Positions 1 through 64,000 of a stretch of DNA of 64,000 bases are shown one piece after another. The DNA is taken from positions 9,414 to 73,413 of the forward strand of contig CAIKXD010000028.1 in assembly GCA_903831265.1 (NCBI GenBank). Reading direction: 5' to 3'. Every line of letters begins with the position of its first letter. Positions within the stretch are counted from its first letter, which is position 1. Made by a program: the position numbers and the translations under genes. Source of the DNA: an uncultured Bacteroidota bacterium (GTDB lineage Bacteria; Bacteroidota; Bacteroidia; UBA4408). A model generated the notes under the pieces. It made no database searches and was not told where the DNA came from. It saw only the letters and a program-made list of their open reading frames with translations.

Positions 1-212
<212 letters not shown>

Positions 213-295
213 TAAAATTTAAAGACACAAAACAATAAACCTGGTAATTGAAAATACCTTTGTTATTACAAAATAAAAAAAAGCTGCTCAAATTG

Positions 296-2239
296 ATGGG
301 CATGCTTTTTTTGTTGATGATTATTTTATTTTTCTTACTTAGAAATACATTTTTAAACTGGGCAATAGAAAAAGTTGCGCTAAAGTTTAATCAAAAATAC
401 AAGGGAGAATTTCATGTACAAAAAGCAGCATTTACAGGCATAAGCAGTATATTTTTACATGATATTTGCTTAACATCGCCAGCCAAAGACACGCTTATTA
501 CCATTACGGAACTTGACGCCAAAATAAAAATCCTACCGCTTATTTTAGCGCATATAAGGTTGGATGAAGTATTTATTGACTCAACACATATTAAGATTTT
601 TAAAACGGCTAAAAAAGACAATATTTCATTTCTATTAAAGTCGAATAAAAAAGAAAAAAAAGATAGTAGCGATATACAAAAGGGAAATATTGATTTTGGA
701 AATTTAGCTTACGGTTTAATTAAAACAATTTTTGATGTAATTCCACAAAAAGTACAGGTTTTAAGCACTAATATAGAATTAGAAAGAGATACAGCCTTTT
801 TTAAAATAGCTATTGACACGATGAGTTTTACAGATGGGAAATTCCATTGTAATTTCAATACCATTGAAAGCAAAGGTAAAAGTTTATATATTTTAAATGG
901 AGAAGTAGATAAATCGGAAAGGACATTGAGCTTTAGATTATATCCCGCCAAATCGCAACAGCAAACTAGTTTTCCCATTTTAAAAAGCTTTTTAAATTTA
1001 TCTGTGAGTTTCGACACGCTTCTTGTAGCGCTTAATCAAACCGATTATGATAGCGATGTTCTAACACTAGAAGGAAAAGCATTAGTTAAAAAAGGTGCTG
1101 TAAATCATTGGCGTATTTCACCGAAAGATATTTCATTGGATTATGCTCAAATTAATTATAAATTGAATATTGGAGTGGCCGAAATAAGCTTGGATAGCAG
1201 CACCAACATTACATTAAATAAGCTATTGATAAAGCCATTTTTGCATTATCATCACAGTCCTCATAAAACATTAGCCGTAGATTTTAATATCCCATTAACG
1301 GCCTCACAAGATTTTTTTGAGTCGTTACCCAAAGGACTTTTTCAAAATTTAGAAGGTATAAAAACTAAGGGCGATTTAGGTTTTAACCTACACTTTTTTA
1401 TTGATACAAAACAGCCCGACAGCGTTCAATTTATATGCAGTATGCCTAAAAATAAATTCAAAATTTTATCCTACGGCGAAGGGCGATTAAATAAATTAAA
1501 TGAAGAATTTTTATATACAGCATTTGAAAGAGGACATGCTGTAAAAAGTTTTCTTGTTGGCCCATCCAATCCAAATTATATATCACTTGCAGCCATAAGT
1601 CCTTATTTGCAAAATGCATTAATGACTTCTGAGGATGGAAATTTTTATTGGCACAATGGCTTCAACGAAAATGCGTTTAGAAAATCAATTGCCGAAAATT
1701 ATAAGAAAGGGCGCTTTGCTAGAGGCGGCAGCACCATTAGTATGCAATTGGTAAAAAATGTTTTTTTAACCAGAAATAAAACTATTGCTAGAAAAGTTGA
1801 AGAAGCACTCATTGTTTGGTTAATTGAAAGCAATAGAATTGCAAGCAAAGAACGCATGTACGAAGTGTATTTAAACATTATTGAATGGGGGCCAGGCATT
1901 TATGGTGCTGGAGAAGCTTCGGCATACTATTTCAACAAAAAAGCTGCTGATTTAACTTTAGCAGAGAGTATTTATTTAGCCATGATTGTTCCCCGTCCGA
2001 AATGGTTCAAATATAACTTTGATGAAAGCGGAAAATTGAAACCGCATGTAGCAGATTTTTACAGAATAATTGCCAATCATCTGGTGCGAAAAGAAATTAT
2101 TTCGGAAGAACAGAAATTAGCTTTATTGCCAGATATAACCTTAACAGGGCCAGCTAAAGAATTGATTTTGATAAAAGACACTATTACTATTGATTCTCTT
2201 GGTTTACCAGAGATTGATTTGATGTTGGAAGTGGAGTAA
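296..2239 (+). CDS. Transglycosylase (GT51) domain-containing membrane protein with a large N-terminal extension
   Basis: The C-terminal third carries GT51 peptidoglycan glycosyltransferase motifs (SEDGNFYWHNG..., RGGSTISMQLVKN, IESNRIASKERMYEVYLNIIEWG). There is an N-terminal TM/signal segment. The ORF track opens at a TTG at 248; the first in-frame ATG is at 296. Confidence 0.7.
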   Translation: MGMLFLLMIILFFLLRNTFLNWAIEKVALKFNQKYKGEFHVQKAAFTGISSIFLHDICLTSPAKDTLITITELDAKIKILPLILAHIRLDEVFIDSTHIKIFKTAKKDNISFLLKSNKKEKKDSSDIQKGNIDFGNLAYGLIKTIFDVIPQKVQVLSTNIELERDTAFFKIAIDTMSFTDGKFHCNFNTIESKGKSLYILNGEVDKSERTLSFRLYPAKSQQQTSFPILKSFLNLSVSFDTLLVALNQTDYDSDVLTLEGKALVKKGAVNHWRISPKDISLDYAQINYKLNIGVAEISLDSSTNITLNKLLIKPFLHYHHSPHKTLAVDFNIPLTASQDFFESLPKGLFQNLEGIKTKGDLGFNLHFFIDTKQPDSVQFICSMPKNKFKILSYGEGRLNKLNEEFLYTAFERGHAVKSFLVGPSNPNYISLAAISPYLQNALMTSEDGNFYWHNGFNENAFRKSIAENYKKGRFARGGSTISMQLVKNVFLTRNKTIARKVEEALIVWLIESNRIASKERMYEVYLNIIEWGPGIYGAGEASAYYFNKKAADLTLAESIYLAMIVPRPKWFKYNFDESGKLKPHVADFYRIIANHLVRKEIISEEQKLALLPDITLTGPAKELILIKDTITIDSLGLPEIDLMLEVE

Positions 2240-2473
2240 AAAGTGCAAATGAATTCATATTGTATTAAACCCAAATTATGCATTTGAAACCTACTCAAAT
2301 CATTTTTATTCAATCTCAAACATATACCCCCATTTCGGATTTCATAATAGTTCACATTACTTCAATCCAAAATAGTTTGTGAGCACTTGATATTATTGAA
2401 AAATTTTGTTGCCCAACGATTGCAACTGCATAATTTGGGTTTAAGCATTATTTGATGAATTTTTATACTAAAA

Positions 2474-2505
2474 AAGGGCTTACCTGCAAATGCAAGTAAG
2501 CCCTT
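2474..2505. terminator. Intergenic hairpin (aagggcttac...gtaagccctt) flanked by A/T runs; likely bidirectional terminator
   Basis: There is a ~10-13 bp imperfect stem. On the minus strand it is followed by TTTTTT just downstream of the 2530..2727 ORF. It lies between convergent genes. Confidence 0.45.
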
Positions 2506-2529
2506 TACTTTTAAACTAAATGAATTAGT

Positions 2530-2727
2530 TTATTTTCCTTTTCTTCTGTCATTCATTTTTTTAGCACCGTAACCTGCACAAGCAGCAATTACTAGGCTAA
2601 GACCACCATCAATTGGTGTTGAAGTTGGAGGAGGACCAACTGGAGGTTGACCCATTACTGGTAAGAAAATAACTACACCAATAAAAATAAACAACAAAGT
2701 TGCTAAATTGAATTTCATATTTTTCAT
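2530..2727 (-). CDS. Small hypothetical membrane protein (65 aa) translationally coupled to the 1285-aa T9SS cargo gene
   Basis: Its ATG lies 1 nt after the TAA of the upstream giant gene. It has an N-terminal hydrophobic segment, a Pro-rich linker, a second hydrophobic segment and a basic tail (NDRRKGK). There is no recognisable family. Confidence 0.35.
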   Translation of the reverse strand: MKNMKFNLATLLFIFIGVVIFLPVMGQPPVGPPPTSTPIDGGLSLVIAACAGYGAKKMNDRRKGK

Positions 2728-2728
2728 T

Positions 2729-5700
2729 TTATTTAATAATTATTTTCTTTGTTACTAATGAATTATTTGATTGAATTTTAACCATGTAGATTCCTTGAGC
2801 TAAAGAAGGCAATTCTACAGTTGAAATTCCTTTACTTAAATTAACACCTTGTTGCATTAATAGCTTACCTGACATATCGAACAATACAACATCAGAAGCT
2901 GCTGCATCACCGTTATTGATAATACTTAATGACTCATTGTTATTAAAGAAATCAACATCATTTAAACTTACTTCGCTATCAGATAAAGCTACTTCACTAT
3001 TTTCGTAGTTTAAGTAAAATCTGTTGTTGTAAATAGAATTTGATAAAGCCACGCTGTATTTTGCACCAGTCTTTAATTTAACTTTTTTGTTGGCTTCAAC
3101 GTCTACCAAGTAAGCATTCAAATTGTTTTCAGTATTAGAAAATTCGGCCACGCTGAAAGTATAAATACCATCAACCTTAGCAATTAAATGCAATGGAATA
3201 CTTCTAGAAGGAATTAGATTTTCGAATGCCTTAATAGCAAGAATTCTGTTGTCTATAACCATACCTAACTCAGGGTGAGTTTCAGTTGGGTTATTCATCA
3301 TTTTAGCCATATCAATTTCTGGGTTGTAGTTTTCTGTACCGCCATTAACAGTACCAATTGCTAACTGATCAACACCATCTTGATTTTGAACATTTAACTT
3401 AACAATATTTTTAACAACTGCATCTCTATTGAAAGATGGCGAGTTAGAGCCATGTCTGATAGTGTTATCAGTAATTAAAGTACCACCAGCAGGAGTGCTT
3501 GTAGTAATTGCTACAGCTTGAGATGTAAAAATAGTATCAGTCATACCAAAAGTACTTAAGCCTGGAGCAGCACCGTTATAAAAACCGTAACCACTATTTG
3601 CAGCCGACCATCCATAGTATCCATTTTGCAAACTCACCTGACCTGGTAAATTTCTTAAAACCGAAAATCTAATTGGAGATGGATAAGGATTACCAATGAT
3701 ATGAAATCCACCATTTGTAGCAGGAAGTACATTTGACAATGGGCCATTATTTGCAGGACCAGTTACATCAAGTGTTCTTGCTAAAGAATTATGCAAAGTA
3801 GCAGAATATCCTACCAATGAATTTGATATTGGCTGACCAACCGCACTTTCCCAAGGAGTTACAGGAAGCGTGTTAGCTTCGTCATATGTCCAAATAGTTG
3901 GTGCATTTGGAGGCGCTGGAAGAGCCACGTTAGTTGCATAAGTATAAGGAAATAAACCTTGAACAACATAATCATCACCCCAAGCAGTTGTTGTAGTTAA
4001 GCCAGAAACTGGGCAAGAAATATATCTTGTTTTTGCTGGTGTAGCAGTAAGATATCTTTCTACAGTAACATTACCAGTTACGTTTGCAGTACCTGCACCA
4101 CTAATAATTCCTTGTCTTGTTGGGTTTGAAGATAATATCAAAAATCCATTACTATTTAAAGTTCCGTCAGTTACTGTAACAGTTCCTAAAACTTTCAAAG
4201 TTGATAAAAGCGTTGAAGTTGTAGAAGGCGTATTAATAGTTAAGTTATTAATAAAGCCATTGTTTTTTAAATTACCAACTGAACCAGAACCTGTAAAGTT
4301 AAAATTAGCATCAGTACCGAAAGAGCTAAATGATCCAGTACCAGTAATTGTCCCAGAAAAGTTAGCTGTTAAAGCAGCAGCGCCAAATTTATAACTAGCA
4401 GAACCAACCAAGTTTAAATTTACAAAACTGATATTTTTTTGTACAGTTAAAGTAACACCTGTTGAAACAGTAACAGCACCTAAAGGCAAGCTTAATAAGC
4501 TAATTGCTCCAGTTCCTGTACCACCAATTGTTCCACTACTTAAGAAGTTGATGTTACCGCTACCAGCAGTAATTGATAATGGATTATTTGAGTTATTAGT
4601 AATACCACCAGTTAAGTTTATTGCAGATGAACCAGTTCCATTTACAGTGAATTGACCAGTTGATGAAATTGTTAAACTAGTCATTGAAAGTGCGCCTGTT
4701 AAAGAAGTTGTAATAGAGGCACCAATAGTTAAGTTTCTGTATGTTCTTCCATTTACTTCAAAGCCATTAACAGTGTTAAATGTTTGGTTACTTCCTGGTC
4801 TAAATTCAACTGCACTTAAAGGTGCAAATTTTTGGAAAGGATTTTCACCACCATTATGAATGTAACTTGCTCCTGTTTCGAATTGAACTGAATTAGTTAT
4901 TGCAGTTGGACCACCAAAAGCAGCACCCAAGTAACTAACACCTGTAGTAAAAGAAGATCCAGTTTTAAATTTAACTGCACCAGCCACACTACCAATAATA
5001 CTTGAACCTGTATTTGAAATAACAGCACCAAAAATATTTGCAGTAGCATTTCCAACAAGTTTTATTGCTGAACCAACACCACCATTAATAGTTAAAGTTG
5101 AACCTGCATCTACTCTAAAATCATCGGAAGTTAATGAGTTACCATTAACTAATAATGAACTAGCGCCATCAATAAATAACGTAACGTTAGAATTATTTTG
5201 TATTTGTAGTGTACCTATAGTTTGTGCAGGTACATTGTCAATTACAGAAACTGAAGAAACTGTAGCACCAATAACTAATCTATCGTCAGCAGAAGGATTT
5301 GTTCTTGATGGTGTCCAATTTGCTGCTGTATTATAGTTGAATGGACCAGCACCAGCTTGATTCCAATTATATACAGTACCAGTATTAGAGGTAATTTGAC
5401 TTGCATTAGCTGTTGAAGAAATAAAATAGTTTTCACCTCCTGCAGCACCGTTATATTCAATGGCTCTAAAGTGATAAGTAGTATTTGGAGTTAAACCAGT
5501 TACTGTAACCACATTTCCTGTGCCATTGTTATTATAAACAACCCAATTACCTGATCCTAATTGATCACCTAAAGAGATAGCTGAATTAGCTACGTAGGTA
5601 GTTGCATCAGTTGGGTTAGTGTTTACTAAGCTACCTGATTTGATAAGCAATAATCTTTTAGCACCATTTCCACCACTCAAATTTACTTGAATTGAATTAG

Positions 5701-6586
5701 AAGAAACCGAACCAAAAGTAATAGTACCATTTGAAGTTGGCTCACCACCTAAAGTAACACCTAAATCACCTTTTAAACTAGGAATTGAAAGTTCAGCACC
5801 TGTAGGATTTAAAGCTACATAATTTCTAACTATAGTTCCAGCATCATTAGTGATTTGCAAATTTAACTCATAATGTACAGTTCCAGTAGTAGTTACCTGA
5901 CCTAAAAATACTCTGTTTGTACTTGTTGGCCCTGACATACCTGCAGTTCCTGAAGCAGCTAATACCGCAATTGAACCATTAGATAAGATAAAACTTCCAC
6001 TAGCTTGACTAACATCGCCAAAAACATTATTGATTGCCAATAAAGTTGCAGCATCAGCAGCAATTTGAACATCTTGTAAAGTACCATTAGTAAATCCATC
6101 TCTAGTGTTAAGTGTAGCACCTATAGAAGGGTCATTGTTTAACAATAAACCATTTGCATTTACTACAGTTCCAACGCCATTATCTTCTGTTTTCAAAATA
6201 CCTACTTGCGAAGTAGCTGGGTTGTTATTGTTAGTAGTAGCACCAATTGATAAATATGAATCAAGCATTACTGTATTATCAGCAGCTTGCGCTTTTGTCC
6301 AATTTGGTATTGAAGCACCTCTATCTGTATTATTGAAAAAGGTACTAGAGCTAACAAACTTTAGATCATGACCTGAAGTACCATAAACAGCTTGTAATTT
6401 AAAGCCAGTTGAAAGATCTGCAAAGAATCTATACGTAACAGATCCAACCGGTAAAGTACCCGCACTTCCTGCTGCATCAGCTGCATTAGAAACGTAGTAC
6501 TTCTCAACGATTATATTCTCTAACCCTTGCGCAAAGGAAAAACTCCCTGTTGCAACAAGCATTAGCATGATTAGTATTTTTTTCAT
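2729..6586 (-). CDS. Giant (1285 aa) T/S/N/G-rich secreted surface protein, T9SS cargo, with the conserved N-terminal 'VEKYY' paralog domain
   Basis: Signal peptide MKKILIMLMLVATGSFSFAQ. The N-terminal ~270 aa align with the 367/368/457-aa paralogs (IIVEKYY...LPVGSVTYR...NTVMLDSYLS...GILKTEDNG...TNRV...LN). A long low-complexity beta-rich body follows. The C-terminal T9SS sorting domain is ...LAQGIYMVKIQSNNSLVTKKIIIK. Confidence 0.85.
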   Translation of the reverse strand: MKKILIMLMLVATGSFSFAQGLENIIVEKYYVSNAADAAGSAGTLPVGSVTYRFFADLSTGFKLQAVYGTSGHDLKFVSSSTFFNNTDRGASIPNWTKAQAADNTVMLDSYLSIGATTNNNNPATSQVGILKTEDNGVGTVVNANGLLLNNDPSIGATLNTRDGFTNGTLQDVQIAADAATLLAINNVFGDVSQASGSFILSNGSIAVLAASGTAGMSGPTSTNRVFLGQVTTTGTVHYELNLQITNDAGTIVRNYVALNPTGAELSIPSLKGDLGVTLGGEPTSNGTITFGSVSSNSIQVNLSGGNGAKRLLLIKSGSLVNTNPTDATTYVANSAISLGDQLGSGNWVVYNNNGTGNVVTVTGLTPNTTYHFRAIEYNGAAGGENYFISSTANASQITSNTGTVYNWNQAGAGPFNYNTAANWTPSRTNPSADDRLVIGATVSSVSVIDNVPAQTIGTLQIQNNSNVTLFIDGASSLLVNGNSLTSDDFRVDAGSTLTINGGVGSAIKLVGNATANIFGAVISNTGSSIIGSVAGAVKFKTGSSFTTGVSYLGAAFGGPTAITNSVQFETGASYIHNGGENPFQKFAPLSAVEFRPGSNQTFNTVNGFEVNGRTYRNLTIGASITTSLTGALSMTSLTISSTGQFTVNGTGSSAINLTGGITNNSNNPLSITAGSGNINFLSSGTIGGTGTGAISLLSLPLGAVTVSTGVTLTVQKNISFVNLNLVGSASYKFGAAALTANFSGTITGTGSFSSFGTDANFNFTGSGSVGNLKNNGFINNLTINTPSTTSTLLSTLKVLGTVTVTDGTLNSNGFLILSSNPTRQGIISGAGTANVTGNVTVERYLTATPAKTRYISCPVSGLTTTTAWGDDYVVQGLFPYTYATNVALPAPPNAPTIWTYDEANTLPVTPWESAVGQPISNSLVGYSATLHNSLARTLDVTGPANNGPLSNVLPATNGGFHIIGNPYPSPIRFSVLRNLPGQVSLQNGYYGWSAANSGYGFYNGAAPGLSTFGMTDTIFTSQAVAITTSTPAGGTLITDNTIRHGSNSPSFNRDAVVKNIVKLNVQNQDGVDQLAIGTVNGGTENYNPEIDMAKMMNNPTETHPELGMVIDNRILAIKAFENLIPSRSIPLHLIAKVDGIYTFSVAEFSNTENNLNAYLVDVEANKKVKLKTGAKYSVALSNSIYNNRFYLNYENSEVALSDSEVSLNDVDFFNNNESLSIINNGDAAASDVVLFDMSGKLLMQQGVNLSKGISTVELPSLAQGIYMVKIQSNNSLVTKKIIIK

Positions 6587-6616
6587 ATTAATATTTTATT
6601 AAAATTATTGTAATAA

Positions 6617-8284
6617 TTAATCGCAAGATTGATTGAATTCTCCTAATAATTGAAGGAAATCTGCATTGTTTGTAACACCATCGGTATTTACATCGGTAGG
6701 GCAAGCAACAATACCTGAAGTAGCTGCAACTATATTTAAAATAGCCCAATCAGATAACCATGATTTTTTACCTGGCTCAAATGCACCTCTGTAATTTGCA
6801 GCTGTATAAAAACCATCAACTGGAGCAGCACATGTAGTAGCAACTAAATCTGGAACAGCGTCATATTTATCAGTTACAGCATTAGTAGCATAATCCATTA
6901 CATAAGTATAGTCGAAATTTGGCAAAGAAGCTACTGAAGTATTATTATCAGTTGTAAACTTTGTGTTATCTAATGCTAATGTACCGTATGTATATACAGA
7001 GTTGTTTTCTATTGCCAATGGAATTGAGCAATTTACAAAAGTATTACATTTAATTTGTAGTGTTCCGCTTGTTGCAAAACCTGCTTGCCAGTTACCATAA
7101 GCTTCGTTTGAACCATCTGATGTGTTTGCTGGAGGTCTGCTGTTTTTGATTTTATCAATAACAACACCTCTTTCATAGTTTGCAACGATGCAATTATAAA
7201 CTTCACCTTCTGTTCTTTCTTTAAAATTAAAACCAGCATCGCCAGAGTTATCAGCAGTAGCAGCACTTTGTGGTCTACCGATAAATGTTCCATTATATAA
7301 TTTTGGATGTGATCTTGGTGTAAGATTTGTAGTGTTATCATCACCATCAGCTTCAATACCATTATCAGTTAAAGTGTTACCACCATTATGTCTGTTTAGG
7401 TTAAAGAAAAATTGCACTTTACCAGTCCAACCTAAATCCCAGTCTAAAGCATCATCATCACCCCAATAAGTAGCGATATATTTTAAATTTACATTTCCAC
7501 CAAATAATTCGATACCGTCATCTGCAAAAGAGGTTACTTCAATATGATCAATAGTTGTACCTTGACCAACTGAACATAAAGTTAATGAATTTAACTCGTT
7601 ACCTGCTGCAATAATATCTCCAGCATGTCTGATAGAAATGTATCTCATGATACCTGAATTATCGTTAGCATCAGATCCACCATACCATGTTCTAGCATCT
7701 AACTCAGCATTTGAAATACCTTCTGGAGCACCTGTTCCATCTGGCTGACCTGCCACTTGTAAACCTGAAGCATTTGCAGAAGTTAAGTTGTTTGGTGCTT
7801 TACCACAAACTAAAATACCACCCCATTTACCACCATTTACACCACCTGCATTGTTATTGTAGTTACCAAGAATGTTATCGCTTGTAATATCTTCTTCAGC
7901 AGTAAAAACAATTTGACAAGTTGGTGAACCTGCTGCAATTATTTGACCACCTCTTTCAATAACTAAAGCTGATGCTTGACCACCACCTGGGTTATTTAAA
8001 TCGCGACCTAAAATAACGGTACCTGGATTAATAGTAATTGTTTTGTTGTTTGGTACGTAAATTTTTTCTTTAATCAAGTAATTGTTGTTGCAAGTTAATA
8101 CTGTATTTACAGCATTTAACTCCCCAAGAGTTGCCAATGTTGACAAGTCAACTGTTGGACGTGTGTTTACCGGAGGACAACCGCAATCAGCCCCCAAATT
8201 GTTTTGATTTTGCGCCTCGCTGCTTGTAGTTGCAAGGGTTAAAACAGCCGCTAGGCTAAGTAATTTTGATACTGTTTTTTTCAT
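6617..8284 (-). CDS. Secreted 555-aa protein, paralog of 17446..19122, from an unnamed TonB-dependent-receptor-associated family; dockerin-like C-terminus
   Basis: It has a signal peptide. Blocks shared with the 558-aa paralog include NSG.(M/L)RY.SIRH.G..IA.GNELN.LTL..VG..TTI...E...DDGIE(L/F)FGG.VN.KY...DD..DWD..WTGK.QF. The C-terminus TDVNTDGVTNNADFLQLLGEF resembles a single dockerin/EF-hand loop rather than a T9SS C-terminal sorting domain. Confidence 0.8.
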   Translation of the reverse strand: MKKTVSKLLSLAAVLTLATTSSEAQNQNNLGADCGCPPVNTRPTVDLSTLATLGELNAVNTVLTCNNNYLIKEKIYVPNNKTITINPGTVILGRDLNNPGGGQASALVIERGGQIIAAGSPTCQIVFTAEEDITSDNILGNYNNNAGGVNGGKWGGILVCGKAPNNLTSANASGLQVAGQPDGTGAPEGISNAELDARTWYGGSDANDNSGIMRYISIRHAGDIIAAGNELNSLTLCSVGQGTTIDHIEVTSFADDGIELFGGNVNLKYIATYWGDDDALDWDLGWTGKVQFFFNLNRHNGGNTLTDNGIEADGDDNTTNLTPRSHPKLYNGTFIGRPQSAATADNSGDAGFNFKERTEGEVYNCIVANYERGVVIDKIKNSRPPANTSDGSNEAYGNWQAGFATSGTLQIKCNTFVNCSIPLAIENNSVYTYGTLALDNTKFTTDNNTSVASLPNFDYTYVMDYATNAVTDKYDAVPDLVATTCAAPVDGFYTAANYRGAFEPGKKSWLSDWAILNIVAATSGIVACPTDVNTDGVTNNADFLQLLGEFNQSCD

Positions 8285-8468
8285 TGTTTTGGTTTTAAAT
8301 AATTAATTGGATTAGTAAATTTTACGTGTACAAAGATGATTTATAACCTTAAAAATAATGGTTGATTTTCTTTATGTTATCTTTACTAAAACAAATACAA
8401 AAAGACAAGAGAGTATTAACACAATGTTAATAGCAAGCGCACTTTGCTAATGAAATATTAACATTGAT

Positions 8469-8819
8469 TTATTTTGTATCTGTTCCGAAGTAAATGTGGG
8501 AATCTTGATAAAACTCGTCAAATAAATTTTTAAATTCTTGTAATTTAACCCAGTTAATTTTATAGATACTGGCTTGATTTCTTCCCACTGAAAAACGGGT
8601 AATTAAGCCTCCCTTATTTAAGGCTCTTAAATTTTTTTTTAATACAGTTACGCTAATTTGATGTTTAGCAATAAATTCATCATCGAAACAACTTTTATTT
8701 TTTGCTATACATTCAATAATGGCTACGCGAATGGGGTTGCCCATTAAGATACTTATTTTACCTATAGTAGTTTGCCTGTGCGTAAAATAGGGCAACACTC
8801 CTTTTTCTATAGAAAGCAT
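8469..8819 (-). CDS. Small winged-HTH transcriptional regulator, ArsR/SmtB-like
   Basis: The 116-aa protein contains ...GNPIRVAIIECIAK.....DEFIAKHQISVTVLKKNLRALNKGGLITRF.VGRNQ.SIYKIN, which fits an ArsR-type helix-turn-helix. The assignment is by motif only. Confidence 0.5.
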   Translation of the reverse strand: MLSIEKGVLPYFTHRQTTIGKISILMGNPIRVAIIECIAKNKSCFDDEFIAKHQISVTVLKKNLRALNKGGLITRFSVGRNQASIYKINWVKLQEFKNLFDEFYQDSHIYFGTDTK

Positions 8820-8869
8820 TTATAAAGTTGATGAAATTTTAGAAATAATTGATAATGATTAAATATACC

Positions 8870-9631
8870 TTAGTCCTTAACACATCTTACACTTAAGCCA
8901 CAGTTTTTGTAGTCTTGATGCCTAAAAACTTTAGTACTTTTATAATCAAGGTACCTGTAAAAAGCTTTGCCATTTTCAGTTGCTGTTGAAGTCCACCAAA
9001 ATCCTGTTAGTTTTAAGCCTGGTTCACCCCAAATTCCATTTTGCTTTCTGCAACTTCCGGCTAGCGCCGAAAAACCACTTTCGTTGGTTGGCCAATTTTC
9101 AACTTCAGTTAACCAACCTTTTTTGCCCTCTAACTTGAGTTTACTTCCTTGATCAGTGCCTCTCCATCCAGTTTTTTCGATATCCGTTTGGGTCATTCCT
9201 AAAGATAATTCTAAAGCTTGCCAATCTTGTTCTGTAGCAATGTGCCAGCCAGCTGGAGCAATTTTTCTATTATCATTAACAGCAAACCAATTATACAACA
9301 AGCCCGGTGAGTTAACATCATTCTTATAGCTGCAATAGCCAGCTATGGAATCTTTCCAAAATTCATCAGAGGCTGCATTTCTAATTGGCGTTCCATCATT
9401 GTATGATTTTACACTTAAATTTTCTGCCATCCACCATTGATTGCCAATTTTTACAATCTTGTAATAATTGCTATCTACATCCATAATGGAATCATAAATT
9501 GGCGAGGGCACCAATTTAATTTCATCCTTTTTACAACTAAAAGGAATAAACATAACATTACAAATTAGCAATACTATTAGCAGCGGGTAAAAAAATGATT
9601 TTAAATATTTTTCTTGAAACAATCGTAACAT
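8870..9631 (-). CDS. FISUMP (Fibrobacter succinogenes major paralogous domain, TIGR02145) lipoprotein
   Basis: There is a lipoprotein signal (FIPFSCKKD). The hallmark FISUMP motifs are present: KIGNQWWMAENL, GLLYNWFAV, APAGWHIATEQDWQALE, SGFSALAGSCR, GFWWTST. Confidence 0.8.
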   Translation of the reverse strand: MLRLFQEKYLKSFFYPLLIVLLICNVMFIPFSCKKDEIKLVPSPIYDSIMDVDSNYYKIVKIGNQWWMAENLSVKSYNDGTPIRNAASDEFWKDSIAGYCSYKNDVNSPGLLYNWFAVNDNRKIAPAGWHIATEQDWQALELSLGMTQTDIEKTGWRGTDQGSKLKLEGKKGWLTEVENWPTNESGFSALAGSCRKQNGIWGEPGLKLTGFWWTSTATENGKAFYRYLDYKSTKVFRHQDYKNCGLSVRCVKD

Positions 9632-9643
9632 GGTATTTTATAA

Positions 9644-10954
9644 TTAATTCTTGATAAAAACCTTTCTTTGTTCATTATCTCCTACTCTTAACAGAAGATA
9701 ATAAATTCCATTATTTACATCTGAAATATCAATGCTTTGAACAACATTACCATTGTAATTGCCAAGATTTGTTTCAGCCTTTACTGTATTGCCTAGTGCA
9801 TTATTTATACTATAATAAATATCAGCCGATTCATTAAGCCAAATATTTATATTTAATAAATTATTTGCTGGATTAGGGTAAACAAAAAACCTAAATTTTC
9901 CGAGTGAAAATTCTGGACACACCACAGCAATATCTCTATCATTGCAATAGCCTGGATAACAGCACAAGCTCTGCACATTAAAATTTGCTTTTGCATCATA
10001 ATTACAAGCACTAGTATCCATACATCCTAGCACAATAGGGGTTTTGCATGAATCTGGCGCATCGCAACCATAAACATTTGAGTATTCTATAAAGTTAGCA
10101 TCCCTGCAACCACATAAAAAAGGATAAGATAAAAATGGGCTCAGCTGCTCATCAGCAAACAGCGTATCGTTATTGGCCACATACTTTATTTGTAAAGTTC
10201 CTCCTGTAGGATTAGGAATTTCTACTTCAATATTTAATTTAAAAGAAAGTTCACCTGAAGTAGTTAATTGAGCAATTAAAATTTTATTATCAACAGTATT
10301 TACACCTATTGTTCCGGAGTTTTGAATACCGGCATCATAACTCATAAATTCGCTTCCTTCAACTAAAGAACCAAAAATTGTTGAATCTGTTGTGCCTGTG
10401 GGATCAACAATACCGTTGCTACCCCAATTTGTTAATTGTAAATTATAATTTATTATTCCATCAGCAAGAGTTAAAGGAATGCCCATAGCAGGATTATTGT
10501 TAGCTAGCAGTGCACTATCATTATTGCTACCACCAACAAAAGAACCATTTGTATCTTCTGTTTTTAAAATTCCATGCAAAGTAGATGCAGCATTAGAAAT
10601 TTGTCCAAGGGTTAGCCAACTATCTAAAGCTACAGTATTTTCTTTGAACCTGTTTTTATTAAAGTCTTTGGCAAAAGTTTTACCTTCTATTTTGTGATTG
10701 TAAAAGGTGGTTGTTGTTTTAAAATTTAAAGGATGATATTGATCGCCATAAACGTTTTTCAGCACTGTTCCTTCTTTTAAATCAATATAAATCCTGTAGG
10801 TTATAGATCCAGCATCTAATTGACCACCGATAGTATCAGCAATATCGTTATTATCTGCAATATAATAGGTTTCAACAATTACATTTTCAACCTGCGCTTT
10901 CACCGAAAAGGAGAAGGCTATAATTAATGCTATTAAATTAATTTTTAGTTTCAT
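9644..10954 (-). CDS. T9SS cargo protein (paralog family; conserved N-terminal domain plus Cys-rich module plus C-terminal sorting domain)
   Basis: The start was moved to the internal MKLKINLIALIIAFSFSVKAQ, 8 nt after the receptor stop. The N-terminal domain VIVETYYIADNND...GSITYRIYIDL...NTVALDSWLTLG...GILKTEDTNGS matches the paralogs. A 10-Cys cluster (CGCRDANF...CCYPGYCNDRD) is present. The T9SS C-terminal domain is VYPNPANNLLNINIW...GIYYLLLRVGDNEQRKVFIKN. Confidence 0.8.
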   Translation of the reverse strand: MKLKINLIALIIAFSFSVKAQVENVIVETYYIADNNDIADTIGGQLDAGSITYRIYIDLKEGTVLKNVYGDQYHPLNFKTTTTFYNHKIEGKTFAKDFNKNRFKENTVALDSWLTLGQISNAASTLHGILKTEDTNGSFVGGSNNDSALLANNNPAMGIPLTLADGIINYNLQLTNWGSNGIVDPTGTTDSTIFGSLVEGSEFMSYDAGIQNSGTIGVNTVDNKILIAQLTTSGELSFKLNIEVEIPNPTGGTLQIKYVANNDTLFADEQLSPFLSYPFLCGCRDANFIEYSNVYGCDAPDSCKTPIVLGCMDTSACNYDAKANFNVQSLCCYPGYCNDRDIAVVCPEFSLGKFRFFVYPNPANNLLNINIWLNESADIYYSINNALGNTVKAETNLGNYNGNVVQSIDISDVNNGIYYLLLRVGDNEQRKVFIKN

Positions 10955-10961
10955 TTTATTC

Positions 10962-13900
10962 TTATAGCTTGTATGAAATTGACAAATTATAGTTGGTTCC
11001 AAATCTGTAACGATCAAAGTCTGCAGTAAATCCTTCAGGCAATTGATAAGACCTTCTTACAGGACTATTTAAAATATCTTTAATTGTTACAGTTACAGCG
11101 AATCTCTTTCCTAATTCTTTGGCAATTCTAAAATCTAACATATGTCGCGGTAACTCAAAAACATCGGGAACAAAACCGGGTTGTGATGAAACCACAGCCA
11201 ATCTTGGACCTTGAACATTATAAGCAATTGAAGTTGATAATCTTAAACTATCCATAGTGTAACTAATTATACCATTAATTACATAGGGTGCTTGGCCCGA
11301 CATTTGTCTAGTTAAGGTATCAAATGGCTCTACAACCTTAATATTATTTTTCACATAAATATTATTTTGAATAACTTCTGTTATAGATTGCGCTAAAGTA
11401 AGATTAGCTCTAAATTCTAATCCTTTCATAATTATCTTTCTGCCATCTAATTCAATTCCTTTTACATTAGATTCATTTGCATTTTGCCAACTAAATCCTT
11501 GGGTAGTTTGCACCAATTCAATATGATTAAAGAATTTCTTGTAAAAGAAACTCACAGAAATATTATCGCCATTTTCGAAATAAGATTCTAACCTTAAATC
11601 ATAATTATGAATATCAACAGTTTTAAGGTCGGCATTTCCGAATATGAAATTTCTATACTCATAGTCAAAAATTGTTGTTTCTGTTAACTCTCTTACACTT
11701 GGTCTAGCTATAGTTTTACTATAGTTTACTCTCAAGTTAATAGGGCTTGTTTCTAAATTTCTTAATTTGCAAATCACATTTAGGCTTGGCAATAAATTTG
11801 CTTGATTAATGGCCCCTGGATTTACCATAAACGCATCACCCGGCTGAAATCTTCGTTCATCAAAGGCTTCATATCCTATTGAGTCGAACTTAAATACATC
11901 GGCATAAATATTTGTATATTCTATTCTTGCGCCTGCTGATGCTCTTAAACGAGGAACGATGGTATAATCAAGAAGTGCATAACCTGAGTATATGTTAGTT
12001 CTTCCAATAGTATGATAGGAGTCTAAGTCGACCGCCAAATAAGATTTATTTATGGTCGTTTCTGGCAATCCACTTAAGTTAGTTTGCTCACTAAATTCAT
12101 ATTCAGAAAGATTGAAAAAACCCTGCAAATCTTCATTTTCAAAACCTGAAGCTGTAAAAGGTCCAGCAGAGTAAAAATATTCATACTGACGACTATCGCG
12201 TATGGTATTTAAAAAGCTACCACCAAATTTAAGTTTACGCGCTAAGTTCGGTTTTTCAAACAATGGCACTTCTATTTTAATGTTGGCATCTAGCAAATCT
12301 TCATTTAAATACCTGTAAAATCTACGGATAGGAAAGCCACCACCAATTGCATTTTGATTATTTGGAAGTAGGGCATAAGCTAAGCTTTTAAAATCGGGTG
12401 CCACACTTTTACCATTGGTGTACGATAAATTAAAGTTTAGTTTTGATTTAATAGTTGGAAAGTAATGTTGTGTTTTTGCCTGATAAACCAATTGCCTTCT
12501 TTGCTCATAAAATTGATCTTTTACAACAACATTATTTACCCCATTGGCAGAATCTAAAAAGGTTCTAACATTATTTACACCCAAGAAATTAGGCATAAAT
12601 AAAAATCCAATGGTATGATTGGGATGAACTTTGTAGGTTAATTGCAGCAAGCCACTGAGCCCGTTTGTTTCTTTTGTGGATTGCTGTTTTGCATTTAAAA
12701 TAAATGTTTGCGGCCCATTTACATCTGCAGGAAGCAATCTGTTTATATCCGAAACAGAATCATATTGCACAGCACTTGAATAGCGGAAGCCACCAATAAT
12801 TCCGAGAGGTCTTTTAAAAAGATTTACCTGGTTACCAATGCTAAAGCTTTGGCTAAAATTGAGCGGCGCTACTCTATACTTTGTATCCCAATTGTTTGGC
12901 AATGATTTACCAAATGCTGATGCTTTTGAATTGATGGCCCTGTAGGCTTTATTTCTATTTTCATTGTTTGAATTAAATGTATTTTTAGCAGCATTTACGG
13001 CCTCCAAATCATTAAACTGTCCTTTGTCTAATAAACCCAATTGCACCAAACCTAACTTAAAATAATCATCACTCCAAGGTGTATCTTTATTTACTCCAAT
13101 GGCGTTATAAAAATCTTCCAATCCTAAAACAACTAGCTGCTGATAAACTGTTGGTTCTTCAATAACAGGTTGATATGCCAAATGATCAATATCTCTTAGA
13201 TCACTATCATAACCTAACCATTCTGTTGAACTTCGCTCACTCGATACATATTGTCTAAAAGTACTTTGGCTATTGTAACCCACGGTACTTTCAACATTTA
13301 CCATTAATCTATCAGGAAAATCTTTTGTTTCTAAAGAGATGAGCGCCCCTGAAAAATCGCCTGCTAAATCTGCACTAGCTGTTTTGGTAATAAAAATATT
13401 ATCTAATAAACTAGAAGGAAATAAATCTAATTTAATGTTATTGGTTAAGGGATCCAAAGTAGGAATTACTAAACCATTTATTTGAGTTTTAACATATCTA
13501 TCGCCAATACCACGCACCGTAATAAAGGAACCACTAGATGACACTCCCGAAACTCTTGCAACGGCAGCTGCAGCAGTTGCATCACCTGTTTTTTTGATGG
13601 TTTCTGATGAAACAAAATCTATAGATGTAACAGAGTTTATTTTCATTTTATCAAGGTAGTAATCCTTTGCACGGTTTGCCTTTGCCTCTACTACTAATTC
13701 TTTTATTTCCTTAGTGCTTGATTTTAAGTCAAAATTCTTAATTAATATTTGACCATTTTTTAATGATATATTTTCCTCTACAGTAAGATATCCAATATAA
13801 GAAACAACAACAATTTGTGAAGTACTATCGGGTATTTTTATAGCATAATTTCCATCTAAATCGGTTGATGAGGCTATTAGTTTATTATTTTTTAATACTA

Positions 13901-14021
13901 CTAAACCACCGATCACTGGTTCCCCATTCTCATCAGTAACCTTTCCTCTAAGCGTACCTTGAGCTTTTATATTAATGATATTACTAATTAATATTATTAA
14001 TACGATGCAAAACCTTTTCAT
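10962..14021 (-). CDS. TonB-dependent outer-membrane receptor (1019 aa) with an N-terminal CarboxypepD_reg-like domain
   Basis: Signal peptide, then GKVTDENGEPVIGGLVV...TDLDGNYAI (carboxypeptidase-regulatory-like fold). A plug region follows (TAAAAVARVSGV...ITVRGIGDRY...INGL) and then a long beta-barrel ending in an aromatic-rich C-terminus. It is a paralog of 19212..22268. Confidence 0.9.
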   Translation of the reverse strand: MKRFCIVLIILISNIINIKAQGTLRGKVTDENGEPVIGGLVVLKNNKLIASSTDLDGNYAIKIPDSTSQIVVVSYIGYLTVEENISLKNGQILIKNFDLKSSTKEIKELVVEAKANRAKDYYLDKMKINSVTSIDFVSSETIKKTGDATAAAAVARVSGVSSSGSFITVRGIGDRYVKTQINGLVIPTLDPLTNNIKLDLFPSSLLDNIFITKTASADLAGDFSGALISLETKDFPDRLMVNVESTVGYNSQSTFRQYVSSERSSTEWLGYDSDLRDIDHLAYQPVIEEPTVYQQLVVLGLEDFYNAIGVNKDTPWSDDYFKLGLVQLGLLDKGQFNDLEAVNAAKNTFNSNNENRNKAYRAINSKASAFGKSLPNNWDTKYRVAPLNFSQSFSIGNQVNLFKRPLGIIGGFRYSSAVQYDSVSDINRLLPADVNGPQTFILNAKQQSTKETNGLSGLLQLTYKVHPNHTIGFLFMPNFLGVNNVRTFLDSANGVNNVVVKDQFYEQRRQLVYQAKTQHYFPTIKSKLNFNLSYTNGKSVAPDFKSLAYALLPNNQNAIGGGFPIRRFYRYLNEDLLDANIKIEVPLFEKPNLARKLKFGGSFLNTIRDSRQYEYFYSAGPFTASGFENEDLQGFFNLSEYEFSEQTNLSGLPETTINKSYLAVDLDSYHTIGRTNIYSGYALLDYTIVPRLRASAGARIEYTNIYADVFKFDSIGYEAFDERRFQPGDAFMVNPGAINQANLLPSLNVICKLRNLETSPINLRVNYSKTIARPSVRELTETTIFDYEYRNFIFGNADLKTVDIHNYDLRLESYFENGDNISVSFFYKKFFNHIELVQTTQGFSWQNANESNVKGIELDGRKIIMKGLEFRANLTLAQSITEVIQNNIYVKNNIKVVEPFDTLTRQMSGQAPYVINGIISYTMDSLRLSTSIAYNVQGPRLAVVSSQPGFVPDVFELPRHMLDFRIAKELGKRFAVTVTIKDILNSPVRRSYQLPEGFTADFDRYRFGTNYNLSISYKL

Positions 14022-14067
14022 AATAAAGTTAATGAATGTGTATGTATATTTCTGTGTAAATTAATTT

Positions 14068-15171
14068 TTATAGCTTAATTAATTTCTTTGTAGAAACCAC
14101 TCCATTTAAATTAATTTGCATAAAATAAATTCCTTTATTTAAGCGACTTAAATCAATGGTATCGCTATAATTACTATTTAATGTAGGAATTGAATTGGCG
14201 ATTACCTCTTTACCCTCCATGCTATAAATAGTATAAAACATATATTGTTTTTTGTTATCAGCATTGGATGACTTTACTTCAATATTTAAATTATCTTTAA
14301 TTGGATTGGGATAAATTTTGTAAACAGCACCTGTAGGGTTTAAATCTTGTAAGTTTGTTAAGTTACCCGAATCGTAAACTAATGCTGGGTGTTGAAATTG
14401 AGAGCCAGTAGGATTTTCAGCAACATATTGCTCTGTTCCTCCACCTGGTGTTCCTAATTGCAAATTAAGTTTAAAAGTTAAAACGCCATCTGTTGTTAAC
14501 TGAGCAATTAATACCCTGTTGGTATTTGCATCAGGACCAGTAGCACCACCCAAGGCTGCCCATGAACCATTATCTGTAGAAAACAAATTGCCAATAGTAC
14601 TATTACCAAATACATTAATTACTGAACTAATTCCAACTGCAGTAACAGAAACAGGCGTTCCTGCTAATAATCCATCCTGAGTTGATAAAGGAATACCTGC
14701 ATCAACATTTGCACTTTGTAAAATTGAACTAACATTGCATCCTGAACATGAATTAACATTGGTATTTAAACCATCGTCATCTGTTTTTAAAACGCCAAAA
14801 TAACCATTGCAAGCACCTCCTACAGACAACCATGAATCAAGCATCACCGTGTTTTTAGCTGAATTGTTTTTAGAAAAAGTTGGAGATGTACTTCCATAAT
14901 CCATATTGTTAAAAAACTGGGTGGTAGTTTCTATCCTTAATTCTTGACCTTGTAACCCAAAAGCCGCTTGAAACGTGTATCCTGCTGCCATATCTACATA
15001 AACTCTGTATGTTGTAGAACCTACAGGAAGAATTCCTCCAACAACATTCGCATTCGTATCATTAGCTTCAGAGATATAATATTTTTCAACGATGATATCT
15101 TCTAATCCATTTTGTGCTTGCGCATAAAAACATGCAAATAATAAAGGTAGTGCTAGTAACGTTTTTTTCAT
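14068..15171 (-). CDS. T9SS cargo protein (367 aa) of the 'VEKYY' N-terminal-domain paralog family
   Basis: Signal peptide ...FYAQAQ. The conserved N-terminal domain is present (DIIVEKYYISEAND...LPVGSTTYRVYVDM...NTVMLDSWLSVG...GVLKTDDDG...TNRVLIAQLTTDG). The T9SS C-terminal domain is ...IYPNPIKDNLNIEV...GIYFMQINLNGVVSTKKLIKL. Confidence 0.85.
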   Translation of the reverse strand: MKKTLLALPLLFACFYAQAQNGLEDIIVEKYYISEANDTNANVVGGILPVGSTTYRVYVDMAAGYTFQAAFGLQGQELRIETTTQFFNNMDYGSTSPTFSKNNSAKNTVMLDSWLSVGGACNGYFGVLKTDDDGLNTNVNSCSGCNVSSILQSANVDAGIPLSTQDGLLAGTPVSVTAVGISSVINVFGNSTIGNLFSTDNGSWAALGGATGPDANTNRVLIAQLTTDGVLTFKLNLQLGTPGGGTEQYVAENPTGSQFQHPALVYDSGNLTNLQDLNPTGAVYKIYPNPIKDNLNIEVKSSNADNKKQYMFYTIYSMEGKEVIANSIPTLNSNYSDTIDLSRLNKGIYFMQINLNGVVSTKKLIKL

Positions 15172-15198
15172 TTTTTTAAAATTTAAAATCTTTAATAT

Positions 15199-16305
15199 TT
15201 AGTGATTAACAATTAATTTCTTTGAGAAGCTATGAGTTGCATCTTCTATTTTTATAAGATATATTCCCGATTCGATGCCTTGCATAGAAAACTGATATCC
15301 ATCTTTAGAAACTGCACCAACTTTGCGCTGATCTAAAAGCACACCGCGGCTATCATAAAGTGAAATCAAACTGTTTTGCTCCATTTTAATCTTAGGTTTA
15401 ATGGTCAATATTTCATCGGTCAATGGATTGGGAAATATATCAATACCATTATTTTTTTCGAAGATTGCAATATCCTTTAATGAAGAAGGAGTGCTTACAG
15501 AATCGTTTAGCGCTGCCAATAAAATTGAACTAGTATCACCAGGCAAAGCCTCTGCTACATAGCGCTCAACCCCACCCGTAGGTGTACCTATTTGAACATT
15601 TAATTTATATTTTAGGCTACCGTTGGTAGTAATTTGAGCAATCAACACTTTATTTATTGCGCTATCTGCGCCAGTGGCACCAGACAAACAATACCATGAA
15701 CCATTTGTGGTGCTAAAAACTGGACCATTAGTTCCATCATTTTGGCTCCCAAAAACACCAATCTCTGTATCAATACCTATGCTTCCAAAAACACCTGGAT
15801 TACCTAATTGCAAGCCATCTTGTGTATTGATTGGAATGCCGCAGTTAACATCATCGTTTTGTAATACTTGAGGAGTTTCGGCGTTAACAACCGTTGCGTT
15901 GCTATCTGTATCTTCTGTTTTTAACACCCCAAAATTACCAATACACGCAGCGCCAGAAGACAGCCAAGAATCTAGCATCACCGTATTGTCTTTTGCATTA
16001 GCTTTTGTGTAATTAGGTTGAACATCACCTCTGTCTTCATTATTAAAAAATAAAGTTGATGTTTCTATTCTAAGCTCGTGACCCGGCAAACCATAAGCAG
16101 CTTGAAACTTGTAGTTAGGTAATAAATCTAAATAAAATCTATACGTAACAGACCCAACGGGCAGCTTACCTCCTACATCATTTACTGTAGTATCGTTGTT
16201 ATTGGATTTATAATACTTTTCAACGATTAAACCCTCTAATCCGTTTTGGGCTAAACTAATTTTAAGAAATAAAAAAAATAGTAGAATTGTAGCTTTACCT
16301 TTCAT
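15199..16305 (-). CDS. T9SS cargo protein (368 aa) of the 'VEKYY' N-terminal-domain paralog family
   Basis: It is a tandem paralog of 14068..15171 (GLIVEKYYKSNNND...LPVGSVTYRFYLDL...NTVMLDSWLSSG...GVLKTEDTD). The T9SS C-terminal domain is ...IFPNPLTDEILTI...GIYLIKIEDATHSFSKKLIVNH. Confidence 0.85.
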   Translation of the reverse strand: MKGKATILLFFLFLKISLAQNGLEGLIVEKYYKSNNNDTTVNDVGGKLPVGSVTYRFYLDLLPNYKFQAAYGLPGHELRIETSTLFFNNEDRGDVQPNYTKANAKDNTVMLDSWLSSGAACIGNFGVLKTEDTDSNATVVNAETPQVLQNDDVNCGIPINTQDGLQLGNPGVFGSIGIDTEIGVFGSQNDGTNGPVFSTTNGSWYCLSGATGADSAINKVLIAQITTNGSLKYKLNVQIGTPTGGVERYVAEALPGDTSSILLAALNDSVSTPSSLKDIAIFEKNNGIDIFPNPLTDEILTIKPKIKMEQNSLISLYDSRGVLLDQRKVGAVSKDGYQFSMQGIESGIYLIKIEDATHSFSKKLIVNH

Positions 16306-16638
16306 GAAATGCGTTGTTAAATTTGAAAGTGCAAAAGAAGCACTATTGTCGCGTTTGATAGATATATAAATTGTTACTATTACGTTAAAGCTACAAGAAA
16401 AAATTAGCCATACTAAGTGACAAATTATTTATTTAAAAATTAGAGCAAACACATGTATTTCAGACATTTTAAAAACAATTAGGTACTGTTTAAGAAAATG
16501 CAATAAACAACTTAATAACACTAAATTAACCATTTAATTATTTTGATATGTTTTTAGAGGAAATAAATAATTAAAAGTGCACAGTTAAAACTTTACAATT
16601 ACTTAACCCAACTGTACTTTATTGTAATTTTATGGATG

Positions 16639-16646
16639 TAATTTTG
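16639..16646 (+). promoter_or_regulatory. Candidate Bacteroidota sigma-A -7 element (TAATTTTG) upstream of the PIG-L deacetylase gene
   Basis: It matches the TAnnTTTG consensus ~20 nt upstream of the TTG start at 16666. The upstream TTG at 16622-24 has suboptimal spacing. Confidence 0.3.
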
Positions 16647-16665
16647 AGGACTCAAAATTGTTTTC

Positions 16666-17292
16666 TTGAATAAAAAAGTATTAATTATTGCGCCTCATTT
16701 AGATGATGGAAAATTAGGTTGTGGAGGCACTATTACAAAGCTTTTAGACCAAGGCATGTTTATTTATTATGTGGCATTTTCTATTGGCAATATTGTTGAT
16801 GAGCATAATGTTAATGCTAATATTTTGTTAACTGAATGTAAAGATGCATGCAAAACTTTAGGAATTACTGATGATAAATTAATTATTAAACTATTTCCAT
16901 TTAGAAAGCTAAACGAGCACAGGCAAGAAATTCTGGAGATTTTAATTGATTTAAAGCGTAAAATAAACCCTGATATCGTATTTATGCCCTCCAGCCAATC
17001 AATACACCAAGACCACAAAGCTGTATACCAAGAAGGAATTAGAGCATTTAAACACAAAACTTGTTATGGCTATGATTTACCATGGGATACAGATAATTTC
17101 AAAACTTCATGTTTTTTTACTTTAGATAAAAGACAGCTTAACTTAAAAATAGCTTCCCTTAAAATGTATGCTTCATTAAAGCATAAAACCTACATGGAAG
17201 AAAACTTTCTAAAAGGTTTGGCGCGTGTTAGAGGCACTCAAATAAATGTTGAATTTGCAGAAGCATTCGAAGCCATTCGCACTGTAGTTTAA
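16666..17292 (+). CDS. PIG-L/LmbE family N-acetylglucosaminyl deacetylase
   Basis: It has the LIIAPHLDDG...GCGG metal-binding signature and a downstream HQDH motif. It is 208 aa. The apparent start is a TTG; there is no in-frame ATG before the catalytic motif. Confidence 0.8.
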   Translation: MNKKVLIIAPHLDDGKLGCGGTITKLLDQGMFIYYVAFSIGNIVDEHNVNANILLTECKDACKTLGITDDKLIIKLFPFRKLNEHRQEILEILIDLKRKINPDIVFMPSSQSIHQDHKAVYQEGIRAFKHKTCYGYDLPWDTDNFKTSCFFTLDKRQLNLKIASLKMYASLKHKTYMEENFLKGLARVRGTQINVEFAEAFEAIRTVV

Positions 17293-17412
17293 CTTCAAAA
17301 AAACGATCAACCAATCTAGATTTATTTCAATATTAAATTAATGTTAACTACCTGCTTTGCTTTAATAACAATGATTTAACTAGTAAGTAATATTCAAGGA
17401 ATTTTGAGAGTA

Positions 17413-17420
17413 TAGTTTTG
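17413..17420 (+). promoter_or_regulatory. Candidate -7 promoter element (TAGTTTTG) upstream of the 558-aa gene
   Basis: It matches TAnnTTTG 26 nt before the ATG at 17446. No convincing -33 TTG is seen. Confidence 0.25.
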
Positions 17421-17445
17421 CACCAACAAAAACAACACACAAACT

Positions 17446-19122
17446 ATGAAAAAATTCTACACAATTGCAGCAAGCTTGCTTTTTGGTTTTACAAGCCTAC
17501 AAGCACAAAGCATTATTAACATTGTTGATGCCGACTTAGTAGGCGGTCAAACATACAATTGGACCAAAAACAACGTTTATGTTTTAGATGGCGTTGTATT
17601 TCTTGAAGATGGCGGCACTTTAAATATTGAAGCTGGCACAGTAATTAAATTTACCCCTAGAGCTGATGTTGGTAATCCATCTGCATTAGTTATTTGTCGT
17701 GGTGCTAAAATTTACGCAACTGGCACCGTGGCTGAACCAATTATTTTTACAGCAGAAGATGATGACATGGCAGATGGAACTGATTTAGGTCCAACAGACA
17801 ATGCACTTTGGGGTGGTGTTGTATTATTGGGAAAAGCTTTTACCGTAAAAAATGGCAACAATGAAGTAAATGTTGAAGGTATTCCTACAACTGAACCAAG
17901 AGGTGTTTATGGTATGCCAGCTGGAGCAAATATTGACAATGATAACTCAGGTGTTTTACGTTATGTTTCTATACGTCATGGAGGTCGTCAAATTGCGAGT
18001 GGTAGTGAATTAAACGGATTAACCTTAGGTGCTGTGGGTAGCGCTACAACAGTAGAATATGTTGAAATATATGCTAACTCTGATGATGGCATCGAATTTT
18101 TTGGGGGAACAGTAAATGTAAAATATGCTGCTGTTGCATTTACCGAAGATGATAGTTTTGATTGGGATGAAAGTTGGACTGGAAAAGGTCAGTTTTGGTT
18201 CTCTATCCAAAGAGATGATATTGCTGATGCTGGTTGGGAATGCGATGGAAGTACACCTAATGATTTAACACCTGCTTCTGATCCAATTGTATTTAATGGA
18301 ACACATATTGGTTCAGGTGCAGCTGCTGCTGCGGCCAATCCAATTGGATGGTTATTCCGTGCAGGTACTAAAGGCTATGTTGCAAATAGTATTGTAAGCG
18401 AAATGAAAGGTAAAGGAATTGAAGTTCAAGATAGCCCTTCAAATAGCAATGATGCTTATGCTCAATTAATCGCAGGAGAATTAATTATCAAAAACAATTT
18501 ATTCCACAATATTGGAAGTACAACAGTAATTGATGGAAGTGCTAATGGCATAATCAGAATCACTGCAAGTGCCGATGATGCAACTGCTGCGGCTTTAATT
18601 TCTCACTTAACTACAAACAGCAATCAAATAGCTAATCCTGCCCTTTATAATGTTAGCAGAACTCAAGATGGTTTGCTAGACCCACGCCCAAGTGGAACTG
18701 GAGCAGCTTATACAACTGCTTTAGACGCTTATCCTGCAGGTGATGCTTTCTTTACAGCAGTTAATTACAAAGGTGCTTTTTCAACTGCGTCAACCGACTT
18801 ATGGCTATCTAGCTGGTCGAGTTTAGCCAAAAACGGACATTTAGTAAATGTTACTGGGATCAATGAATATAACAATGTTGTAAATTCATTAATGCTATAT
18901 CCAAATCCAACCAAAGGAAATTTAAATATCGCTTACGAGTCAAATAAAAATGTATTGGTTCAAATTATCAATACACAAGGGCAAGTGGTAAAAACATTAA
19001 ACAACAAACCTTCAGTTGGTGCACCACAAACAGTGGATGTTTCTGACTTAAGTAAAGGATTGTATTTCATAAGCTTTACAAACGGTGATAATCAATTCAG
19101 TAAGAAATTAATTATTGAATAA
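17446..19122 (+). CDS. Secreted 558-aa T9SS cargo protein, paralog of 6617..8284 (unnamed TonB-dependent-receptor-associated family)
   Basis: Signal peptide ...TSLQAQ. It shares conserved blocks with the 555-aa paralog (see that entry). The T9SS C-terminal domain is LYPNPTKGNLNIAYES...GLYFISFTNGDNQFSKKLIIE. Confidence 0.85.
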   Translation: MKKFYTIAASLLFGFTSLQAQSIINIVDADLVGGQTYNWTKNNVYVLDGVVFLEDGGTLNIEAGTVIKFTPRADVGNPSALVICRGAKIYATGTVAEPIIFTAEDDDMADGTDLGPTDNALWGGVVLLGKAFTVKNGNNEVNVEGIPTTEPRGVYGMPAGANIDNDNSGVLRYVSIRHGGRQIASGSELNGLTLGAVGSATTVEYVEIYANSDDGIEFFGGTVNVKYAAVAFTEDDSFDWDESWTGKGQFWFSIQRDDIADAGWECDGSTPNDLTPASDPIVFNGTHIGSGAAAAAANPIGWLFRAGTKGYVANSIVSEMKGKGIEVQDSPSNSNDAYAQLIAGELIIKNNLFHNIGSTTVIDGSANGIIRITASADDATAAALISHLTTNSNQIANPALYNVSRTQDGLLDPRPSGTGAAYTTALDAYPAGDAFFTAVNYKGAFSTASTDLWLSSWSSLAKNGHLVNVTGINEYNNVVNSLMLYPNPTKGNLNIAYESNKNVLVQIINTQGQVVKTLNNKPSVGAPQTVDVSDLSKGLYFISFTNGDNQFSKKLIIE

Positions 19123-19141
19123 AAACAAATAACATAATCAG

Positions 19142-19180
19142 AAATAGCAGGGGGCAAACGTCTCCTGCTATTTGTGTTTA
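19142..19180 (+). terminator. Hairpin (aaatagcagg...cctgctattt) followed by a partial T-run; possible terminator/attenuator between the 558-aa gene and the receptor gene
   Basis: It has a 10-bp perfect stem and a 12-nt loop, followed by GTGTTTAAC. It sits in the 89-nt gap before the receptor gene on the same strand. Confidence 0.4.
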
Positions 19181-19211
19181 ACAGACTGGCTAAAACAACT
19201 ACACAATTAAA

Positions 19212-22200
19212 ATGAAAAATTACTGCTTTAAATCACTTTTATTTACATTCTTTTTACTGCAAATTAGTGCACATGTTTACTCACAAAACGGAAATATATC
19301 TGGTAAAATAATTGACAAATTAACCGGTGAAGAAATCATTGGAGCTGTTGTAAAAATAGACAGCACAAATACTGCTACTTCAACTGATTTAAGTGGCAAC
19401 TACAATTTAAAAGTACCCGCAGGCAACCATACAATTGTATGCAACTTTATAAGTTACAGAAAAATTATTGTAAAAAATGTATCAGTTAAAGCAGGAGAAA
19501 GCATCACACTTGATTTTACTTTAGAATCTGATAATGTAGAAATTAAAGAAGTAGTAATTGAAGCTGTGCAACAAAGAAACACAGATGCATCTTTAATCTC
19601 CATTCAAAAAAAATCATTCGCTGTGCAAGATGGTATTTCGGCACAACAAATGGCACGCACGGGCAGCAGCAATGCTGCAGAATCAATGAAACAAATGACT
19701 GGCGCCAATGTAGAAGATGGCAAATTTATGGTAATGCGCGGGCTAGGCGATAGATATTCTATTGCACAATTAAACGGACTTCCAATTCCAAGTAGTGACC
19801 CTTATCGCAATGCATCTAGTTTAGATTTAATTCCTTCATCATTTGTTGACAATATTGTTACCACAAAAACCTTTACGCCAGATCAACCGGGCAATTTTGC
19901 AGGAGGAAATTTAAATATTAGCACTAAAAGTTTTCCTGAAAAACCTTATGTAACTGTAAACATTTCACAATCAATGAATACGCTTTCTTCTATGAATGGC
20001 GATTTTCTTAGTTATCAAGGTGGAAGCACAGACTGGAGAGGAGTTGATGATGATACTAGAAAAGTACCTTTGATTGCTTTAAATGATTCGATCAGAGATA
20101 TGATTAATTCAAGTTTATACCTTGATGCACGCAAAAAAAGCAAAGACTTTGAAATAGAAAGACAACTGTTTAATAGCTCGGCTAAAGTTTTTAGCAATGA
20201 ATTTATTGCAGAAAAAACTGGTGAAGCAAATAACGAAAGCGGTGTGGGATATCAATTAAGGCAAGCATTTGGTTTAAATAATAATTATAATAAAACCCCC
20301 TTAAACAACAACTACAGCCTTGCAGCTGGACAAAGGTATGTGATTGGAAAAACCGAAATTGGGATGACAATTGGAGGAAATTATCAAAGAAATTTTACAC
20401 ATTATAACGATGGAGAAATAAATACCTTCATCAACACCAATACCGAAAAATTATTTGCGTACCAAGCACTTAAAGAAACTAAAAGTATTGATAATCCTCA
20501 ACTTGGAGGACTAGCTAATTTAGCAGTAAAGATTGCTAAAAAACACACAATCGGTATAACTGGTATTTACAGCAATGATGCAGAAAAAGTTGCACGTCAG
20601 CAATCTGGTACTTTTATGGGACAAGTATCAGATTCACGCGCTCAATTTAATACCAATGTATTAGAATTTACACAAAGAGAATTAAAGACACTTGTTGTTA
20701 ATGGAAGCCACAGTTTTAAACTATTAAATGGTTTAGATATCGATTGGTCGGCAAGTAATACCAATACACGCCAATACGAGCCAGATTTGCGTTATTTTGC
20801 TTATACCTCTGTTAAAGATACTGCCGATTCGGTTGGTGCAAATGGTGATTTAGTAAGATACCTCGATACTGCTTATTACATGAACAATGCTGAGTTTGCA
20901 TTTCCATATCACTTTTATAGAGATTTAAAAGATAGTCAACAACAAGCAAAAATTGATTTTACATTAAACATTAATAAGTCGCAAAGCTTTAAAATAAAGT
21001 GGGGTGGATATTACAGTTCAACTAAAAGAAAATTCGAGGAGTATCGCTTTCAAATGAACAACTCGGGCATTCAATCTTCACAAAAGTTATTGTTAGATAA
21101 TTACAATGGCGATTTAAATGCATTTTTAGATAGTGATAATTTTGGCATTACCGATACAACTAGAAACTCGCAAGGTGCTATCACAAGATATGCTACAGGC
21201 TGGCATTACATCAATCAAGTTAACAACAGAAACTTTTATACGGGCCAACAAGATATTACTGCAGCCTACGCCATGACAGTATTTTCACCACTTAAAAATT
21301 TAAAAATAATTACAGGTGCGCGCATCGAAAGTACCAACTTAAATGTAGCAAGCCGCGATACAAATGCCATATTTTATTCAATTAATGGCGATAGTATTAT
21401 CGATCCAGGTAAGCTAAAATTATTAGATCTTTTACCATCTATAAATACTGTTTATGCTTTAACCGAAAAATCTAACTTAAGATTGGCATTTAGTCAAACA
21501 ATTGCACGTCCAAACATGAGAGAATTAGCTCCTTTCGAGCAGTTTGATACAAAAAATGGTTTTTACAACGTGGGTAATCCAGGCTTAAAAAGAACCTTAA
21601 TTAATAACTTCGATATTCGTTATGAGTTTTACACACGTCCTGGAGAAATAATTGCCGTAAGTGCTTACTATAAAACCTTTAAAGATCCTATCATTAGAGC
21701 ATTTAATCCTAAGGCAACTATACCAGAGCTTAGCTTTGTAAATGTTGATAAAGCAGAAGTATTAGGTGCCGAATTCGAATTCAGAAAAAGCTTAGATTTT
21801 ATTTCCCCTTTCTTGCACGATTTTTACATAAATACCAACTTAACTTTAATCAATTCTCGTGTTGATATTCCAGTAAAAGAAATTGAAAATTCTAAAAATG
21901 TTGACTCAACTTATGCTGTAGAAAGCCGCCCGTTTCAAGGACAAGCGCCTTACATTGTAAATGCTATTTTAACCTATGCCAATCCTAAAATTGGTCACGA
22001 AAGTTCACTATCATTCAACGTATCTGGACCAAAATTATACAGCATTTCATTATTTGCCACGCCCGATATTTATGAATCACCAGTGCCATTTTTAAATTTT
22101 AAAACCACTCAAAATGTGGGTAAATACTGGCAATTTTCGCTAGTTATGCGCAATTTATTAAACGCAAAAGTGTCTAAAACGCAAGTTTACCGTGGCCAAA

Positions 22201-22268
22201 CCTATTATGCCGAAACATTTCAAATTGGAAGAACATTTGGCTTAGGAGTAAGCTTTAAAATCAAATAA
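19212..22268 (+). CDS. TonB-dependent outer-membrane receptor (1018 aa) with an N-terminal CarboxypepD_reg-like domain
   Basis: Signal peptide, then GKIIDKLTGEEIIGAVVKIDST...TDLSGNYNL. A plug region follows (MKQMTGANVEDGKFMVMRGLGDRYS...LNGLPIP) and then a C-terminal barrel (...GRTFGLGVSFKIK). It is a paralog of 10962..14021. Confidence 0.9.
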   Translation: MKNYCFKSLLFTFFLLQISAHVYSQNGNISGKIIDKLTGEEIIGAVVKIDSTNTATSTDLSGNYNLKVPAGNHTIVCNFISYRKIIVKNVSVKAGESITLDFTLESDNVEIKEVVIEAVQQRNTDASLISIQKKSFAVQDGISAQQMARTGSSNAAESMKQMTGANVEDGKFMVMRGLGDRYSIAQLNGLPIPSSDPYRNASSLDLIPSSFVDNIVTTKTFTPDQPGNFAGGNLNISTKSFPEKPYVTVNISQSMNTLSSMNGDFLSYQGGSTDWRGVDDDTRKVPLIALNDSIRDMINSSLYLDARKKSKDFEIERQLFNSSAKVFSNEFIAEKTGEANNESGVGYQLRQAFGLNNNYNKTPLNNNYSLAAGQRYVIGKTEIGMTIGGNYQRNFTHYNDGEINTFINTNTEKLFAYQALKETKSIDNPQLGGLANLAVKIAKKHTIGITGIYSNDAEKVARQQSGTFMGQVSDSRAQFNTNVLEFTQRELKTLVVNGSHSFKLLNGLDIDWSASNTNTRQYEPDLRYFAYTSVKDTADSVGANGDLVRYLDTAYYMNNAEFAFPYHFYRDLKDSQQQAKIDFTLNINKSQSFKIKWGGYYSSTKRKFEEYRFQMNNSGIQSSQKLLLDNYNGDLNAFLDSDNFGITDTTRNSQGAITRYATGWHYINQVNNRNFYTGQQDITAAYAMTVFSPLKNLKIITGARIESTNLNVASRDTNAIFYSINGDSIIDPGKLKLLDLLPSINTVYALTEKSNLRLAFSQTIARPNMRELAPFEQFDTKNGFYNVGNPGLKRTLINNFDIRYEFYTRPGEIIAVSAYYKTFKDPIIRAFNPKATIPELSFVNVDKAEVLGAEFEFRKSLDFISPFLHDFYINTNLTLINSRVDIPVKEIENSKNVDSTYAVESRPFQGQAPYIVNAILTYANPKIGHESSLSFNVSGPKLYSISLFATPDIYESPVPFLNFKTTQNVGKYWQFSLVMRNLLNAKVSKTQVYRGQTYYAETFQIGRTFGLGVSFKIK

Positions 22269-22282
22269 ATTAGTTTCCCCAA

Positions 22283-22365
22283 CCTGAGCAAAGCTAAAGA
22301 GGGCAATCCCATCGCTTTGCTCAGGGCCGGGCCATCCGCGCTACACGGTAGCTTGCTCCTGTCCC
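22283..22365 (+). repeat. GC-rich structured intergenic element, copy A (hairpin plus conserved tail); second copy at 48775..48855
   Basis: The inverted repeat is cctgagcaaagc-N19-gctttgctcagg, followed by gccgggccatccgcgctacacggtagcttgctcctgtccc. This is ~70% identical to the tail of copy B and shares the tgagcaaagc arm. It is a GC island in AT-rich DNA just downstream of the receptor gene. Confidence 0.5.
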
Positions 22366-22779
22366 TATTGCAAATCAATTAACACAACACAATAAATATT
22401 CTGGCGCGAGTCATCTGAGACTTGTGCCTATTCAAATTATACCAGCACAAGTCTTCAGGCTCATATACCCATTACATTTTCAATTTAGTCCAATTGCGGC
22501 CAAGCCTTATTGTACTAGTTTCAAGTTGTATCGGCATTAACCATTGTAAATTTATTAAACAGCTTTGGGCTATTTAATAAATACAATCGGTATTATACCA
22601 TTACTTGCGTAAAATTAGTCCAATCCGTTTCTTCTACAATGCACATAGAGTAGCTCTTATGGCGTAATTCATTGAACTATTTCAGTAAACACATAGGTAT
22701 TAATTTGCAATTAAAAAAATAGACCTAATTTATTCCCTAATTTTTAGTATTTTTGAGAATCAAAACTTATTTAACCCAA

Positions 22780-24024
22780 ATGAAAAAAATATTTACACTA
22801 GTATTGCTAGCATTAGCATTTGAAAATTCAAATGCACAAAATTGTATCGAAAACACCAATAGCATTAGCTTTGATGGTTTTAGCACGAGTGCTACATCTA
22901 GCAGTCAAAGCAACCTGAATATTACCGATTCCATTACTGTAGAAGCATGGATCAATCCAAATTCCTTTGGCTTTAATTCGGCTCAAAACTCTATTGTTTG
23001 CAAACACGGATGGAGCAGTGGCGAAGGTGGCTTTGTATTACGCTGTGGTGGTTCTGGTGAATTAGCTTTTAATATTGCTGGCCTTGATATCAATCAAAAT
23101 CCAACAAGTTGGAAAGAAGTATTTACACCAACTAACGCTTTAACACTTAATACCTGGACTCATGTTGCTGGTTCATACGATGGTCAAAATTTAAGGGTGT
23201 TTGTTAATGGTGTTGAACAAAATATTGCACCTTTTGCAGGAAGTATTGCAAATTCGCAAAATTATCCAATAACCTTAGGCAAACTAAGCGACCCTAACCA
23301 GTTTGCTCAACGCTTCTTCGATGGAAAAATGGATGAAGTACGCATTTGGCACCGTGCGCTAACAGCCAATGAATTAATGGCTAATATGAATAAACATATT
23401 GATCCTACAACAGCAGTTAACTTAGTTTCTTATTGGCGTTTTAATGAAGGTACAGGAAATACTAGTATTGACTTACAAAGTACAAACGATTTAACCGTTA
23501 ATGGTAATAATTGGGATATTTCGGTTCCTTTTAATCAAGTTCCTCCTACCCCTGTAATTTCTTTTAATGGCTTTGAATTAATTGCATCAACCACAGGTGG
23601 AAATTGGTATTTAAATGGCAACATAATTCCTAATGCTATTGATAGCAATTATACACCTGCAGTAAATGGTGATTATACTTTTACAACCAATCCAAATAGC
23701 GATGGATGCACCAATACTAGTTTAATTTACACTCTAACAAGTGTGGGTATGCAAAATCTAAATTTCAATATCACGGCAAATGTTTTCCCTAATCCAATAA
23801 TAGATGAAGCAACACTTGCAGTAAATTCAAATGTAATATTAAACAATAGCATTTTGGTTATTACCGATATCGCAGGTCGAAAAGTTTATGCTGAAAATAC
23901 CGCTTTAAAACAAGGCTTAAATCAAGTAAAGATTTCCAAAAACAACTTAAATTCAGGCGTCTATTTTTACGAAATTTTAAATAATAGCCAAAGTTTAACC
24001 AAAGGCAAATTGATGTTAAAATAA
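22780..24024 (+). CDS. LamG-like (concanavalin A-like lectin/glucanase) jellyroll domain protein, T9SS cargo
   Basis: Laminin_G_3-type motifs are present: ITDSITVEAWINPNSF, NTWTHVAGSYDGQNLRVFVNGVEQ, GKMDEVRIWHRALTANEL. The T9SS C-terminal domain is VFPNPIIDEATL...GVYFYEILNNSQSLTKGKLMLK. The likely start is MKKIF at 22780; the ORF opens at 22753. Confidence 0.8.
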   Translation: MKKIFTLVLLALAFENSNAQNCIENTNSISFDGFSTSATSSSQSNLNITDSITVEAWINPNSFGFNSAQNSIVCKHGWSSGEGGFVLRCGGSGELAFNIAGLDINQNPTSWKEVFTPTNALTLNTWTHVAGSYDGQNLRVFVNGVEQNIAPFAGSIANSQNYPITLGKLSDPNQFAQRFFDGKMDEVRIWHRALTANELMANMNKHIDPTTAVNLVSYWRFNEGTGNTSIDLQSTNDLTVNGNNWDISVPFNQVPPTPVISFNGFELIASTTGGNWYLNGNIIPNAIDSNYTPAVNGDYTFTTNPNSDGCTNTSLIYTLTSVGMQNLNFNITANVFPNPIIDEATLAVNSNVILNNSILVITDIAGRKVYAENTALKQGLNQVKISKNNLNSGVYFYEILNNSQSLTKGKLMLK

Positions 24025-24046
24025 TAAATAGTTAATTCTTATACAT

Positions 24047-24082
24047 AAAAGCGCTTTGTAAATCTTAGCGCTTTTATTTTTT
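24047..24082. terminator. Rho-independent terminator hairpin (aaaagcgct...agcgctttt plus TATTTTTT) between convergent genes
   Basis: It has a 9-bp stem, an 11-nt loop and a T-run on the plus strand. There is an A-run on the other side, so it can act bidirectionally. Confidence 0.55.
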
Positions 24083-24241
24083 CCTTACATAGGGTTTTAC
24101 TTTTTATACCAATGTAATACCAATTGCATTAATTTTTTAGTCCAACTAAAAATAAATTTGCAATGTTTAATGTCAATACTATTTGGAATTAGCACAATAA
24201 GGCTTTAATACAATTCGTCTAAGTTGAAAGTGTAATCGGCA

Positions 24242-26230
24242 TTACATCTCAAAAACTTTCTTCCACACCGCAAAAGCAATAAACTTAAAAGTTCTGGTAT
24301 CATCAGGACCCAAATTATTACTAAACATTTGATCAAAATCGCGGTTTATTTTGTGCATATCAAAGTAATCTTTTAAACTATCATCAAAATATGGGCGCAC
24401 CGCATCTTTTATATTTTTAATCCATTGCGAGTTAGGGGTGGCAAAACCCATTTTATCTTTTCTGTTTAAAATAATATCGGGTACCACACCTCGCATCGAT
24501 TCGCGCAGTATGTGCTTGTTAACTCCATTTTTTATTTTGTAAGATGAAGGCAATTGAAAAGCATATTCAATTAAATTTATATCATCGGCAAAGGGTGTGC
24601 GCGACTCTACGCTATGCCACATACTACAACGGTCTTCGCACTTTAAATAAGCTTTTAAACGTGTATTGGTAAATTCCTGCATCAACATTTTATTGAGATT
24701 TTTTGGCACAGGTTCGCTTTGCAAACGATTTTTATTTTCGTTTAAAAATTGCGAATTTAAATAATATAAATCGCCAAAATAATTTCTATTTATTTGGTAC
24801 TGCACAAAGGCAGGTAACCTACGAATGGTAGAAAAACGCAAATGTTGTTTAGCAAAAAAGCTGTAGCGTAAATGCCAAGGCAAAAAACCTTTCATTTCAC
24901 TGTGTAATTTACCAAATTTAAATTGCTTTAAAATTTCGGCCCAATAGTTATACATGTAGCTGTGATAGCCACCAAACAATTCATCTCCACCTTGGCCATC
25001 TAAAACTACTTTAACACCTGCTTCTTTGGCCTTTTGCATTACTCTGTATTGCGCATAAGTACTGGTGCTCCAAATAGGTACATCCTGACAATAAATTAAA
25101 TTTTCAAGATCGCTAACTAATTCATCAGAATTAGGAAAAACACGGTAAAAAGCGCTATTAGTTTGCTCTGCCACGCGCGCTGCAAATGGACTTTCATCAA
25201 TAGTAATATCATTAAAAGAGGCGGTAAACAAGTTAATTTTTTCTTTAACACCACTTTCTTTATTTAAATTATCCATCAACGAAACAATGGCGCTACTATC
25301 AATTCCTCCACTCAAACATGCACCCACACTAACATCGGCTCTAAGGCGGAGTTTTACGGCATTGATTAGAAGCTCAGCTACCCGATCTTTTGCTACAATA
25401 AATTTTTCTTCTTCATAACTTTCATACCTGGCATTTGTTTCTAAAACATAATATCTATCAACATTAAAGTTACCCGTATTTACATGCAATTCAAAACTAT
25501 GTGCTGGAAAAAGTTCATTAATGTGTTTAAAAAAACTCAATGTTTCATATTCTATTTCACCTTTTACGAAGTAGTCGTAAACGGCTTCTTGCCTTATGCC
25601 TGTTTGTATGAATGGCATTTTTACTAAAGCTTTTTGCTCTGAGGCAAAGGCAAAAACATCTTTATCTTTATAGTAATAAAATGGCTTAACTCCAAAGCGA
25701 TCGCGTGCGCCAAAAAGTATATTTTTTGTTTTGTCGAAAATTACAAAAGCCCACATTCCATTGAACTTCTGTAAGCATTTTTTACCCCAAACTTTATAGG
25801 CAAAAAGTACCACTTCGGTATCGCTTTCTGATTTAAAAATACAACCTTTATCTTGGAGTTCTTTTCTAATTTCAATGTAGTTGTATATCTCGCCATTAAA
25901 GGTAATCCACAAATTGCCCTCATCAATACACATAGGTTGATGCCCGCTTGCATTTAAATCAATAATCGAAAGTCTGCGATGAAGCAACACCATATCGTAA
26001 GCCTCATTAGCTTCATTAATATTAATCTGCGAAGCGTAATCTAATTGATTTTGAATACATGCTTGTGGGGTATCATTACCAAAGGCTGTTGTTGTTTTTT
26101 GTTGGTGATGCAATAAATAGCCTTCACCATCAGGTCCACGGTGCGCAATCAATTTATTTAATAAAATAGCCGATGATTTGATATCATTTACTTGCTTATT
26201 AAATCTTACTATGCCGCCAATACCACACAT
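24242..26230 (-). CDS. Asparagine synthase (glutamine-hydrolysing) family amidotransferase
   Basis: The N-terminal MCGIGG matches the Ntn glutaminase Cys2. The protein is 662 aa and carries a PP-loop SGGIDSS. Its end is 2 nt from the stop of an adjacent flippase-like gene. Confidence 0.85.
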   Translation of the reverse strand: MCGIGGIVRFNKQVNDIKSSAILLNKLIAHRGPDGEGYLLHHQQKTTTAFGNDTPQACIQNQLDYASQININEANEAYDMVLLHRRLSIIDLNASGHQPMCIDEGNLWITFNGEIYNYIEIRKELQDKGCIFKSESDTEVVLFAYKVWGKKCLQKFNGMWAFVIFDKTKNILFGARDRFGVKPFYYYKDKDVFAFASEQKALVKMPFIQTGIRQEAVYDYFVKGEIEYETLSFFKHINELFPAHSFELHVNTGNFNVDRYYVLETNARYESYEEEKFIVAKDRVAELLINAVKLRLRADVSVGACLSGGIDSSAIVSLMDNLNKESGVKEKINLFTASFNDITIDESPFAARVAEQTNSAFYRVFPNSDELVSDLENLIYCQDVPIWSTSTYAQYRVMQKAKEAGVKVVLDGQGGDELFGGYHSYMYNYWAEILKQFKFGKLHSEMKGFLPWHLRYSFFAKQHLRFSTIRRLPAFVQYQINRNYFGDLYYLNSQFLNENKNRLQSEPVPKNLNKMLMQEFTNTRLKAYLKCEDRCSMWHSVESRTPFADDINLIEYAFQLPSSYKIKNGVNKHILRESMRGVVPDIILNRKDKMGFATPNSQWIKNIKDAVRPYFDDSLKDYFDMHKINRDFDQMFSNNLGPDDTRTFKFIAFAVWKKVFEM

Positions 26231-26232
26231 TT

Positions 26233-27525
26233 TTACCTCAGTTTATTTTTAAATTTTTCAAAAACTAATTTTACATCTGCTTTATTTGGAAGTAATTGAT
26301 GCGCTTTCCAGTGGTGCTCTTTTAAAAACAAACGTACAAAATAAATCATTGCCACTATGGCGCTGGCACTTATGATGAAGCCTGGCAATAGTATTGATGA
26401 AGTTTTTAAATAAAGTATCCCAGCAAAAATAGAAACAGCCAATGATAGAAATCCTACCGCTGCATTTATTTTAAACTTACCTAATCCCGAATAATAATGA
26501 CTAATTACCTGGCTAATACTGTTTGCTAATGCACCTGGAATAAGTGTAAGAATTATAATTTTAATTCCGCTAAAATCTTTTCCAAAGATAGTACTCATTA
26601 AAGTTTCGGGAAAAACACTTAATACAAAAAGGATCACAAATGATATAAGTAACGATAACTTAATTAGTTTAAGGGCAGTGCTTGCGGCTTTTAATTTATC
26701 GGTTTCATTAGATACAGTGCTTGCCGTAATTAAAGCCACGCTGCTACTAAATAACATAGCAGCCTCAGTGATAGATAACGCTGTGCTTAACACACCTACA
26801 AAAGCCAACGATAAAAAGTGACTCGAAAAATAAAAGGTAACTCTGCTGCTCATTAAATGTGTTAAGCTAGCCAACTGCGTAAGTATGCCGTTGTTAAATA
26901 AAATTTTAAGCGTTGGTTTTTGAGTTATATTTTCATCATTTTTCCATACAAAAGAAGTATATTTTAATCCTAATAAAAATGCAGCAGCATAAGCAATAAG
27001 CAAGGCGTAGAAATAACTTTGAATTTGGTATTGCTTTTGAAAAATGAAGCTCATAAAAACTAAAAATAATATTACACTTTGGATTAAAGCAATGCTATTA
27101 AAAGCTTTTATTTTTTGATGGCCAAGTAAAATAAATTGATGAATGGAACCTAAACAGAGCATCAAGCTGCACGCAGCAACCAATGGAAAAAACTGAACAT
27201 CATAAAAGTTAAATAGACCTAAAAGCAAACTCGATAAAACACTTATAACTACCGCCCACAAGTAAGCGTATTTTGCAATACTACTATTGTTGAAACGTGG
27301 CACAAGATATACCACTGCCGGGCCACCAATAATTTCGTTAATTAAACCAGCAATAGCAACGGCTAACATACACAAACTAATACTTCCCCTTATTTCTGCG
27401 CCCATTAATTTGGCGGTAATTATAATAATAGCAAAGTTCAAAACAGACACTATTATCCTTGTGAAAAAAGTGCCCGTAATATTTTTTAGCATGCGTTTTT
27501 GTTGTGATAAATAATAATAACGCAA
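26233..27525 (-). CDS. Oligosaccharide flippase (Wzx/MOP superfamily) polytopic membrane protein
   Basis: It is a 430-aa hydrophobic protein with ~12 predicted TM segments. The N-terminal region is typical of polysaccharide biosynthesis/MATE-like flippases. Confidence 0.65.
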   Translation of the reverse strand: MRYYYLSQQKRMLKNITGTFFTRIIVSVLNFAIIIITAKLMGAEIRGSISLCMLAVAIAGLINEIIGGPAVVYLVPRFNNSSIAKYAYLWAVVISVLSSLLLGLFNFYDVQFFPLVAACSLMLCLGSIHQFILLGHQKIKAFNSIALIQSVILFLVFMSFIFQKQYQIQSYFYALLIAYAAAFLLGLKYTSFVWKNDENITQKPTLKILFNNGILTQLASLTHLMSSRVTFYFSSHFLSLAFVGVLSTALSITEAAMLFSSSVALITASTVSNETDKLKAASTALKLIKLSLLISFVILFVLSVFPETLMSTIFGKDFSGIKIIILTLIPGALANSISQVISHYYSGLGKFKINAAVGFLSLAVSIFAGILYLKTSSILLPGFIISASAIVAMIYFVRLFLKEHHWKAHQLLPNKADVKLVFEKFKNKLR

Positions 27526-27612
27526 AAAAAGACAATTTCTTTAACAGTGTGCGCATTATGTAGCTTTAATTTAGCGAATAAAACTAATTTTGCCAAATAT
27601 TGATTAAATAAT

Positions 27613-28755
27613 ATGTCATTTAAAACTACAACTTTAGGTATTTTAGGCGGTGGGCAACTTGGTAAAATGCTTATACAGGAAGCTGTGAACTTAAATATTG
27701 AATTATTTGTTTTGGATCCCGACCAACATGCGCCTTGTAAACATTTAGTTCCTCATTTTACTTGTGGCAGTTTGCAGGATTTTAATACAGTTTATGAATT
27801 TGGCAAACAGGTAGAAGTGCTTACCATTGAAATTGAGCACGTAAATGTGGACGCACTTTTTAAATTGGAAGAAGAAGGCGTTAAAGTTTTTCCACAGCCT
27901 AAGGTGTTGAAAATGGTTCAAGATAAAGGCGCACAAAAAGTATTTTATAAAGAAAATAATATACCAACAGCCCCATTTTTTTTAACGAACGATAAAGCTG
28001 AAAGTTTGCAAATATGGCAACAACAAGGCAAAGCATTTATGCAAAAGTTGCGCAAAGGCGGTTACGATGGAAAAGGAGTAACTAAACTCAGCCATGAGGC
28101 TGATTTGCAAAATGCATTTGATGCACCATGCGTAATGGAACTGTTGGTTAATTTTAAAAAAGAAATTGCAGTTATTGTTGCTCGCAATACCAAAGGCGAA
28201 TTGGCTGTTTATGATGTGGTAGAAATGGACTTTAATCCACAACAAAATTTGGTAGAGTTTTTACAAATGCCTGCCAATGTTTCTAAATCTGTTGAAAGTG
28301 AAGCTAAAGCAATTGCGCAAAAAGTTGCAGAAAAGGCGGATATTATTGGCATTTTGGCCGTAGAAATGTTTTTAACACATGATGATGAAATTTTAGTAAA
28401 TGAAATTGCACCACGTGCACACAACAGTGGCCATCAAACCATAGAAGGCTGCAGAACATCGCAATACGCGCAACATTTACGCGCTATTTTAAATTTACCA
28501 TTAGGTAATACCACATGCCATACGCCATCTATTATGGTAAATTTACTGGGCGCAGCAGGTCAAACAGGTGATGCTATTTATGAAGGTTTGGAAGAAGCAA
28601 TGCAATTACCAAATGTATATGTACATTTATATGGAAAAAAAACTACCAAACCATACCGTAAAATGGGCCATGTAACTATTTTGCATGAAAACATTGAGGA
28701 GGCCATAAAAAATGCACGATTGGTTCAAAGTATATTAAAAGTTACATCTTTGTAA
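27613..28755 (+). CDS. purK: N5-carboxyaminoimidazole ribonucleotide synthase
   Basis: TLGILGGGQLGKML is the ATP-grasp N-terminus. The protein is 380 aa and lies immediately upstream of purE. Confidence 0.9.
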   Translation: MSFKTTTLGILGGGQLGKMLIQEAVNLNIELFVLDPDQHAPCKHLVPHFTCGSLQDFNTVYEFGKQVEVLTIEIEHVNVDALFKLEEEGVKVFPQPKVLKMVQDKGAQKVFYKENNIPTAPFFLTNDKAESLQIWQQQGKAFMQKLRKGGYDGKGVTKLSHEADLQNAFDAPCVMELLVNFKKEIAVIVARNTKGELAVYDVVEMDFNPQQNLVEFLQMPANVSKSVESEAKAIAQKVAEKADIIGILAVEMFLTHDDEILVNEIAPRAHNSGHQTIEGCRTSQYAQHLRAILNLPLGNTTCHTPSIMVNLLGAAGQTGDAIYEGLEEAMQLPNVYVHLYGKKTTKPYRKMGHVTILHENIEEAIKNARLVQSILKVTSL

Positions 28756-28773
28756 AAAATTAAACATAAAACA

Positions 28774-29286
28774 ATGCAAGCAAAAGTTGGTATTATTATG
28801 GGAAGTCAGTCTGACTGGCCAGTAATGGAAGCAGCGGCAAAAATTTTGGAGGAATTTCAAATTCCTTTTGAAGTGCAAATTGTATCGGCACACCGTACAC
28901 CTGATTTGTTGATGGAATACGCTTCAAATGCACACAACAGAGGCATTCAGGCAATTATTGCGGGTGCTGGTGGTGCAGCGCACTTACCGGGAATGGTAGC
29001 ATCAAAAAGTCCTTTACCAGTAATTGGCGTTCCTGTAAAATCTAGCAATTCAATTGATGGTTGGGATTCTGTTTTATCTATTTTGCAAATGCCAACTGGC
29101 GTTCCTGTAGCCACTGTAGCGCTCAATGGTGCTGCAAATGCCGGAATTTTAGCAGCTCAAATTATTGGAGCAAATAATAAAGAAGTTTTAGCTAAAGTAA
29201 TGAGCTACAAAATTAATTTAGCCGATAAGGTGTTGAACAGTAAAATTCCGTTTCCTGATTTTAAATTTAGAGTAGATAGGAACTAG
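28774..29286 (+). CDS. purE: N5-carboxyaminoimidazole ribonucleotide mutase
   Basis: VGIIMGSQSDWPVM...IIAGAGGAAHLPGMVA is the classic PurE signature. The protein is 170 aa. Confidence 0.9.
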   Translation: MQAKVGIIMGSQSDWPVMEAAAKILEEFQIPFEVQIVSAHRTPDLLMEYASNAHNRGIQAIIAGAGGAAHLPGMVASKSPLPVIGVPVKSSNSIDGWDSVLSILQMPTGVPVATVALNGAANAGILAAQIIGANNKEVLAKVMSYKINLADKVLNSKIPFPDFKFRVDRN

Positions 29287-29287
29287 T

Positions 29288-30088
29288 TTATTTCACCAAC
29301 ACATCATTTTTGTAGTTCTGTGTGCTAATTATTTTGCCAGTTTTATCATACTCTTTCCACGCGCCATTTTTTTTATCGTTTAAATAAGGACCAACAATCT
29401 TAATTGTTTTTCCATCCTCAAAATACTCTACATAATCGCCATTCATGGCGTTGCCTTTATAAATTGTTACCGTATTTAAAGCACCATCTTCGCCAAAATA
29501 TGTCTTTTGCGGACCTTCTAAACTTCCTGAAACATAATTATATTCTATGCTTAACTTACCTTTATCGGTATACCATTTTGTTACACCATTTCGCTTATCA
29601 TTAATATAAATGGTTTCTTCCTGCAATTTACCGTTTTGATAAAAAACTTTTTTTGGACCATTCATTACTCCGTTTAAATACTCTTGCTCCATCTCTACTT
29701 TTCCGTGATCAAAATAAAGTTTGTATGAGCCGTCAATCTTATCATTCTTATAAAAGCATTGTTTTCTAATTTTTCCACCGGCTTTTATATCAACGCTTAA
29801 TCCATTTTTTAAACCGGCATCATATTCTTCTAGTTTGTTAAGCATGCCATCAGCAAAATAAGTTTTAAAAGCGCCTTGTTTTTTATCATTCACATAAAAT
29901 CCATCTGTTTTAACATTGCCTACAATTTCGCGCCAAAAGCCCTGTTTTAAGCCATTTTTATCTATTTTATTGATACTGGTATCTGTAGTTGTTTTAATAT
30001 TGTTTGCCTCATTAACTGCAGTTGGCGTTTGAGCATAAGCAGCGCCAGCCACAAAAATTATTGTTGCAATTGAGCATAACTTTTTCAT
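29288..30088 (-). CDS. MORN-variant repeat (YwqK-like) secreted protein
   Basis: It has a signal peptide and repeated G.W..Y..GK...E..Y.NGK..G units (about seven). The protein is 266 aa. Confidence 0.65.
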   Translation of the reverse strand: MKKLCSIATIIFVAGAAYAQTPTAVNEANNIKTTTDTSINKIDKNGLKQGFWREIVGNVKTDGFYVNDKKQGAFKTYFADGMLNKLEEYDAGLKNGLSVDIKAGGKIRKQCFYKNDKIDGSYKLYFDHGKVEMEQEYLNGVMNGPKKVFYQNGKLQEETIYINDKRNGVTKWYTDKGKLSIEYNYVSGSLEGPQKTYFGEDGALNTVTIYKGNAMNGDYVEYFEDGKTIKIVGPYLNDKKNGAWKEYDKTGKIISTQNYKNDVLVK

Positions 30089-30119
30089 ATCAATACATTT
30101 AAATTATTTAAACAAAAAA

Positions 30120-30827
30120 TTACTTTGAAAATCTCATTTGAATAACGCCTAAAATGGCTTCTTTAAAGATACCTTTACTCATTTTAGATTCACCAGCAGT
30201 GCGATCGGTAAAGGTTATTGGAACTTCTTTTATTTTAAAACCTGCTTTTTTCACTTTGTATTTCATCTCAATTTGAAAAGCATAACCTATAAATTTTATG
30301 GCATCCAAATTAATTGATTCTAACACATTTCTTTTGTAACATTTAAATCCTGCAGTAGTGTCGTGTATATTAATCCATAAAACAATACGAACATATAAAG
30401 AAGCAAAATAGCTCATCAATATGCGATCTATAGGCCAATTAACAACTTTTCCTCCTTTAACATATCTTGAACCAATCGATAAGTCGGCACCATCTTTTGC
30501 ACACGCATTAAACAGGTTTACTAAATCATCAGGATTATGAGAAAAATCACAATCCATTTCAAAAATATAATCGAATTTGTGCTCAATAGCATACTTGAAC
30601 CCTGCAATATAGGCAGTGCCTAAACCAAGTTTACCTTTTCTTTCTAATAGGTGAAGTTTTTTTCCAAACTCGTTTTGCAGATTTTGTACAATTTGCGCAG
30701 TTCCATCTGGCGAGCCATCATCAACAATCAACAATTCAAAAGCCACAGGTAGCGAAAACACTTTACGCACCATGCGTTCTATGTTTTCTTTTTCGTTGTA
30801 GGTTGGTATAATTACCAGATTGCTCAA
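30120..30827 (-). CDS. GT2 polyprenol-phosphate (dolichyl-phosphate) mannosyltransferase-like glycosyltransferase
   Basis: VIIPTYNEKENI...LLIVDDGSPDGT...DCDFSH is the DPM1-like GT2 signature. The protein is 235 aa. Confidence 0.8.
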   Translation of the reverse strand: MSNLVIIPTYNEKENIERMVRKVFSLPVAFELLIVDDGSPDGTAQIVQNLQNEFGKKLHLLERKGKLGLGTAYIAGFKYAIEHKFDYIFEMDCDFSHNPDDLVNLFNACAKDGADLSIGSRYVKGGKVVNWPIDRILMSYFASLYVRIVLWINIHDTTAGFKCYKRNVLESINLDAIKFIGYAFQIEMKYKVKKAGFKIKEVPITFTDRTAGESKMSKGIFKEAILGVIQMRFSK

Positions 30828-30926
30828 TTGGTGCTAATTTAGTTTTTACAAACCTATATTAATTCACATAATTAAACAATAGAAAAAAAATCTTTTTAGG
30901 AATATTAACGTACAATTACTATCTTT

Positions 30927-31322
30927 ATGGTAATGAAGCCTATTTTAATCATAGTTTATACGTTATTGTTTGCACCATTTTATGAACGGGATGTTTTGCC
31001 CACGCAACAAAAAACACAAAGTTTATATCAGGCAAAAGGAAAGGCCAGCTACTACGCCGATAAATTTAATGGCAGAAAAACTTCTAGTGGTGAAAGATTT
31101 AATAATGATAGCTTAACTGCCGCGCACAAATACCTGCCATTTGGCACTTTAGTAATTGTTACAAACCTTAAAAATGATTCGGTAGTGGTGGTAAGAATTA
31201 ACGACCGCTTGCCAAAAAAATCGACAAGAACTATTGATCTAACCAAAGCTGCAGCGCGCAAACTTAACTTTATAAGTAGTGGTATAACACAAGTTTATAT
31301 TAAGGAAAAAGTAAAATATTAA
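30927..31322 (+). CDS. RlpA-like double-psi beta-barrel (septal ring lytic transglycosylase RlpA family) protein
   Basis: GKASYYADKFNGRKTSSGERF...AAHKYLPFGTLVIVTNLKNDSVVVVRINDRLP is the DPBB/RlpA signature. Confidence 0.75.
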   Translation: MVMKPILIIVYTLLFAPFYERDVLPTQQKTQSLYQAKGKASYYADKFNGRKTSSGERFNNDSLTAAHKYLPFGTLVIVTNLKNDSVVVVRINDRLPKKSTRTIDLTKAAARKLNFISSGITQVYIKEKVKY

Positions 31323-31409
31323 CTTTATTAACTATGTGCTTTTAATTAATTATTTAAATACACAAAACAGGATTGTATAATTGAATTACCTTGCTGCTAT
31401 ATTTTTTTA

Positions 31410-34043
31410 ATGAAAAACCCTAATTTAAAAACCTTTTCTAAAAGTATTATTTGCAGTTTTCTTTTGACTATTTCTATGTTTACGTGGAATTGTAAAAGCA
31501 TAAGACACGGAAATGAAAAAGGAAAATTAAATGCTTATATTGATACTACAGACCTCGATTATCAATCTAGTTTTCCAATATACCGCGAAACTCCAAAACG
31601 AGTTAACGATATTATTCATACAAAACTCGATTTAAAATTTGATATGCCTAAGGCCGTTGTTTATGGGAAGGCTACAATTACGTTTAAACCATATTTTTAT
31701 AGCGTATCAACTATTGAATTAAATGCTATTGGATTTCAAATTAACAACATTGCCGGTTTGGGCCAGTTAAGTGGCAAAGATTTGAAATACAATTATGATG
31801 GTAAAAATTTAATTATTGATTTAGGTAAAACATATACTTCAAAAGACACTCTAAGTATTTTTATTGATTATGTTGCTAAACCTGATGAGCAAATGCAAGG
31901 CGCCAGTGATGCAATTGTTAGCGATAAAGGATTATATTTTATTAATAAAGATGGCAGCCAACCGGGGTTTCCTACCCAAATTTGGTCGCAAGGCGAAACA
32001 CAGGCCAATAGCAAATGGTTTCCTACTATTGATGCGCCCAACGAGCGTATGACCCAAGAAATATTATTAACTGTAAATAAAAAATACACCACCCTTTCAA
32101 ACGGATTGTTGCTTTCTCAAAAAGAAAATGAAGATGGCACACGTACTGATTATTGGAAACAATCTTTACCTGCTGCGCCCTATTTAACAATGATAGCAGT
32201 AGGCGAATATGGAATTGTTAAGGACAGGTATAAAAACATAGAAGTTTCTTATTATTTAGAGCCTCAGTATGTAAAGTATGCCAAACAAATTTTTGGTGAT
32301 ACCCCAGAAATGATTTCGTATTTTTCTAATTTATTAGGTGTTGAATATCCATGGGAAAAGTATGCGCAAATTGCGGTGCGAGATTATGTGTCTGGCGCCA
32401 TGGAAAATACAACCGCAACGGTGTTTGGCGATGATATTCAAAGAACAGAAAAAGAACTTTTAGATGCCACTGGGGTGGATATTATTGCACATGAACTTTT
32501 TCACCAATGGTTTGGAAATTTGGTAACCTGCGAAAGCTGGAGTAACTTACCATTGAATGAATCATTCGCTAATTACTCTGAGTATATCTGGCTTTCACAT
32601 AAATATGGTAAAGATGAAGGCGATGAACATTTGCAAAAAGACCTAGAAATTTATCTTAACGAGTCAAAGATGAAACAGGCCAACCTTATTCGTTTTTATT
32701 ATAATGATAAAGAGGAAATGTTTGATGGACACAGTTATAGCAAAGGCGGTAGAGTGCTACACATGCTTAGAAATTATGTTGGCGATGAAGCCTTTTTTGC
32801 ATCCTTAAAATTATATTTAAATACTAAAAGATTTAACTCAGCAGAAATAGCTGATTTAAGATTGGCCTTTGAATCAGTAACTGGCGAAGACCTCAATTGG
32901 TTTTTTGACCAATGGTTTATGTCAAGTGGCCACCCAGAAATTGCTGTTAATAGTTACTATAATGATACCACAAAACAAATTGTATTAAACGTTCGTCAAA
33001 ATCAAAACTTTTCGTTTGCACCTTTGTATAAAATTCCACTTGTTGTTGATGTATACAGTGCTAATGGCAAAGTAAGACATCCAATTACAATCTCTAAACA
33101 GGAAGAAATTTTTTACTTCGATTCAAAGGTTAAACCCAATTTAGTTGAATTTGATGCAGAGCACATGCTACTTGCAGTAATTAGTGAAGTTAAATCAAAC
33201 GAAGAGTGGATTTATCAATATAAAAATTGCCCTACTTTTTTTGCAAGAAGCGAAGCCATAAAAAATTTAAGTGGGCAAAAAGGAAAGCAGATTTACGATT
33301 GTATTTTAAGTGCTACAAATGATAAATATCATGGCATTAGAGCGCAAGCTGCAGAGGCTTTGTCGGAAAATTTTACGAAAGAAAATACAACACAATTAAA
33401 GCAAACTTTTTTAACTATGGCTTTAAAGGAAGAAAAGTCGTATTTAAGGTCTTATGCGCTAAAATATTGGTATAAGCTTGCAAAAGAGGATGAGAATATA
33501 AAAGAAATACTTGTAAACGCCACTAATGATAAATCTTTTTTAGTGCAAACTATGGCACTGTCTTTATTAAATAAAACAGATCAGGATTTGGGCTTTGAAA
33601 TGGCCAAGAAATTTGAGAGTGAAACCAATACGAACATGGTAAGCGAAATTTCGAGAATTTATGCCGATTTAGGCTCTGATAAAGAAAACGAATACTTTGT
33701 AAAAAACTATAATAGAATTTCTGGTTTTGAAAAGTATGACTTCATAGAACTTTACGGAAAATATCTTTTAGGCAGAAGTGATGATGTAATTAATATTGGG
33801 GTTAAGCTTTTAGAGCGCGAAGCCCGCAACAATAATATTTGGTTTATAAAATTAAATGCGGTAAACAAACTAAATCAAATTATTGATATGTATACACAGC
33901 GCGAGCAAGAATTGAAAGATAAAACAGATAAGCAAAACCTGTATCAATCAACTATCCTGCAAAAAGAGAAAATTAAAAATATACTCTCCGATATTAAGAA
34001 GGCCGAAAACAACGAAAATTTGATTAAGATTTATAAGAATTAG
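31410..34043 (+). CDS. M1 family aminopeptidase (aminopeptidase N-like)
   Basis: It carries a GAMEN-like exopeptidase motif and the HELFHQWFGNLVT...18x...ESFANYSE gluzincin zinc site. The C-terminus is HEAT/ARM-like. The protein is 877 aa. Confidence 0.9.
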   Translation: MKNPNLKTFSKSIICSFLLTISMFTWNCKSIRHGNEKGKLNAYIDTTDLDYQSSFPIYRETPKRVNDIIHTKLDLKFDMPKAVVYGKATITFKPYFYSVSTIELNAIGFQINNIAGLGQLSGKDLKYNYDGKNLIIDLGKTYTSKDTLSIFIDYVAKPDEQMQGASDAIVSDKGLYFINKDGSQPGFPTQIWSQGETQANSKWFPTIDAPNERMTQEILLTVNKKYTTLSNGLLLSQKENEDGTRTDYWKQSLPAAPYLTMIAVGEYGIVKDRYKNIEVSYYLEPQYVKYAKQIFGDTPEMISYFSNLLGVEYPWEKYAQIAVRDYVSGAMENTTATVFGDDIQRTEKELLDATGVDIIAHELFHQWFGNLVTCESWSNLPLNESFANYSEYIWLSHKYGKDEGDEHLQKDLEIYLNESKMKQANLIRFYYNDKEEMFDGHSYSKGGRVLHMLRNYVGDEAFFASLKLYLNTKRFNSAEIADLRLAFESVTGEDLNWFFDQWFMSSGHPEIAVNSYYNDTTKQIVLNVRQNQNFSFAPLYKIPLVVDVYSANGKVRHPITISKQEEIFYFDSKVKPNLVEFDAEHMLLAVISEVKSNEEWIYQYKNCPTFFARSEAIKNLSGQKGKQIYDCILSATNDKYHGIRAQAAEALSENFTKENTTQLKQTFLTMALKEEKSYLRSYALKYWYKLAKEDENIKEILVNATNDKSFLVQTMALSLLNKTDQDLGFEMAKKFESETNTNMVSEISRIYADLGSDKENEYFVKNYNRISGFEKYDFIELYGKYLLGRSDDVINIGVKLLEREARNNNIWFIKLNAVNKLNQIIDMYTQREQELKDKTDKQNLYQSTILQKEKIKNILSDIKKAENNENLIKIYKN

Positions 34044-35079
34044 CAATGACCTTTGCTCCTATCTTCATAAAATAAAGTTCAAAGTATTTATGTACCAATT
34101 TACTAATAACAAGTGTTAGCGTAATGCCTAGCATAATCAGTAAAGTATTATCGTTAGGAAAAATATAATAAGGCTGAAGCTTTCTAATTAAAATACATAA
34201 CAGCTGGTAAACAATGGGATGTAAAAGGTAAACACCAAAACTTATTTCTCCTAATTGTTGCAGTGTTTGATCAAGTAGTTTGGGCAATGCCAATTCTATT
34301 TTATAAAACCCAATGCAAATGAGAATAGCGCCTATGGTAAAAATCCAACGTTTTAAGCCATACAACAAATGAATACCATCTTTACCAGATGGAAAGCAAA
34401 ACAACATTATTGCTCCAATTAAAATAGCCAAAACAGCGGTAGTGTTTACTATTTTTTGTTTAAATAACACCGGAATTAATAACCCCACATAAAATAAAAA
34501 CAAATGATTTAGAGGGTTTACATAATTAGTCCACTGGTTATGCAAGCTATCATTTGGATTAAATATATAAAACGCAAAATAATGATAGATAAGCATAAAA
34601 ATTACCCCAATCAGGCTAAAATAAATGCGACTTTTATTCAATAAAAAAATTAAAAACGGAAAGAAAAGATAAAACACTAATTCATTACCAATACTCCATG
34701 AACCTGCGGCAATGTATCCATCCCATAAAAAAATACTAAACACACCGCTAACATTCAAAAGTAATTTTGCGACACTTACTTTTTTTAATGCTACTATTAA
34801 AGAGAGGGCAATACTCAACCAAAACAATGGAAAAATTCTAAAAAAACGTTTCGTAAAATAATTTGCTAAAGATGTTTTTTTGAGATCTAAATTGGCATTG
34901 TAAACATGAAATAAGGTAATACCGCTTAGTATATAAAATATCTCAACACCGTATACACTTAATCTGCCAATAAAAGATTGCGCGCCATCGTATACATGTA
35001 ACCATTTCATAAAATGATAGCACATAATGCTTAAGGCTGCAAGACCTCTTAAATAATCAAGTTCCTTTATTCTAACCAT
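34024..35079 (-). CDS. Acyltransferase family 3 (OafA-like) integral membrane protein
   Basis: It is a 351-aa polytopic membrane protein. The N-terminal ...LDYLRGLAALSIM...H motif matches acyltransferase_3. Its 3' end overlaps the aminopeptidase gene by 20 nt (convergent). Confidence 0.65.
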   Translation of the reverse strand: MVRIKELDYLRGLAALSIMCYHFMKWLHVYDGAQSFIGRLSVYGVEIFYILSGITLFHVYNANLDLKKTSLANYFTKRFFRIFPLFWLSIALSLIVALKKVSVAKLLLNVSGVFSIFLWDGYIAAGSWSIGNELVFYLFFPFLIFLLNKSRIYFSLIGVIFMLIYHYFAFYIFNPNDSLHNQWTNYVNPLNHLFLFYVGLLIPVLFKQKIVNTTAVLAILIGAIMLFCFPSGKDGIHLLYGLKRWIFTIGAILICIGFYKIELALPKLLDQTLQQLGEISFGVYLLHPIVYQLLCILIRKLQPYYIFPNDNTLLIMLGITLTLVISKLVHKYFELYFMKIGAKVIANSYKS

Positions 35080-35242
35080 TAAAACAAATACAAGTTAACA
35101 CCAATAGTTTAAAACACGAAGCTATTAAAATGAAGTGAATAATTGTGTTTAAAAATTATCAATTACTTAACATACAATTGAGTCAATTACTTTAAATTTA
35201 GGGTGTTCTTAATTATAATATTTACCAACCATTTAAAACTAC

Positions 35243-36577
35243 ATGGCAATGGCTAAAAAGAAAGAAAAAAAAGTGTTTGTATTAGACACTTCCGTTTTGC
35301 TTTTTGATCACCGATCAATTAAAAACTTTGCCGAGCATGATGTGGCAATTCCAATAACAGTTTTAGAAGAAGTTGACCGTTTTAAAAAAGGCAATGATGT
35401 TATTAATTTCGAAGCACGTGAATTTATTCGCATGCTAGATGAGCTATCGCAAAGTAACTCTTTGCAAGATTGGTTGCCCATTAACGGAACAGCGAAAGGC
35501 AAATTTAAAGTGCAGATGAATGAAAAAAGCCGGAAAGATGCTAATCAAATTTTTGGAGAGAAAAAAGCAGACCACAATATTTTGAATGCCGCCATGCAGC
35601 TGGCAGAAGAGCGCAGCGATTGCACAGTAATTTTAGTAACTAAAGATATTAATTTGCGCTTAAAAGCACGCTCTTTAAATATTGTTGCCGAAGATTATGA
35701 AACTGGAAAAGTAAAAGATATCGACCAGCTTTATAAAGGTAACACCACATTAAGTGTTGCGCAAAGCACCATCACAAAAATTTATACTGCCGGCTATTGC
35801 TCACTTAAAGATGTAAAACTTAAAAGTGCTATTGCTAATCATTTTTACACCTTAAAAAATGGTGATGCTTCGGCCATTGTTTATTATAACGATGATACAA
35901 AGCAATTGGAGCGTATTAATAAAGAAAATGCTTATGGCATAAAGCCTAGAAATGTAGAGCAAGCTTTTGCCTTGCATGCTGTGTTAAATCCTAAAGTACT
36001 TTTAGTAACTATTCAAGGTATTGCGGGTACAGGTAAAACCTTGCTGGCATTGGCCGGTGCAATGGCACAAAAACAAAATTTTCATCAAATATATTTAGCA
36101 CGACCAATTGTTCCATTAAGCAACAAGGATATTGGATTTTTACCTGGCGATATAAAGGCCAAAATAAATCCATACATGGAGCCACTTTGGGATAATTTAA
36201 AATTGATACAAAATCAATTTAAGGAAACGGATAAAGAGTACCAAAAAATTAGGGAAATGGTAGAAAAAGAAAAGTTGCATATTACTCCACTGGCCTATAT
36301 AAGAGGCAGAAGTTTAAGCAACATTATTTTTATTATAGATGAGGCGCAAAACCTAACACCGCATGAGGTTAAGACCATTATTACTAGAGCAGGAGAAAAT
36401 ACAAAAATTATCTTTACAGGAGATATTTTTCAAATAGATACCCCATACTTGGATACACATAGTAATGGACTTTCTTATTTAATTGATAAAATGAAAAATC
36501 ATCCTTTGTATGCACACATGACCCTTGAAAAAGGCGAACGCTCAGAATTGGCCAATGTTGCTAGTTTAATGCTGTAA
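35243..36577 (+). CDS. PhoH-like ATPase with an N-terminal PIN domain (YlaK-like)
   Basis: The N-terminal VFVLDTSVLL is PIN-like. A Walker A motif is present (GIAGTGKTLLALA) with a PhoH C-terminal region. The protein is 444 aa. Confidence 0.85.
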   Translation: MAMAKKKEKKVFVLDTSVLLFDHRSIKNFAEHDVAIPITVLEEVDRFKKGNDVINFEAREFIRMLDELSQSNSLQDWLPINGTAKGKFKVQMNEKSRKDANQIFGEKKADHNILNAAMQLAEERSDCTVILVTKDINLRLKARSLNIVAEDYETGKVKDIDQLYKGNTTLSVAQSTITKIYTAGYCSLKDVKLKSAIANHFYTLKNGDASAIVYYNDDTKQLERINKENAYGIKPRNVEQAFALHAVLNPKVLLVTIQGIAGTGKTLLALAGAMAQKQNFHQIYLARPIVPLSNKDIGFLPGDIKAKINPYMEPLWDNLKLIQNQFKETDKEYQKIREMVEKEKLHITPLAYIRGRSLSNIIFIIDEAQNLTPHEVKTIITRAGENTKIIFTGDIFQIDTPYLDTHSNGLSYLIDKMKNHPLYAHMTLEKGERSELANVASLML

Positions 36578-36652
36578 TTTAATGATTTGGTTTTATTGAA
36601 TATATTACCTTTGCACCCTAAACAAAAATGCAAATAATTTGCTTATTGGGGT

Positions 36653-39600
36653 ATGGATATTGAATCGTTAAAGCAAATATATAGTAAGAGCAATCAGGTT
36701 TCAGAACTAGCAGCTTATCTTAAAAATAGTGCGCAATGCAATGTGCAGTTAAAGGGATTGGCAGGAAGTGCTATTGCTTTTATTGGCAATGCAGTAATCG
36801 AAACCCTTCAAGGAACTCATCTTTTTATTTTACCTGATAAGGAGCAAGCAGCTTACGTTTTTAACGATTTAGAAAATTTAATTGGCAAAGAAAAAGTATT
36901 GTTTTTTCCAATGAGTTATAAAAAACCATACGAGCCAGAAACAATTGACAATGCCAATGTTTTATTCAGGTCAGAGGTATTAAACCATCTTACAAATATT
37001 CATCAAACCTCTATTATAGTTACTTATCCGCACGCACTGTTCGAAAAAGTAGTTACCAAAAAACATTTAACCGAAAACACTTTTCATCTCAAACGAAAAG
37101 AAAAAGTTGATTTAGATTTTATGTTCTCTTTTTTAGAAGAGTATGGCTTCGATAGAGTAGATTTTGTGGTTCAACCGGGCGAATTTAGTGTACGCGGTGG
37201 TATTATTGATGTATTTTCTTTTAGTAATGATTATCCTTATCGTATCGAGTTTTTTGATGACGAGGTAGAAAGCATAAGAACCTTTGATACCGCCTCACAA
37301 TTATCTGTGGCGCATTTCGATTTTATAAGTATCATTCCTAATATCAGCGAAAAGTTATTGATTGAAAGAAGGGCTTCTTTTTTAGAATTTATTTCATCAG
37401 AAACTGCTATTTGGGTAAGTCATTTAGATCACTCAGCTGATTTATTGCAAAAGTCTTTTGAAGCCGCTGAAGCTGCGCATTTAAAGGCAGAGCAAGGCAT
37501 TATAAAGCAATTGCCACCGCATGAATTATTTATTGATAAAGCTATTTTTCTTGAATCAATAACAAGATTTAGAAACATAGAATTTGGAAATCAAAGTGTA
37601 CTTAATTTCGATAAAGTATTTGAATTTAGTTTTTCGCCACAACCTAGCTTTAATAAAAATTTTGAACTACTTATTTCTAATTTAAAAAGCAATTTAGAAC
37701 AAAAAATTACCAATTTGCTTTTTGCAGATACACCTAAGCAAACAGAACGTTTATTAAGTATTTTAGAAGATGTAAATGCATCGCAAGGCAAGCGATTTTC
37801 GAGCGATGAAGTAACGCCAATTTTACTTTCTTTAAGCGAGGGTTTTATTGATAACAATTTAAAAATTGCTTGTTACACCGATCACCAAATATTTAATCGA
37901 TATCATCGATATAAATTAAAAGACCAGTTTAAAAGCAAGAGCGAAGCACTTACATTAAAAGAGCTTAAATCGCTTAATCCTGGCGACTTTGTAACTCATA
38001 TCGACCATGGTGTTGGTCGCTTTGCTGGGCTCGAAAAAATTGATGTTAACGGAAAACAACAAGAAGCCATAAGATTGGTTTATCGCGACAATGATATTTT
38101 ATATGTAAGCATTCAATCTTTGCATCGTATTGCTAAATATAGTGGTCAAGAAGGCACGCTTCCTAAGTTAAATAAGCTTGGCAGTAACACATGGAATGCA
38201 TTAAAACAAAAAACTAAATCTAAAGTAAAAGAAATAGCTTATGATTTAATTAAACTATATGCTAAAAGAAAATCTCAGCAAGGCTTTGAATTTAGTCCTG
38301 ATACTTACCTGCAAACAGAACTTGAAGCTTCTTTTTTATATGAAGATACTCCTGATCAAGTAAAGTCAACTGCTGCTGTTAAAAAGGATATGGAAGCTCC
38401 ATTCCCTATGGACAGATTGATTTGTGGCGATGTTGGTTTTGGAAAAACTGAAATTGCTGTAAGAGCCGCCTTTAAAGCCGTTTGTGATAGTAAACAAGTT
38501 GTAATTTTAGTGCCTACCACTATTCTTGCATTGCAACATTATAAAACATTTAAAGAAAGGTTAAAAGATTTCCCTTGTAATGTTGATTATATCAATCGTT
38601 TTAGAAGCCCTAAAGAACAAAAGGATACGCTTAAAAGAGTGGAAGAGGGCAAAGTTGATATTCTTATAGGCACGCATCGTATTGTAGGAAAAGATGTAAA
38701 GTTTAAAGATCTTGGTTTAATGATTATTGACGAAGAGCAAAAGTTTGGTGTGGCGGTAAAAGACAAACTTAAAACCATCAAATCAAATATTGATACTTTA
38801 ACATTAACTGCAACGCCAATACCGCGTACCCTGCAATTTAGTATGATGGGCGCGCGCGATTTATCAGTTATTGTAACACCGCCACCAAATAGGTATCCTG
38901 TTCAAACTGAGTTGCACACTTTTAACGAAGAAGTAATTCGCGATGCTGTTGCTTACGAAATTTCAAGAGGTGGTCAGGTTTTCTTTGTGCATAATAGAGT
39001 GCAAAATATTCAAGAAGTGGCTGGCATGATTCAACGTTTATGCCCCGATGCACGCGTAATTATTGCACATGGACAAATGGAAGGCGACAAGTTGGAGCAA
39101 GCTATGATGAGTTTTGTAGATGGTTTGTATGATGTACTTGTGGCTACTACTATTATTGAAGCGGGCTTAGATATTAGTAATGCAAACACTATTATTATTA
39201 ATGGCGCCAATTTATTTGGATTAAGCGATTTACATCAAATGCGTGGACGTGTGGGCCGAAGCAATAAAAAGGCTTTTTGTTATTTACTAGCTCCGCCTGC
39301 CAGCATGCTCACCACCGAAGCAAGAAAAAGATTGAAAGCTATTGAAGAGTTTGCCGATTTGGGTTCAGGCTTTAATATTGCTTTGCGCGATTTAGATATT
39401 AGAGGCGCAGGTAATTTACTAGGTGGCGAACAAAGCGGTTTTATTGCCGAAATTGGGTTCGAAATGTATATGAAAATTTTAAATGAAGCCATTGAGGAGC
39501 TAAAAGAAACAGAGTTTAAAAACTTATATGAAGATAGTGATAGCGCACATCAAATGATGCGCAAAGCAGGTGTTAGCGGAGGCAATTTTATAAAAGATTG

Positions 39601-40045
39601 CCAAGTGGATACCGATATGGAAATACTATTTTCTGATGAGTATATTGCCAATATCACCGAAAGAATGAGTTTGTATAAAGAACTCGATGATATGGAAACA
39701 GAAGAACAATTGCAGCTATATGAGAAAAATTTAATTGATAGATTTGGACCTCTGCCAAAACAAGCTAAAGAACTACTTAACGCCATTCGTTTAAGATGGA
39801 TATCCATTGAAATAGGCTTCGAAAAAGTAGTCTTAAAAAACAATAGAATGGTAGGTTTTTTTATTGCTAAACAGGACAGCCCTTTTTATGAAAGTCCAGC
39901 ATTTCATAGAGTAATTGATTTTATGAAGCAACAACCGCATGCCGCAAGACTAAAGGAAACACCTGGCAATAAATTAACAATGGTGTTTGACAGGGTTAGT
40001 AATTTAAATGAAGCGTTACAAGTTTGTAAAAAGATAATTACCTAA
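36653..40045 (+). CDS. mfd: Transcription-repair coupling factor
   Basis: The 1130-aa protein has a UvrB-homology N-terminal region and superfamily 2 helicase motifs (GDVGFGKTEIA, DEEQKFG, HQMRGRVGR). It ends in a TRCF C-terminal domain. Confidence 0.92.
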   Translation: MDIESLKQIYSKSNQVSELAAYLKNSAQCNVQLKGLAGSAIAFIGNAVIETLQGTHLFILPDKEQAAYVFNDLENLIGKEKVLFFPMSYKKPYEPETIDNANVLFRSEVLNHLTNIHQTSIIVTYPHALFEKVVTKKHLTENTFHLKRKEKVDLDFMFSFLEEYGFDRVDFVVQPGEFSVRGGIIDVFSFSNDYPYRIEFFDDEVESIRTFDTASQLSVAHFDFISIIPNISEKLLIERRASFLEFISSETAIWVSHLDHSADLLQKSFEAAEAAHLKAEQGIIKQLPPHELFIDKAIFLESITRFRNIEFGNQSVLNFDKVFEFSFSPQPSFNKNFELLISNLKSNLEQKITNLLFADTPKQTERLLSILEDVNASQGKRFSSDEVTPILLSLSEGFIDNNLKIACYTDHQIFNRYHRYKLKDQFKSKSEALTLKELKSLNPGDFVTHIDHGVGRFAGLEKIDVNGKQQEAIRLVYRDNDILYVSIQSLHRIAKYSGQEGTLPKLNKLGSNTWNALKQKTKSKVKEIAYDLIKLYAKRKSQQGFEFSPDTYLQTELEASFLYEDTPDQVKSTAAVKKDMEAPFPMDRLICGDVGFGKTEIAVRAAFKAVCDSKQVVILVPTTILALQHYKTFKERLKDFPCNVDYINRFRSPKEQKDTLKRVEEGKVDILIGTHRIVGKDVKFKDLGLMIIDEEQKFGVAVKDKLKTIKSNIDTLTLTATPIPRTLQFSMMGARDLSVIVTPPPNRYPVQTELHTFNEEVIRDAVAYEISRGGQVFFVHNRVQNIQEVAGMIQRLCPDARVIIAHGQMEGDKLEQAMMSFVDGLYDVLVATTIIEAGLDISNANTIIINGANLFGLSDLHQMRGRVGRSNKKAFCYLLAPPASMLTTEARKRLKAIEEFADLGSGFNIALRDLDIRGAGNLLGGEQSGFIAEIGFEMYMKILNEAIEELKETEFKNLYEDSDSAHQMMRKAGVSGGNFIKDCQVDTDMEILFSDEYIANITERMSLYKELDDMETEEQLQLYEKNLIDRFGPLPKQAKELLNAIRLRWISIEIGFEKVVLKNNRMVGFFIAKQDSPFYESPAFHRVIDFMKQQPHAARLKETPGNKLTMVFDRVSNLNEALQVCKKIIT

Positions 40046-40134
40046 TTGCATCAATTATTTTTTAACCCAAATTATGCAGCTAGAATCGTTGATCAAAAAG
40101 ATTTTTCAATGATATAAAAAGCTTGCACTGTAAG

Positions 40135-42786
40135 TTAACCACCTACCATCTTTTTTATTTCGTGGAGTTTCATAAGCGCCTCCACAGGTGTTAGCGTGTT
40201 AATGTCTGTCTTCAACAACTCCTCTTTTATATTGCTTAATACAGGATCATCTAATTGAAAAAAGCTCAATTGAAAATCTTGTTTTGGCAAACTCATTTTC
40301 TTTTGCTTGCCCGTAGTATCTTGCTGTTTATGCAAACGCTCTAAATGCGCTAATATTTGGTTAGCTCTTTCCAACACCAATTTTGGCATGCCAGCCATAC
40401 GCGCCACATGAATACCAAAGCTGTGCTCGCTGCCGCCTGCAGTAAGTTTGCGCAAAAACAATACTTTATTCTCGAGCTCTTTTACCGATACATTATAATT
40501 TTTTATGCGCTTAAAACGATCTGCCATTTCATTCAATTCATGATAATGAGTGGCAAACAATGTTTTGGCTTTAAATTGTTTGTGTTCGTGAATATATTCT
40601 GCAATACTCCATGCAATAGAAATACCATCGTAAGTGCTCGTACCTCTACCAATTTCATCTAATAAAATTAAACTACGGTTCGATAAATTATTTAAGATAC
40701 TGGCAGTTTCATTCATCTCCACCATAAAAGTTGATTCGCCTGAATTGATGTTATCAGAAGCACCAACACGCGTAAACACTTTGTCAACTAAACCAATTTG
40801 CGCATGTTTGGCGGGCACATAACAACCAATTTGTGCTAAAATTACAATCAAAGCCGTTTGCCTCAACACCGCAGATTTACCCGACATGTTAGGCCCTGTA
40901 ATAACAATAATTTGTTGTGTTTGATCATCCAAATAAATATCATTGCTTACATATTGTTCGCCTGGTGGTAATAATTTTTCAATTACCGGGTGTCTACCTT
41001 CTGTAATGCTCAATACCAAATCATTACTCACTTCGGGCTTCACATAATTGTTTTGTGTGGCACACTGTGCAAAGCCAAGCAAACAATCTACACGCGCTAC
41101 TAACGATGCATTTAACTGCACAGGCTGAATGTAGTCCATTAAGCTAATCACCAAATCGTTGTAGAGTTGTGTTTCTAGTGCTAAAATTTTTTCTTCGGCA
41201 CCTAAAATTTTTTCTTCGTATTCTTTTAGCTCTGGTGTAATATAGCGCTCGGCATTGGTCAAGGTTTGTTTCCTAATCCAATCGGTAGGCACTTTATTTT
41301 TATGGGTGTTGGTTACTTCTAGGTAATAGCCAAACACATTGTTGAATGAAATTTTTAAAGACGGAATACCTGTTTTTTCGGCTTCTTTTACTTGCATTTG
41401 CAACAAATAATCTTTGCCTTTAAAGGCTAAATTTCTGAGTTCATCCAAATCATGATTAACACCAGTACTAATTACATCTCCCTTATTAACCAAAGCAGGC
41501 GGATTAGGATTAATTTCTTTCTCTAAGCGCTCAGCAATAAGCAAGCAAGGATTCAGTTGCTCTCCAATTTTTTTGAGGTGATTATTGGTACTCTGTAGGC
41601 AAATTTCTTTTAAGTTTTTAATTTCAAAAAGTGCGTTTTTTAATTGTACTAATTCGCGTGGTGAGACCCTATTTACAGCCACTTTAGCAATCAAGCGTTC
41701 TAAATCGCCCATGCTTTTTATTTGACTTTGCATGGTTTCGGCTGTGTTGGCTTGATGCATAAAAAGTTCAACCAAATCTAACCTTTCTTTTATAGGCAAT
41801 AAATCTTTTAATGGCATGCCCACCCAACGCTTCAACATGCGCGAGCCCATTGATGAAACGGTATAATCAATAATATCAACTAACGATTTTCCTTTTTGAC
41901 CTTCGCCATAACCCGAGGGTTGAAACAACTCTAAGTTACGAATGGTAAAACGATCGAGCCATACGAAGCGTTCTTCATCAATACGCGTAAGATGACTTAT
42001 ATGATCAACTTTATCATGTTGCGTTTCGGCAAGGTAATGCAAAGCCGCACCAGCAGCAATAATACCAAGTGGCAATTGTTCTACTCCAAATCCTTTGAGC
42101 GAAGTGGTGCCAAAATGTTTTAATAAAATATCATTCGCGTAGTCAGTTGTAAAAACCCATTCATCAAGCGGAAACGAATAAAATCGCGACCCAAAATGCG
42201 CTGTAAAATCTTTGCGCAAGCTTTTCTGAAAAAGCACTTCACTTGGCTTTAAATTTTGAATTAATTTATCGGCATAATCCCAGGTGCCTTCAGCAACAAA
42301 AAACTCACCCGTTGAAATATCCAAAAACGATAATCCTGCTTTGTTTCCTTGCAAAAAAACCGCTGCTAAAAAATTATTGGAATGATTATCTAACACTTTA
42401 TCGTTGTAGGAAACGCCTGGTGTAACTAACTCTGTTACGCCTCTTTTTACTATAGTTTTGGTAAGTTTTGGATCTTCTAACTGATCGCAAATAGCAACAC
42501 GATGCCCGGCTCTCACTAATTTGGGCAAATAGGAATCAAGTGAGTGATGCGGAAAGCCTGCCAATTCAATATAAGCTGCGGCACCATTGGCTCTTTTAGT
42601 AAGTACAATGCCTAAAATACCTGAAGCCTTTATGGCATCTTCTCCAAAAGTTTCGTAAAAATCGCCCACACGAAACAACAAAAGCGCATCAGGATATTTT
42701 GCCTTAATGGTGTTGTATTGCTTCATGAGTGGGGTTTCTACCACACCATTTACACTTTTAGTTTCTTTATTTGCCTTTCCCGCCAT
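40135..42786 (-). CDS. mutS: DNA mismatch repair protein MutS
   Basis: The N-terminus [34 protein letters not shown] is the mismatch-binding motif. A Walker A motif TGPNMSGKS is present. The protein is 883 aa. Confidence 0.92.
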
Positions 42787-43019
42787 AAGTGCTCAAAGTT
42801 AAAATTTAGCCGCTAATTTTTTTAACTTGTTGAAAAAGAAGTTTTGTTTTATTGAAATGTTTAAGGATTTACAAAACAAACCAAGTTACCTTACATAATA
42901 CATCAAAAAAACAATCAAATATTTACTCAACCACAATTCACTTCATTAAACTACCATCTATATCCCATTTCTTCAAACAAATTACCCCATAATTTGTTAT
43001 ATAGCTAGCAATTCAAGAG

Positions 43020-44516
43020 ATGCAGCAACAAGAAATAAATATTGTTTGGTTTAAACGTGATTTACGATTTACAGATCATGAACCGCTATATTATGCGCAA
43101 AAATCAGGTTTGCCTGTATTGTTACTTTATATTTTTGAACCTTCGGTAATGGCCTACCACGACAGTGATGTAAGACATTGGCGCTTTGTTTACGAATCAT
43201 TACAAGAAATGAATGGCAAATTAAATGCATTGCAAACACAAGTATATATATGCCAACACGAAGCAGCCTTTGTTTTTAGCACTTTGTTTAAATTTTTTAA
43301 TGTAAAAAACATTTATTCATCGCAGGAAATAGGCAATGGTCTTACCTTTGAACGTGATATTCAAATGCAAAAACTATTTGCTGCAAATAAAATTAGTTGG
43401 CATGAGTTTCAAACAAATGGTGTTGTTCGAAAATTAAAAAGCAGGCAACATTGGGAAAAAATGTGGGAAACCACCATGACCTCAACACCCAAAATTATTG
43501 ATGAAGAGGCATGGCAATTTGTAAATATATCCGAAGAAATTCATCAAAAAATTAAAGGACCAACACTTGCAAATGAAATAACAGCAAGAAATAAAAACTT
43601 TCAAGAAGGTGGCGAGTACTGGGCTTGGCGTTATTTAAACAGTTTTTTAAAAGAACGTTACGTTAACTACAGCAAACACATTAGCAAACCATTATTGAGT
43701 AGAAAAGGCTGCAGTAGACTATCTCCGTATCTGACATATGGCAATATTAGTATGCGCATGGTGTATCAATACACAAGGCAACATTATGCTAATTCAAACA
43801 ACAAAAGAGCTTTATCAAATTTCATCTCAAGGTTACACTGGCATTGTCATTTTATACAAAAATTTGAAGATGAATGCAGGTACGAATATGAAAATATTAA
43901 TAGCGCCTACAACGCGCTTATAAAGCCTAAAAACCAAAATTATATTGATGCTTGGCAGCAAGGTAAAACAGGAGTTCCTATTGTTGATGCCTGCATGCGT
44001 TGCTTAGTTGCCACTGGCTATATCAATTTTAGAATGCGCGCCATGGTAGTATCTTTTTTTGTGTTTAATCTTTGGCAAGATTGGAGTGAGTTACACTTTT
44101 TAGCAAAGCAGTTTTTAGATTACGAACCTGGCATTCATTACCCACAATTGCAAATGCAAAGCGGCACTACAGGTATCAATACCATTAGAATTTATAATCC
44201 TATAAAAAATTCTGAAGAGCACGATCCCGAAGGTTCATTTATAAAACAATGGATTCCAGCGCTAAAAAATATACCTCCACATCTTATTCATGAGCCACAA
44301 AAATTAACGCAAATAGATCAGCAACTTTATGGCTGCACCATTGGAAAAGATTACCCCTACCCTATTGTTGATATAGAAGAAACAAGAAAGAATGCCAGCG
44401 ATATTGTTTGGCAGTACAGAAAAACTGCTGCTGTAAAAATTGAAGGAAAACGAATATTAGCAAAGCATGTAAACAATCCAAAATCTTTTCTAACACAAAA
44501 TGAAAAAAGGAGCTAA
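43020..44516 (+). CDS. Photolyase/cryptochrome family FAD-binding protein (class-I CPD photolyase-like)
   Basis: The N-terminus is [16 protein letters not shown]. The FAD-binding block [30 protein letters not shown] resembles E. coli Phr TGYPIVDAAMRQL..GWMHNRLRM..ASF. Confidence 0.85.
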
Positions 44517-44964
44517 ATTAAGTGTATCAATTCTATTGCCTTTAATTATTGGAGGTATATCGGGCTATTATACCGCAGCAAATATTCAAAGTTGGTATGT
44601 AACATTAATTAAGCCCTCTTTTAACCCACCAAACTATTTGTTTGGACCCGTTTGGACAAGTTTGTACATCATAATGGGTATTTCATTTTATATGATTTGG
44701 AGCAGCACAAAATCTAATAAAAATAAATTAATTGGTATTTACCTCTTTCAGCTTGTGTTAAATTTTTTGTGGAGTTTTATTTTCTTTAAATATCATGCTA
44801 TAGGTATTGCCGCCATAGAAATTGTTGTTTTATGGTTAAGTATTTTAACCATGATTATGATGTTTTATAAAAACAACAAATGGGCAGCATTCATTAACAT
44901 TCCGTATTTGTTGTGGGTAAGTTTTGCGAGTGTTTTAAACATAAGTATTTACCTCTTAAACTAA
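44500..44964 (+). CDS. tspO: TspO/MBR family tryptophan-rich sensory protein
   Basis: It is a 154-aa protein with five TM segments and Trp-rich motifs ([22 protein letters not shown]...FLWSFIFF). It overlaps the photolyase stop by 17 nt. Confidence 0.8.
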
Positions 44965-44969
44965 TTTTA

Positions 44970-45683
44970 ATGAACACGTTTTTAAACGCAAAATGGAGCA
45001 ATTTAATTATGGCCAATTATGAAATTGATCCAAACTTGCTAATGCCTTTTCTCCCAAAAGGTGTGGAACTCGACTATTACCAAGGTAAATGCTATGTGAG
45101 CTTAGTTGGATTTTTATTTGAAAATACACATATTTTTAAAATTCCTATTCCCGTTTGGGGAACTTTTGAAGAAGTAAATTTAAGATTTTATGTGGTGCGA
45201 AAAGTGGATGGCGAAACAAGGCGCGGTGTAGTTTTTATTAATGAAACTGTACCCAATAAAATAGTGGCCTTTATTGCAAACAAATTGTATAAAGAACATT
45301 ATACAGCCGTTCCCACCAAATACAGCTGGCAAATAAATGAAGCGCAAAAGCAAATTGAATATCACTGGAAAGTAAAACAAACTTGGAACAGTATTAAAGT
45401 TAATGCTTCAGCCGAAAAAGAAAAAATGAAACAAGGCAGCTTTGAAGAGTTCATATTTGAACATTATTATGGCTACACTAAAGTAAATGATCATAAAACT
45501 TTGGAGTATAAAGTTGAACATCCTAGCTGGGAAATAAATAAAATAAACAACTATCAAATCAATTGCGATTTTAAACTATTTTATGGTGCGCCTTTTAAAG
45601 TATTAAATGATTCAAAACCTTATTCGGTAATGCTTGCCGAGGGTTCTGATGTGCGTGTAAAATGGAAAAGAAATGAAATTTAA
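44970..45683 (+). CDS. DUF2071-like (YqjF-type) protein
   Basis: It begins at [21 protein letters not shown]..., right after the tspO stop. The ORF track's longer start overlaps tspO. The family assignment is from memory of the N-terminal motif only. Confidence 0.5.
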
Positions 45684-45700
45684 AATGCTTTAAAACAACA

Positions 45701-45838
45701 ATGAAAGGGGTAAAAAAAGAAAATCTTCCGGCCAAAATTTGCATGCATTGCAACAAACCTTTTAGCTGGCGAAAAAAATGGGAAAAAAATTGGAATGAAG
45801 TAAAATACTGCAGCGACAGATGCAGAAAACAAAAATGA
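45701..45838 (+). CDS. DUF2256-like small Cys-rich protein (45 aa), missed by the ORF track
   Basis: The translation is [45 protein letters not shown], with 4 Cys in a C..C...C...C arrangement. It sits in the 160-nt gap between photolyase-family genes. DUF2256 proteins are known photolyase neighbours. Confidence 0.5.
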
Positions 45839-45844
45839 TAAAGA

Positions 45845-47389
45845 ATGAATAAAAGTAAAATAGTTAGATTAATTCTTGGCGATCAGCTCAATATAAATCA
45901 CTCATGGTTTTGCGAGGTAAATAATGATGTTACTTACGTGTTGATGGAAATTCAATCGGAAACCAATTACGCACAACATCACATTCAAAAAGTGCTTGCT
46001 TTTTTTGCAGCCATGCAGCAGTTTGCAGCACATCTTAAATCGTTAAAGCACCAAGTAATTTATTATAAACTAAACGATAAAAATAATTTACAAAGCTTTG
46101 ATAAAAATATACAATCATTAATTAATACACATGGTTTTACGCACTTCGAATACCTGCTGCCCGATGAGTACCGTGTTGATGAACATTTATTGTTGCTTAC
46201 TAAAAATCTTAAAATTACGCATCGCGCCTACGATACCGAACATTTTTACACTGAACGCAACGAGTTAGGTAATTTTTTTAAAGGTAAAAAAACATACCTT
46301 ATGGAAAGCTTCTACAGGTACATGCGTAAAAAACACCAAGTGCTTGTGGTAAATGGCGATCAGCCACTTCATGGCCAATGGAATTTTGATGGAGACAATA
46401 GAGAAAAACTACCAAAAAATCATCATCCCATTGCACCTCTTTTATTTTCGAATGATGTAAGTGAAATTGAAAAAGAAATTATAGAAGCCAATGTAAAAAC
46501 CATTGGAACCGTTAATTCCAACAACTTTATATGGCCTGTAAATAGAGCGCAATCGATCGAATTACTTAATTTTTTTGTTGAGCATTGCTTAGCGCTATTT
46601 GGTACTTTTCAAGATGCAATGGCACCAAACGAGTGGTCCTTATATCACTCACGATTATCATTTGCAATGAATATAAAAATGATATCGCCACAAGAAGTAA
46701 TTGAAAAAGCCATTGAAGCTTATCAAAAAGCACCTGATAAAATCCAATACAATCAACTAGAGGGTTTTGTGCGTCAAATTATTGGTTGGCGAGAGTATAT
46801 GCGAGGCATCTATTGGGAAAAAATGCCACAATATGCGCAGTTTAATTACTTTGAGCATCATGAAAAATTACCTGATTATTTTTGGACAGGCAAAACAAAA
46901 ATGAATTGCTTAAAAAATGCCATACAACAATCATTACAATTTGCCTATGCGCATCATATTCAACGTTTAATGATTACTGGTAATTTTGCACTCTTAGCAG
47001 GCGTTCATCCCGATGAAGTTGATGCCTGGTATTTAGGTATTTATATTGATGCATTAGAGTGGGTAGAAATTACCAATACGCGCGGTATGAGTCAGTTTGC
47101 AGATGGTGGCATTGTAGGTTCAAAACCTTATGTAAGTTCGGCAACCTATATCAATAAAATGAGTTCTTATTGCACAGGATGTTATTACAATAAAGCAAAA
47201 AAAACAGGCGATAAAGCTTGTCCGTTTAATAGTTTGTATTGGAATTTTTACGATAAACATGAAAGCAAATTGGCTAAAAATCCTCGCATTGGCATGATGT
47301 ACAATGTATGGCGAAGAATGCAACCTAATGATAAAACTGAACTACTTACACAAGCCGAATATTATTTAAAACATATAAACGAACTATAA
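45845..47389 (+). CDS. Fe-S cluster-containing cryptochrome/(6-4) photolyase-like protein (FeS-BCP / PhrB-CryB family, COG3046)
   Basis: The N-terminus IVRLILGDQLN is characteristic of 'deoxyribodipyrimidine photolyase-related protein'. A C-terminal 4-Cys cluster is present (YCTGCYYNKAKKTGDKACPFNSLYW). The protein is 514 aa. Confidence 0.85.
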   Translation: MNKSKIVRLILGDQLNINHSWFCEVNNDVTYVLMEIQSETNYAQHHIQKVLAFFAAMQQFAAHLKSLKHQVIYYKLNDKNNLQSFDKNIQSLINTHGFTHFEYLLPDEYRVDEHLLLLTKNLKITHRAYDTEHFYTERNELGNFFKGKKTYLMESFYRYMRKKHQVLVVNGDQPLHGQWNFDGDNREKLPKNHHPIAPLLFSNDVSEIEKEIIEANVKTIGTVNSNNFIWPVNRAQSIELLNFFVEHCLALFGTFQDAMAPNEWSLYHSRLSFAMNIKMISPQEVIEKAIEAYQKAPDKIQYNQLEGFVRQIIGWREYMRGIYWEKMPQYAQFNYFEHHEKLPDYFWTGKTKMNCLKNAIQQSLQFAYAHHIQRLMITGNFALLAGVHPDEVDAWYLGIYIDALEWVEITNTRGMSQFADGGIVGSKPYVSSATYINKMSSYCTGCYYNKAKKTGDKACPFNSLYWNFYDKHESKLAKNPRIGMMYNVWRRMQPNDKTELLTQAEYYLKHINEL

Positions 47390-48694
47390 ATGAAAACTTC
47401 AATTGTTTGGTTCAAAACCGATTTAAGATTACACGACAACGAAACATTAGTAAATGCGATAGCGCAGAGCGATTCTATTATTCCAGTATATTGTTTTGAT
47501 GAAGCTCACTTTAACAAAACTGCTTTTGGTTTCCAAAAAACTGGTGCATTTAGAGCACAATTTTTACTTGAATCATTGCTTAATTTGGATAAAAATTTAC
47601 GCCAATTAGGTTCAGGATTAATACTTTTACACGGCATACCTGCTCTTGAAATTGCTAAGCTTGCGCAAAAATATAAAGCCACAAAAGTATTTGCTAAGAA
47701 AGAAGTGGCAAGTGAAGAAATAAAAACACACCAAGCGGTGGAAGCAGCACTTTGGAAAATGCAAATACCACTTGAAACATTTAGCACAAGCACTTTATAT
47801 CACGCTAAGGATTTACCTTTTCCCTTAAAAGATATTCCCGAAATATTTACGCAGTTTAGAAAAAAAGTTGAAACAGAATCAGAAATCAGAAAGGCATTTG
47901 AAAAGCCAACTTCCATAAAATCTCCGGTAATAGAAAACATATGTTTGCCCACTTTAAAATCGTTAGGACTTAAAACGCCCAAATATGATTGCAGGGCGGC
48001 TATTGAATTTAAAGGAGGCGAAAGTGCCGCACTTGAAAGGCTAAATCATTATTTCACCGAAACGCAAGCCATATCAAGATATAAAGAAACAAGAAATGGA
48101 ATGATTGGTGCCAATTACTCCAGCAAATTGGCTCCATGGATGGCACAGGGCTGCATATCGCCTCGCAGCATATACTATCAATTAAAAAATTATGAATCTA
48201 TTTATGGTGCAAATGAGTCAACGTATTGGTTGGTTTTTGAGTTACTTTGGCGCGATTACTTTAGGTTTATGATGAAAAAACACCAAACACAATTTTTTCT
48301 TCAACAAGGTTTAAAGGGCGCAACTAGTAGCGCATACAAACACAACGTTAGCAAATTTGAAGCCTGGAAAAATGGCAAAACGGGTGTAGATTTTATTGAT
48401 GCCAACATGCTCGAATTAAAGCATACTGGTTTTATGAGTAACAGAGGAAGACAAAATGTAGCCAGTTATTTATGTCATAATTTAAAGCTCGATTGGCGCT
48501 ATGGCGCTGCCTATTTTGAAGAGCAGTTGATAGATTATGATGTTAGCAGCAACTGGGGCAATTGGTCTTATATAGCCGGTGTAGGAAACGATCCCAGAGA
48601 AAACAGGGTGTTTAATATCGAAAAACAAGCCCTTACCTACGATAAGAATAAATCGTACAGACAACTGTGGCTAGAGGATGAAATGATTAGCTGA
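47390..48694 (+). CDS. DASH-family cryptochrome
   Basis: The N-terminus SIVWFKTDLRLHDNETL and the protein's 434-aa length, plus FAD-binding region motifs, fit the DASH family. Its start abuts the stop of the upstream gene. Confidence 0.85.
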   Translation: MKTSIVWFKTDLRLHDNETLVNAIAQSDSIIPVYCFDEAHFNKTAFGFQKTGAFRAQFLLESLLNLDKNLRQLGSGLILLHGIPALEIAKLAQKYKATKVFAKKEVASEEIKTHQAVEAALWKMQIPLETFSTSTLYHAKDLPFPLKDIPEIFTQFRKKVETESEIRKAFEKPTSIKSPVIENICLPTLKSLGLKTPKYDCRAAIEFKGGESAALERLNHYFTETQAISRYKETRNGMIGANYSSKLAPWMAQGCISPRSIYYQLKNYESIYGANESTYWLVFELLWRDYFRFMMKKHQTQFFLQQGLKGATSSAYKHNVSKFEAWKNGKTGVDFIDANMLELKHTGFMSNRGRQNVASYLCHNLKLDWRYGAAYFEEQLIDYDVSSNWGNWSYIAGVGNDPRENRVFNIEKQALTYDKNKSYRQLWLEDEMIS

Positions 48695-48774
48695 TTAGCA
48701 AATTAGCTGATTAAATTAATGTGCCAATTTTATAATTTATTAGCGTTTTTTAATTAAGTATTTTTAGGGCAAAC

Positions 48775-48855
48775 CCTTTCGTTATTTGAGCAAAGCCTTG
48801 CTCAAATAACGAAAGGTCGGGCTGTGCGCGGTACAAGGTACCTTGCTTCCATCCC
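48775..48855 (+). repeat. GC-rich structured intergenic element, copy B (19-bp perfect hairpin plus conserved tail)
   Basis: The hairpin is cctttcgttatttgagcaa-agcc-ttgctcaaataacgaaagg, followed by tcgggctgtgcgcggtacaaggtaccttgcttccatccc. This tail is homologous to that of copy A and contains a nested palindrome caaggtaccttg. Confidence 0.5.
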
Positions 48856-49029
48856 TTTTGCATAGGTGTAGTGTTAAAATGAAACAACTGCCTATTTCCA
48901 AGGCTTTAGCTGCAAACTAGTTAATTAAACCCCAACATTTTAACAGTTGGCGCTAACACTAAAGGTTTAATTAGCGTACTATTAAAGAAAGTACTAATTT
49001 AGCTATATCAAAATGGTGATTTTTTAACA

Positions 49030-49599
49030 TTGCAAATAATAGTAGATCATAACATAATAGAAGGTTGTTTAAAAGGCAATCGTTTGTCGCAACAGCAGTT
49101 GTACAAGCATTGCTTTGACTTTTTAATACGTATTTGCAGGCGTTACGTTAGTAATAATGATGATGCGGTAGACCTCATCAATCAAAGCTTTTTAAAAATA
49201 TTAAACAACCTGGCCACCTTTAGAAAAAACGAAAATTTTGAAGCCTGGATAAGCACCATTGCAGTGCACACCGCCATAGATCATATTAGAAAAAACAAAA
49301 GATACAGAGAGCGTGTGGCCCTTAGCGATGATTATAAAATTGAATTGTTTGATTATAATCAAATAAGTATGAATGTGGCAGCAGATAAAATGATGGCCGA
49401 TGATATCATGAAAATGATACAACAGCTGCCCATTTTAACCCGCGAAGTATTAAATTTAAATGTAATTGAAGGATACCATCATAAAGAAATTGGAGAAATG
49501 CTTGGCATTTCAGAAGAAGCATCGAGATGGCATTTGCACAAAGCCCGTCAAATATTAAAAGAAAAATTATTAGTAAATAAAAAAGTAAAAGTAGCGTAA
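49030..49599 (+). CDS. RNA polymerase sigma-70 family (ECF-type) sigma factor
   Basis: Region 2 is DLINQSFLKILNNLATFRKNENFEAWISTIAVHTAIDHIRK. The region 4 HTH is LPILTREVLNLNVIEGYHHKEIGEMLGISEEASRWHLHKARQILKEKL. Confidence 0.85.
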   Translation: MQIIVDHNIIEGCLKGNRLSQQQLYKHCFDFLIRICRRYVSNNDDAVDLINQSFLKILNNLATFRKNENFEAWISTIAVHTAIDHIRKNKRYRERVALSDDYKIELFDYNQISMNVAADKMMADDIMKMIQQLPILTREVLNLNVIEGYHHKEIGEMLGISEEASRWHLHKARQILKEKLLVNKKVKVA

Positions 49600-49600
49600 C

Positions 49601-50938
49601 ATGGTAGATACAGAAGATAACTTTAATGAGTTTTTAAAACAAAAAGTGGAAGAAAGCCACTTTGAGTACAATGAGGCTTATTGGCTAAAAGCAGAAAAAC
49701 TGATAGAAAATGCTGAACCAAAAAGAAAGCCATTTTGGTTTGGCTTTGCTTGGGGCGCATTATCATTAGCCTTGGTTGGTGGCATTGCCGCAATGGTTTT
49801 AAATCTTAACCAACCAAAAAACAAATTGGCGCAAACGACTCAAAAGAGCAATGTTGGATTAATTACTAATGCAAGTGCGCAAGAAACAAATACGCAAAAA
49901 ACGCAAGCTGTAATAGCAGCTAGCCAATTAAACTCCAAAGCCAATCATGTGCAATCCAAAAAAATAACTGGCGCTAAAGTGGCTGTGCAAAATAAAACCT
50001 ATGCTAATGCATTGGCCAGCAACAACAATAAAAGTGGCATAAAAAATTCAATTGTGCATAGCAATGTAAATGAAAAAAGTAAGCAATCAAATACCAATAT
50101 CACCGCAAGTGTCAACAATCGTTATAAAGGCAGTTTTAGCCAGGTAAAGAGTTTATCGTTGCCAAAATTGCCTAAAAGCACCGTAATTGAAAATGAAGAT
50201 GATGATGTAGCAGAAGATCATAAAGTAATAACAATTGCAGAACCTGTAATTATTAGGGCAAAAGCGCCTTCAGTTAAAGATATTGATGTAAATATAGTAG
50301 CCGCTTGCGAAAATAAAAACAAGCATGAATGGATGTTTAATATACTTGCAGGCGTTAGCGACAGCAGAGGTTTTGAAGGTAATACTGCTACAACTTCAAG
50401 AATTGGATTTGGTTATTTTGGTGGATTTAGATTAGGATATAAAATTGATAAAAATTGGTTTGTAGGTGTGCAACCCTTAATATACAACAGGGGTGCAATA
50501 AATACAAGTATTCAAACACAAAAAACAGCTTACGATTTTGGTGCCAATGCCGACGAATTTATAGTAAAAAACAAAGCCTTGTTATTTGCCGAAATGCCTG
50601 TTTCTGTTGGGTACAGAGTACAACGTCATCAAATAAGTGTAGGTGCCGGATTTGAATATTTGGTAAATGTAAAAAGTGATGTAAAAGATTTTGGCACTGC
50701 AGCTTATACACCCAACCAATGGGGCTACACCAATGGCTTTAACCGCTTTGGAACCATTGCAATATTTAATTATGCATTTAATGTTTACAACCAACTATGG
50801 TTAACCATGATGGTGCAAAAAGGATTTACCGATTTAACAAAAGCAGATTATTTTACTACCAATAGCAAAGACAAAAATTTAAACCTACGAATTGGTGTAC
50901 AATACCAATTTAACAATCAAAAAAAGAAAGGAAAATAA
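49601..50938 (+). CDS. Putative anti-sigma factor / membrane protein with a C-terminal outer-membrane-beta-barrel-like domain
   Basis: Its start is 1 nt after the sigma gene stop. There is a short cytoplasmic N-terminus, one TM segment (FWFGFAWGALSLALVGGIAAMVL), an N/S/K-rich linker, and a C-terminal ~200 aa with alternating hydrophobic beta-strand patterning. Confidence 0.5.
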   Translation: MVDTEDNFNEFLKQKVEESHFEYNEAYWLKAEKLIENAEPKRKPFWFGFAWGALSLALVGGIAAMVLNLNQPKNKLAQTTQKSNVGLITNASAQETNTQKTQAVIAASQLNSKANHVQSKKITGAKVAVQNKTYANALASNNNKSGIKNSIVHSNVNEKSKQSNTNITASVNNRYKGSFSQVKSLSLPKLPKSTVIENEDDDVAEDHKVITIAEPVIIRAKAPSVKDIDVNIVAACENKNKHEWMFNILAGVSDSRGFEGNTATTSRIGFGYFGGFRLGYKIDKNWFVGVQPLIYNRGAINTSIQTQKTAYDFGANADEFIVKNKALLFAEMPVSVGYRVQRHQISVGAGFEYLVNVKSDVKDFGTAAYTPNQWGYTNGFNRFGTIAIFNYAFNVYNQLWLTMMVQKGFTDLTKADYFTTNSKDKNLNLRIGVQYQFNNQKKKGK

Positions 50939-50939
50939 G

Positions 50940-52103
50940 ATGATGAAAGTATTTTACAAATTTACAATCTTACTACTTACTGTATGCAGCTTATCTGCTT
51001 GCAAAAAAAAGGATTTACCGGCAGTTGAAGAGGGTACTCCAGTATTTATGATAGATAGTAAAGTAAACGGAAGTGCAGTAAACATTGCTGCAGGTAAAGC
51101 AGATTATTTTATGTTTACCTCACATAATTTAGACGGCTTGGGCATTAATGTACTAAGCGGAACATTAAGCAACAAACAATGCGAAAACTGCAATCATGTC
51201 TTTACTATTTCATATAGAGATAGTTATTATAGAAACAATCTTATGATTAATAATATTGAATCTGTTTTAAAGCCGGGTAACTTTAATTTTTACAATGGGG
51301 TTGATACTTTAGGCAATAATACCGTTCAGGGAACTGTAGTTAATTTTACCGCCTATGCCCCCGCTGGCACCAACTATACTTACAGTTGGAATTTTGGTGA
51401 TGGCGGAACCTCAACGCTTGCTAACCCAACACATCAATATACCGAGCCAGCCGATTACAATGTTTGTTTAACAGTAAGCAGTGCAGGTTATCCATCAAAA
51501 ACAATTTGCAATACCATTGCCATGGATACCATGTGCCGATTTCAGTTTAACCAAAGTGCCAGTCAAAATTATGTTAACTTTTTTACCATCGGCAACGCTA
51601 ATTCTTATGCATGGAATTTTGGCGATACTGTTGGTTTTTCTGTGAGTGGGCAAACAACCTCACATACCTACAACCAGGCGGGTATTTATAGAGTTACACT
51701 AAAAGATACTTTAGCTGGTTTAAGTTGTAATAATGTTTTTGAAAAAGATTTATTGATTGGTAATTTTACGGGCAATGAAGTGGCTGCAGGATTTAATTAC
51801 AACTATGCTACTATTACTCCAATGGCTCCGTTGCCTGCTGACAGTGGTTTTGGAAAAGTAGTGGTGAACTACACTGCGCCAAATGGAAATAAATATAGTA
51901 CTTACAATGCTTTTGTTGCACACAATCAAATAAACAATAACTTTGTAGTAAGCAAAGCAAGTCCCTATCAAAACAATAGTTTAGGCCAAAAAACCTACAA
52001 AATGGAAGGTAGTTTTAAAGCTTGGTTTTATAATGTAAACAATGCAAACGATTCAATATTCATAGAAACATCTAAATTTATTATGGGAGTAGCTTTCCCT
52101 TAA
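50940..52103 (+). CDS. PKD domain-containing lipoprotein
   Basis: The lipoprotein signal is LTVCSLSACKKK. PKD-type motifs are present (YSWNFGDGGTSTLANPTHQYTEPADYNVCLTV and a second WNFGDT...HTYNQAGIYRVTL). The start was moved to MMKVF. Confidence 0.75.
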   Translation: MMKVFYKFTILLLTVCSLSACKKKDLPAVEEGTPVFMIDSKVNGSAVNIAAGKADYFMFTSHNLDGLGINVLSGTLSNKQCENCNHVFTISYRDSYYRNNLMINNIESVLKPGNFNFYNGVDTLGNNTVQGTVVNFTAYAPAGTNYTYSWNFGDGGTSTLANPTHQYTEPADYNVCLTVSSAGYPSKTICNTIAMDTMCRFQFNQSASQNYVNFFTIGNANSYAWNFGDTVGFSVSGQTTSHTYNQAGIYRVTLKDTLAGLSCNNVFEKDLLIGNFTGNEVAAGFNYNYATITPMAPLPADSGFGKVVVNYTAPNGNKYSTYNAFVAHNQINNNFVVSKASPYQNNSLGQKTYKMEGSFKAWFYNVNNANDSIFIETSKFIMGVAFP

Positions 52104-52127
52104 ATTAACTTTTAAAACCAATACACC

Positions 52128-54827
52128 ATGAAAAAAAGATTTACTTTATCTGTTTTAGCAACATGTTTTATAATGTTGCTATTTAATTTAAAACTTCAAG
52201 CACAAAGCTGTGAAGCAGGTTTTAGTTATACGCCGCCAGATCCAAATGGAGTAGTTGTTTTTCAGGATACTTCGTGGTCGCAAGATCCAATACTTACTTG
52301 GCAATGGGATTTTGGCAATGGTACCGTAGGTCAAGGTCCAATTTGCACTGTGCAATATACTGCCAATGGCACTTACCAAGTTTGTTTAATTATTGAAAGT
52401 GCTACTTGTATTGATACAGTTTGTCAGTATGTTGCGGTAACATTGGCCAACCCTTGTACATTAAATGGAGCAGTTTATTTAATTGGTCCACCACCACAAA
52501 ATACCCTTTCGGCCGATTTTACAGGAGGCACACCGCCTTATTCTTACTCGTGGAACAATGCTGCCAATACACAAATAATTACCGCTACAGGATATATGAA
52601 CTACTGTGTTACAGTTACTGATGCTGCAGGTTGTAGTTCAACTGCTTGTTATAATTACACTTCAAACTGCAATTTAGTTGGAGTAATTTCTTACGACTCT
52701 TTAGCTAATACTTTAAGTGCAGTTGCAACACTTGGTCAACCACCTTACACCTATTCATGGACAAATGGTTCAACACAGCCTGTGATAAGCCCTGTAATAG
52801 CGGGCAATTACTGTGTTATAATTACTGATGCCCAAGGGTGTAATTTTACCACATGCTACAATTATGCGCCATTTGGATGTAATAGTGTGTTTACTTATAC
52901 TATGATTTCGCCTGGTGAATATGCTTTTTACTCTAATGCAGCGCCAACAGCACAAACCATTTGGGACTTTGGTGATGGTTCGCCTGTTGATACCATTATT
53001 GGCAACCAAATTACACATACATATTTATCTACAATGACTTACCAAGTTTGTATGACTGAGCTTGGATGTGCTCCTTATTGCGCTCCAATTTATGCACAAG
53101 GCAATCCAACATCTGTATTATGCGGCACCGTTTTTAACGATGCCAATGGCAATAGTATTATCGACACCACTGAAACTGGCTTAGGCGGCATTTACTTATT
53201 TATTTACGGTGCTGGAACGCAACAAACAGTTTTCAGCGATAGTATTACAGGTAATTTTTCATTTAATCTACCGGCCGGTACTTATACCGTTCAATTGTGT
53301 TCGAGTGGCAGTTTACTTCAAAATTCAATTATTACAGTGCCAGCACCTTTGCCTACTGTGCCACCAAATAATTGCGCTTCTTATAATGTTACTATTGGTG
53401 CTAATGATACCATTTGTGGCTTAAACTTTGGCGTATTTACAAATGCCTCAACGGTTTCGGGCACTTTATTTTATGATATCAATAATAACGGCATATTGGA
53501 TGGTAGCGAAACAGGTTTGCCTTATCAAATAGTGCAAATAGGTGCATACACGGCTTACACCGATGCCAATGGTTTTTACAGTATTTCTTTACCTATAGGT
53601 AATTATACTATTTCATACACGCCAACAGGTTACTATAGTTCTGGAACAATAACCACAAGCAATGTAGTAGCCAATGTTACTCAAAATGGCCAAACTTATG
53701 GCAACAATAACATTGGTTTATATATGACCCCTGGGCAAGTAGATTTAGGAATTACAATATCTCCAAGTACCACTGTTACCCCTGGTTTTGGTGCATGGTA
53801 CAGTATAAATGTTTGCAATAATGGTACAACTCCAACAGGTGCCACTGTATTGATGCAGTATGATGCGGTTTTAACACCAAACTATCAAAGCCCAGCCGGT
53901 TCAAGTGTAAATACAACCAATAATTTAATTACTTGGAATGTGGCTAATATTAACCCAGGGGCATGCTATTATATTTGGGTATCTTTTAACGCATTGCTTA
54001 GTGCACAATTAGGCGCAAGCACTATTGAATTTGTAAGTGTTAATCCTACAACTGGTATTGATAATAATGCAAGCAACAATACAGATACCATTCATCAAAT
54101 TGTGGTTGGCTCTTGGGATCCAAACAATAAGTTAGTTGCATACAGCAATACCAATGATCCTAATTTTCAAATGGTGGCTAGTACCACGCCAAATCAGGAA
54201 ATACGTTATACAGTTAACTTTCAAAATACAGGCACTGCACCGGCATATAACGTAGTTGTAGTTGATGAAATGTCGAGCAATTTAGATGTAAATTCATATC
54301 AATTTATTGGCGCTAGTCATAATTGCCAAATTATTAGAAATGGCAATACTACTACTTATAAATTTATGGGAATTATGTTGCCCGATTCAACCAACAACGA
54401 GCCAGAAAGTCATGGTTCAATTACCTATAAATTAAACGCATTAAGCAGTTTAAACATTGGTGATCAAATAATTGATTATGCCAACATCTACTTTGATTTT
54501 AATGCACCTGTGTTAACCGAAGATGCCGTGATTACTATTGTTGGCCCAACTGCAGCAGGTTCAATTTTGAATAATAATCAAGTGTATGTTTATCCAAATC
54601 CGGCAGAAGAATTTGTAAATTTAAATGTACAAGCGCAAGCAGATGGCAATGTGGCTATCAACATTACGGATGCTACCGGAAAAGTTTGTTTACAACAACA
54701 AAGAACCTTAAAGGCGGGTTATAATAAATTGCTGATAAACACAGCTGAGCTAAGCCAGGGCATTTACTTTGTGCAAACAACTACAAATGATGGAGTAGTT
54801 AAAACTGCTAAGTTGAGTATTAAATAA
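52128..54827 (+). CDS. Large multi-domain surface protein: PKD-like, SprB repeats, SdrD-B/Cna-B-like and 'conserved repeat domain' (DUF11-like), T9SS cargo
   Basis: SprB-repeat motifs are present (GGTPPYSYSWNNAAN...GYMNYCVTVTDAAGC; GQPPYTYSWTNGST...GNYCVIITDAQGC). GT..D.N.NG..D segments are Cna-B-like, and there is a DUF11-like block. The T9SS C-terminal domain is VYVYPNPAEEFVNLN...GIYFVQTTTNDGVVKTAKLSIK. Confidence 0.8.
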   Translation: MKKRFTLSVLATCFIMLLFNLKLQAQSCEAGFSYTPPDPNGVVVFQDTSWSQDPILTWQWDFGNGTVGQGPICTVQYTANGTYQVCLIIESATCIDTVCQYVAVTLANPCTLNGAVYLIGPPPQNTLSADFTGGTPPYSYSWNNAANTQIITATGYMNYCVTVTDAAGCSSTACYNYTSNCNLVGVISYDSLANTLSAVATLGQPPYTYSWTNGSTQPVISPVIAGNYCVIITDAQGCNFTTCYNYAPFGCNSVFTYTMISPGEYAFYSNAAPTAQTIWDFGDGSPVDTIIGNQITHTYLSTMTYQVCMTELGCAPYCAPIYAQGNPTSVLCGTVFNDANGNSIIDTTETGLGGIYLFIYGAGTQQTVFSDSITGNFSFNLPAGTYTVQLCSSGSLLQNSIITVPAPLPTVPPNNCASYNVTIGANDTICGLNFGVFTNASTVSGTLFYDINNNGILDGSETGLPYQIVQIGAYTAYTDANGFYSISLPIGNYTISYTPTGYYSSGTITTSNVVANVTQNGQTYGNNNIGLYMTPGQVDLGITISPSTTVTPGFGAWYSINVCNNGTTPTGATVLMQYDAVLTPNYQSPAGSSVNTTNNLITWNVANINPGACYYIWVSFNALLSAQLGASTIEFVSVNPTTGIDNNASNNTDTIHQIVVGSWDPNNKLVAYSNTNDPNFQMVASTTPNQEIRYTVNFQNTGTAPAYNVVVVDEMSSNLDVNSYQFIGASHNCQIIRNGNTTTYKFMGIMLPDSTNNEPESHGSITYKLNALSSLNIGDQIIDYANIYFDFNAPVLTEDAVITIVGPTAAGSILNNNQVYVYPNPAEEFVNLNVQAQADGNVAINITDATGKVCLQQQRTLKAGYNKLLINTAELSQGIYFVQTTTNDGVVKTAKLSIK

Positions 54828-54846
54828 CAAGTAAAGTGTAATAAGG

Positions 54847-54876
54847 AAAAGCGCTGCTTCGGTGGCGCTTTTTTTA
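54847..54876. terminator. Rho-independent terminator (aaaagcgctgcttcggtggcgcttttttt)
   Basis: It has a GC stem with a TTCG-containing loop followed by a 7-T run. It is shared by the convergent 52128..54827 (+) and 54874..56493 (-) genes. Confidence 0.65.
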
Positions 54877-56493
54877 TGCTTGTAAATGAGTCAAATTAAA
54901 ATTAACCCCATCAAATAATCCTTTATCACTCAGTTTCAAGGCAGGAATAACCAACAAGGCCATAAACGATAAACTCATAAAAGGTGCATCTAATTTGCAA
55001 CCCAATTCTTTGGCTTTATAGTGCAGCGATTGATAACCTGCGGCCACTTCATCAACCGATTTATTGCTCATGATACCCGCTACTGGCAAAGGAAGCACAT
55101 CTTTACCATGTTGGTGCGCTACTGAAATGCCCCCTTTACTTTCGATAATTAAATTGATGGCTTGGGCTAATGATTCATCATCAACACCTACGGCCACAAT
55201 ATTATGGCTATCGTGTGCAATACAACTAGCAATGGCGCCTTCTTTTAAACCAAAATTCTTTATAAATGCTACTGATGGTGGCGCATTAAAATAGCGATTT
55301 ACCACCACAATTTTTAAAATATCTTTGGTGATATCGGTAGTTAAAACACCTTCAATAATAGGCAACGTATCAACAACACAGGCAGTAATTAATTGCCTAT
55401 TAAAAGCTTCTATAATTTTTATTTTTCCGTTGCTTGATTTTAACTCCAATTGCTTTGCTGTGATGGCATGGCAGTTAAATTGGTTAATAATATGAAAGGG
55501 TTTGGTTTCGATATTACTGATATGATTTTGCGCTACACAATTCCCTTTGATGTAGGTTTGCTTTACTTTAAATTCTTTTAAATTATTGATCACAATAAAA
55601 TCGGCATCATCATTTACTTTGAGTTGGCCAACTGGCAGTTTATAATGCTTTACAGGCAAAATACAAGCAGCATGTAACACATCATACAAGTCGTAACCTT
55701 GATTAATGGCGCGCAATACCAATTGGTTGATATGGCCTAATAATAAATCATCGGGATGTTTATCATCAGAACAAAACATAATTTGCTTTGGAAAAACTTT
55801 TAACAAAGGAATTAATGCATCAAAGTTTTTAGCGGCACTGCCTTCTCTAATGATGACTTTCATGCCTAATTTTAATTTTTCGAGACCTTCGTTATAGGTA
55901 AAACACTCATGATCGGTGCTGATGCCTGCGCTGATGTATTGCTCTAAATCGTTTCCTGTAAGGCCTGGTGCATGGCCATCTACAGGTTTGTTTACTTTGT
56001 GTGCTGCACTTACTTTCTGCATTATTTCTGCATCGCGGTGAATGACTGCGGGGTAATTCATTACCTCGGCCAAATACCAAATATCTTTTGATTGCATTAA
56101 TGCTTCAATACCTTTAGCATCAATGCTTGCACCTGCTGTTTCAAAGGAAGTAGCAGGAACACAACTTGGCGCACCAAAAAAGAAATTGAATGGCACTGTT
56201 TTGCTATTTTCGATCACGTAATTTACTCCATCAATGCCCATTACATTAGCTATTTCGTGCGGATCGCTTACTGTGCCCACTGTGCCATGTAATACGGCTA
56301 CTTTAGCAAATTCTGAAGGCAATACCATACTGCTTTCGATATGGATATGTGCATCAATAAAACCAGGAAGTATATAATCTTCTAGTTCTTCATCAATGGC
56401 TTGCACCGTAACTATTTTAGATCCATCTATAGTGATGGCCGCTGCATATATATTACGATTCTCAATATCGATGTAATTGGCTTTTATAATCAA
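54874..56493 (-). CDS. ade: Adenine deaminase
   Basis: PGFIDAHIHIESSMV is the metal-binding amidohydrolase motif. The protein's 539-aa length and domain order are typical of Ade. Confidence 0.85.
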   Translation of the reverse strand: MIIKANYIDIENRNIYAAAITIDGSKIVTVQAIDEELEDYILPGFIDAHIHIESSMVLPSEFAKVAVLHGTVGTVSDPHEIANVMGIDGVNYVIENSKTVPFNFFFGAPSCVPATSFETAGASIDAKGIEALMQSKDIWYLAEVMNYPAVIHRDAEIMQKVSAAHKVNKPVDGHAPGLTGNDLEQYISAGISTDHECFTYNEGLEKLKLGMKVIIREGSAAKNFDALIPLLKVFPKQIMFCSDDKHPDDLLLGHINQLVLRAINQGYDLYDVLHAACILPVKHYKLPVGQLKVNDDADFIVINNLKEFKVKQTYIKGNCVAQNHISNIETKPFHIINQFNCHAITAKQLELKSSNGKIKIIEAFNRQLITACVVDTLPIIEGVLTTDITKDILKIVVVNRYFNAPPSVAFIKNFGLKEGAIASCIAHDSHNIVAVGVDDESLAQAINLIIESKGGISVAHQHGKDVLPLPVAGIMSNKSVDEVAAGYQSLHYKAKELGCKLDAPFMSLSFMALLVIPALKLSDKGLFDGVNFNLTHLQA

Positions 56494-56494
56494 A

Positions 56495-57025
56495 TTATAG
56501 GGTATTATTATCGTTTTTAAACCAAGTGCTGTACATTAAATAATTGTTGGCAATACGCTGCACTTCGCCTTTAAATAGTTCTTCGCTTAATTGTTTTACT
56601 TTTTTTGCAGGAATACCAGCATAAACAGAACCTGCCTCAACCACTGTATTTTCGAGTACTACTGCACCCGCGGCTATAATACAATTTTCATGTATAACAA
56701 CATTATCCATAATGATAGCACCCATGCCAATGAGCACATTATCATGCACGGTGCAACCATGCACAATGGCATTATGCCCAATGGAAACATTATTGCCTAA
56801 TACCACTTTTGTTTTTTGATAGGTGCAATGAATGACAGCACCATCCTGTACGTTTACTTTATTGCCCATGGTAATGCTATTTACATCGCCTCTTACCACG
56901 GCATTGAACCAAAAGCTACAATCATTTCCCGCAACTACTTGGCCCACAATGGTGGCGTTAGGTGCAATAAAACAATTTTCACCAAACTGCGGGCTAACGC
57001 CATTTACAGGTAAAATAACACTCAT
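56495..57025 (-). CDS. Gamma-carbonic anhydrase family / hexapeptide-repeat (YrdA/PaaY-like) protein
   Basis: It is a left-handed beta-helix hexapeptide repeat protein (FIAPNATIVGQV..G..CSFWFNAVVRGDVN.I..G...NVQDGAVIH). The protein is 176 aa. Confidence 0.85.
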   Translation of the reverse strand: MSVILPVNGVSPQFGENCFIAPNATIVGQVVAGNDCSFWFNAVVRGDVNSITMGNKVNVQDGAVIHCTYQKTKVVLGNNVSIGHNAIVHGCTVHDNVLIGMGAIIMDNVVIHENCIIAAGAVVLENTVVEAGSVYAGIPAKKVKQLSEELFKGEVQRIANNYLMYSTWFKNDNNTL

Positions 57026-57046
57026 ATTAATATTTTTAGGAGATAA

Positions 57047-58300
57047 CTATTCTAAAATTTTAAGTTCCAGCAAATCAATTTTATTGCCTGCCACTTGTTT
57101 TATGGTAAAAGAAAAAGGATGTAACTCTATCACTTCATTTAATTGTGGTACACTGCCGTGATATTGCAAAATTAATCCTGCTAATGTTTCGTATTCTTCG
57201 CCAATAGGCAATTCAAGTTGATATTTATTATTGATATAATCTACTTCTAACCTGCCCGAAAGTATATATTCTATGTCTGAAATTTTCTTATCAATCAAAT
57301 CTTGTTTATCGTGTTCATCATCAATTTCTCCAAATATTTCTTCCATCACATCTTCAATGGTAAGCATACCGGCTGTGCCACCAAACTCGTCTACAACCAC
57401 GGCAACACTTCTTCTTTGTTGTTTTAGTAAAGTAAGAATTTCGCGCGCGTGCATCGTTTCGGGCACAATAGAAATGGGCAACAACACTTCTCTTATTGTT
57501 TTTGGGCGTTTAAACATTTCTGATGAATGCACGTAACCAATAATGTTATCAATACTTTCATCATAAATTAATATTTTAGAAAGATGCGTTTCTGCAAACA
57601 TTTTTTGCAAATCTGCAATTTCCTCATTTACTTCCATGCCAATCAATTCGGGGCGCGGAATCATACATTCGCGTGCTTTTACACTTCCAAATTCAAGTGC
57701 ATTCTGAAAGATTTGAATCTCATGATCATAATCATCTCTATGCGCATTAGAGGTGGTAAATTGTTTTACATAGTTATCTAAATCAATCCTGCCAAAGGTT
57801 ACCGCATTTTGCTCTACATTAATGCGAAAGCCATATTTCAATAAAAATTCTGCAAAACCTAAGGTGATATAAACTACTGGAAAAAGTAAAAAATAGATCA
57901 CTGCAAAAGGAATGGCCAAAAAGTTGAGCATTGCATTAGGATTGATGCTGAAAAGCGCTTTTGGAATAAACTCTGCCGTTACCACAATGATAAATGTGGA
58001 AATAAGTACACTTAAAATTAAGACCCCAAACTGCGAGTGAATATATTGATGAAAGAATGGCTCCAAAATAGCTGCAGTATATATTCCATAAATAACCAAA
58101 GTAGTATTATTGCCAACTAATGTTGCTGCAATAAAACGTTGCGGATTACGCATAAAAAATGAAATAATTTTAGCGGGAAAAAAACCCTGATTACTTTCTA
58201 ACTCCACTCTTAATTTATTGGAAGTAAGAAAAGCAATTTCGATACCCGAAAAAAATGCAGAAGATAAAATGGCAATTAATATGATGCTTAATGAGCTCAA
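57047..58300 (-). CDS. CNNM/CorC-HlyC family membrane protein (DUF21 + CBS pair + CorC_HlyC); GldE-like
   Basis: It has N-terminal 4-TM DUF21, a CBS pair and a C-terminal transporter-associated domain. The protein is 417 aa. Flavobacterial GldE belongs to this family, but orthology is not established here. Confidence 0.8.
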   Translation of the reverse strand: MSSLSIILIAILSSAFFSGIEIAFLTSNKLRVELESNQGFFPAKIISFFMRNPQRFIAATLVGNNTTLVIYGIYTAAILEPFFHQYIHSQFGVLILSVLISTFIIVVTAEFIPKALFSINPNAMLNFLAIPFAVIYFLLFPVVYITLGFAEFLLKYGFRINVEQNAVTFGRIDLDNYVKQFTTSNAHRDDYDHEIQIFQNALEFGSVKARECMIPRPELIGMEVNEEIADLQKMFAETHLSKILIYDESIDNIIGYVHSSEMFKRPKTIREVLLPISIVPETMHAREILTLLKQQRRSVAVVVDEFGGTAGMLTIEDVMEEIFGEIDDEHDKQDLIDKKISDIEYILSGRLEVDYINNKYQLELPIGEEYETLAGLILQYHGSVPQLNEVIELHPFSFTIKQVAGNKIDLLELKILE

Positions 58301-58302
58301 GG

Positions 58303-58518
58303 TTATGGTATATTGGTTATATTTTCTTGGGTGTTAACAGAAATATTTTTTATTCTTTTTTTATTTACGCCATACATATAAGCGCCTATGAAGGTAATGG
58401 CTAAAAAAATACCAGCTTCGGGCAACTTGTTGCTAGATGCATTAATAACCGCGCCAATAAGTGCGCCAATAGCAGCAATGAGCCAAATAACCTGAAGCGT
58501 TTTAAACATGTTTTTCAT
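58303..58518 (-). CDS. Small (71 aa) two-TM membrane protein
   Basis: It is tightly packed between the two flanking genes, with 4-nt and 2-nt gaps. It has two hydrophobic helices. There is no family assignment. Confidence 0.4.
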   Translation of the reverse strand: MKNMFKTLQVIWLIAAIGALIGAVINASSNKLPEAGIFLAITFIGAYMYGVNKKRIKNISVNTQENITNIP

Positions 58519-58522
58519 GTTT

Positions 58523-59095
58523 CTATTTTTTTAAATTAATGGTGCCCTTCATTTTTTTAATCTTATATTTTGTAAAGCTTTGATTACTTTCTAAACCTTC
58601 GCCCATAATTATTTCATCTTTGGTGGTTATGGTTACATAAGCGTCAGAAACAATGGTTTCTTCTTTTTGATTCCATACCAAATGCTCTGTGTTCAATGTT
58701 TCGTTTTTTTCGTTTACCACAACTACTTTTCTTTTTGCTTCCATAATATTATTATCAGGAAACTGTAATACTTTAGCGTATTCTGCTGTTAAAGTAGAAT
58801 TCACTTTTTGATTGCCATCGTAAAAATACATTTTTATTCCTTTAGGCATTTCAATGTAAGGTTGTTTTTCGGCAAATCGGTTTAGTTCTTTAGCCAATAA
58901 TCGTGCTTTAATTTTTGCAGAGTCGCTGTAAAGAATTTCTACACCCTTTCCTTTCTCTAATGGCATCGCCTTTTTACTTGTAATAATTTTAACCTTTTCG
59001 ATATCATTTTCGCAAGAAACCATTGTTAAAACAGCAAGGCAAAGCATACAAAATAAATTTACCTTAGCTACGCTCCAAAACCTATTTGCATCCAT
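58523..59095 (-). CDS. Lipoprotein (190 aa), possibly LptC/OstA-like periplasmic protein
   Basis: The lipobox is LTMVSC. The protein's 190-aa size and its position upstream of a CorC-like gene suggest this. The LptC assignment is tentative. Confidence 0.5.
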   Translation of the reverse strand: MDANRFWSVAKVNLFCMLCLAVLTMVSCENDIEKVKIITSKKAMPLEKGKGVEILYSDSAKIKARLLAKELNRFAEKQPYIEMPKGIKMYFYDGNQKVNSTLTAEYAKVLQFPDNNIMEAKRKVVVVNEKNETLNTEHLVWNQKEETIVSDAYVTITTKDEIIMGEGLESNQSFTKYKIKKMKGTINLKK

Positions 59096-59108
59096 CTTTA
59101 GGTCTTAA

Positions 59109-60413
59109 TTAATCGTATTTAGTTTTAATAAACCAACGGTCGTTGATAGTAAAACCAACATTAATCATAAAGTAATTTTCTTTTACCAAGTTAGCTAAAG
59201 TAGTTCCCCTTCTTCCTATTTCCATTCCAATATTTACTGTTGAAACCGCTTTTCTTAAAGGAAATCCGGCACCTAAAGTAAATGCGTTTTCTAAAATTTG
59301 AGTGTCGTTTAAATAATAGGGCAAGGCTGTATTTTTATATCCAAAACGGTAATAAGTATGTCCTAAAATTCCATCGGGCGATTGACTATTAGGAAAATAT
59401 TGCAAACCAGCCGCAATAGTTCTGCTGTTTTTTAAATTACTTTGCACCCCGCTGATACTATCGGAACCCCAGTTAACCACTTTATACTCTACACTATAAT
59501 TTACCTTTGGTCCCATTTGCACATTAAACCCAAAAGTATACTGACTTGGTAAATAAGCAAAAACAGTATTCGACTCGCTATAATAAGCGGTATCTACAAG
59601 GCTCGAAGCCAAATTTGTATTGAAATATCTTTCGGAATTGATGCTTTCATCAATATTTAAATTGCCTTTAAATCCGTAACTAAATCCAAGCGTAATTTTT
59701 GTTTCATCATTAACATTAAGAGTATGCTGCAAACCTAATAAAAAGGAAAAGCCTCTCATCATTTGATACTTGGTATTTAATATATTTAAGTAGTAGCTTG
59801 TATCATTACCAATAAAACTTTTATACTCTTCGTTGGTGGTATTTCCGAAAGTAAACTCCGAATTAACACCAATGGCAAAGCCTTTCATAAGGCTATCGCT
59901 AAAAATTTTAAATGGATTGAAGCCATTGGCTATGTACAATTTATTTAAACCACCTGAACCCTTGTAGGTATTTACTATTTCTCGTTTGCCAAAAGTGGTA
60001 GTATCAGCAACTTTGTATCCTACTCCAGAATAGGGTATAATTCCGAATGAAAGTCCCCACCATTTTGTGATAGGAAAACCTACCGCTAAATAACCAAAAG
60101 AACCATTTTTATTTACAATAGTATCAGTAGTGTTGAGCTGTTGCGTAAAATTTGCGCTAATACCTGCATTAAAAGCAGTTAGCTTTAGTGCTACATTTGA
60201 TGCAGGATTATTGTAATTTAAATGAAAGGGGCCTTTTTGTGCTACTCCAGTGCCTCCAAGGGCAATATTTTGAGCAAATCCCTTAAACACTTCGGTGCCA
60301 TAACCATATCTAGAGTATATAGAGTTGGTAATGTTTTGGGCTTGCGTAAATTGCACCCACATGGCACACAAAATAAGCAGAGCAACTTTATATTTTTTAA
60401 TATTTTCTTCCAT
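59109..60413 (-). CDS. Predicted outer-membrane beta-barrel protein (unnamed family)
   Basis: The start was moved to MEENIKKYKVALLILCAMWVQFTQAQ (signal peptide). It shows amphipathic beta-strand periodicity throughout, and the C-terminal residue is aromatic (...WFIKTKYD). Confidence 0.5.
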   Translation of the reverse strand: MEENIKKYKVALLILCAMWVQFTQAQNITNSIYSRYGYGTEVFKGFAQNIALGGTGVAQKGPFHLNYNNPASNVALKLTAFNAGISANFTQQLNTTDTIVNKNGSFGYLAVGFPITKWWGLSFGIIPYSGVGYKVADTTTFGKREIVNTYKGSGGLNKLYIANGFNPFKIFSDSLMKGFAIGVNSEFTFGNTTNEEYKSFIGNDTSYYLNILNTKYQMMRGFSFLLGLQHTLNVNDETKITLGFSYGFKGNLNIDESINSERYFNTNLASSLVDTAYYSESNTVFAYLPSQYTFGFNVQMGPKVNYSVEYKVVNWGSDSISGVQSNLKNSRTIAAGLQYFPNSQSPDGILGHTYYRFGYKNTALPYYLNDTQILENAFTLGAGFPLRKAVSTVNIGMEIGRRGTTLANLVKENYFMINVGFTINDRWFIKTKYD

Positions 60414-60464
60414 TCTTAAACGCTGCCGACTTATTTTAAAGAGCAAGTCTCGGGCTAATATTTT

Positions 60465-61181
60465 TTATTGTTGATAGTTTAAAATACTGTTTAATCCTTT
60501 TAAAATTAAATCAGGGTCGGCAAAGATGCCATTTTTTAATCCTTTTTGCAAAAAAGCAGCATCGCCCCCTGTTAAAACTATGTTAACAGCCTCATCCATT
60601 TGCCTGTATTGCTCAATAATACCTTTTACTTCGGCTATCATTCCTAATTGCGCGCCCATTTTTAATGAACTTTGCGTGTTGTTGCCAATAAGCTCGTGAT
60701 AATTTTCATCAAAAGATATTAAAGGTAATTTATTGGTAAATTTATGCATGGCTTTAAAACGCATGGCTAAGCCCGGAGAGATGCCACCACCCAAAAAATT
60801 TCCATTTTTATCGGTATAATTATATTTGATACAAGTACCTGCATCAATTACTAAAAATGCTGTTCCTTTAAATTGTTGATAGGCCCCACAAGCTGCAGCT
60901 AGACGATCGCTGCCAAGTGTATTTACAGATTGATAAAAATTGCTAATTGGCGTTGGTGTAGTGGACTGAAAAAACTGGGGTTTCCCTAATTTTTCAATAT
61001 GTTTTATAGTTTCCTCGGGCAATTCAACCACAGTGGCCACAAGTATTTTATCAATTTCAAATTGTTTCAGAAAGTCAATTACGACAGCAATATTGGTTTC
61101 TACAAACCGCTTTTTGAGTATATCTTTCTCAAATAAGCCTGCCTTTATTCGGGTATTACCAAAATCTAAAACTAAGTTCAT
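60465..61181 (-). CDS. coaX: Type III pantothenate kinase
   Basis: MNLVLDFGNTRIKAGLF is the CoaX N-terminal phosphate-1 motif. The protein is 238 aa. Confidence 0.88.
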   Translation of the reverse strand: MNLVLDFGNTRIKAGLFEKDILKKRFVETNIAVVIDFLKQFEIDKILVATVVELPEETIKHIEKLGKPQFFQSTTPTPISNFYQSVNTLGSDRLAAACGAYQQFKGTAFLVIDAGTCIKYNYTDKNGNFLGGGISPGLAMRFKAMHKFTNKLPLISFDENYHELIGNNTQSSLKMGAQLGMIAEVKGIIEQYRQMDEAVNIVLTGGDAAFLQKGLKNGIFADPDLILKGLNSILNYQQ

Positions 61182-61568
61182 ATTGCAAAACTAATAAAGA
61201 CTTGCAATATAGACTAAATTTGGTTTAAATAAGCCTTAAGCTTAGAGCAAAAAAGCCCAAATGCCCATTCCAATAAGTAAAATCCTTAATCCAACAAAAA
61301 GATCTATCATTTGATGTACAAAATACTTGCGGATATTTTTGTTGAAAGACCAATTGAATTTACCTTTGCTTTTTACGCGATAAATTTGTTGCGTGTTGGA
61401 GTTAAAATAGTGCAATGAGTTTAACATGATTTCTATTTTTATTTGATGACAAATTTAAACAGGTGTTATTAGTGGATAATTAAGGATGTGTTAAGGATTT
61501 GTTTAATTTGAGATTTTAAATAAATATCTTTTGATCTAATTATTTACTTTTACAGAAAATAAAAACAA

Positions 61569-62015
61569 ATGAAAAAAAACTTTATAGCTATTATAGCGCT
61601 TGGTTTAAGCCTATCTAATGATGTTTTAGCACAAAGTAATCATGAAGAAATATTACCTCCGGCAGAAAAGCCTGCAGTTGTAGAACAAGAAAAAGATGTA
61701 CCGTTTGTTTTAGTAGAGCAAATGCCCAAATTTCCGGGGGGCGAAAATGCTATGTTCAAATATATTAGCGATAATATTGTGTATCCAAAAGCTGCGCAAA
61801 AATCTGGTATTGCTGGCACAGTTTACATTTTTTTTATTATTGATAAAAAAGGGAATGTTACTAGCACCGAAGTAAGGAGAGGTGTGAAAGGCGGTGAAGA
61901 GTTAAATGCTGAAGCTTTAAGAGTGATTAAGGAAATGCCTCAATGGGAACCAGGATATCAAAATGGCAAACCTGTGAGCGTGCAGTTGACAGTTCCCATT
62001 AAATTTACCTTATAG
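61569..62015 (+). CDS. Secreted TonB C-terminal domain protein (energy transducer TonB family)
   Basis: Signal peptide, then a TonB_C fold (VEQMPKFPGGENAMFKYISDNIVYPKAAQKSGIAGTVYIFFIIDKKGNVTSTEVRRGV...). It is 148 aa, with no Pro-rich spacer or N-terminal anchor. Confidence 0.8.
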   Translation: MKKNFIAIIALGLSLSNDVLAQSNHEEILPPAEKPAVVEQEKDVPFVLVEQMPKFPGGENAMFKYISDNIVYPKAAQKSGIAGTVYIFFIIDKKGNVTSTEVRRGVKGGEELNAEALRVIKEMPQWEPGYQNGKPVSVQLTVPIKFTL

Positions 62016-62035
62016 GATTTACAATTACACAAATA

Positions 62036-62497
62036 ATGAAAAACATTTTTTTAGTGGTCGCCATACTTTTAGGAAGCCGAATTTCAATAGCACAAACACA
62101 AGATTCGGAGCAACTTATACAAGCGCCAAAAGCTGTTGAAGAATCTCCTCAAGAGGAAACTTTTGTGATTGTGGAAAAAATGCCAGAGTTTCCGGGTGGA
62201 CAAGCGGCATTAATGCACTATTTAAACAGTAAAATAAAATATCCCGAAGAATGCCGTAAAATGGGTGTTGAAGGAAAAGTGTTTGTAAAATTTATTGTGG
62301 ACGCCACAGGCAATATAATCAATGTTCAAGTATTGCGTGGTGTTGTAGATGGAAAATTACTTGAAAAAGAAGCGATAAGAGTGGTTGAGTCAATGCCAAA
62401 TTGGAAACCAGGAACACAAGGAGGAAAAGCTGTAAGCGTATATTTTACGTTGCCTATTTCGTTTAAATTAGATGCCGTTTCAGAAGAAAATAAGTAA
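62036..62497 (+). CDS. Secreted TonB C-terminal domain protein, tandem paralog
   Basis: It has the same architecture as the upstream gene (VEKMPEFPGGQAALMHYLNSKIKYPEECRKMGVEGKVFVKFIVDATGNIINVQVLRGV...). Confidence 0.8.
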   Translation: MKNIFLVVAILLGSRISIAQTQDSEQLIQAPKAVEESPQEETFVIVEKMPEFPGGQAALMHYLNSKIKYPEECRKMGVEGKVFVKFIVDATGNIINVQVLRGVVDGKLLEKEAIRVVESMPNWKPGTQGGKAVSVYFTLPISFKLDAVSEENK

Positions 62498-62516
62498 TCA
62501 GTTTTACATACTATAA

Positions 62517-63380
62517 TTGAAATTTAATTCCTTTTCATTTTTATTTTTCTTGATTAGCATTACACTCTTAAGTGCATGCTATGGCAAGTTTACCATGAAC
62601 AACAAGGAGCTTAAAGCCTATTACAAAACGCATCAACCAACTCCTAATTTTTTACAATATGATACACTAGGTCATGCTGTTTTTTATGCGCATGCAGGCG
62701 CTAAAGAATTACCCTTATTGTTATTTATACATGGTGCTCCAGGCCGATGGTATGGCTACATCGACTATTTAAGCGATAGCACTTTATTAAAAAACTTTCA
62801 AATGATTTCTATAGACCGAGCTGGCTATGGCAACTCTACTAAAGGAGGTACAGTAACATCTATTGCGCAACAAGCATTACTCTTACAACCTATTATTGAC
62901 AAATACAGCAAGGTGCCTATTATAATTATTGGACGCAGTTACGGTGGCCCAATTGCTTCGTATTTAGCAGCATTAAACAAAGTAAAAGTAAAAGCACTTT
63001 TGCTTATTTCAAACGCTGCCGATCCCAAGTTAGAAAAGTTTTGGTGGTTTTCGAAACCGGTACAAAGTAGCCTTGGAAAATTACTATTTAAAAAGCCAAT
63101 TAATGTATCAAGCGATGAAAAATTTGCGCATCAAAAAGAACTTGAAAAAATGACACCGTTGTGGAAGGAAATTATTCAGCCTACAATTATTTTACAGGGT
63201 GGAAAAGATTACATCATTTATCCCCAAAACGGAAAATATACTGATAGTGTTTTAGTGAATGCACCGCATCAATATATATTTCTTCCTAACAATGGACATT
63301 TAATCTCAAACGAGCAGCCCTCGCTGGTAAAAAATTGCTTGTTTGATTTGATAAATCAAGTATGTATTTCTCCTAACTAA
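62517..63380 (+). CDS. Alpha/beta hydrolase fold lipoprotein
   Basis: The lipobox is LSAC. There is an HG oxyanion motif (LLFIHGAPG) and a nucleophile elbow GRSYGG. The protein is 287 aa. Confidence 0.75.
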   Translation: MKFNSFSFLFFLISITLLSACYGKFTMNNKELKAYYKTHQPTPNFLQYDTLGHAVFYAHAGAKELPLLLFIHGAPGRWYGYIDYLSDSTLLKNFQMISIDRAGYGNSTKGGTVTSIAQQALLLQPIIDKYSKVPIIIIGRSYGGPIASYLAALNKVKVKALLLISNAADPKLEKFWWFSKPVQSSLGKLLFKKPINVSSDEKFAHQKELEKMTPLWKEIIQPTIILQGGKDYIIYPQNGKYTDSVLVNAPHQYIFLPNNGHLISNEQPSLVKNCLFDLINQVCISPN

Positions 63381-63450
63381 AAGCACAGAAATCGATTTGG
63401 CTCTAAACTATTAGCCCTTATTTTTGTTTGCAAATTATACTTTATAAAAA

Positions 63451-64000
63451 TTGAACGCTACGCCCATCATTCAAACCACACAGTTAAGTAAACAATTCGA
63501 CAAGTTTACAGCGGTAAATAAGTTAGATTTAACTATATACCAAGGCGATGTATATGGCTTTTTAGGACCAAATGGCGCAGGCAAAAGCACCACCATAAGA
63601 ATGTTGATGAGCTTAATATTTCCGAGTGCTGGCAGTATTTCCATTTTTGGTAAAGAATTAAAAGATAATCGTGAACATATTTTAAGTCGTATTGGCGCTA
63701 TTATTGAAAAGCCCGATTTTTATAATTACCTCACTGCGCTTCAAAATTTAGAAATGCTAAACAAGTTGCAATCTGCCCGATTAAGCAAAGATAAATTGTA
63801 TGAAATATTAGAGCTTGTTGGATTAAAAGGGAGAGAAAAAAGCAAGGTAAAAACATTTTCGCAAGGGATGAAACAACGCTTAGGTTTTGCGCAAGCCTTG
63901 ATGCATAATCCTGATTTAATTATTTTAGATGAGCCCACCAATGGACTTGATCCACAAGGCGTAAAAGATGTGCGCGATTTAATTTTAAAGCTCAACAAAG
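63451..64000 (+). CDS. ABC transporter ATP-binding protein (3' end runs off the window)
   Basis: The Walker A motif is GPNGAGKST, the Q-loop, signature (FSQGMKQRLGFAQAL) and Walker B (LIILDEPT) are present. The start is probably a TTG at 63451, after the in-frame stop at 63445. The minus-strand ORF 63741..63998 is antisense noise. Confidence 0.85.
   Translation, partial: MNATPIIQTTQLSKQFDKFTAVNKLDLTIYQGDVYGFLGPNGAGKSTTIRMLMSLIFPSAGSISIFGKELKDNREHILSRIGAIIEKPDFYNYLTALQNLEMLNKLQSARLSKDKLYEILELVGLKGREKSKVKTFSQGMKQRLGFAQALMHNPDLIILDEPTNGLDPQGVKDVRDLILKLNK

Follow-up and report, generated by a model that had tools for sequence, protein, structure and literature searches.

The locus at positions 2530..22268 of the window, i.e., the whole 64,000-nucleotide stretch of DNA that was analysed, can on balance be read as two ElpS-type outer-membrane uptake modules, which in this uncultured freshwater Bacteroidia bacterium most likely belong to the Pho regulon. 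A TonB-dependent transporter (TBDT) outside the SusC family and a secreted right-handed beta-helix protein would make up each module. This reading draws on the family membership and fold of the beta-helix proteins, the conservation of the operon, and a cis-element common to pst and phoH genes; the roles of the accessory VEKYY and FISUMP proteins and the nature of the substrate are suggested more cautiously. A receptor paired with a beta-helix protein and switched on by phosphate starvation is already known (ElpS, FI/FII), and the new features here are T9SS or dockerin-like anchoring in place of lipidation and the VEKYY domain.

Organisation of the locus

All ORFs originally predicted in 2530..22268 were found at their coordinates. 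The genes diverge from a shared 360-bp control region (16306..16665) with Pho-box-like 11-bp-periodic repeats, and their orientation fits predicted divergent transcription from this region. The minus-strand operon opens with two genes for VEKYY-domain T9SS cargo of 368 aa (15199..16305) and 367 aa (14068..15171), followed by genes for a 1019-aa TBDT (10962..14021), a VEKYY protein that contains a Cys-rich (ACNYD-type) insert and also has a T9SS C-terminal domain (9644..10954), a FISUMP lipoprotein (8870..9631; Fib_succ_major, E 1.5e-43), a small ArsR-like HTH ORF of 116 aa (8469..8819, a weak match), an ElpS-type beta-helix protein of 555 aa (6617..8284) and, in final position, a 1285-aa VEKYY protein (2729..6586). 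In the Cys-rich gene, the ATG at 10954 yields a signal peptide and is a likelier start than the TTG at 11017. A terminator-like hairpin on the minus strand (2473..2506; 15-bp stem, 7 G-C pairs, T tract) has the features of a strong intrinsic terminator and would mark the end of the operon. On the plus strand, a PIG-L/LmbE-family deacetylase gene (16666..17292; PIG-L, E 3e-19) precedes the genes for a 558-aa ElpS-type beta-helix protein (17446..19122) and its cognate 1018-aa TBDT (19212..22268).

The inventory of the original prediction was borne out. The two receptors of about 1018 aa are 1019 and 1018 aa long, and Pfam confirmed CarboxypepD_reg and Plug domains in both; the 555-aa and 558-aa proteins are indeed paralogous (35% identity over 474 aa, E 3e-60); and the four T9SS cargo paralogs share a ~270-aa N-terminal domain, designated VEKYY (36-44% identity), with Por_Secre_tail above the cut-off in all four. 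FISUMP, PIG-L and the ArsR-like regulator are all present, but the ArsR match lies below the cut-off. As had also been predicted, a Pfam and NCBIfam search of ORFs of at least 100 aa in 2530..22268 returned no SusD/RagB match and no glycoside hydrolase or lyase family.

The beta-helix proteins

The 555-aa and 558-aa proteins are members of PF28492 (Beta_helix_4), the pectin-lyase-fold family of ElpS, FI/FII and BT4056, an annotation that was precomputed on homologs of the 558-aa protein. Both have the right-handed parallel beta-helix of the pectin-lyase superfamily, and the fold matches include alginate epimerase/lyase, PL6 and PL9 lyases and polygalacturonases, at an identity of only 7-15%. 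At the sequence level, the beta-helix proteins showed no link to any solved CAZyme. Homologs were found by tblastn in Indioceanicola (E 1e-33) and Sphingomonas (E 4e-20), in both of which the gene lies upstream of a TBDT gene and a gsp type II secretion cluster (gspN-D-E-F-G). This layout is that of elpS-cc0171-gsp (PMC2996285), supporting membership in the ElpS family. The Parabacteroides/Bacteroides homolog, a lipoprotein, has its gene downstream of that for a non-SusC TBDT (38% identity over 251 aa for Parabacteroides, E 4e-40).

Across three phyla, the acidic motifs DDGIExFGG and DDSxDWD do not vary, and the beta-helix proteins contain 13 invariant Asp/Glu residues in all. It is proposed that these residues form Asp-Asp ladders on successive coils of the beta-helix, which may resemble the Ca sites of pectate lyases. 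The 555-aa protein additionally has a conserved NLGxxCGCP motif and, at its C-terminal extremity, a conserved dockerin-like single Ca-binding loop between Cys residues.

The signal peptides of both proteins are of type I, end in AQ and lack a lipobox Cys, whereas the Parabacteroides and proteobacterial homologs have a lipobox. The 558-aa protein carries a T9SS type A C-terminal domain and the 555-aa protein does not. The latter has only a Sec signal peptide, with neither a lipid anchor nor a T9SS domain for crossing the outer membrane; its location is presumably the cell surface.

The TonB-dependent transporters

The two receptors share 28% identity over their full length (E 1e-99), and their barrels score best against TIGR01782 (237 bits for the 1018-aa TBDT). 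The 1019-aa TBDT comprises the Bacteroidota N-terminal extension (CarboxypepD_reg), a plug and a barrel; its nearest NCBIfam model is TonB-Xanth-Caul, below the cut-off, and not SusC. Assignment to SusC was rejected, as TIGR04056 gave 52 bits vs. a cut-off of 368 and matched only residues 28-130, i.e., the N-terminal extension. Over its entire length, the 1018-aa TBDT is homologous to the TBDTs adjoining the ElpS-type genes of Parabacteroides and Sphingomonas, the comparisons of partner TBDTs giving E 2e-86 and E 2e-52. A co-oriented, adjoining non-SusC TBDT is thus conserved together with the beta-helix partner.

An outward role of the transporter would account for the 555-aa protein having only a Sec signal peptide: the TBDT would export it, as Oar of Myxococcus secretes PopC (PMC6434023), and Oar likewise has an N-terminal CarboxypepD_reg domain. 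However, neither TBDT matched an Oar-type barrel family, since Pfam and NCBIfam gave only CarboxypepD_reg, Plug, TonB_dep_Rec_b-barrel and TIGR01782, the last being the best model. Moreover, the same TBDT partner is retained by the 558-aa protein and by the lipoprotein homologs, which nevertheless have export routes of their own. Export by the TBDT is therefore considered extremely improbable.

Conservation of the operon and the cassette

The minus-strand genes are a self-contained seven-gene operon. Its order (VEKYY proteins, TBDT, Cys-rich VEKYY, FISUMP, beta-helix, large VEKYY; V-T-V-F-B-V) occurs in at least 43 loci from MAGs of uncultured Bacteroidota, and only four families (VEKYY, TBDT, FISUMP and beta-helix) are conserved among 85 related loci, SusD not being one of them. 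The recurrence of the gene order in dozens of genomes shows that the juxtaposition is not due to chance, and the receptor-centred set of surface proteins is co-conserved as anticipated. The two-gene cassette of beta-helix and TBDT is conserved on its own. The operon and the cassette are separate in almost all genomes and adjacent only in the nearest relative (L005), so the original notion of one duplicated system does not hold.

PIG-L and the ArsR-like ORF, which had been counted as parts of the locus, proved to be lineage-specific. PIG-L, a passenger, adjoins the cassette in no locus other than those of the window and L005. The ArsR-like ORF, an insert with a match of E 0.0012, occurs at the operon only in these same two loci, with distant relatives in or near the operon in two others (L024 and L050). 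Across the related loci there is no conserved regulator, and no phosphatase, inner-membrane transporter or regulator was found in the conserved core or near the locus in the window.

Phosphorus context and Pho-box-like repeats

In other MAGs, genes of phosphorus metabolism are found beside the operon. Porin_O_P-pstSCAB-phoU lies upstream in two loci (L058 and L062), PhoU_div-Porin_O_P-PstS-PstC lies downstream in another (L022), and PhoU_div and PHO4 are nearby in a further one (L049); Pit, too, abuts the operon. Near the operon are also an 1803-aa metallophosphatase/purple-acid-phosphatase T9SS protein (L052), PhoX (L066 and L072) and, in five loci, Ppx/GppA. OmpR-type regulators or kinases adjoin the operon in at least 10 loci, and in L001 and L002 genes for a kinase and a regulator stand ahead of the cassette. 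Many loci have unrelated neighbours, and the phosphorus context is a tendency rather than a rule.

The spacers of the locus contain Pho-box-like direct repeats with 11/12 and 12/12 matches. Upstream of the 555-aa gene (8414..8461, minus strand, 130-177 bp from the gene) are TTAACATTGTGTTAATA (12/12) and TTAATATTTCATTAGCA (11/12). The control region has ATAACACTAAATTAACC at 16515-16531 (plus strand, 11/12), TTTACAATTACTTAACC at 16592-16608 (plus strand, 11/12), 74 bp upstream of the PIG-L start, and TTAACGTAATAGTAACA at 16372-16388 (minus strand), 83 bp upstream of the operon ATG. The latter, the main-operon box, is degenerate in the window itself (10/12) and aligns with a perfect box in L005. 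Outside the locus, the same repeat (TTATCAATTACTTAACA, 35156-35172) stands upstream of a phoH-like gene (35243..36577, plus strand).

In the related loci, exact TTAA[CT][AC]-N5-TTAA[CT][AC] pairs occurred 14 times vs. 0.22 expected, with a maximum of 2 in 500 shuffles. The 11-bp-spaced TTAAyM repeat, matching at 11/12 or better, was present in 31 of 57 upstream regions (4-6 of 57 for other spacings; 21 of 254 control intergenic regions), at a median position of 100 bp upstream of the start codon; the half-site is AT-rich and the genome has 33% G+C, for which shuffles, other spacings and other intergenic DNA were the only controls. Arrays of the repeat lie upstream of the pst operons in L058 and L022, i.e., the predicted 11-bp direct repeat is shared with pst genes in related loci. 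The repeats suggest that the locus is under Pho regulation, and its target is likely to be phosphorus rather than a carbon polysaccharide.

Accessory proteins and alternative substrates

T9SS type A cargo was recognised by a C-terminal Por_Secre_tail or TIGR04183 match above the cut-off together with an N-terminal Sec signal, a combination found in the four VEKYY proteins and the 558-aa protein but lacking in the 555-aa protein. A LamG protein shows the same combination. Neither a Pfam family nor a fold match exists for the VEKYY domain, which represents an undescribed surface-protein family and would be new relative to the known ElpS-type systems. The Cys-rich VEKYY protein is always encoded directly downstream of the TBDT, and orthologs of the 1285-aa protein occupy the last-gene position in most loci; the latter consists of a signal peptide, the VEKYY domain, an FN3/purple-acid-phosphatase-N-like domain, a repetitive stalk of ~800 aa and a T9SS type A C-terminal domain. 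FISUMP, a C-type-lectin-fold ligand-binding domain, is conserved in 59 loci, and in the window its lipid Cys begins the sequence CKKDE, which fits the Bacteroidota surface-export signal.

Several of these features would also suit a non-canonical locus for using polysaccharides as carbon source, in which the beta-helix proteins would be surface polysaccharide lyases or hydrolases, the VEKYY and FISUMP proteins would bind glycans, and the TonB-Xanth-Caul-type TBDTs would take up oligosaccharides as in the CUT loci of Xanthomonas and Caulobacter. The beta-helix resembles polysaccharide lyases, epimerases and polygalacturonases in fold, the Asp ladders may be like pectate-lyase Ca sites, TIGR01782 is the best-scoring model for the barrels, FISUMP is lectin-like in fold, the starch-binding modules CBM48, CBM20 or X25 occur in a few VEKYY proteins, and Lidbury et al. 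also considered that FI/FII might bind or hydrolyse glycans. The pectin-lyase fold, the lectin fold and these rare starch-binding modules would suit a glycan target just as well. However, no GH, PL or CE family was found by sequence in the locus, where likeness to CAZymes is confined to the fold level at the low identities given above; enzymes of sugar catabolism, inner-membrane transporters for sugars, hybrid two-component regulators and ECF/anti-sigma pairs are not among the co-conserved genes; and both the neighbours and the cis-element indicate phosphorus. A carbon locus is thus rather unlikely, although with a phosphorylated glycan as target it would be compatible with the phosphorus explanation.

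The 13 invariant Asp/Glu residues and the ArsR-like ORF within the operon could instead point to metal acquisition, with the acidic beta-helix as a surface binder of metals or metallophores that feeds the TBDT under an ArsR-type metalloregulator; the pair in Pseudoalteromonas adjoins TonB-ExbBD, near siderophore genes. However, the ArsR-like match is weak, and just four loci have the ORF within or close to the operon. Enrichment among 127 neighbours extends to no further metal-homeostasis gene, and the homologous clusters of F. johnsoniae were repressed when Fe was limiting, with phosphate depletion as their sole inducer. This role is highly improbable.

Proposed mechanism

In the preferred reading of two Pho-regulated uptake modules, phosphate limitation would lead an OmpR/PhoB-type regulator to bind the 11-bp-spaced TTAAyM repeats of the control region as well as those ahead of the 555-aa gene. 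The beta-helix protein, displaying its Asp-Asp ladders at the cell surface and held by a T9SS C-terminal domain (558 aa) or a mini-dockerin tail (555 aa) where described members have an N-terminal lipid, would capture, or cut a piece from, a phosphorus-containing substrate, probably Ca-bridged and polyanionic. It would then hand this substrate to its own TBDT for import with TonB energy. Three to five T9SS-anchored VEKYY proteins and the lectin-fold FISUMP lipoprotein of the larger module may add capture or tethering, and a SusD-like capture role for the accessory proteins, the majority of them T9SS cargo, is reasonable.

In a bolder and on present evidence unlikely extension, the operon would encode an extracellular, T9SS-anchored apparatus for harvesting phosphorus. 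Its VEKYY domain would have a new fold that binds substrate or acts as a scaffold, to which the 555-aa protein would attach by its mini-dockerin; as a new Ca-dependent enzyme, the beta-helix would cut importable fragments from polymeric organic phosphorus (candidates being teichoic-acid-like phosphoglycans, polyphosphate, phytate complexes and extracellular DNA); and the TBDT would import the fragments. If true, this would provide a biochemical function for the 15-year-old ElpS family.

Comparison with known systems

ElpS (CC0170) of Caulobacter crescentus is a surface-exposed lipoprotein induced by phosphate starvation, whose release is aided by type II secretion and which showed no pNPP phosphatase activity (PMC2996285). 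A function for ElpS is still lacking after 15 years. The homology of the present beta-helix proteins to ElpS runs through the Sphingomonas and Indioceanicola proteins of the elpS-TBDT-gsp layout rather than a direct alignment with CC0170. The plus-strand cassette has the same gene order as ElpS-CC0171, with the beta-helix gene upstream of the TBDT gene, and the partner TBDTs are homologous as well. In contrast to Caulobacter, the window proteins have a T9SS C-terminal domain or dockerin-like tail instead of a lipobox, the TBDTs carry the Bacteroidota N-terminal extension, and there are VEKYY and FISUMP partners.

In F. johnsoniae, PUSIII (Fjoh_3853-3859) encodes the FI lipoprotein, a TBDT and two T9SS-domain proteins, and PUSIV comprises phoBR-OprP-TBDT Fjoh_0545-FII Fjoh_0546, with FII in the phoBR operon; both clusters are strongly induced by phosphate depletion only, under which FI is the most abundant exoprotein (PMC8115612). 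As in the window, a pectin-lyase-fold surface protein adjoins a CarboxypepD_reg TBDT without SusD, PUSIII also having T9SS-signal proteins without a Pfam domain, and PUSIV resembles the loci with a kinase and a regulator ahead of the cassette (L001/L002). However, FI and FII are lipoproteins, FISUMP is not reported in these clusters, and their ECF sigma/FecR or phoBR, S41 peptidase and cytoplasmic phosphodiesterase are not conserved here.

The pairing of the beta-helix family with a TBDT is conserved in 621 genera, and in Bacteroides thetaiotaomicron BT4055/BT4056 has been put forward as a putative alternative 'lid' for a non-SusC TBDT, with few confident AlphaFold-Multimer contacts and no phenotype for BT4056 (bioRxiv 10.1101/2023.03.17.533168). 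This non-SusD surface protein of the pectin-lyase superfamily serving a TBDT is the very concept of the original prediction, and the Parabacteroides and Bacteroides homologs share the layout. BT4056 differs as a lipoprotein encoded downstream of its own TBDT, whereas anchoring here is of another kind and one module has four extra surface proteins. The 555/558-aa proteins had been regarded as a family without a name; the suggested profile search instead places them in PF28492, homologous to ElpS, FI/FII and BT4056, with induction by phosphate starvation already published. Of the proposed undescribed uptake system, the pair is thus published, but the VEKYY domain and the anchoring are new.

Compared with SusC/SusD loci, the locus has no SusD/RagB, its barrels fall outside the SusC family, and CAZyme families, a hybrid two-component/ECF regulator and catabolic genes are missing. 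What the two kinds of loci have in common is a TBDT with the Bacteroidota N-terminal extension and co-transcribed surface accessory proteins, including a surface lipoprotein.

Gene organization of the locus

The ORF coordinates of the original prediction agree exactly with the ORF map, and a domain search confirmed both TonB-dependent transporters (TBDTs), at 10962..14021 on the minus strand and 19212..22268 on the plus strand, each with a CarboxypepD_reg N-terminal extension and a plug; the two align over their full length with 28% identity. The paralogy of the 555-aa protein (6617..8284, minus strand) and the 558-aa protein (17446..19122, plus strand) also held (E 3e-60, 35% identity across 474 aa), the T9SS domain being found in the 558-aa paralog only. 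Four minus-strand proteins, proposed as T9SS cargo, do share an N-terminal domain of ~270 aa (36–44% identity), which opens with GLExIIVEKYY and is called VEKYY here, and each has a T9SS type A sorting domain at its C-terminal end. The most likely start of the third VEKYY gene is at 10954. The minus-strand genes form an operon with gaps of 7–50 bp, except for the spacer around the ArsR-like ORF, ending at a strong terminator (2506..2473, minus strand). Among the accessory genes, FISUMP and PIG-L stand as clear family matches; the match of the ArsR-like ORF is weak. As predicted, the locus shows no family-level match to SusD or to a glycoside hydrolase, nor to lyases, and it is a real, conserved locus other than a canonical polysaccharide utilization locus.

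Directly downstream of the second TBDT lies a protein with a Laminin_G_3 (concanavalin-like) and a T9SS C-terminal domain (22753-24024, plus strand), which has the same position in L005, the nearest relative among the related loci of other genomes (numbered L001 onwards), and a homolog near the operon in L020, and is otherwise not conserved. Housekeeping neighbours are a peptidoglycan transglycosylase with a long N-terminal extension (248-2239, plus strand), a glutamine-hydrolysing asparagine synthase (24242-26230, minus strand) and the transcription-repair coupling factor Mfd (36653-40045, plus strand). Neither tRNA genes nor Rfam families at gathering score were found across window positions 1-64000, and a sigma-70 promoter scan, whose model is unsuited to Bacteroidota, gave matches no better than shuffles.

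Conservation of the operon and the cassette

The VEKYY alignment was scanned against one genome per species and returned at least 335 relatives, the best 80 of which all belong to uncultured Bacteroidota, as MAGs of lake, groundwater and sludge origin. After tblastn mapping, the 913 ORFs of 85 loci were clustered all against all, which gave only four conserved families: VEKYY (266 copies, 83/85 loci), TBDT (78/85), FISUMP (59/85) and the beta-helix family of the 555/558-aa proteins (50/85). Their order is fixed in 43 loci, i.e., one to three VEKYY genes, TBDT, a Cys-rich VEKYY gene, FISUMP, beta-helix and a large VEKYY gene. The conserved core of the 85 clustered loci contains no regulator, inner-membrane transporter or cytoplasmic enzyme. 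A chance juxtaposition of the genes is excluded because this synteny is conserved, the gene order recurring across related loci. PIG-L and the ArsR-like ORF, which had been counted as parts of the system, are rejected as components because they are not conserved among related loci.

The original prediction also read the two divergent modules as one duplicated system. The plus-strand module is a cassette of a beta-helix gene with a T9SS domain followed by a TBDT gene; it is separate from the operon, stands alone among housekeeping genes in L001, L002, L084 and L085, and adjoins the operon only in the window and in L005. A more distant beta-helix/TBDT pair is found near the operon in L072. The reading as a single two-module system was thus rejected, operon and cassette being apart in nearly all genomes.

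The beta-helix proteins and their relation to ElpS

The 555/558-aa family, at first considered impossible to name, can be named, as its homologs carry the precomputed Pfam annotation PF28492 (Beta_helix_4); a direct Pfam scan gave no beta-helix match because PF28492 is newer than the release scanned. At 90% identity the family numbers over 7,500 clusters. A full-text literature search found no mention of PF28492 or Beta_helix_4, and broader ones on T9SS together with TBDTs gave nothing informative. An AlphaFold model shows a right-handed parallel beta-helix (pLDDT 88.7). Queried against PDB sequences, neither the 558-aa protein nor the family profile matched anything but the T9SS C-terminal domain, so the beta-helix has no sequence-level match to a solved structure. 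K226 and 13 Asp/Glu residues are invariant in 74 members drawn from both subfamilies, and among them the Asp-Asp doublets at 213/214 and 235/236 occupy equivalent positions on successive coils, which we infer to be a putative cation-binding ladder; this conserved acidic site offers a target for mutation.

The 555-aa subfamily has neither a lipobox nor a T9SS domain. All 43 orthologs (L003-L078) carry an N-terminal NLGxxCGCP motif and the C-terminus (C)PTDxNxDGxTNxxDFLxLLGxFNQxC, the latter resembling one Ca loop of a dockerin (Dockerin_1 E 0.019, below the cut-off). In the window, the C-terminal and N-terminal motifs fall at 6617-6700 and 8180-8284 (minus strand), the Ca loop lying between two Cys at the extreme C-terminus. 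It may be speculated that the 555-aa protein docks onto a VEKYY or Cys-rich partner.

A published family offers a close parallel. In Flavobacterium johnsoniae, phosphate depletion induces the "hypothetical lipoproteins" FI, FII and FIII, which have a pectin-lyase fold and adjoin CarboxypepD_reg TBDTs without SusD; ElpS-type proteins are among the most strongly expressed under this starvation, FI being the most abundant exoprotein (Lidbury et al., PMC8115612). The FI cluster holds two proteins with T9SS signals, and FII is located in the phoBR-OprP operon (PMC8115612). All three are relatives of Caulobacter ElpS, a phosphate-starvation-induced surface lipoprotein whose gene adjoins a TBDT and a gsp cluster (PMC2996285). 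The Bacteroides homolog BT4056 was proposed as an alternative "lid" for the TBDT BT4055, a pairing that is found in 621 genera and is one of the most widespread TBDT partnerships (Price et al., bioRxiv 10.1101/2023.03.17.533168).

The link to this family was tested indirectly, via homologs at loci with published layouts. A tblastn search of plasmids and chromids with the 558-aa protein found homologs in Pseudoalteromonas, Alteromonas, Marinobacter, Sphingomonas, Indioceanicola, Parabacteroides, Bacteroides and Phocaeicola. Behind the Sphingomonas and Indioceanicola homologs come a TBDT and then gspN-D-E-F-G, the same layout as that of the published ElpS locus. Those of Parabacteroides and Bacteroides are encoded next after a non-SusC TBDT, and the one from Parabacteroides bears a CSDDDD surface-lipoprotein signal. 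The beta-helix motifs are invariant in 7/7 aligned proteins, and the partner TBDTs are also homologous. Judged from sequence, the assignment of the window proteins to the ElpS family is well supported because layouts, invariant motifs and partner TBDTs agree. However, the ElpS family is lipid-anchored, whereas the window beta-helix proteins lack a lipid anchor.

The "candidate undescribed uptake system" has an ElpS-type TBDT pair as its core and is not a new kind of system. What is new is the exchange of lipid anchoring for T9SS or dockerin-like anchoring, together with VEKYY and FISUMP as constant partners in an operon that is widespread among uncultured Bacteroidota. Many such bacteria from fresh water and sludge have the ElpS-type pair rebuilt around type IX secretion and enlarged by the undescribed VEKYY domain family.

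ElpS-type proteins of 933-956 aa with two tandem beta-helix domain copies occur in Pseudoalteromonas (L086 6393-9194) and Indioceanicola (L091 9758-12628), the Pseudoalteromonas pair directly following a DUF3450-ExbB-ExbB-ExbD-TonB-TPR cluster. A small MORN-repeat/YwqK-like protein stands beside ElpS-type pairs in Parabacteroides (L088 9372-9842) and in the MAG loci L052, L058 and L062; in the latter three it is upstream of the operon, with a stand-alone CarboxypepD_reg ORF alongside. A MORN-like ORF is also present in the window (29288-30088).

VEKYY and FISUMP proteins

Pfam searches assign no family to VEKYY, in line with the original prediction. It is compact, with 853 clusters at 50% identity in a search of 1.84 billion proteins, and all members examined come from metagenomes or MAGs. 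In longer members the domain is N-terminal, with Ig-like spacers between it and the T9SS domain, the arrangement expected for a stalk that bears a distal binding head. Fusions to enzymes were not observed among the members, and starch-binding modules are rare. The domain is modelled (pLDDT 78) as a beta-sandwich bearing long loops, for which a structure search gave no informative neighbour. FISUMP is a lectin-fold ligand-binding domain and a known target of diversity-generating retroelements; in the window it is a lipoprotein with CKKDE after the signal, presumably a Bacteroidota surface-export signal, which it resembles. As a group, the co-evolving surface proteins of the locus give a defined set for contact prediction.

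A candidate Pho box

Words of the TTAAC type emerged from a k-mer analysis of the sequence that precedes the operon. Pairs of the half-site TTAA[CT][AC] peak sharply at a spacing of 11 bp (14 pairs), with smaller peaks at 22, 33 and 44 bp, compared with 0.22 pairs expected from dinucleotide shuffles (maximum 2 in 500). Allowing one mismatch, the 11-bp box matches 31/57 regions upstream of the operon, versus 4-6 of 57 at spacings of 9, 10, 12 or 13 bp and 21/254 control intergenic regions. Upstream of the operon, it is oriented forward 31 times and reverse 13 times, at a median position of 100 bp upstream of the start codon, and fifteen loci have arrays of at least three half-sites. Arrays of TTAA[CT][AC] also precede the Porin_O_P-pst operons in L058 and L022. 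We take this TTAA repeat architecture to be that of PhoB/PhoP-type boxes, as known for OmpR-family regulators, and the sites to be candidate Pho boxes, a new feature of the locus that can be tested in freshwater and sludge Bacteroidota lineages.

The shared control region of the window contains the box TTTACAATTACTTAACC (16592-16608, plus strand) and a 10/12 match (16372-16388, minus strand) aligned with a perfect box in L005. Ahead of the 555-aa gene, at a distance of 130 bp, there is a perfect box in the window itself (8414-8430, minus strand). A 17-mer near-identical to the control-region box, TTATCAATTACTTAACA, is found 71 bp upstream of a phoH-like gene (35243..36577, plus strand), which matches PDB 3b85, "phosphate starvation-inducible protein" (E 7e-27); box and gene together span 35156-36577, and the box marks a candidate second Pho-regulon promoter in the window. 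Three Pho-box-like half-sites at 11-bp spacing (TAAACAAATCCTTAACACATCCTTAATT) also occur in an intergenic region at 61478-61505 (minus strand), ~300 bp upstream of the ORF 60465..61181.

Phosphorus genes around related loci

Phosphorus-acquisition genes flank the operon in several different arrangements. Porin_O_P-PstS-PstC-PstA-PstB-PhoU lies upstream of it in L058 and L062, PhoU_div-Porin_O_P-PstS-PstC downstream in L022, and PhoU_div with a PHO4 transporter occurs in L049. L052 encodes a T9SS protein of 1803 aa that combines three metallophosphatase domains with a purple-acid-phosphatase N domain, PhoX was located by PDB search in L066 and L072, Ppx/GppA is present at five loci, and OmpR-type response regulators or HisKA kinases at at least ten. 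Another 127 flanking ORFs were tallied blind by Pfam family, and PhoX, Ppx-GppA, Metallophos, Trans_reg_C and Response_reg were all among the commonest. Ten initially suspected PhoX neighbours proved to be other proteins, one of them a PHO4 transporter, and a PDB search with a large neighbour in L064 gave no match. Many loci have unrelated neighbours, and no phosphate-uptake genes lie within the window itself.

As substrate, a polyanion that contains phosphorus, possibly a phosphorylated glycan, is favoured over a carbon polysaccharide. Production in lakes is limited by phosphorus, and Bacteroidia are major degraders there.

In one clade (L015, L018, L021, L023, L026, L027, L029, L031 and L033), the operon is divergent from three tandem sulfotransferases, accompanied by a Wzx-like flippase and an O-antigen-polymerase-like protein on the opposite strand upstream of the operon, which points to a locus for a sulfated surface polysaccharide. 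In L040, L044, L050, L059 and L079, the gene directly ahead of the operon encodes a stand-alone winged-helix protein of ~98 aa (a Trans_reg_C-like effector with no receiver), a possible local regulator.

Follow-up and report, generated by a model that had tools for sequence, protein, structure and literature searches.

In a freshwater Bacteroidota genome, two related beta-helix proteins are encoded next to nutrient-uptake receptor genes, and one of them, here called BH_tail, ends in a single repeat of dockerin type at the position where the other carries a T9SS sorting domain. This tail may well dock the beta-helix protein to a putative partner protein. Both genes lie in the window, that is, the whole stretch of 64,000 nucleotides that was analysed. 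According to the ORF list and its translations, BH_tail occupies positions 6617-8284 of the minus strand (555 aa; stop codon at 6617-6619) and the second protein positions 17446-19122 of the plus strand (558 aa). Aligned by BLASTP, they show 35% identity across about 470 residues (E 3e-60) and, judged by this alignment, they are paralogs, as the preliminary description had proposed. The long blocks of residues that it listed as common to both copies are indeed present, except that the first of them has GNELN in only one copy and GSELN in its counterpart. The paralogs do not belong to one operon; they are found in two adjacent receptor clusters of divergent orientation, about 9 kb apart, and each cluster includes a TonB-dependent receptor, in agreement with the receptor association suspected at the outset.

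The cluster of BH_tail runs along the minus strand. At its head are two tandem T9SS-anchored N-domain proteins (14068..16305; 367 aa at 14068-15171 and 368 aa at 15199-16305), followed by the TonB-dependent receptor (10962..14021, recognized by domain matches and synteny), by a further T9SS-anchored N-domain protein (9644..10954, assigned by HMM and homology), whose true start is probably the ATG at 10954 rather than the TTG at 11017, and by a FISUMP-domain protein (8870..9631; PF09603, 149.7 bits) with a lipoprotein-like signal (...IPFSC then KKDE). Between the FISUMP gene and BH_tail, a small protein of 116 aa (8469..8819) gives a weak ArsR-type helix-turn-helix match (NF033788 at 18.6 bits, under the cut-off), and its gene was detected by tblastn in three close relatives only (L001, L002 and L005). 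A hairpin at 8422-8466, after this small gene, was considered as a strong terminator and rejected, given a z-score of only -1.78 and the lack of a call in the pattern scan. Finally, 30 nt downstream of BH_tail, a 1285-aa T9SS-anchored N-domain protein is encoded (2729..6586, sorting domain found by HMM). On the plus strand, a TonB-dependent receptor with CarboxypepD_reg, Plug and barrel domains (19212..22268) lies 90 nt downstream of the T9SS paralog, and this gene pair is kept around a relative of 60% identity in two other loci (L018 and L019). The minus-strand receptor is syntenic in L001, L002, L005-L009 and L011, and the FISUMP gene is likewise syntenic in related loci. Both window receptors find their best match in TIGR01782 (TonB-Xanth-Caul), yet under its cut-off, and a match to TIGR04056 (cut-off 368 bits) is confined to the N-terminal domain of the plus-strand receptor, where it reaches 52 bits. 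In an HMM scan of the cluster no SusD family match was obtained, which sets it apart from a polysaccharide utilisation locus of the SusC/SusD type. In some lineages the cluster has a GH1 beta-glucosidase-like gene beside it, which makes beta-glucosides and beta-glucans the first candidate ligands or substrates for the beta-helix body.

The signal peptide of BH_tail, read from the sequence, comprises residues 1-24 (8213..8284, minus strand). Signal peptidase I cleavage is predicted between ...SEA and Q, leaving an N-terminal Gln, and the N-terminus as read carries no lipobox; all orthologs show ...A followed by Q(x)NLGA. The mature protein would therefore begin with the motif Q-x-N-L-G-A-x-C-G-C-P (8174..8212, minus strand), defined by column conservation and confined to the tail-bearing clade. 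In particular, L30, G31, C34, G35, C36 and P37 are nearly invariant, and the motif is found in every ortholog inspected, including one of 38% identity in L008, and is missing from the T9SS paralog. Residues 31-40 are modelled by AF2 with a pLDDT of 91. The body that follows (about residues 43-515; 6740..8158, minus strand) was modelled as a right-handed parallel beta-helix (pLDDT 83.7, pTM 0.86), which bears out the beta-solenoid first suspected, and it displays an invariant acidic ladder that includes DNSG 208-211, R219, E230, DDGxE 255-259, DDxxDxD 277-283 and DxxxExD 307-313. Homologs of BH_tail number 393 at E<=1e-5, and the 120 that were listed and examined all have PF28492 (Beta_helix_4) as their only precomputed domain and no T9SS domain. 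For the two window proteins the PF28492 assignment rests on the precomputed matches of such homologs, among them the 99%-identical P0001, the other listed homologs of BH_tail and the listed homologs of the paralog. Both bodies are probably right-handed beta-helices of the Beta_helix_4 family. No sequence relative of the BH_tail body was found in the PDB, either by single sequence or by profile, and because Foldseek against the PDB returned only weak, generic beta-helix matches (TM 0.2-0.3; PL6 lyase, PfbA, polygalacturonases) the enzyme class of BH_tail cannot be assigned. A literature search on PF28492 found nothing.

The two paralogs part company at their C-termini. The plus-strand protein ends in a canonical T9SS type A sorting domain, as had been described: residues 484-558 (nt 18895-19119) score 61.6 bits with PF18962, for which the cut-off is 27, and 53.5 bits with TIGR04183, for which it is 23, and its homologs, more than 7,345, nearly all combine PF18962 with PF28492. 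In the same HMM search, BH_tail matched neither PF18962 nor TIGR04183. Type A sorting domains are beta-strand C-terminal domains of at least 43 aa, with GxY as motif D and a basic residue as motif E, and motifs B, D and E are present even in the shortest known ones (43-55 aa), which fold as three-stranded sheets (PMC11969387). The tail of BH_tail resembles such a domain in standing at the C-terminus of the same fold, and in belonging to gene clusters that are also full of T9SS cargo. It differs in that it is unrelated in sequence and without motifs B, D and E, is predicted to form a loop and a helix instead of a 3-7-stranded beta sheet or sandwich, and is only 28 aa long.

Column statistics and dockerin profiles delimit this tail as residues 528-555 (6620..6703, minus strand), the protein ending in ...CPTDVNTDGVTNNADFLQLLGEFNQSCD immediately before the stop codon. 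Its consensus is C-P-T-D-x-N-x-D-G-x-T-N-N-x-D-F-L-x-L-L-G-x-F-N-Q-S-C-x. On sequence grounds it can be read as a calcium-type loop (D531, N533, D535, G536, N539 and D542) followed by a helix, the whole lying between C528 and C554, beyond which one residue remains. Conservation in orthologs is strict, well past anything that chance would produce. In the 120 listed homologs, whose identity goes down to 45%, the tail always has the same length of 28 residues and the same Cys...Cys bracket, without an indel; the tail is also kept in the orthologs of 38-48% identity in L006-L009, and 30 of 30 further metagenome genes have a single C-terminal copy, with no indel and no T9SS domain. Among the 120 listed homologs, tail columns C1, D4, D15 and C27 are invariant, and the loop residues are retained almost without exception (D531, D535 and D542 in 120, N533 and G536 in 119, N539 in 117). 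These columns indicate that the tail is under selection. The stronger claim that the tail is far more conserved than the body was dropped, in view of mean pairwise identities of 0.68 and 0.56, respectively, and of 0.69-0.73 in the best body segments.

The resemblance of this tail to half a dockerin flanked by cysteines, noticed in the preliminary description, was followed up with profiles. A search against PF00404 (Dockerin_1) gave 15.9 bits (E 0.016, profile positions 36-52), under the gathering threshold of 22.9, and the full-length protein gave no PF00404 match at E<=0.01; NF041540 (dockerin_GC) matched the tail at 18.8 bits over positions 38-67, short of its cut-off of 29. A profile of the tail compared with the PDB, on the other hand, found solved type I dockerins as its best matches, with 2y3n_B at E 2.2e-8 and both its repeats aligned, followed by 2ccl_B, 1ohz_B and 5nrk_B, while EF-hand proteins came lower (E>=0.002). 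The loop has D or N at positions 1, 3, 5, 9 and 12 and Gly at position 6, as in dockerins. A calmodulin-like EF-hand was considered and rejected, as loop position 12 is Asp, not Glu, in 120 of 120 homologs and there is no entering helix. As the tail profile matches dockerins, and as relatives with two copies of the module span full dockerin models, the tail, by these profile comparisons, is one dockerin-type repeat. The second repeat of a classical dockerin is lacking in the 120 listed homologs and the 30 metagenome genes; two are present only in P0279, a full-length relative of 37% identity, with the same gene order and two tandem tail copies. AF2 places a helix at 540-547 with low confidence (pLDDT 55-68) and does not confidently pack the tail onto the body. 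When the 42-aa tail alignment was used to search for homologs, 27 short fragments were all that was found.

The same module is found on many other proteins. Two-copy versions are carried by SprB-repeat, Ig, PKD, LTD, beta-helix and FISUMP proteins of Bacteroidota. They align with positions 2-53 of the 57 in Dockerin_1 at 17-25 bits, one reaching 53 bits, and with positions 1-67 of the 67 in dockerin_GC at 22-31 bits, where only P0284 (30.9 bits) passes the cut-off; as in dockerins, the two copies inside one protein resemble each other. The module is also C-terminal on a trypsin-like peptidase, a cupredoxin-domain protein and FG-GAP proteins, its hosts include very large adhesin-like proteins of up to 2,690 aa, and in other cases (P0351, P0287, P0288 and P0371, for example) it comes immediately after the signal peptide in proteins with a T9SS sorting domain. 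These contexts suggest that it works outside the cytoplasm. On such unrelated folds, whether at the N- or the C-terminus, its sequence changes very little, with about 70% identity to repeat 1 of P0284. It stands at the very C-terminus in 83 of the 148 best profile matches, and 67 of these 83 end exactly one residue past the last Cys. The cysteines around each repeat occur in even numbers, a pattern that fits a disulfide, and the tail is apparently closed by one. Furthermore, clusters of 3-5 consecutive genes all ending in the module adjoin T9SS cargo genes. A general rule by which each dockerin-tailed gene is followed by a T9SS-anchored gene was dropped: outside the BH_tail family this order occurs in 6 of 45 cases, against a background of 32 of 330.

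With the type I dockerins of cellulosomal enzymes (PF00404; 1OHZ, 2CCL and 2Y3N), the tail thus shares the 12-residue calcium loop followed by a helix, the ligands D/N/D/N/D at positions 1, 3, 5, 9 and 12 with Gly at 6, and the C-terminal location on a predicted secreted protein, besides the profile matches, in which solved dockerins rank first and two-copy relatives cover the whole Pfam model. It departs from them in consisting of one repeat of about 28 residues, not two (about 60-70), in being bracketed by Cys and under the Pfam cut-off, and in its setting, a TonB-dependent receptor cluster of a Gram-negative, T9SS-bearing Bacteroidota host instead of a cellulosome, with no cohesin found in the cluster or the large window ORFs scanned. 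The model NF041540 is closer in some respects, as it describes a Cys-containing, dockerin-like C-terminal module ending in ...G/N-x-x-C-x; the tail aligns with its last 30 positions, and two-copy Bacteroidota relatives with positions 1-67, one of them over the cut-off. Yet the tail amounts to half of that model, at 18.8 bits, and its signature TNNxDFLxLLGxFNQSC is unlike the best-scoring type, which ends in ...WGPCP (P0268, 54.9 bits). The word "anchored" in the name of NF041540 is the curator's and not a tested function, because a literature search on the GC-type dockerin family found no describing paper; a search for dockerin-like modules on proteins of T9SS organisms likewise found nothing. 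Peer et al. reportedly described, in 2009, dockerin-like sequences on non-cellulolytic proteins of many phyla, mostly without known function and often without a recognisable cohesin. Compared with such non-cellulosomal modules, the form in BH_tail is a defined, Cys-bracketed single repeat; it is a constant feature of one orthologous family and is accompanied by an invariant neighbouring gene for a T9SS-anchored protein.

That neighbour is the most attractive place to look for a partner. No cohesin (PF00963) or other known dockerin receptor, of the kind that the preliminary description had suggested looking for, was found by Pfam among the proteins of the cluster and the further large window ORFs scanned. 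The downstream protein carries, in its first 250-270 residues or so (nt 5762-6529), an N-domain without annotation that is homologous to domains in three other cluster proteins. A gene for a protein with this domain comes immediately after BH_tail in every genome locus long enough to show it, and an N-domain gene with a T9SS domain does so in 23 of 23 metagenome loci. N-domain genes are also found near unrelated dockerin-tailed proteins in L010 and L015; near five of seven non-family loci there is none. The N-domain has no Pfam family and no PDB sequence match, and its AF2 model is unusable (pLDDT 40), the alignment consisting of four window sequences only. The T9SS-anchored N-domain protein is the best candidate docking partner.

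A mechanism can be proposed starting from what is established, namely the paralogy, the fold, the invariant gene pair, and the identity of the dockerin-type repeat, which is both conserved and portable. The BH_tail protein would be exported by Sec and work with the TonB-dependent receptor cluster, where it would probably capture or process a substrate imported by the receptor. Its paralog would be exported and covalently anchored through the T9SS sorting domain, in place of which BH_tail has the dockerin-type repeat. We infer that the 12-residue loop D-x-N-x-D-G-x-T-N-x-x-D binds one calcium ion. The flanking cysteines would then pair as a disulfide, closing the loop-helix unit and standing in for the stabilisation that a second repeat would provide. 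The conserved helix DFLxLLGxFNQS would act as a docking face for non-covalent attachment to another product of the gene cluster. The likeliest such partner is the T9SS-anchored product of the gene 30 nt downstream, which would be bound at its N-domain, and in that case presumably at the cell surface. A Bacteroidota protein with a signal peptidase I signal and without lipobox or T9SS domain is expected to be periplasmic. Since the signals of BH_tail thus predict the periplasm, docking to a surface protein needs a further export step. Taken as a whole, the reading of a Sec-exported beta-helix protein docked at the receptor cluster via its single repeat to a cluster partner is tentative, and falls somewhat short of an even chance.

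A different function can be imagined for the same loop and disulfide. Calcium loops in secreted proteins often do nothing more than stabilise them, and the tail might be just a cap, stabilised by calcium and a disulfide, that closes the beta-helix at its C-terminus and neither binds a partner nor influences localisation. The lack of any receptor domain in the cluster or the scanned large window ORFs agrees with such a cap, and the clade-specific CGCP motif at the N-terminus might supply pairing partners for the cysteines of the tail. A cap shaped for a single body, however, is not expected to be portable in nearly the same sequence across unrelated folds, nor simply to gain a second copy, as in P0279, and AF2 does not confidently pack the tail on the body that it would close. 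On balance a structural cap appears unlikely, though by no means far-fetched.

The docking reading might also hold within the periplasm. Here BH_tail would never be exported further, and its tail would serve as a tether to some periplasmic structure, such as the N-terminal extension of the receptor that resembles CarboxypepD_reg, so that one paralog would be on the surface and the other beneath the receptor, acting on its imports. Its secretion signals place BH_tail there by default, the oxidising periplasm suits a disulfide-closed module, both window receptors have the N-terminal CarboxypepD_reg domain, and a receptor gene lies upstream of BH_tail in 8 of the 10 metagenome loci with enough upstream sequence. 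But the occurrence of the module on large adhesin-like proteins (SprB, Ig, PKD, LTD) and at the N-terminus of T9SS cargo points to extracellular use; a receptor gene is near only 1 of 71 non-family loci with the module, and it is the T9SS-anchored N-domain protein rather than the receptor whose gene is the invariant neighbour. Periplasmic tethering is, in our judgement, decidedly unlikely.

Another possibility is that the module is a C-terminal export or sorting signal, read by the T9SS or another machine or riding out with T9SS cargo, and hence replaces the sorting domain in function and not only in position. Its predominance at C-termini, with the fixed distance of one residue from the last Cys to the end, its presence on architectures resembling T9SS cargo that have no sorting domain, the runs of 3-5 genes ending in it beside T9SS cargo genes and the NCBIfam name of the related model ("GC-type dockerin domain-anchored protein") would all suit a signal. 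Nevertheless, the tail gives no PF18962 or TIGR04183 signal and has none of the motifs B, D and E that even the shortest T9SS sorting domains possess (PMC11969387), and no dedicated processing enzyme was seen nearby. Moreover, the module is also N-terminal and internal in proteins with a sorting domain of their own, and is therefore an ordinary folded domain and not a terminal signal. This makes a sorting signal improbable. The last alternative, that the tail is the remnant of a sorting domain lost by frameshift or truncation in a decaying gene, has nothing in its favour beyond the missing sorting domain and is refuted by the conservation data, the tail being free of indels in the 120 homologs and 30 more loci at 38-99% identity; besides, the next gene starts 30 nt past the stop codon, so there is no room for a truncated sorting-domain frame downstream of 6617.

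In Bacteroidota, the current view is that non-lipidated proteins need a T9SS sorting domain to be displayed on the surface. A large set of predicted secreted proteins encoded among T9SS cargo genes ends instead in a small and highly conserved dockerin-type module. It is conceivable, though quite doubtful, that Cys-bracketed dockerin-like modules mark a cohesin-free assembly system in T9SS-bearing Bacteroidota, by which proteins without a sorting domain are attached to, and possibly exported with, T9SS-anchored proteins; in the present case, the beta-helix and N-domain proteins would form a cellulosome-like surface complex at the TonB-dependent receptor. If the module is merely a calcium-stabilised cap, it would be an ordinary domain variant. 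If it docks, Gram-negative Bacteroidota would build multi-protein surface complexes on a cellulosome-like principle, and an export route for partners without a sorting domain would have to exist. The invariant pair of a tailed beta-helix protein followed by a T9SS-anchored N-domain protein represents a concrete two-protein test case.

The two genes of the pair, at 6617-8284 on the minus strand (555 aa) and 17446-19122 on the plus strand (558 aa), lie in a window of ~33% G+C; among genome records, freshwater Bacteroidia MAGs come closest to it, such as one from Lake Mendota (L001; 95% protein identity). Their products share 35% identity across ~470 residues (E 3e-60) in pairwise alignment, so that the paralogy claimed in the preliminary description is borne out; the conserved blocks quoted there are present, with the correction that the first reads GNELN in one copy and GSELN in the other. 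Residues 484-558 of the plus-strand protein are indeed a T9SS type A sorting domain (PF18962, 61.6 bits; TIGR04183, 53.5 bits). Scanning with the same two models found no sorting domain in the minus-strand protein, whose C-terminus reads ...CPTDVNTDGVTNNADFLQLLGEFNQSCD. A frameshifted T9SS sorting domain, previously considered as a possible cause of this difference, is ruled out: only 30 nt separate the stop codon from the ATG of the next gene, which leaves no downstream frame able to hold a displaced domain, and none resembling one was found downstream of 6617. The tail, a loop-helix unit of 28 residues, also fails every current definition of such a domain, as even the shortest of these described so far have 43-55 aa, three strands and motifs B, D and E (PMC11969387).

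What the tail resembles is a dockerin repeat. Taken alone, it aligns with positions 36-52 of the 57 of Pfam Dockerin_1, that is, with the second repeat, and with positions 38-67 of the 67 of the NCBIfam 'GC-type dockerin domain' (NF041540), at 15.9 and 18.8 bits, respectively; both scores lie below the curated cut-offs of 22.9 and 29, so that the comparison with PF00404 suggested in the preliminary description gives a partial, sub-threshold match. When a profile of 33 tails is compared with all PDB sequences, solved type I dockerins rank first, led by 2y3n_B (E 2.2e-8, both its repeats aligned) and followed by 2ccl_B, 1ohz_B, 5nrk_B and 3ul4_B, with EF-hand proteins such as calmodulin and S100 below them. 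Against 1.84 billion representative proteins, the same profile gives 14,453 matches at E<=1e-3 (488 at E<=1e-10), the top ones being proteins with 2-15 dockerin-like repeats. Many matches resemble Bacteroidota secreted proteins ending in two tandem Cys-bracketed copies close in sequence to the tail, as in the related protein P0284 (...CPTDINNDGITNNADFLLLLSRFNTTCNGCPEDINKDGYVNNSDFLILLGKFNQICE), and these two-copy modules span the whole of the Dockerin_1 model (17-25 bits, one at 53 bits) and of the dockerin_GC model (22-31 bits). Two tandem tail copies also occur in P0279, a full-length homolog (37% identity to the window protein) that has the same N-terminal motif and gene order. On the strength of the profile matches and of the two-copy relatives, the tail is one dockerin-type calcium loop plus helix, and its earlier characterization as half a dockerin flanked by Cys was accurate.

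The closest known families are the type I dockerins and the GC-type dockerin model, which is curated and apparently unpublished, as a literature search found no paper on it. The tail conforms to the repeat-level definition of type I dockerins, but has one repeat in place of their two. It is best classed as a new single-repeat, Cys-bracketed form of a known module type, and this form is fixed in one Beta_helix_4 subfamily. Specifically, a homolog search at E<=1e-5 returned 393 relatives, and in all of the best 120, which span 99% to 45% identity, a tail of exactly 28 residues is found (consensus C-P-T-D-[IVL]-N-x-D-G-x-T-N-N-x-D-F-L-x-L-L-G-x-F-N-Q-S-C-x), with the first Cys, the Asp residues at loop positions 1 and 12 and the last Cys invariant; a T9SS domain is absent from all 120. 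Orthologs of 38-48% identity from genome and metagenome contigs likewise keep the tail and lack that domain, and a metagenome scan added 30 genes, each with a single C-terminal copy and none with a sorting domain. Non-conservation in orthologs, which would have spoken against the earlier reading, is thereby dismissed. Mean pairwise identity is 0.68 in the tail vs 0.56 in the body, so that the tail is conserved to a degree similar to the best body segments (0.69-0.73). The clade also shares the motif Q-x-N-L-G-A-x-C-G-C-P, which immediately follows the signal peptide and is absent from the T9SS paralog.

Cys-bracketed modules of this kind are borne by many other bodies, which by Pfam include SprB repeats, Ig, PKD, lamin-tail, beta-helix, FISUMP, trypsin-like peptidase, cupredoxin and FG-GAP/ASPIC domains. 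The module stands at the very C-terminus in 83 of the 148 best profile matches, and in 67 of these 83 the last Cys is followed by exactly one residue. The cysteines are paired around each repeat, and the junction between two copies is often C-x-x-C; a single bracket encloses the two repeats of P0281 and of P0401, and in P0299, P0375, P0389, P0391 and P0393 the first repeat has no opening Cys of its own, its place being taken by a Cys ~16-18 residues upstream. Such pairing fits disulfide closure, though it is not proof of it. In eight metagenome loci (L035, L040, L041, L043, L044, L080, L084, L085) 3-5 consecutive genes carry a two-copy C-terminal module (...FGC..GC..D.NGD......DLL.LLS.FGT.C), the products in L080 including a trypsin-like peptidase, a protein with a MopE-type metal-binding motif and a cupredoxin; genes for one-copy FG-GAP/ASPIC proteins and T9SS cargo adjoin these runs of genes.

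The body of the tail-bearing protein has no match in the local Pfam and NCBIfam libraries; a precomputed match to PF28492 (Beta_helix_4) is found on all listed homologs of both paralogs. The beta-solenoid suspected earlier is supported by an AlphaFold2 model from 64 sequences, a confident beta-helix (mean pLDDT 83.7, pTM 0.86). Foldseek against the PDB gives weak, generic right-handed beta-helix matches alone (TM 0.2-0.3; PL6 alginate lyase, adhesin PfbA, polygalacturonases, tailspikes and NosD among them), and no sequence relative was found there, even by profile search. Across both paralog families, a ladder of acidic positions and a single Arg are invariant (DNSG 208-211, R219, E230, DDGxE 255-259, DDxxDxD 277-283, DxxxExD 307-313). 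A metal-assisted binding or catalytic groove is only a suggestion from this pattern, and no enzyme class is assignable from these comparisons. As several of these acidic residues are gone in P0279 (L011, 7678-9402; DDGIE to RGDGF, DDALDWD to LEDGIEY), that protein may lack catalytic activity or have a different specialisation.

The tail-bearing gene belongs to a minus-strand cluster running from 16305 down to 2729, mostly with short intergenic gaps. In order, it comprises two T9SS-anchored proteins of 368 and 367 aa, a TonB-dependent receptor whose domains include CarboxypepD_reg and Plug, a T9SS-anchored protein listed at 457 aa, a FISUMP protein (8870-9631) whose signal is lipoprotein-like, a small helix-turn-helix-like gene (8469-8819, 116 aa), the beta-helix gene and, 30 nt past it, a T9SS-anchored protein of 1285 aa. 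As listed, with a TTG start at 11017 on the minus strand, the 457-aa ORF overlaps the receptor gene end by 56 nt. This overlap seems an artefact of that upstream TTG, since the alignment with paralogs and orthologs begins at the ATG at 10954, which makes the ORF ~21 codons shorter and leaves a 7-nt gap to the receptor gene. Since the FISUMP signal, ending in ...IPFSC followed by KKDE, resembles the Bacteroidota lipoprotein surface-export motif, this protein is probably a surface lipoprotein of the cluster. The 116-aa product has a weak ArsR-type match, and tblastn detects its gene in three close relatives only (L001, L002, L005); 3' of it, at 8422-8466, lies an AT-rich inverted repeat of 11 bp, predicted to fold no more than marginally better than shuffled sequence (z -1.78).

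The four T9SS-anchored proteins share a homologous N-domain of ~250 aa (5762-6529, 10085-10830, 14362-15111 and 15490-16245, all on the minus strand), with 30-50% mutual identity, the consensus GLENIIVEKYY...TYR.Y.DL...NTVMLDSWLS...LKTED...LIAQLTT.G and neither a Pfam family nor a PDB sequence match. It recurs in all orthologous loci, where the gene order is kept down to 38% identity. In every genome locus reaching that far, and in 23/23 metagenome loci, the next gene downstream of the beta-helix gene encodes a protein with an N-domain and a T9SS domain; among loci that extend far enough upstream, 8/10 have the receptor and 9/10 the FISUMP gene. Outside the beta-helix family, a T9SS-anchored next gene is not enriched after dockerin-tailed genes (6/45 vs a background of 32/330), and N-domain genes lie near unrelated dockerin-tailed proteins at L010 and L015 and are absent from five other such loci. 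The T9SS paralog gene, in turn, lies 90 nt upstream of a second receptor, a pair conserved in a distant genome (L018, L019, around P0206). As receptor neighbours are conserved at both genes, describing both paralogs as receptor-associated was justified.

At L018/L019, genes for OmpR-type response regulators and a histidine kinase border the pair of T9SS beta-helix and receptor genes, which suggests two-component control. Between the two divergent receptor clusters of the window, at 16666-17292 (plus strand), lies a PIG-L family deacetylase gene, BshB-like but under equivalog cut-offs, its position kept in L001 and L005. In L023, L031 and L090 the beta-helix/N-domain gene pair is extended downstream by a 228-301 aa protein (stop-to-stop frame) with two C-terminal dockerin-like copies and then a small T9SS-anchored protein, an extension that is missing from the window. 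Six loci (L048, L052, L058, L060, L061, L090) have, at most a few kb from the cluster, an ORF whose C-terminal region looks, on reading, like that of a GH1 beta-glucosidase; in all but L052, a contig of 4.6 kb where they were not detected, two conserved genes of unassigned function accompany it. This neighbour may point to the use of beta-glucosides or glycans; none of the three genes was found in the window by tblastn.

A plausible model is that the tail loop binds calcium, that its two cysteines close the loop-helix unit and that the conserved helix face mediates docking of the beta-helix protein to a partner encoded in its own cluster, the best candidate being the downstream N-domain protein; in the paralog, covalent anchoring through the T9SS would serve the same purpose. 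The scan of the proteins for a cohesin gave no match. Of the two localisation or anchoring solutions proposed in the preliminary description, the sequence-level part is supported, and anchoring by the tail is plausible. The weak point is export. The signal peptide of the tail-bearing protein is of the signal peptidase I type, with Gln at +1, and neither a lipobox nor a sorting domain was found, so that known rules place the protein in the periplasm. Accordingly, docking might occur there, for example onto the receptor's N-terminal domain. Alternatively, the tail might be a purely structural calcium-and-disulfide cap. That the module is a new sorting or hitch-hiking signal agrees less well with P0351, P0287, P0288 and P0371, where it directly follows the signal peptide of proteins ending in a T9SS sorting domain, a position that argues for an ordinary folded domain of exported proteins rather than only a terminal signal.

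Dockerin-like modules outside cellulosomes are already known and widespread. However, the systematic occurrence of such modules where T9SS sorting domains would stand, combined with a T9SS-anchored gene neighbour that is invariant, represents a testable lead.

What the first reader, a model, noticed from the sequence alone, without database searches (positions are those of the whole stretch)
16306..17292. PIG-L/LmbE deacetylase at the hinge of the divergent receptor modules, with an apparent TTG start and a TAATTTTG -7 box
A GlcNAc-type deacetylase of the PIG-L family (APHLDDG...HQDH) is the first gene of the plus-strand module. It is followed by the 558-aa cargo and the receptor.

This family deacetylates N-acetylglucosaminyl conjugates, for example diacetylchitobiose, bacillithiol or mycothiol precursors, and antibiotic intermediates.

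Its placement hints that the substrate of the locus carries an N-acetyl-hexosamine moiety.

The shared 360-bp control region carries a consensus-like Bacteroidota -7 element 19 nt before the TTG.
Basis: partly seen in the sequence, partly recalled or inferred. Interest (0 to 1): 0.55.

Follow-up and report, generated by a model that had tools for sequence, protein, structure and literature searches.

The report
Stand-alone sugar deacetylase gene between receptor operons
This is a real, intact gene for a zinc-type sugar de-N-acetylase with an unusual but conserved TTG start and its own promoter, and it looks like an enzyme borrowed from surface-sugar synthesis, so it says little about what the neighbouring receptors import.

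Summary
ORF 16666-17292 (+) encodes a 208-aa PIG-L/LmbE protein: Pfam 70 bits, AF2 pLDDT 93, TM 0.75-0.84 to LmbE-fold structures, and intact H11/D13/D14 and H114-Q-D-H117 motifs. TTG is the only possible start. It is kept in five diverged orthologous loci. TAATTTTG (16639-16646) lies 19 nt upstream and is conserved at 19-20 nt while the flanks diverge.

- **Not BshB:** the score is 56 bits against a 182.5 cutoff. No characterised clade is close.
- **Not the first gene of an operon:** the 558-aa gene has its own conserved promoter (TAGTTTTG, 17413-17420).
- **Biosynthetic relatives:** homologues at 50-56% identity, and relatives at 27%, all sit in surface-polysaccharide biosynthesis clusters (WecB-PIG-L-GNAT-WbqC; formyltransferase-PIG-L-PglD).
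- **Lineage-specific link:** the hinge clade is one monophyletic offshoot. More distant beta-helix/TonB-receptor pairs lack the gene.

The "HexNAc substrate" inference is therefore weak.

There is one point in its favour. All three promoters carry the same TAAC-N7-TAAC direct repeat 31-33 nt upstream of the -7 box, which suggests co-regulation.

Verdict: an ordinary new member of an uncharacterised LmbE subfamily, in a neat regulatory setting.

The parts
16666..17292 (+). PIG-L/LmbE-family de-N-acetylase CDS, 208 aa, cytoplasmic (no signal peptide).
   Evidence: ORF. PF02585 scores 70 bits. AF2 pLDDT is 92.9 with an LmbE fold. dN/dS is 0.085 and 0.078 in two unsaturated pairs.
16666..16668 (+). 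TTG start codon.
   Evidence: It is the only canonical start after the in-frame stop at 16648-16650 and before the catalytic H11. TTG is kept at the same position in L001, L003, L017 and L018, and is present in L019. Homologues are 206-215 aa and align over the full length.
16639..16646 (+). Bacteroidota-type -7 promoter box TAATTTTG of the PIG-L gene.
   Evidence: It lies 19 nt before the TTG. TAnnTTTG is conserved at 19-20 nt in six loci (window, L001, L003, L017, L018, L019) although the flanks diverge, and at 5 nt before an ATG start in L020.
16593..16607 (+). Direct-repeat element TTACAATTACTTAAC (TTAC-N7-TAAC, 11-bp period), 31 nt upstream of the PIG-L -7 box. It is a putative response-regulator site.
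   Evidence: TWACAATNNNTTAAC occurs twice in the window against 0.11 expected. It is kept at the same offset in L001, L003, L017, L019 and L020.
16516..16530 (+). Additional exact TAAC-N7-TAAC repeat in the shared intergenic region.
   Evidence: Found. The block ATAACAtTAAaTTAAc is conserved in all six aligned loci.
16373..16387 (-). TAAC-N7-TAAC repeat of the minus-strand operon promoter.
   Evidence: The composite TAAC-N7-TAAC-N30..34-TWNNTTTG occurs twice in the window against 0.01 expected. The 33-nt offset is conserved in L001, L003 and L017.
16332..16339 (-). Variant -7 box TTCTTTTG of the divergent 368-aa gene, 26 nt before its ATG at 16305.
   Evidence: The block GTGCAAAxGAAG is conserved in alignment A1.
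17330..17347 (+). Repeat ATATTAA-N4-ATGTTAA. This is the same TAAC repeat read on the other strand, upstream of the 558-aa gene.
   Evidence: ATGTTAA-N4-ATGTTAA is invariant or nearly so in L001, L003, L017, L018 and L019.
17366..17380 (+). TAACAATGATTTAAC direct repeat, 32 nt upstream of the -7 box of the 558-aa gene.
   Evidence: The distant locus L021, which has no PIG-L gene, has the same architecture: TAACAATTTCGTAAC, then 32 nt, then AACATTTG.
17413..17420 (+). -7 box TAGTTTTG. This is the separate promoter of the 558-aa cargo / TonB-receptor operon.
   Evidence: It lies 25 nt before the ATG at 17446. It is conserved at 23-26 nt in L001, L003, L017, L018, L019 and L020.
17446..19122 (+). 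558-aa secreted beta-helix protein with a T9SS C-terminal sorting domain (context, not part of the deacetylase).
   Evidence: Por_Secre_tail domain. Beta_helix_4 in precomputed Pfam. AF2 gives a beta-helix at pLDDT 87. No PDB match reaches E<=1e-3.
19212..22268 (+). 1018-aa TonB-dependent receptor (context).
   Evidence: Plug, TonB_dep_Rec_b-barrel and CarboxypepD_reg domains. TIGR01782 scores 237 bits, below its 310 cutoff.
15199..16305 (-). 368-aa T9SS-CTD protein, first gene of the divergent minus-strand module (context).

Best explanation
The ORF is a functional, cytoplasmic, metal-dependent de-N-acetylase with the LmbE/PIG-L fold.

**Transcription and translation.** It is translated from a conserved TTG. 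It is transcribed from its own Bacteroidota-type promoter, the -7 box at 16639-16646. That implies a leader of roughly 13-15 nt (inferred; the transcription start is not mapped).

**Family.** It belongs to a large, biochemically uncharacterised subfamily of proteins about 210 aa long. The other members of this subfamily lie inside surface-polysaccharide (O-antigen or capsule type) gene clusters. There they sit next to a non-hydrolysing UDP-GlcNAc 2-epimerase (WecB), a GNAT N-acyltransferase and a WbqC-family protein.

**Most likely chemistry (inferred).** The enzyme removes the N-acetyl group from a nucleotide- or lipid-linked HexNAc intermediate, such as ManNAc or GlcNAc. The free amine is then either left exposed or re-acylated.

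**Position in this lineage.** One copy became fixed as a single-gene transcription unit between two divergent T9SS-cargo/TonB-receptor operons. It is not part of either operon. Its promoter does carry the same 11-bp-period direct repeat, at the same offset, as both operon promoters. It is therefore probably switched on together with them by one response-regulator-type factor (inferred).

**Consequence.** Its presence says little about what the receptors import.
For: **Identity**
- PF02585 scores 70 bits.
- AF2 gives pLDDT 92.9 and pTM 0.90.
- Foldseek gives TM 0.75-0.84 to BC1534, diacetylchitobiose deacetylases, TT1542 and BshB.
- H11, D13, H114, Q115, D116 and H117 are invariant across 50 homologues, and D14 is at least 90% conserved. 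These match the His13/Asp16/His147 zinc site of MshB, with Asp15 as the general base from general knowledge of MshB (PMC4101496).

**The gene is functional**
- dN/dS is 0.085 (window vs L001) and 0.078 (L003 vs L019). Its neighbours give 0.05-0.09.

**Start codon and promoter**
-.

**Separate unit**
- The downstream gene has its own conserved -7 box and upstream elements.

**Biosynthetic ancestry**
- Relatives at 50-56% identity (P0010, P0022, P0079) lie in clusters holding PIG-L, GNAT, WbqC, AsnB-like amidotransferases, flippases and glycosyltransferases; two of the three (P0010, P0079) also have WecB directly upstream.
- WecB scores 267-292 bits, above its cutoff.
- Relatives at 27% identity in Kordia and Chryseobacterium sit between a formyltransferase-like gene and PglD/DegT genes, next to initiating sugar transferases.
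- The hinge clade (window plus P0001-P0009) is monophyletic in 29 of 30 NJ bootstraps and is nested inside this family.

**The link to the modules is lineage-specific**
- The beta-helix protein has more than 7,000 homologues.
- Pairs at 69% and 60% identity (L021, L022/L023) lack the small PIG-L gene.
- The pair at 79% identity (L020) has it.

**Shared cis-element**
-.
Against: - The partner genes of the biosynthetic module (WecB, GNAT, WbqC) are absent from the 64-kb window. The proposed pathway has no visible partners here.
- An AsnB-like amidotransferase and a flippase-like gene lie 7 kb downstream. They are not syntenic in relatives.
- The gene has kept its hinge position in every context that could be seen: five hinge-clade PIG-L look-ups that yielded DNA (six loci; L001 and L002 both carry P0001), one further without DNA (P0005), plus L020 found through the beta-helix protein. 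It also shares a regulatory element with the uptake modules. Both points fit a role tied to those modules.
- The window protein departs from the family consensus at 10 of about 75 positions that are at least 90% conserved, including E16K. The L018 orthologue has D14N at the predicted zinc ligand. Substrate or activity may therefore have changed.
- No member of this subfamily has been characterised biochemically. The held literature has nothing on WbqC function.
- Only five non-hinge contexts were sampled.
Confidence: 0.5

Rival explanations
1. Catabolic role. The enzyme deacetylates an N-acetyl-hexosamine-bearing substrate, such as chitooligosaccharide, that the T9SS-secreted proteins capture and the TonB receptors import. 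This would resemble the archaeal diacetylchitobiose deacetylase route.
For: - The best sequence matches in the PDB are diacetylchitobiose deacetylases. The single protein gives E 2e-10 and 44 bits. The family profile gives 58 bits. Foldseek TM is 0.80.
- The hinge position is conserved in all close relatives.
- The gene shares a direct-repeat promoter element with both modules.
- The receptors score best against the TonB-Xanth-Caul subfamily TIGR01782. From general knowledge, that subfamily includes carbohydrate importers.
Against: - The margin over BshB1 (53 bits), TT1542 (45 bits) and BC1534 (45 bits) is small, and identity is only about 25%.
- The locus has no inner-membrane transporter, glucosaminidase, GH18/GH20, NagA/NagB, kinase or SusD.
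- Beta-helix/receptor pairs in other lineages work without this gene.
- All sampled out-group relatives are biosynthetic.
- The beta-helix cargo has no specific structural relative that points to HexNAc.
Confidence: 0.2
2. Glycan-anchor or glycan-decoration role for T9SS cargo. The enzyme de-N-acetylates a surface-glycan sugar onto which T9SS cargo is attached, or which decorates that cargo. It would be a functional analogue of the putative CE4 deacetylase VimE in the Porphyromonas Wbp/Vim linking-sugar pathway.
For: - Seven T9SS-CTD proteins are encoded between 2.7 and 24 kb around the gene.
- The subfamily is biosynthetic and is often clustered with AsnB-like amidotransferases. WbpS of the Wbp/Vim pathway is such an enzyme (PMC7468200).
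- An AsnB-like gene lies at 24242-26230.
- Co-regulation with the cargo operons is plausible.
Against: - VimE belongs to carbohydrate esterase family 4, not to the LmbE fold. There is no homology.
- No Wbp or VimA genes are in the window.
- The AsnB neighbour is not conserved in relatives.
- The support is analogy only.
Confidence: 0.1
3. Housekeeping low-molecular-weight-thiol enzyme. The protein would be bacillithiol BshB or a related deacetylase, expressed independently of the locus.
For: - The only NCBIfam hits are BshB1 and BshB2.
- JGI auto-annotation names some homologues "N-acetylglucosamine malate deacetylase 1".
- The fold matches BshB structures.
Against: - The scores are far below the equivalog cutoffs: 56.4 against 182.5, and 39.6 against 195.25.
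- Identity to BshB structures is 22-24%.
- The family profile is no closer to BshB than to other clades.
- Relatives sit in polysaccharide clusters, not with bshA or bshC.
Confidence: 0.03
4. A relic under relaxed or altered constraint. The gene would be left over from a former polysaccharide cluster. It would persist between the two operons with reduced or non-catalytic function.
For: - The window protein departs at 10 positions that are invariant in the family, including E16K. L018 has D14N at the predicted zinc ligand.
- At long range it diverges far more than the adjacent cargo and receptor. Against L018 it is 58% identical, while they are 90-91%.
- Its biosynthetic partners are absent from the window.
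Against: - dN/dS of about 0.08 equals that of its neighbours.
- The ORF, the TTG start and the promoter are intact in all seven loci.
- The remaining catalytic residues are invariant.
- The minus-strand proteins diverge about as fast: T9_457 57-60%, FISUMP 65%, TBDR_1019 67-68%.
Confidence: 0.07

Closest known systems
LmbE-like / PIG-L metallohydrolase superfamily (Pfam PF02585, CAZy CE14): MshB, BshB, TT1542, archaeal diacetylchitobiose deacetylase, teicoplanin Orf2*.
   Same: - Pfam domain above the gathering score.
- Rossmann-like alpha/beta fold with TM 0.75-0.84.
- H-x-D-D and H-x-D-H motifs aligned with the known zinc-binding and catalytic residues.
   Different: - Only 13-26% identical to any solved member.
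- Shorter, at 208 aa, than Dac (about 270 aa) or MshB (about 300 aa).
- The first motif reads PH(x)DDG(E/K) rather than AHPDDE (the latter from general knowledge of the family).
- The family profile is about equally distant from Dac, BshB1, TT1542 and BC1534, at 45-58 bits. It belongs to none of the characterised clades.
Uncharacterised ~210-aa PIG-L subfamily of polysaccharide biosynthesis clusters (WecB - PIG-L - GNAT - WbqC module in Bacteroidota and other metagenomic lineages).
   Same: - 50-56% identity over the full length.
- The window protein nests inside this family in the tree.
- Same length and same conserved motifs.
- 308 cluster representatives score E<=1e-30.
   Different: - In the window the gene is solitary, with its own promoter, between T9SS/TonB-receptor operons.
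- The WecB, GNAT and WbqC partners are absent from the 64-kb window.
- Several positions invariant in the family are changed.
VimE of the Porphyromonas gingivalis Wbp/Vim linking-sugar pathway.
   Same: It is a proposed cytoplasmic sugar de-N-acetylase that serves surface attachment of T9SS cargo and works alongside an AsnB-like amidotransferase (PMC7468200).
   Different: VimE is a CE4 polysaccharide-deacetylase-fold protein and has no homology to LmbE. No Vim or Wbp genes are present here. The resemblance is functional analogy only.
Bacteroidota polysaccharide utilisation loci (SusC/SusD type).
   Same: A TonB-dependent receptor with an N-terminal carboxypeptidase-regulatory-like domain sits next to surface or secreted proteins, under a dedicated regulator-type promoter element.
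   Different: - No SusD gene.
- The SusC/RagA model TIGR04056 matches only the N-terminal 100 aa, at 52 bits against a 368 cutoff.
- No glycoside hydrolases.
- The partner proteins use T9SS sorting domains rather than lipoprotein signals.

Membership tests
LmbE-like / PIG-L superfamily | Match to the PIG-L domain model above the curated threshold. | tested here: met
   PF02585 gives E 3.1e-19 and 70.2 bits against a 28.2 cutoff, covering residues 6-127 and model positions 1-128 of 129.
LmbE-like / PIG-L superfamily | Single alpha/beta domain with a lactate-dehydrogenase-like Rossmann core plus a C-terminal beta-alpha-alpha-beta unit. | tested here: met
   The AF2 model has pLDDT 92.9. Foldseek gives probability 1.00 and TM 0.75-0.84 to 2ixd, 8bgo, 1uan and 6p2t. 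The fold is described in PMC4101496.
LmbE-like / PIG-L superfamily | Zinc-binding His / Asp / His triad (MshB His13, Asp16, His147) and a general-base Asp. | tested here: met
   H11, D13, H114, D116 and H117 are invariant in 50 homologues, and D14 is at least 90% conserved. The correspondence to MshB residues rests on motif alignment. Metal binding itself was not tested.
LmbE-like / PIG-L superfamily | Hydrolysis of an N-acetyl group from a GlcNAc-type substrate. | not testable with these tools
   This needs an enzyme assay. The superfamily also contains non-deacetylases, such as the hydratase GalB (5cgz, seen).
Bacillithiol deacetylase BshB1 / BshB2 | Score above the NCBIfam equivalog cutoff. 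| tested here: not met
   TIGR04001 scores 56.4 bits against 182.5. TIGR04000 scores 39.6 bits against 195.25.
Bacillithiol deacetylase BshB1 / BshB2 | Genomic association with bshA or bshC, or a housekeeping context. | tested here: not met
   No such genes are in the window or in any of the 12 relatives' contexts examined.
Diacetylchitobiose deacetylase (Dac) of the archaeal chitin pathway | Close sequence relationship over the full length. | tested here: not met
   Identity is 25-26%. The sequence match for the single protein covers only residues 3-125. The margin over other clades is small.
Diacetylchitobiose deacetylase (Dac) of the archaeal chitin pathway | Co-location with chitin-catabolic partners (glucosaminidase, chitinase, sugar transporter). 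| tested here: not met
   None were found among the window ORFs scanned.
Polysaccharide-cluster PIG-L subfamily (WecB-PIG-L-GNAT-WbqC) | Full-length similarity and placement inside the family tree. | tested here: met
   Identity is 50-56% at 98-100% coverage. The hinge clade is nested in the family with 29 of 30 bootstraps supporting its monophyly.
Polysaccharide-cluster PIG-L subfamily (WecB-PIG-L-GNAT-WbqC) | Adjacent WecB, GNAT and WbqC genes. | tested here: not met
   They are absent from the window. GNAT and WbqC are present next to P0010, P0022 and P0079; WecB is directly upstream of P0010 and P0079 only.
Bacteroidota housekeeping-sigma promoter | -7 element TAnnTTTG a short distance upstream of the gene. 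| tested here: met
   The box is at 16639-16646. It is conserved in seven loci. The motif is enriched 2.6-fold in non-coding DNA.
Bacteroidota housekeeping-sigma promoter | -33 element (TTTG/TTG) about 19-21 bp upstream of the -7 box. | tested here: inconclusive
   By eye, no conserved TTTG was seen at that spacing in the aligned promoters. No dedicated scan was run. The conserved upstream element is instead the TAAC-N7-TAAC repeat.
Bacteroidota housekeeping-sigma promoter | A mapped transcription start site. | not testable with these tools
   This needs 5'-RACE or dRNA-seq.
SusC/SusD polysaccharide utilisation locus | A SusC/RagA-type receptor paired with a SusD-family lipoprotein. | tested here: not met
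   TIGR04056 scores 52 bits against a 368 cutoff, on the N-terminus only. No neighbour matches SusD.

The most novel reading that the evidence does not exclude
A biosynthesis-type sugar de-N-acetylase was recruited from O-antigen-like clusters into a regulon controlled by a response regulator. The regulon comprises two T9SS-cargo/TonB-receptor operons. Once there, the enzyme acquired a module-linked job, which could be one of two things.

- It could prepare an amine-bearing sugar to which the co-induced T9SS cargo is anchored. That would make it an LmbE-fold analogue of the CE4 enzyme VimE.
- It could process an amino sugar that the receptors import.

Either reading would mean that three separate transcription units are wired together by one TAAC-N7-TAAC element placed 31-33 nt from each -7 box.
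Probability: 0.12. Interest if true: 0.6.

Novelty: new member of a known kind. Interest (0 to 1): 0.3.

Why it matters
**For annotation.** Gene position alone is a poor guide to the substrate of a Bacteroidota receptor locus. Here the enzyme's relatives are biosynthetic, and the receptor pair exists widely without it.

**Start-site evidence.** The case gives a clean comparative example of a conserved TTG start with a very short leader behind a Bacteroidota -7 box. It also exposes mis-called starts in public gene calls (L019).

**Open lead on the enzyme family.** The ~210-aa PIG-L subfamily has 308 representatives at E<=1e-30. Its WecB-PIG-L-GNAT-WbqC module has no assigned chemistry in the literature that was searchable.

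**Open lead on the receptor locus.** The shared direct-repeat element offers a handle on the regulation of a very widespread module of unknown function: a beta-helix protein with more than 7,000 homologues paired with a TonB receptor.

Tried and rejected
- **BshB or MshB identity.** Rejected on NCBIfam scores and on profile distances.
- **VimE homology.** Rejected. The paper states that VimE is CE4.
- **Operon with the 558-aa gene.** Not supported, because that gene has its own conserved promoter. No terminator was found either, and folding of the 3' region gave z-scores of +0.24 to -1.35. Read-through therefore stays open.
- **Significance of the -7 box from motif counts alone.** Rejected. 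The window has 96 matches against 123 expected. The support comes from conservation instead.
- **"PIG-L is the fastest-evolving gene of the locus."** Softened. It is far more divergent than the adjacent cargo and receptor. However, T9_457, FISUMP and TBDR_1019 diverge similarly, and omega in close pairs equals that of the neighbours.
- **Genome-contig scan with the single protein.** It returned only relatives at 27-28% identity, so no taxonomic placement was possible.
- **Metagenome-contig scan with the beta-helix alignment.** A large neighbourhood count was therefore not possible.
- **Cluster look-up.** It gave no organism names.
- **Literature searches.** Searches for WbqC, and for LmbE with O-antigen or nonulosonic acids, found no functional study of this module.
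- **Response regulator.** None was found in the window.
- **Foldseek of the beta-helix cargo.** It gave only generic beta-helix matches, so it did not identify a substrate.
Full report
**1. What is in the sequence**

The ORF at 16666-17292 (+) encodes 208 aa and is listed with a TTG start. Both quoted motifs are present: APHLDDG at residues 9-15 and HQDH at residues 114-117.

The in-frame translation upstream shows stops that end at 16650. Between that stop and the catalytic histidine, TTG at 16666 is the only canonical start. The first in-frame ATG is codon 31, which would remove the metal-binding motif.

The intergenic region 16306-16665 is 360 bp with 24% GC. TAATTTTG lies at 16639-16646, 19 nt before the TTG.

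- **Minus strand:** two paralogous T9SS-CTD proteins of about 367 aa, a 1019-aa TonB-dependent receptor, a third T9SS protein, a FISUMP-domain protein and a 555-aa beta-helix protein.
- **Plus strand:** a 558-aa beta-helix T9SS protein, a 1018-aa TonB-dependent receptor and a LamG/T9SS protein.

**2. Family membership**

- Pfam PF02585 scores 70 bits against a cutoff of 28.
- An AlphaFold2 model built on 50 homologues has pLDDT 92.9.
- The model superposes on BC1534, archaeal diacetylchitobiose deacetylases, TT1542 and BshB with TM 0.75-0.84, but at only 20-26% identity.
- H11, D13, H114, Q115, D116 and H117 are invariant in the family, and D14 is nearly so. These correspond to the MshB zinc ligands His13, Asp16 and His147; Asp15 as the general base is taken from general knowledge of MshB (PMC4101496).
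- BshB1 and BshB2 equivalog models score 56 and 40 bits against cutoffs of 182.5 and 195.
- A profile of the family is about equally distant from Dac (58 bits), BshB1 (53), TT1542 (45) and BC1534 (45).

[quoted passage not shown] An exhaustive search finds 308 cluster representatives at E<=1e-30, almost all 195-215 aa and aligned end to end.

**3. Start codon and promoter**

In five orthologous loci (window, L001, L003, L017, L018) the gene starts with TTG at the same alignment position. In L019 the public call uses a GTG inside the promoter box, but the same TTG is present 21 nt downstream.

TAnnTTTG is conserved 19-20 nt upstream of that TTG in all six of these loci (five called at the TTG, plus L019's in-frame TTG). 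The surrounding bases are not conserved, and the proteins are only 58-63% identical.

One motif occurrence would not be significant on counts alone (96 against 123 expected). Two further observations add weight:
- The motif is 2.6-fold enriched in non-coding DNA.
- It sits 4-39 nt before the starts of several other first genes in the window.

In L020 the box is only 5 nt before an ATG start, which suggests a nearly leaderless transcript there.

A mapped transcription start is still missing.

**4. Not the first gene of an operon**

The 153-bp spacer before the 558-aa gene is better conserved than the PIG-L promoter region. It contains the following elements:
- its own -7 box (TAGTTTTG, 17413-17420, 25 nt before the ATG, conserved at 23-26 nt in L001, L003, L017, L018, L019 and L020);
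- a conserved TAATATTCAAGGAATTT block;
- direct repeats.

No intrinsic terminator is detectable after the PIG-L gene, so read-through is possible. Even so, the cargo/receptor operon clearly has an independent promoter.

**5. Where the relatives live**

Every homologue of at least 58% identity whose context could be read sits at the same hinge. These are P0001, P0004, P0005, P0006, P0008 and P0009, plus L020 found through the beta-helix protein.

In the hinge loci that extend that far downstream (L003, L017, L018, L020 and the P0005 contig), the genes beyond the receptor differ: OmpA, LamG, diacylglycerol kinase, or AsnB in the window.

Homologues at 50-56% identity (P0010, P0022, P0079) lie in long polysaccharide gene clusters. 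Their core is PIG-L - GNAT - WbqC, with a WecB-type 2-epimerase directly upstream in two of the three (P0010, P0079; above the equivalog cutoff). They also carry AsnB-like amidotransferases, flippases, a Wzy polymerase (P0010 cluster) and many glycosyltransferases.

Relatives at 27% identity in Kordia and Chryseobacterium also sit in glycan clusters. There the gene lies between a formyltransferase-like gene and PglD-like and DegT genes, next to initiating sugar transferases.

A neighbour-joining tree of 122 sequences makes the hinge clade monophyletic in 29 of 30 bootstraps. The clade is nested within the polysaccharide-type family.

The inference is that the ancestral and prevailing role of the subfamily is de-N-acetylation of an amino-sugar intermediate during glycan biosynthesis, typically followed by re-acylation. 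The hinge copy is a derived, lineage-specific placement.

**6. Is it tied to the receptor modules?**

*Evidence against an obligatory tie:*
- The beta-helix protein has more than 7,000 homologues.
- At 69% identity (L021) and 60% identity (L022, L023) it is still followed by the 1018-aa-type receptor, but the small PIG-L gene and the divergent module are absent.
- The locus contains no inner-membrane sugar transporter, glycoside hydrolase, amino-sugar kinase or deaminase, and no SusD.
- The protein is cytoplasmic.
- The beta-helix cargo model (pLDDT 87) has no PDB relative at E<=1e-3. It gives only generic beta-helix matches, so it does not indicate a HexNAc substrate.

*Evidence for a tie:*
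- The same element lies a fixed distance upstream of each of the three promoters. It is TAAC-N7-TAAC, an 11-bp-period direct repeat.

| Promoter | Repeat position | Offset to -7 box |
|---|---|---|
| Minus operon | 16373-16387 (-) | 33 nt, to TTCTTTTG |
| PIG-L | 16593-16607 (+), first half-site TTAC | 31 nt |
| Cargo operon | 17366-17380 (+) | 32 nt |

- The composite pattern occurs twice in the window against 0.01 expected.
- The 15-mer TWACAATNNNTTAAC occurs only at the PIG-L and cargo promoters, twice against 0.11 expected.
- The offsets are conserved in the relatives.
- They are also conserved in L021, which lacks PIG-L: TAACAATTTCGTAAC, then 32 nt, then AACATTTG.

From general knowledge, tandem 7+4-bp repeats are typical of OmpR/PhoB-family response regulators. 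L022 and L023 have two such regulators and a histidine kinase flanking the pair. None is encoded in the window.

Co-regulation of the deacetylase with both modules is therefore plausible, but it remains an inference.

**7. Selective state**

dN/dS is 0.085 (window vs L001) and 0.078 (L003 vs L019). The neighbours give 0.05-0.09. The gene is therefore under purifying selection.

At longer range it is much more divergent than the adjacent cargo and receptor: 58-63% against 83-91%. It is comparable with the faster minus-strand proteins.

The window protein departs from the family consensus at 10 of about 75 strongly conserved positions, including E16K. L018 has D14N at the predicted zinc ligand. 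This hints at altered specificity or some relaxation in the hinge clade.

**8. Conclusion**

- **Shown:** a real PIG-L/LmbE gene with a conserved TTG start and a conserved -7 promoter; an independent promoter for the downstream operon; an origin within a biosynthetic subfamily; a lineage-restricted association with the receptor modules; and a shared upstream repeat.
- **Inferred:** the substrate class (a nucleotide- or lipid-linked HexNAc), the short leader, and co-regulation.

Overall, the finding is a new member of a known enzyme superfamily, in an uncharacterised subfamily. Interest is modest. The added value is the regulatory architecture and the uncharacterised WecB-PIG-L-GNAT-WbqC module.

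Noticed in passing
window 16373-16387(-), 16516-16530(+), 16593-16607(+), 17330-17347(+), 17366-17380(+): An 11-bp-period direct repeat, TAAC-N7-TAAC, lies 31-33 nt upstream of the -7 box of three separate promoters: the minus operon, the PIG-L gene and the cargo/receptor operon. It is conserved in relatives, including L021. It looks like a response-regulator (OmpR/PhoB-type) site. No regulator gene is in the window, but L022 and L023 have such regulators flanking the homologous gene pair.
   Followed up: partly
window 17446-22268; loci L020-L023: The 558-aa beta-helix T9SS protein and the 1018-aa TonB receptor form a very widespread and highly conserved pair. The beta-helix protein has more than 7,000 homologues at E<=1e-10, many at 58-91% identity. 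Its confident AF2 beta-helix model has no PDB relative at E<=1e-3. The function of the pair is unknown.
   Followed up: partly
window 2729-6586(-): A 1285-aa T9SS protein has a weak hit to the purple-acid-phosphatase N-terminal domain. It also shares a region of about 250-320 aa, at 40-44% identity, with the L001/L003/L017-L019 orthologues of the 367/368-aa T9SS proteins of the minus module. This may hint at a phosphorus-related rather than amino-sugar-related role for the region.
   Followed up: no
window 24242-27525(-): An AsnB-like amidotransferase (662 aa) and a flippase-like membrane protein (430 aa) lie just beyond the plus module. The same gene families accompany the PIG-L relatives in polysaccharide clusters. 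The pair is not conserved next to the locus in relatives, so it could be either a remnant or a coincidence.
   Followed up: partly
window 22748-22780: The listed TTG start of the LamG/T9SS gene (22753) overlaps a TATTTTTG box at 22748-22755. The likely true start is the ATG at 22780 (MKKIFTLV...), 24 nt after the box.
   Followed up: partly
L019 5437-5460 and 6185-6226: The public gene calls for the PIG-L orthologue (215 aa, GTG start) and the beta-helix orthologue (571 aa) begin inside or upstream of the conserved promoter boxes. The starts conserved in the other loci lie 21 nt and 39 nt further downstream.
   Followed up: yes
L018 10001-10624 (protein P0009): This hinge-clade orthologue has Asn in place of the second Asp of the H-x-D-D motif (HLDNG). 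That residue is the predicted zinc ligand. The ORF, the TTG start and the promoter are nevertheless intact.
   Followed up: partly
L020 9199-9214: In this relative the -7 box is only 5 nt from an ATG start of the PIG-L gene. That implies a leaderless or nearly leaderless mRNA, in contrast to the 19-20 nt spacing elsewhere.
   Followed up: partly
L021 5353-7830(-): An unrelated 825-aa protein with a PIG-L domain lies beside a sodium:solute symporter, two genes from a beta-helix/receptor pair that lacks the small PIG-L gene. This is probably coincidental but was not examined.
   Followed up: no
window 9644-11017(-): The listed 457-aa ORF overlaps the end of the receptor gene by 56 nt. Relatives are called at 435-448 aa, and the signal peptide starts at MKLKINLIAL. 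The true start is therefore probably 21 codons downstream.
   Followed up: no
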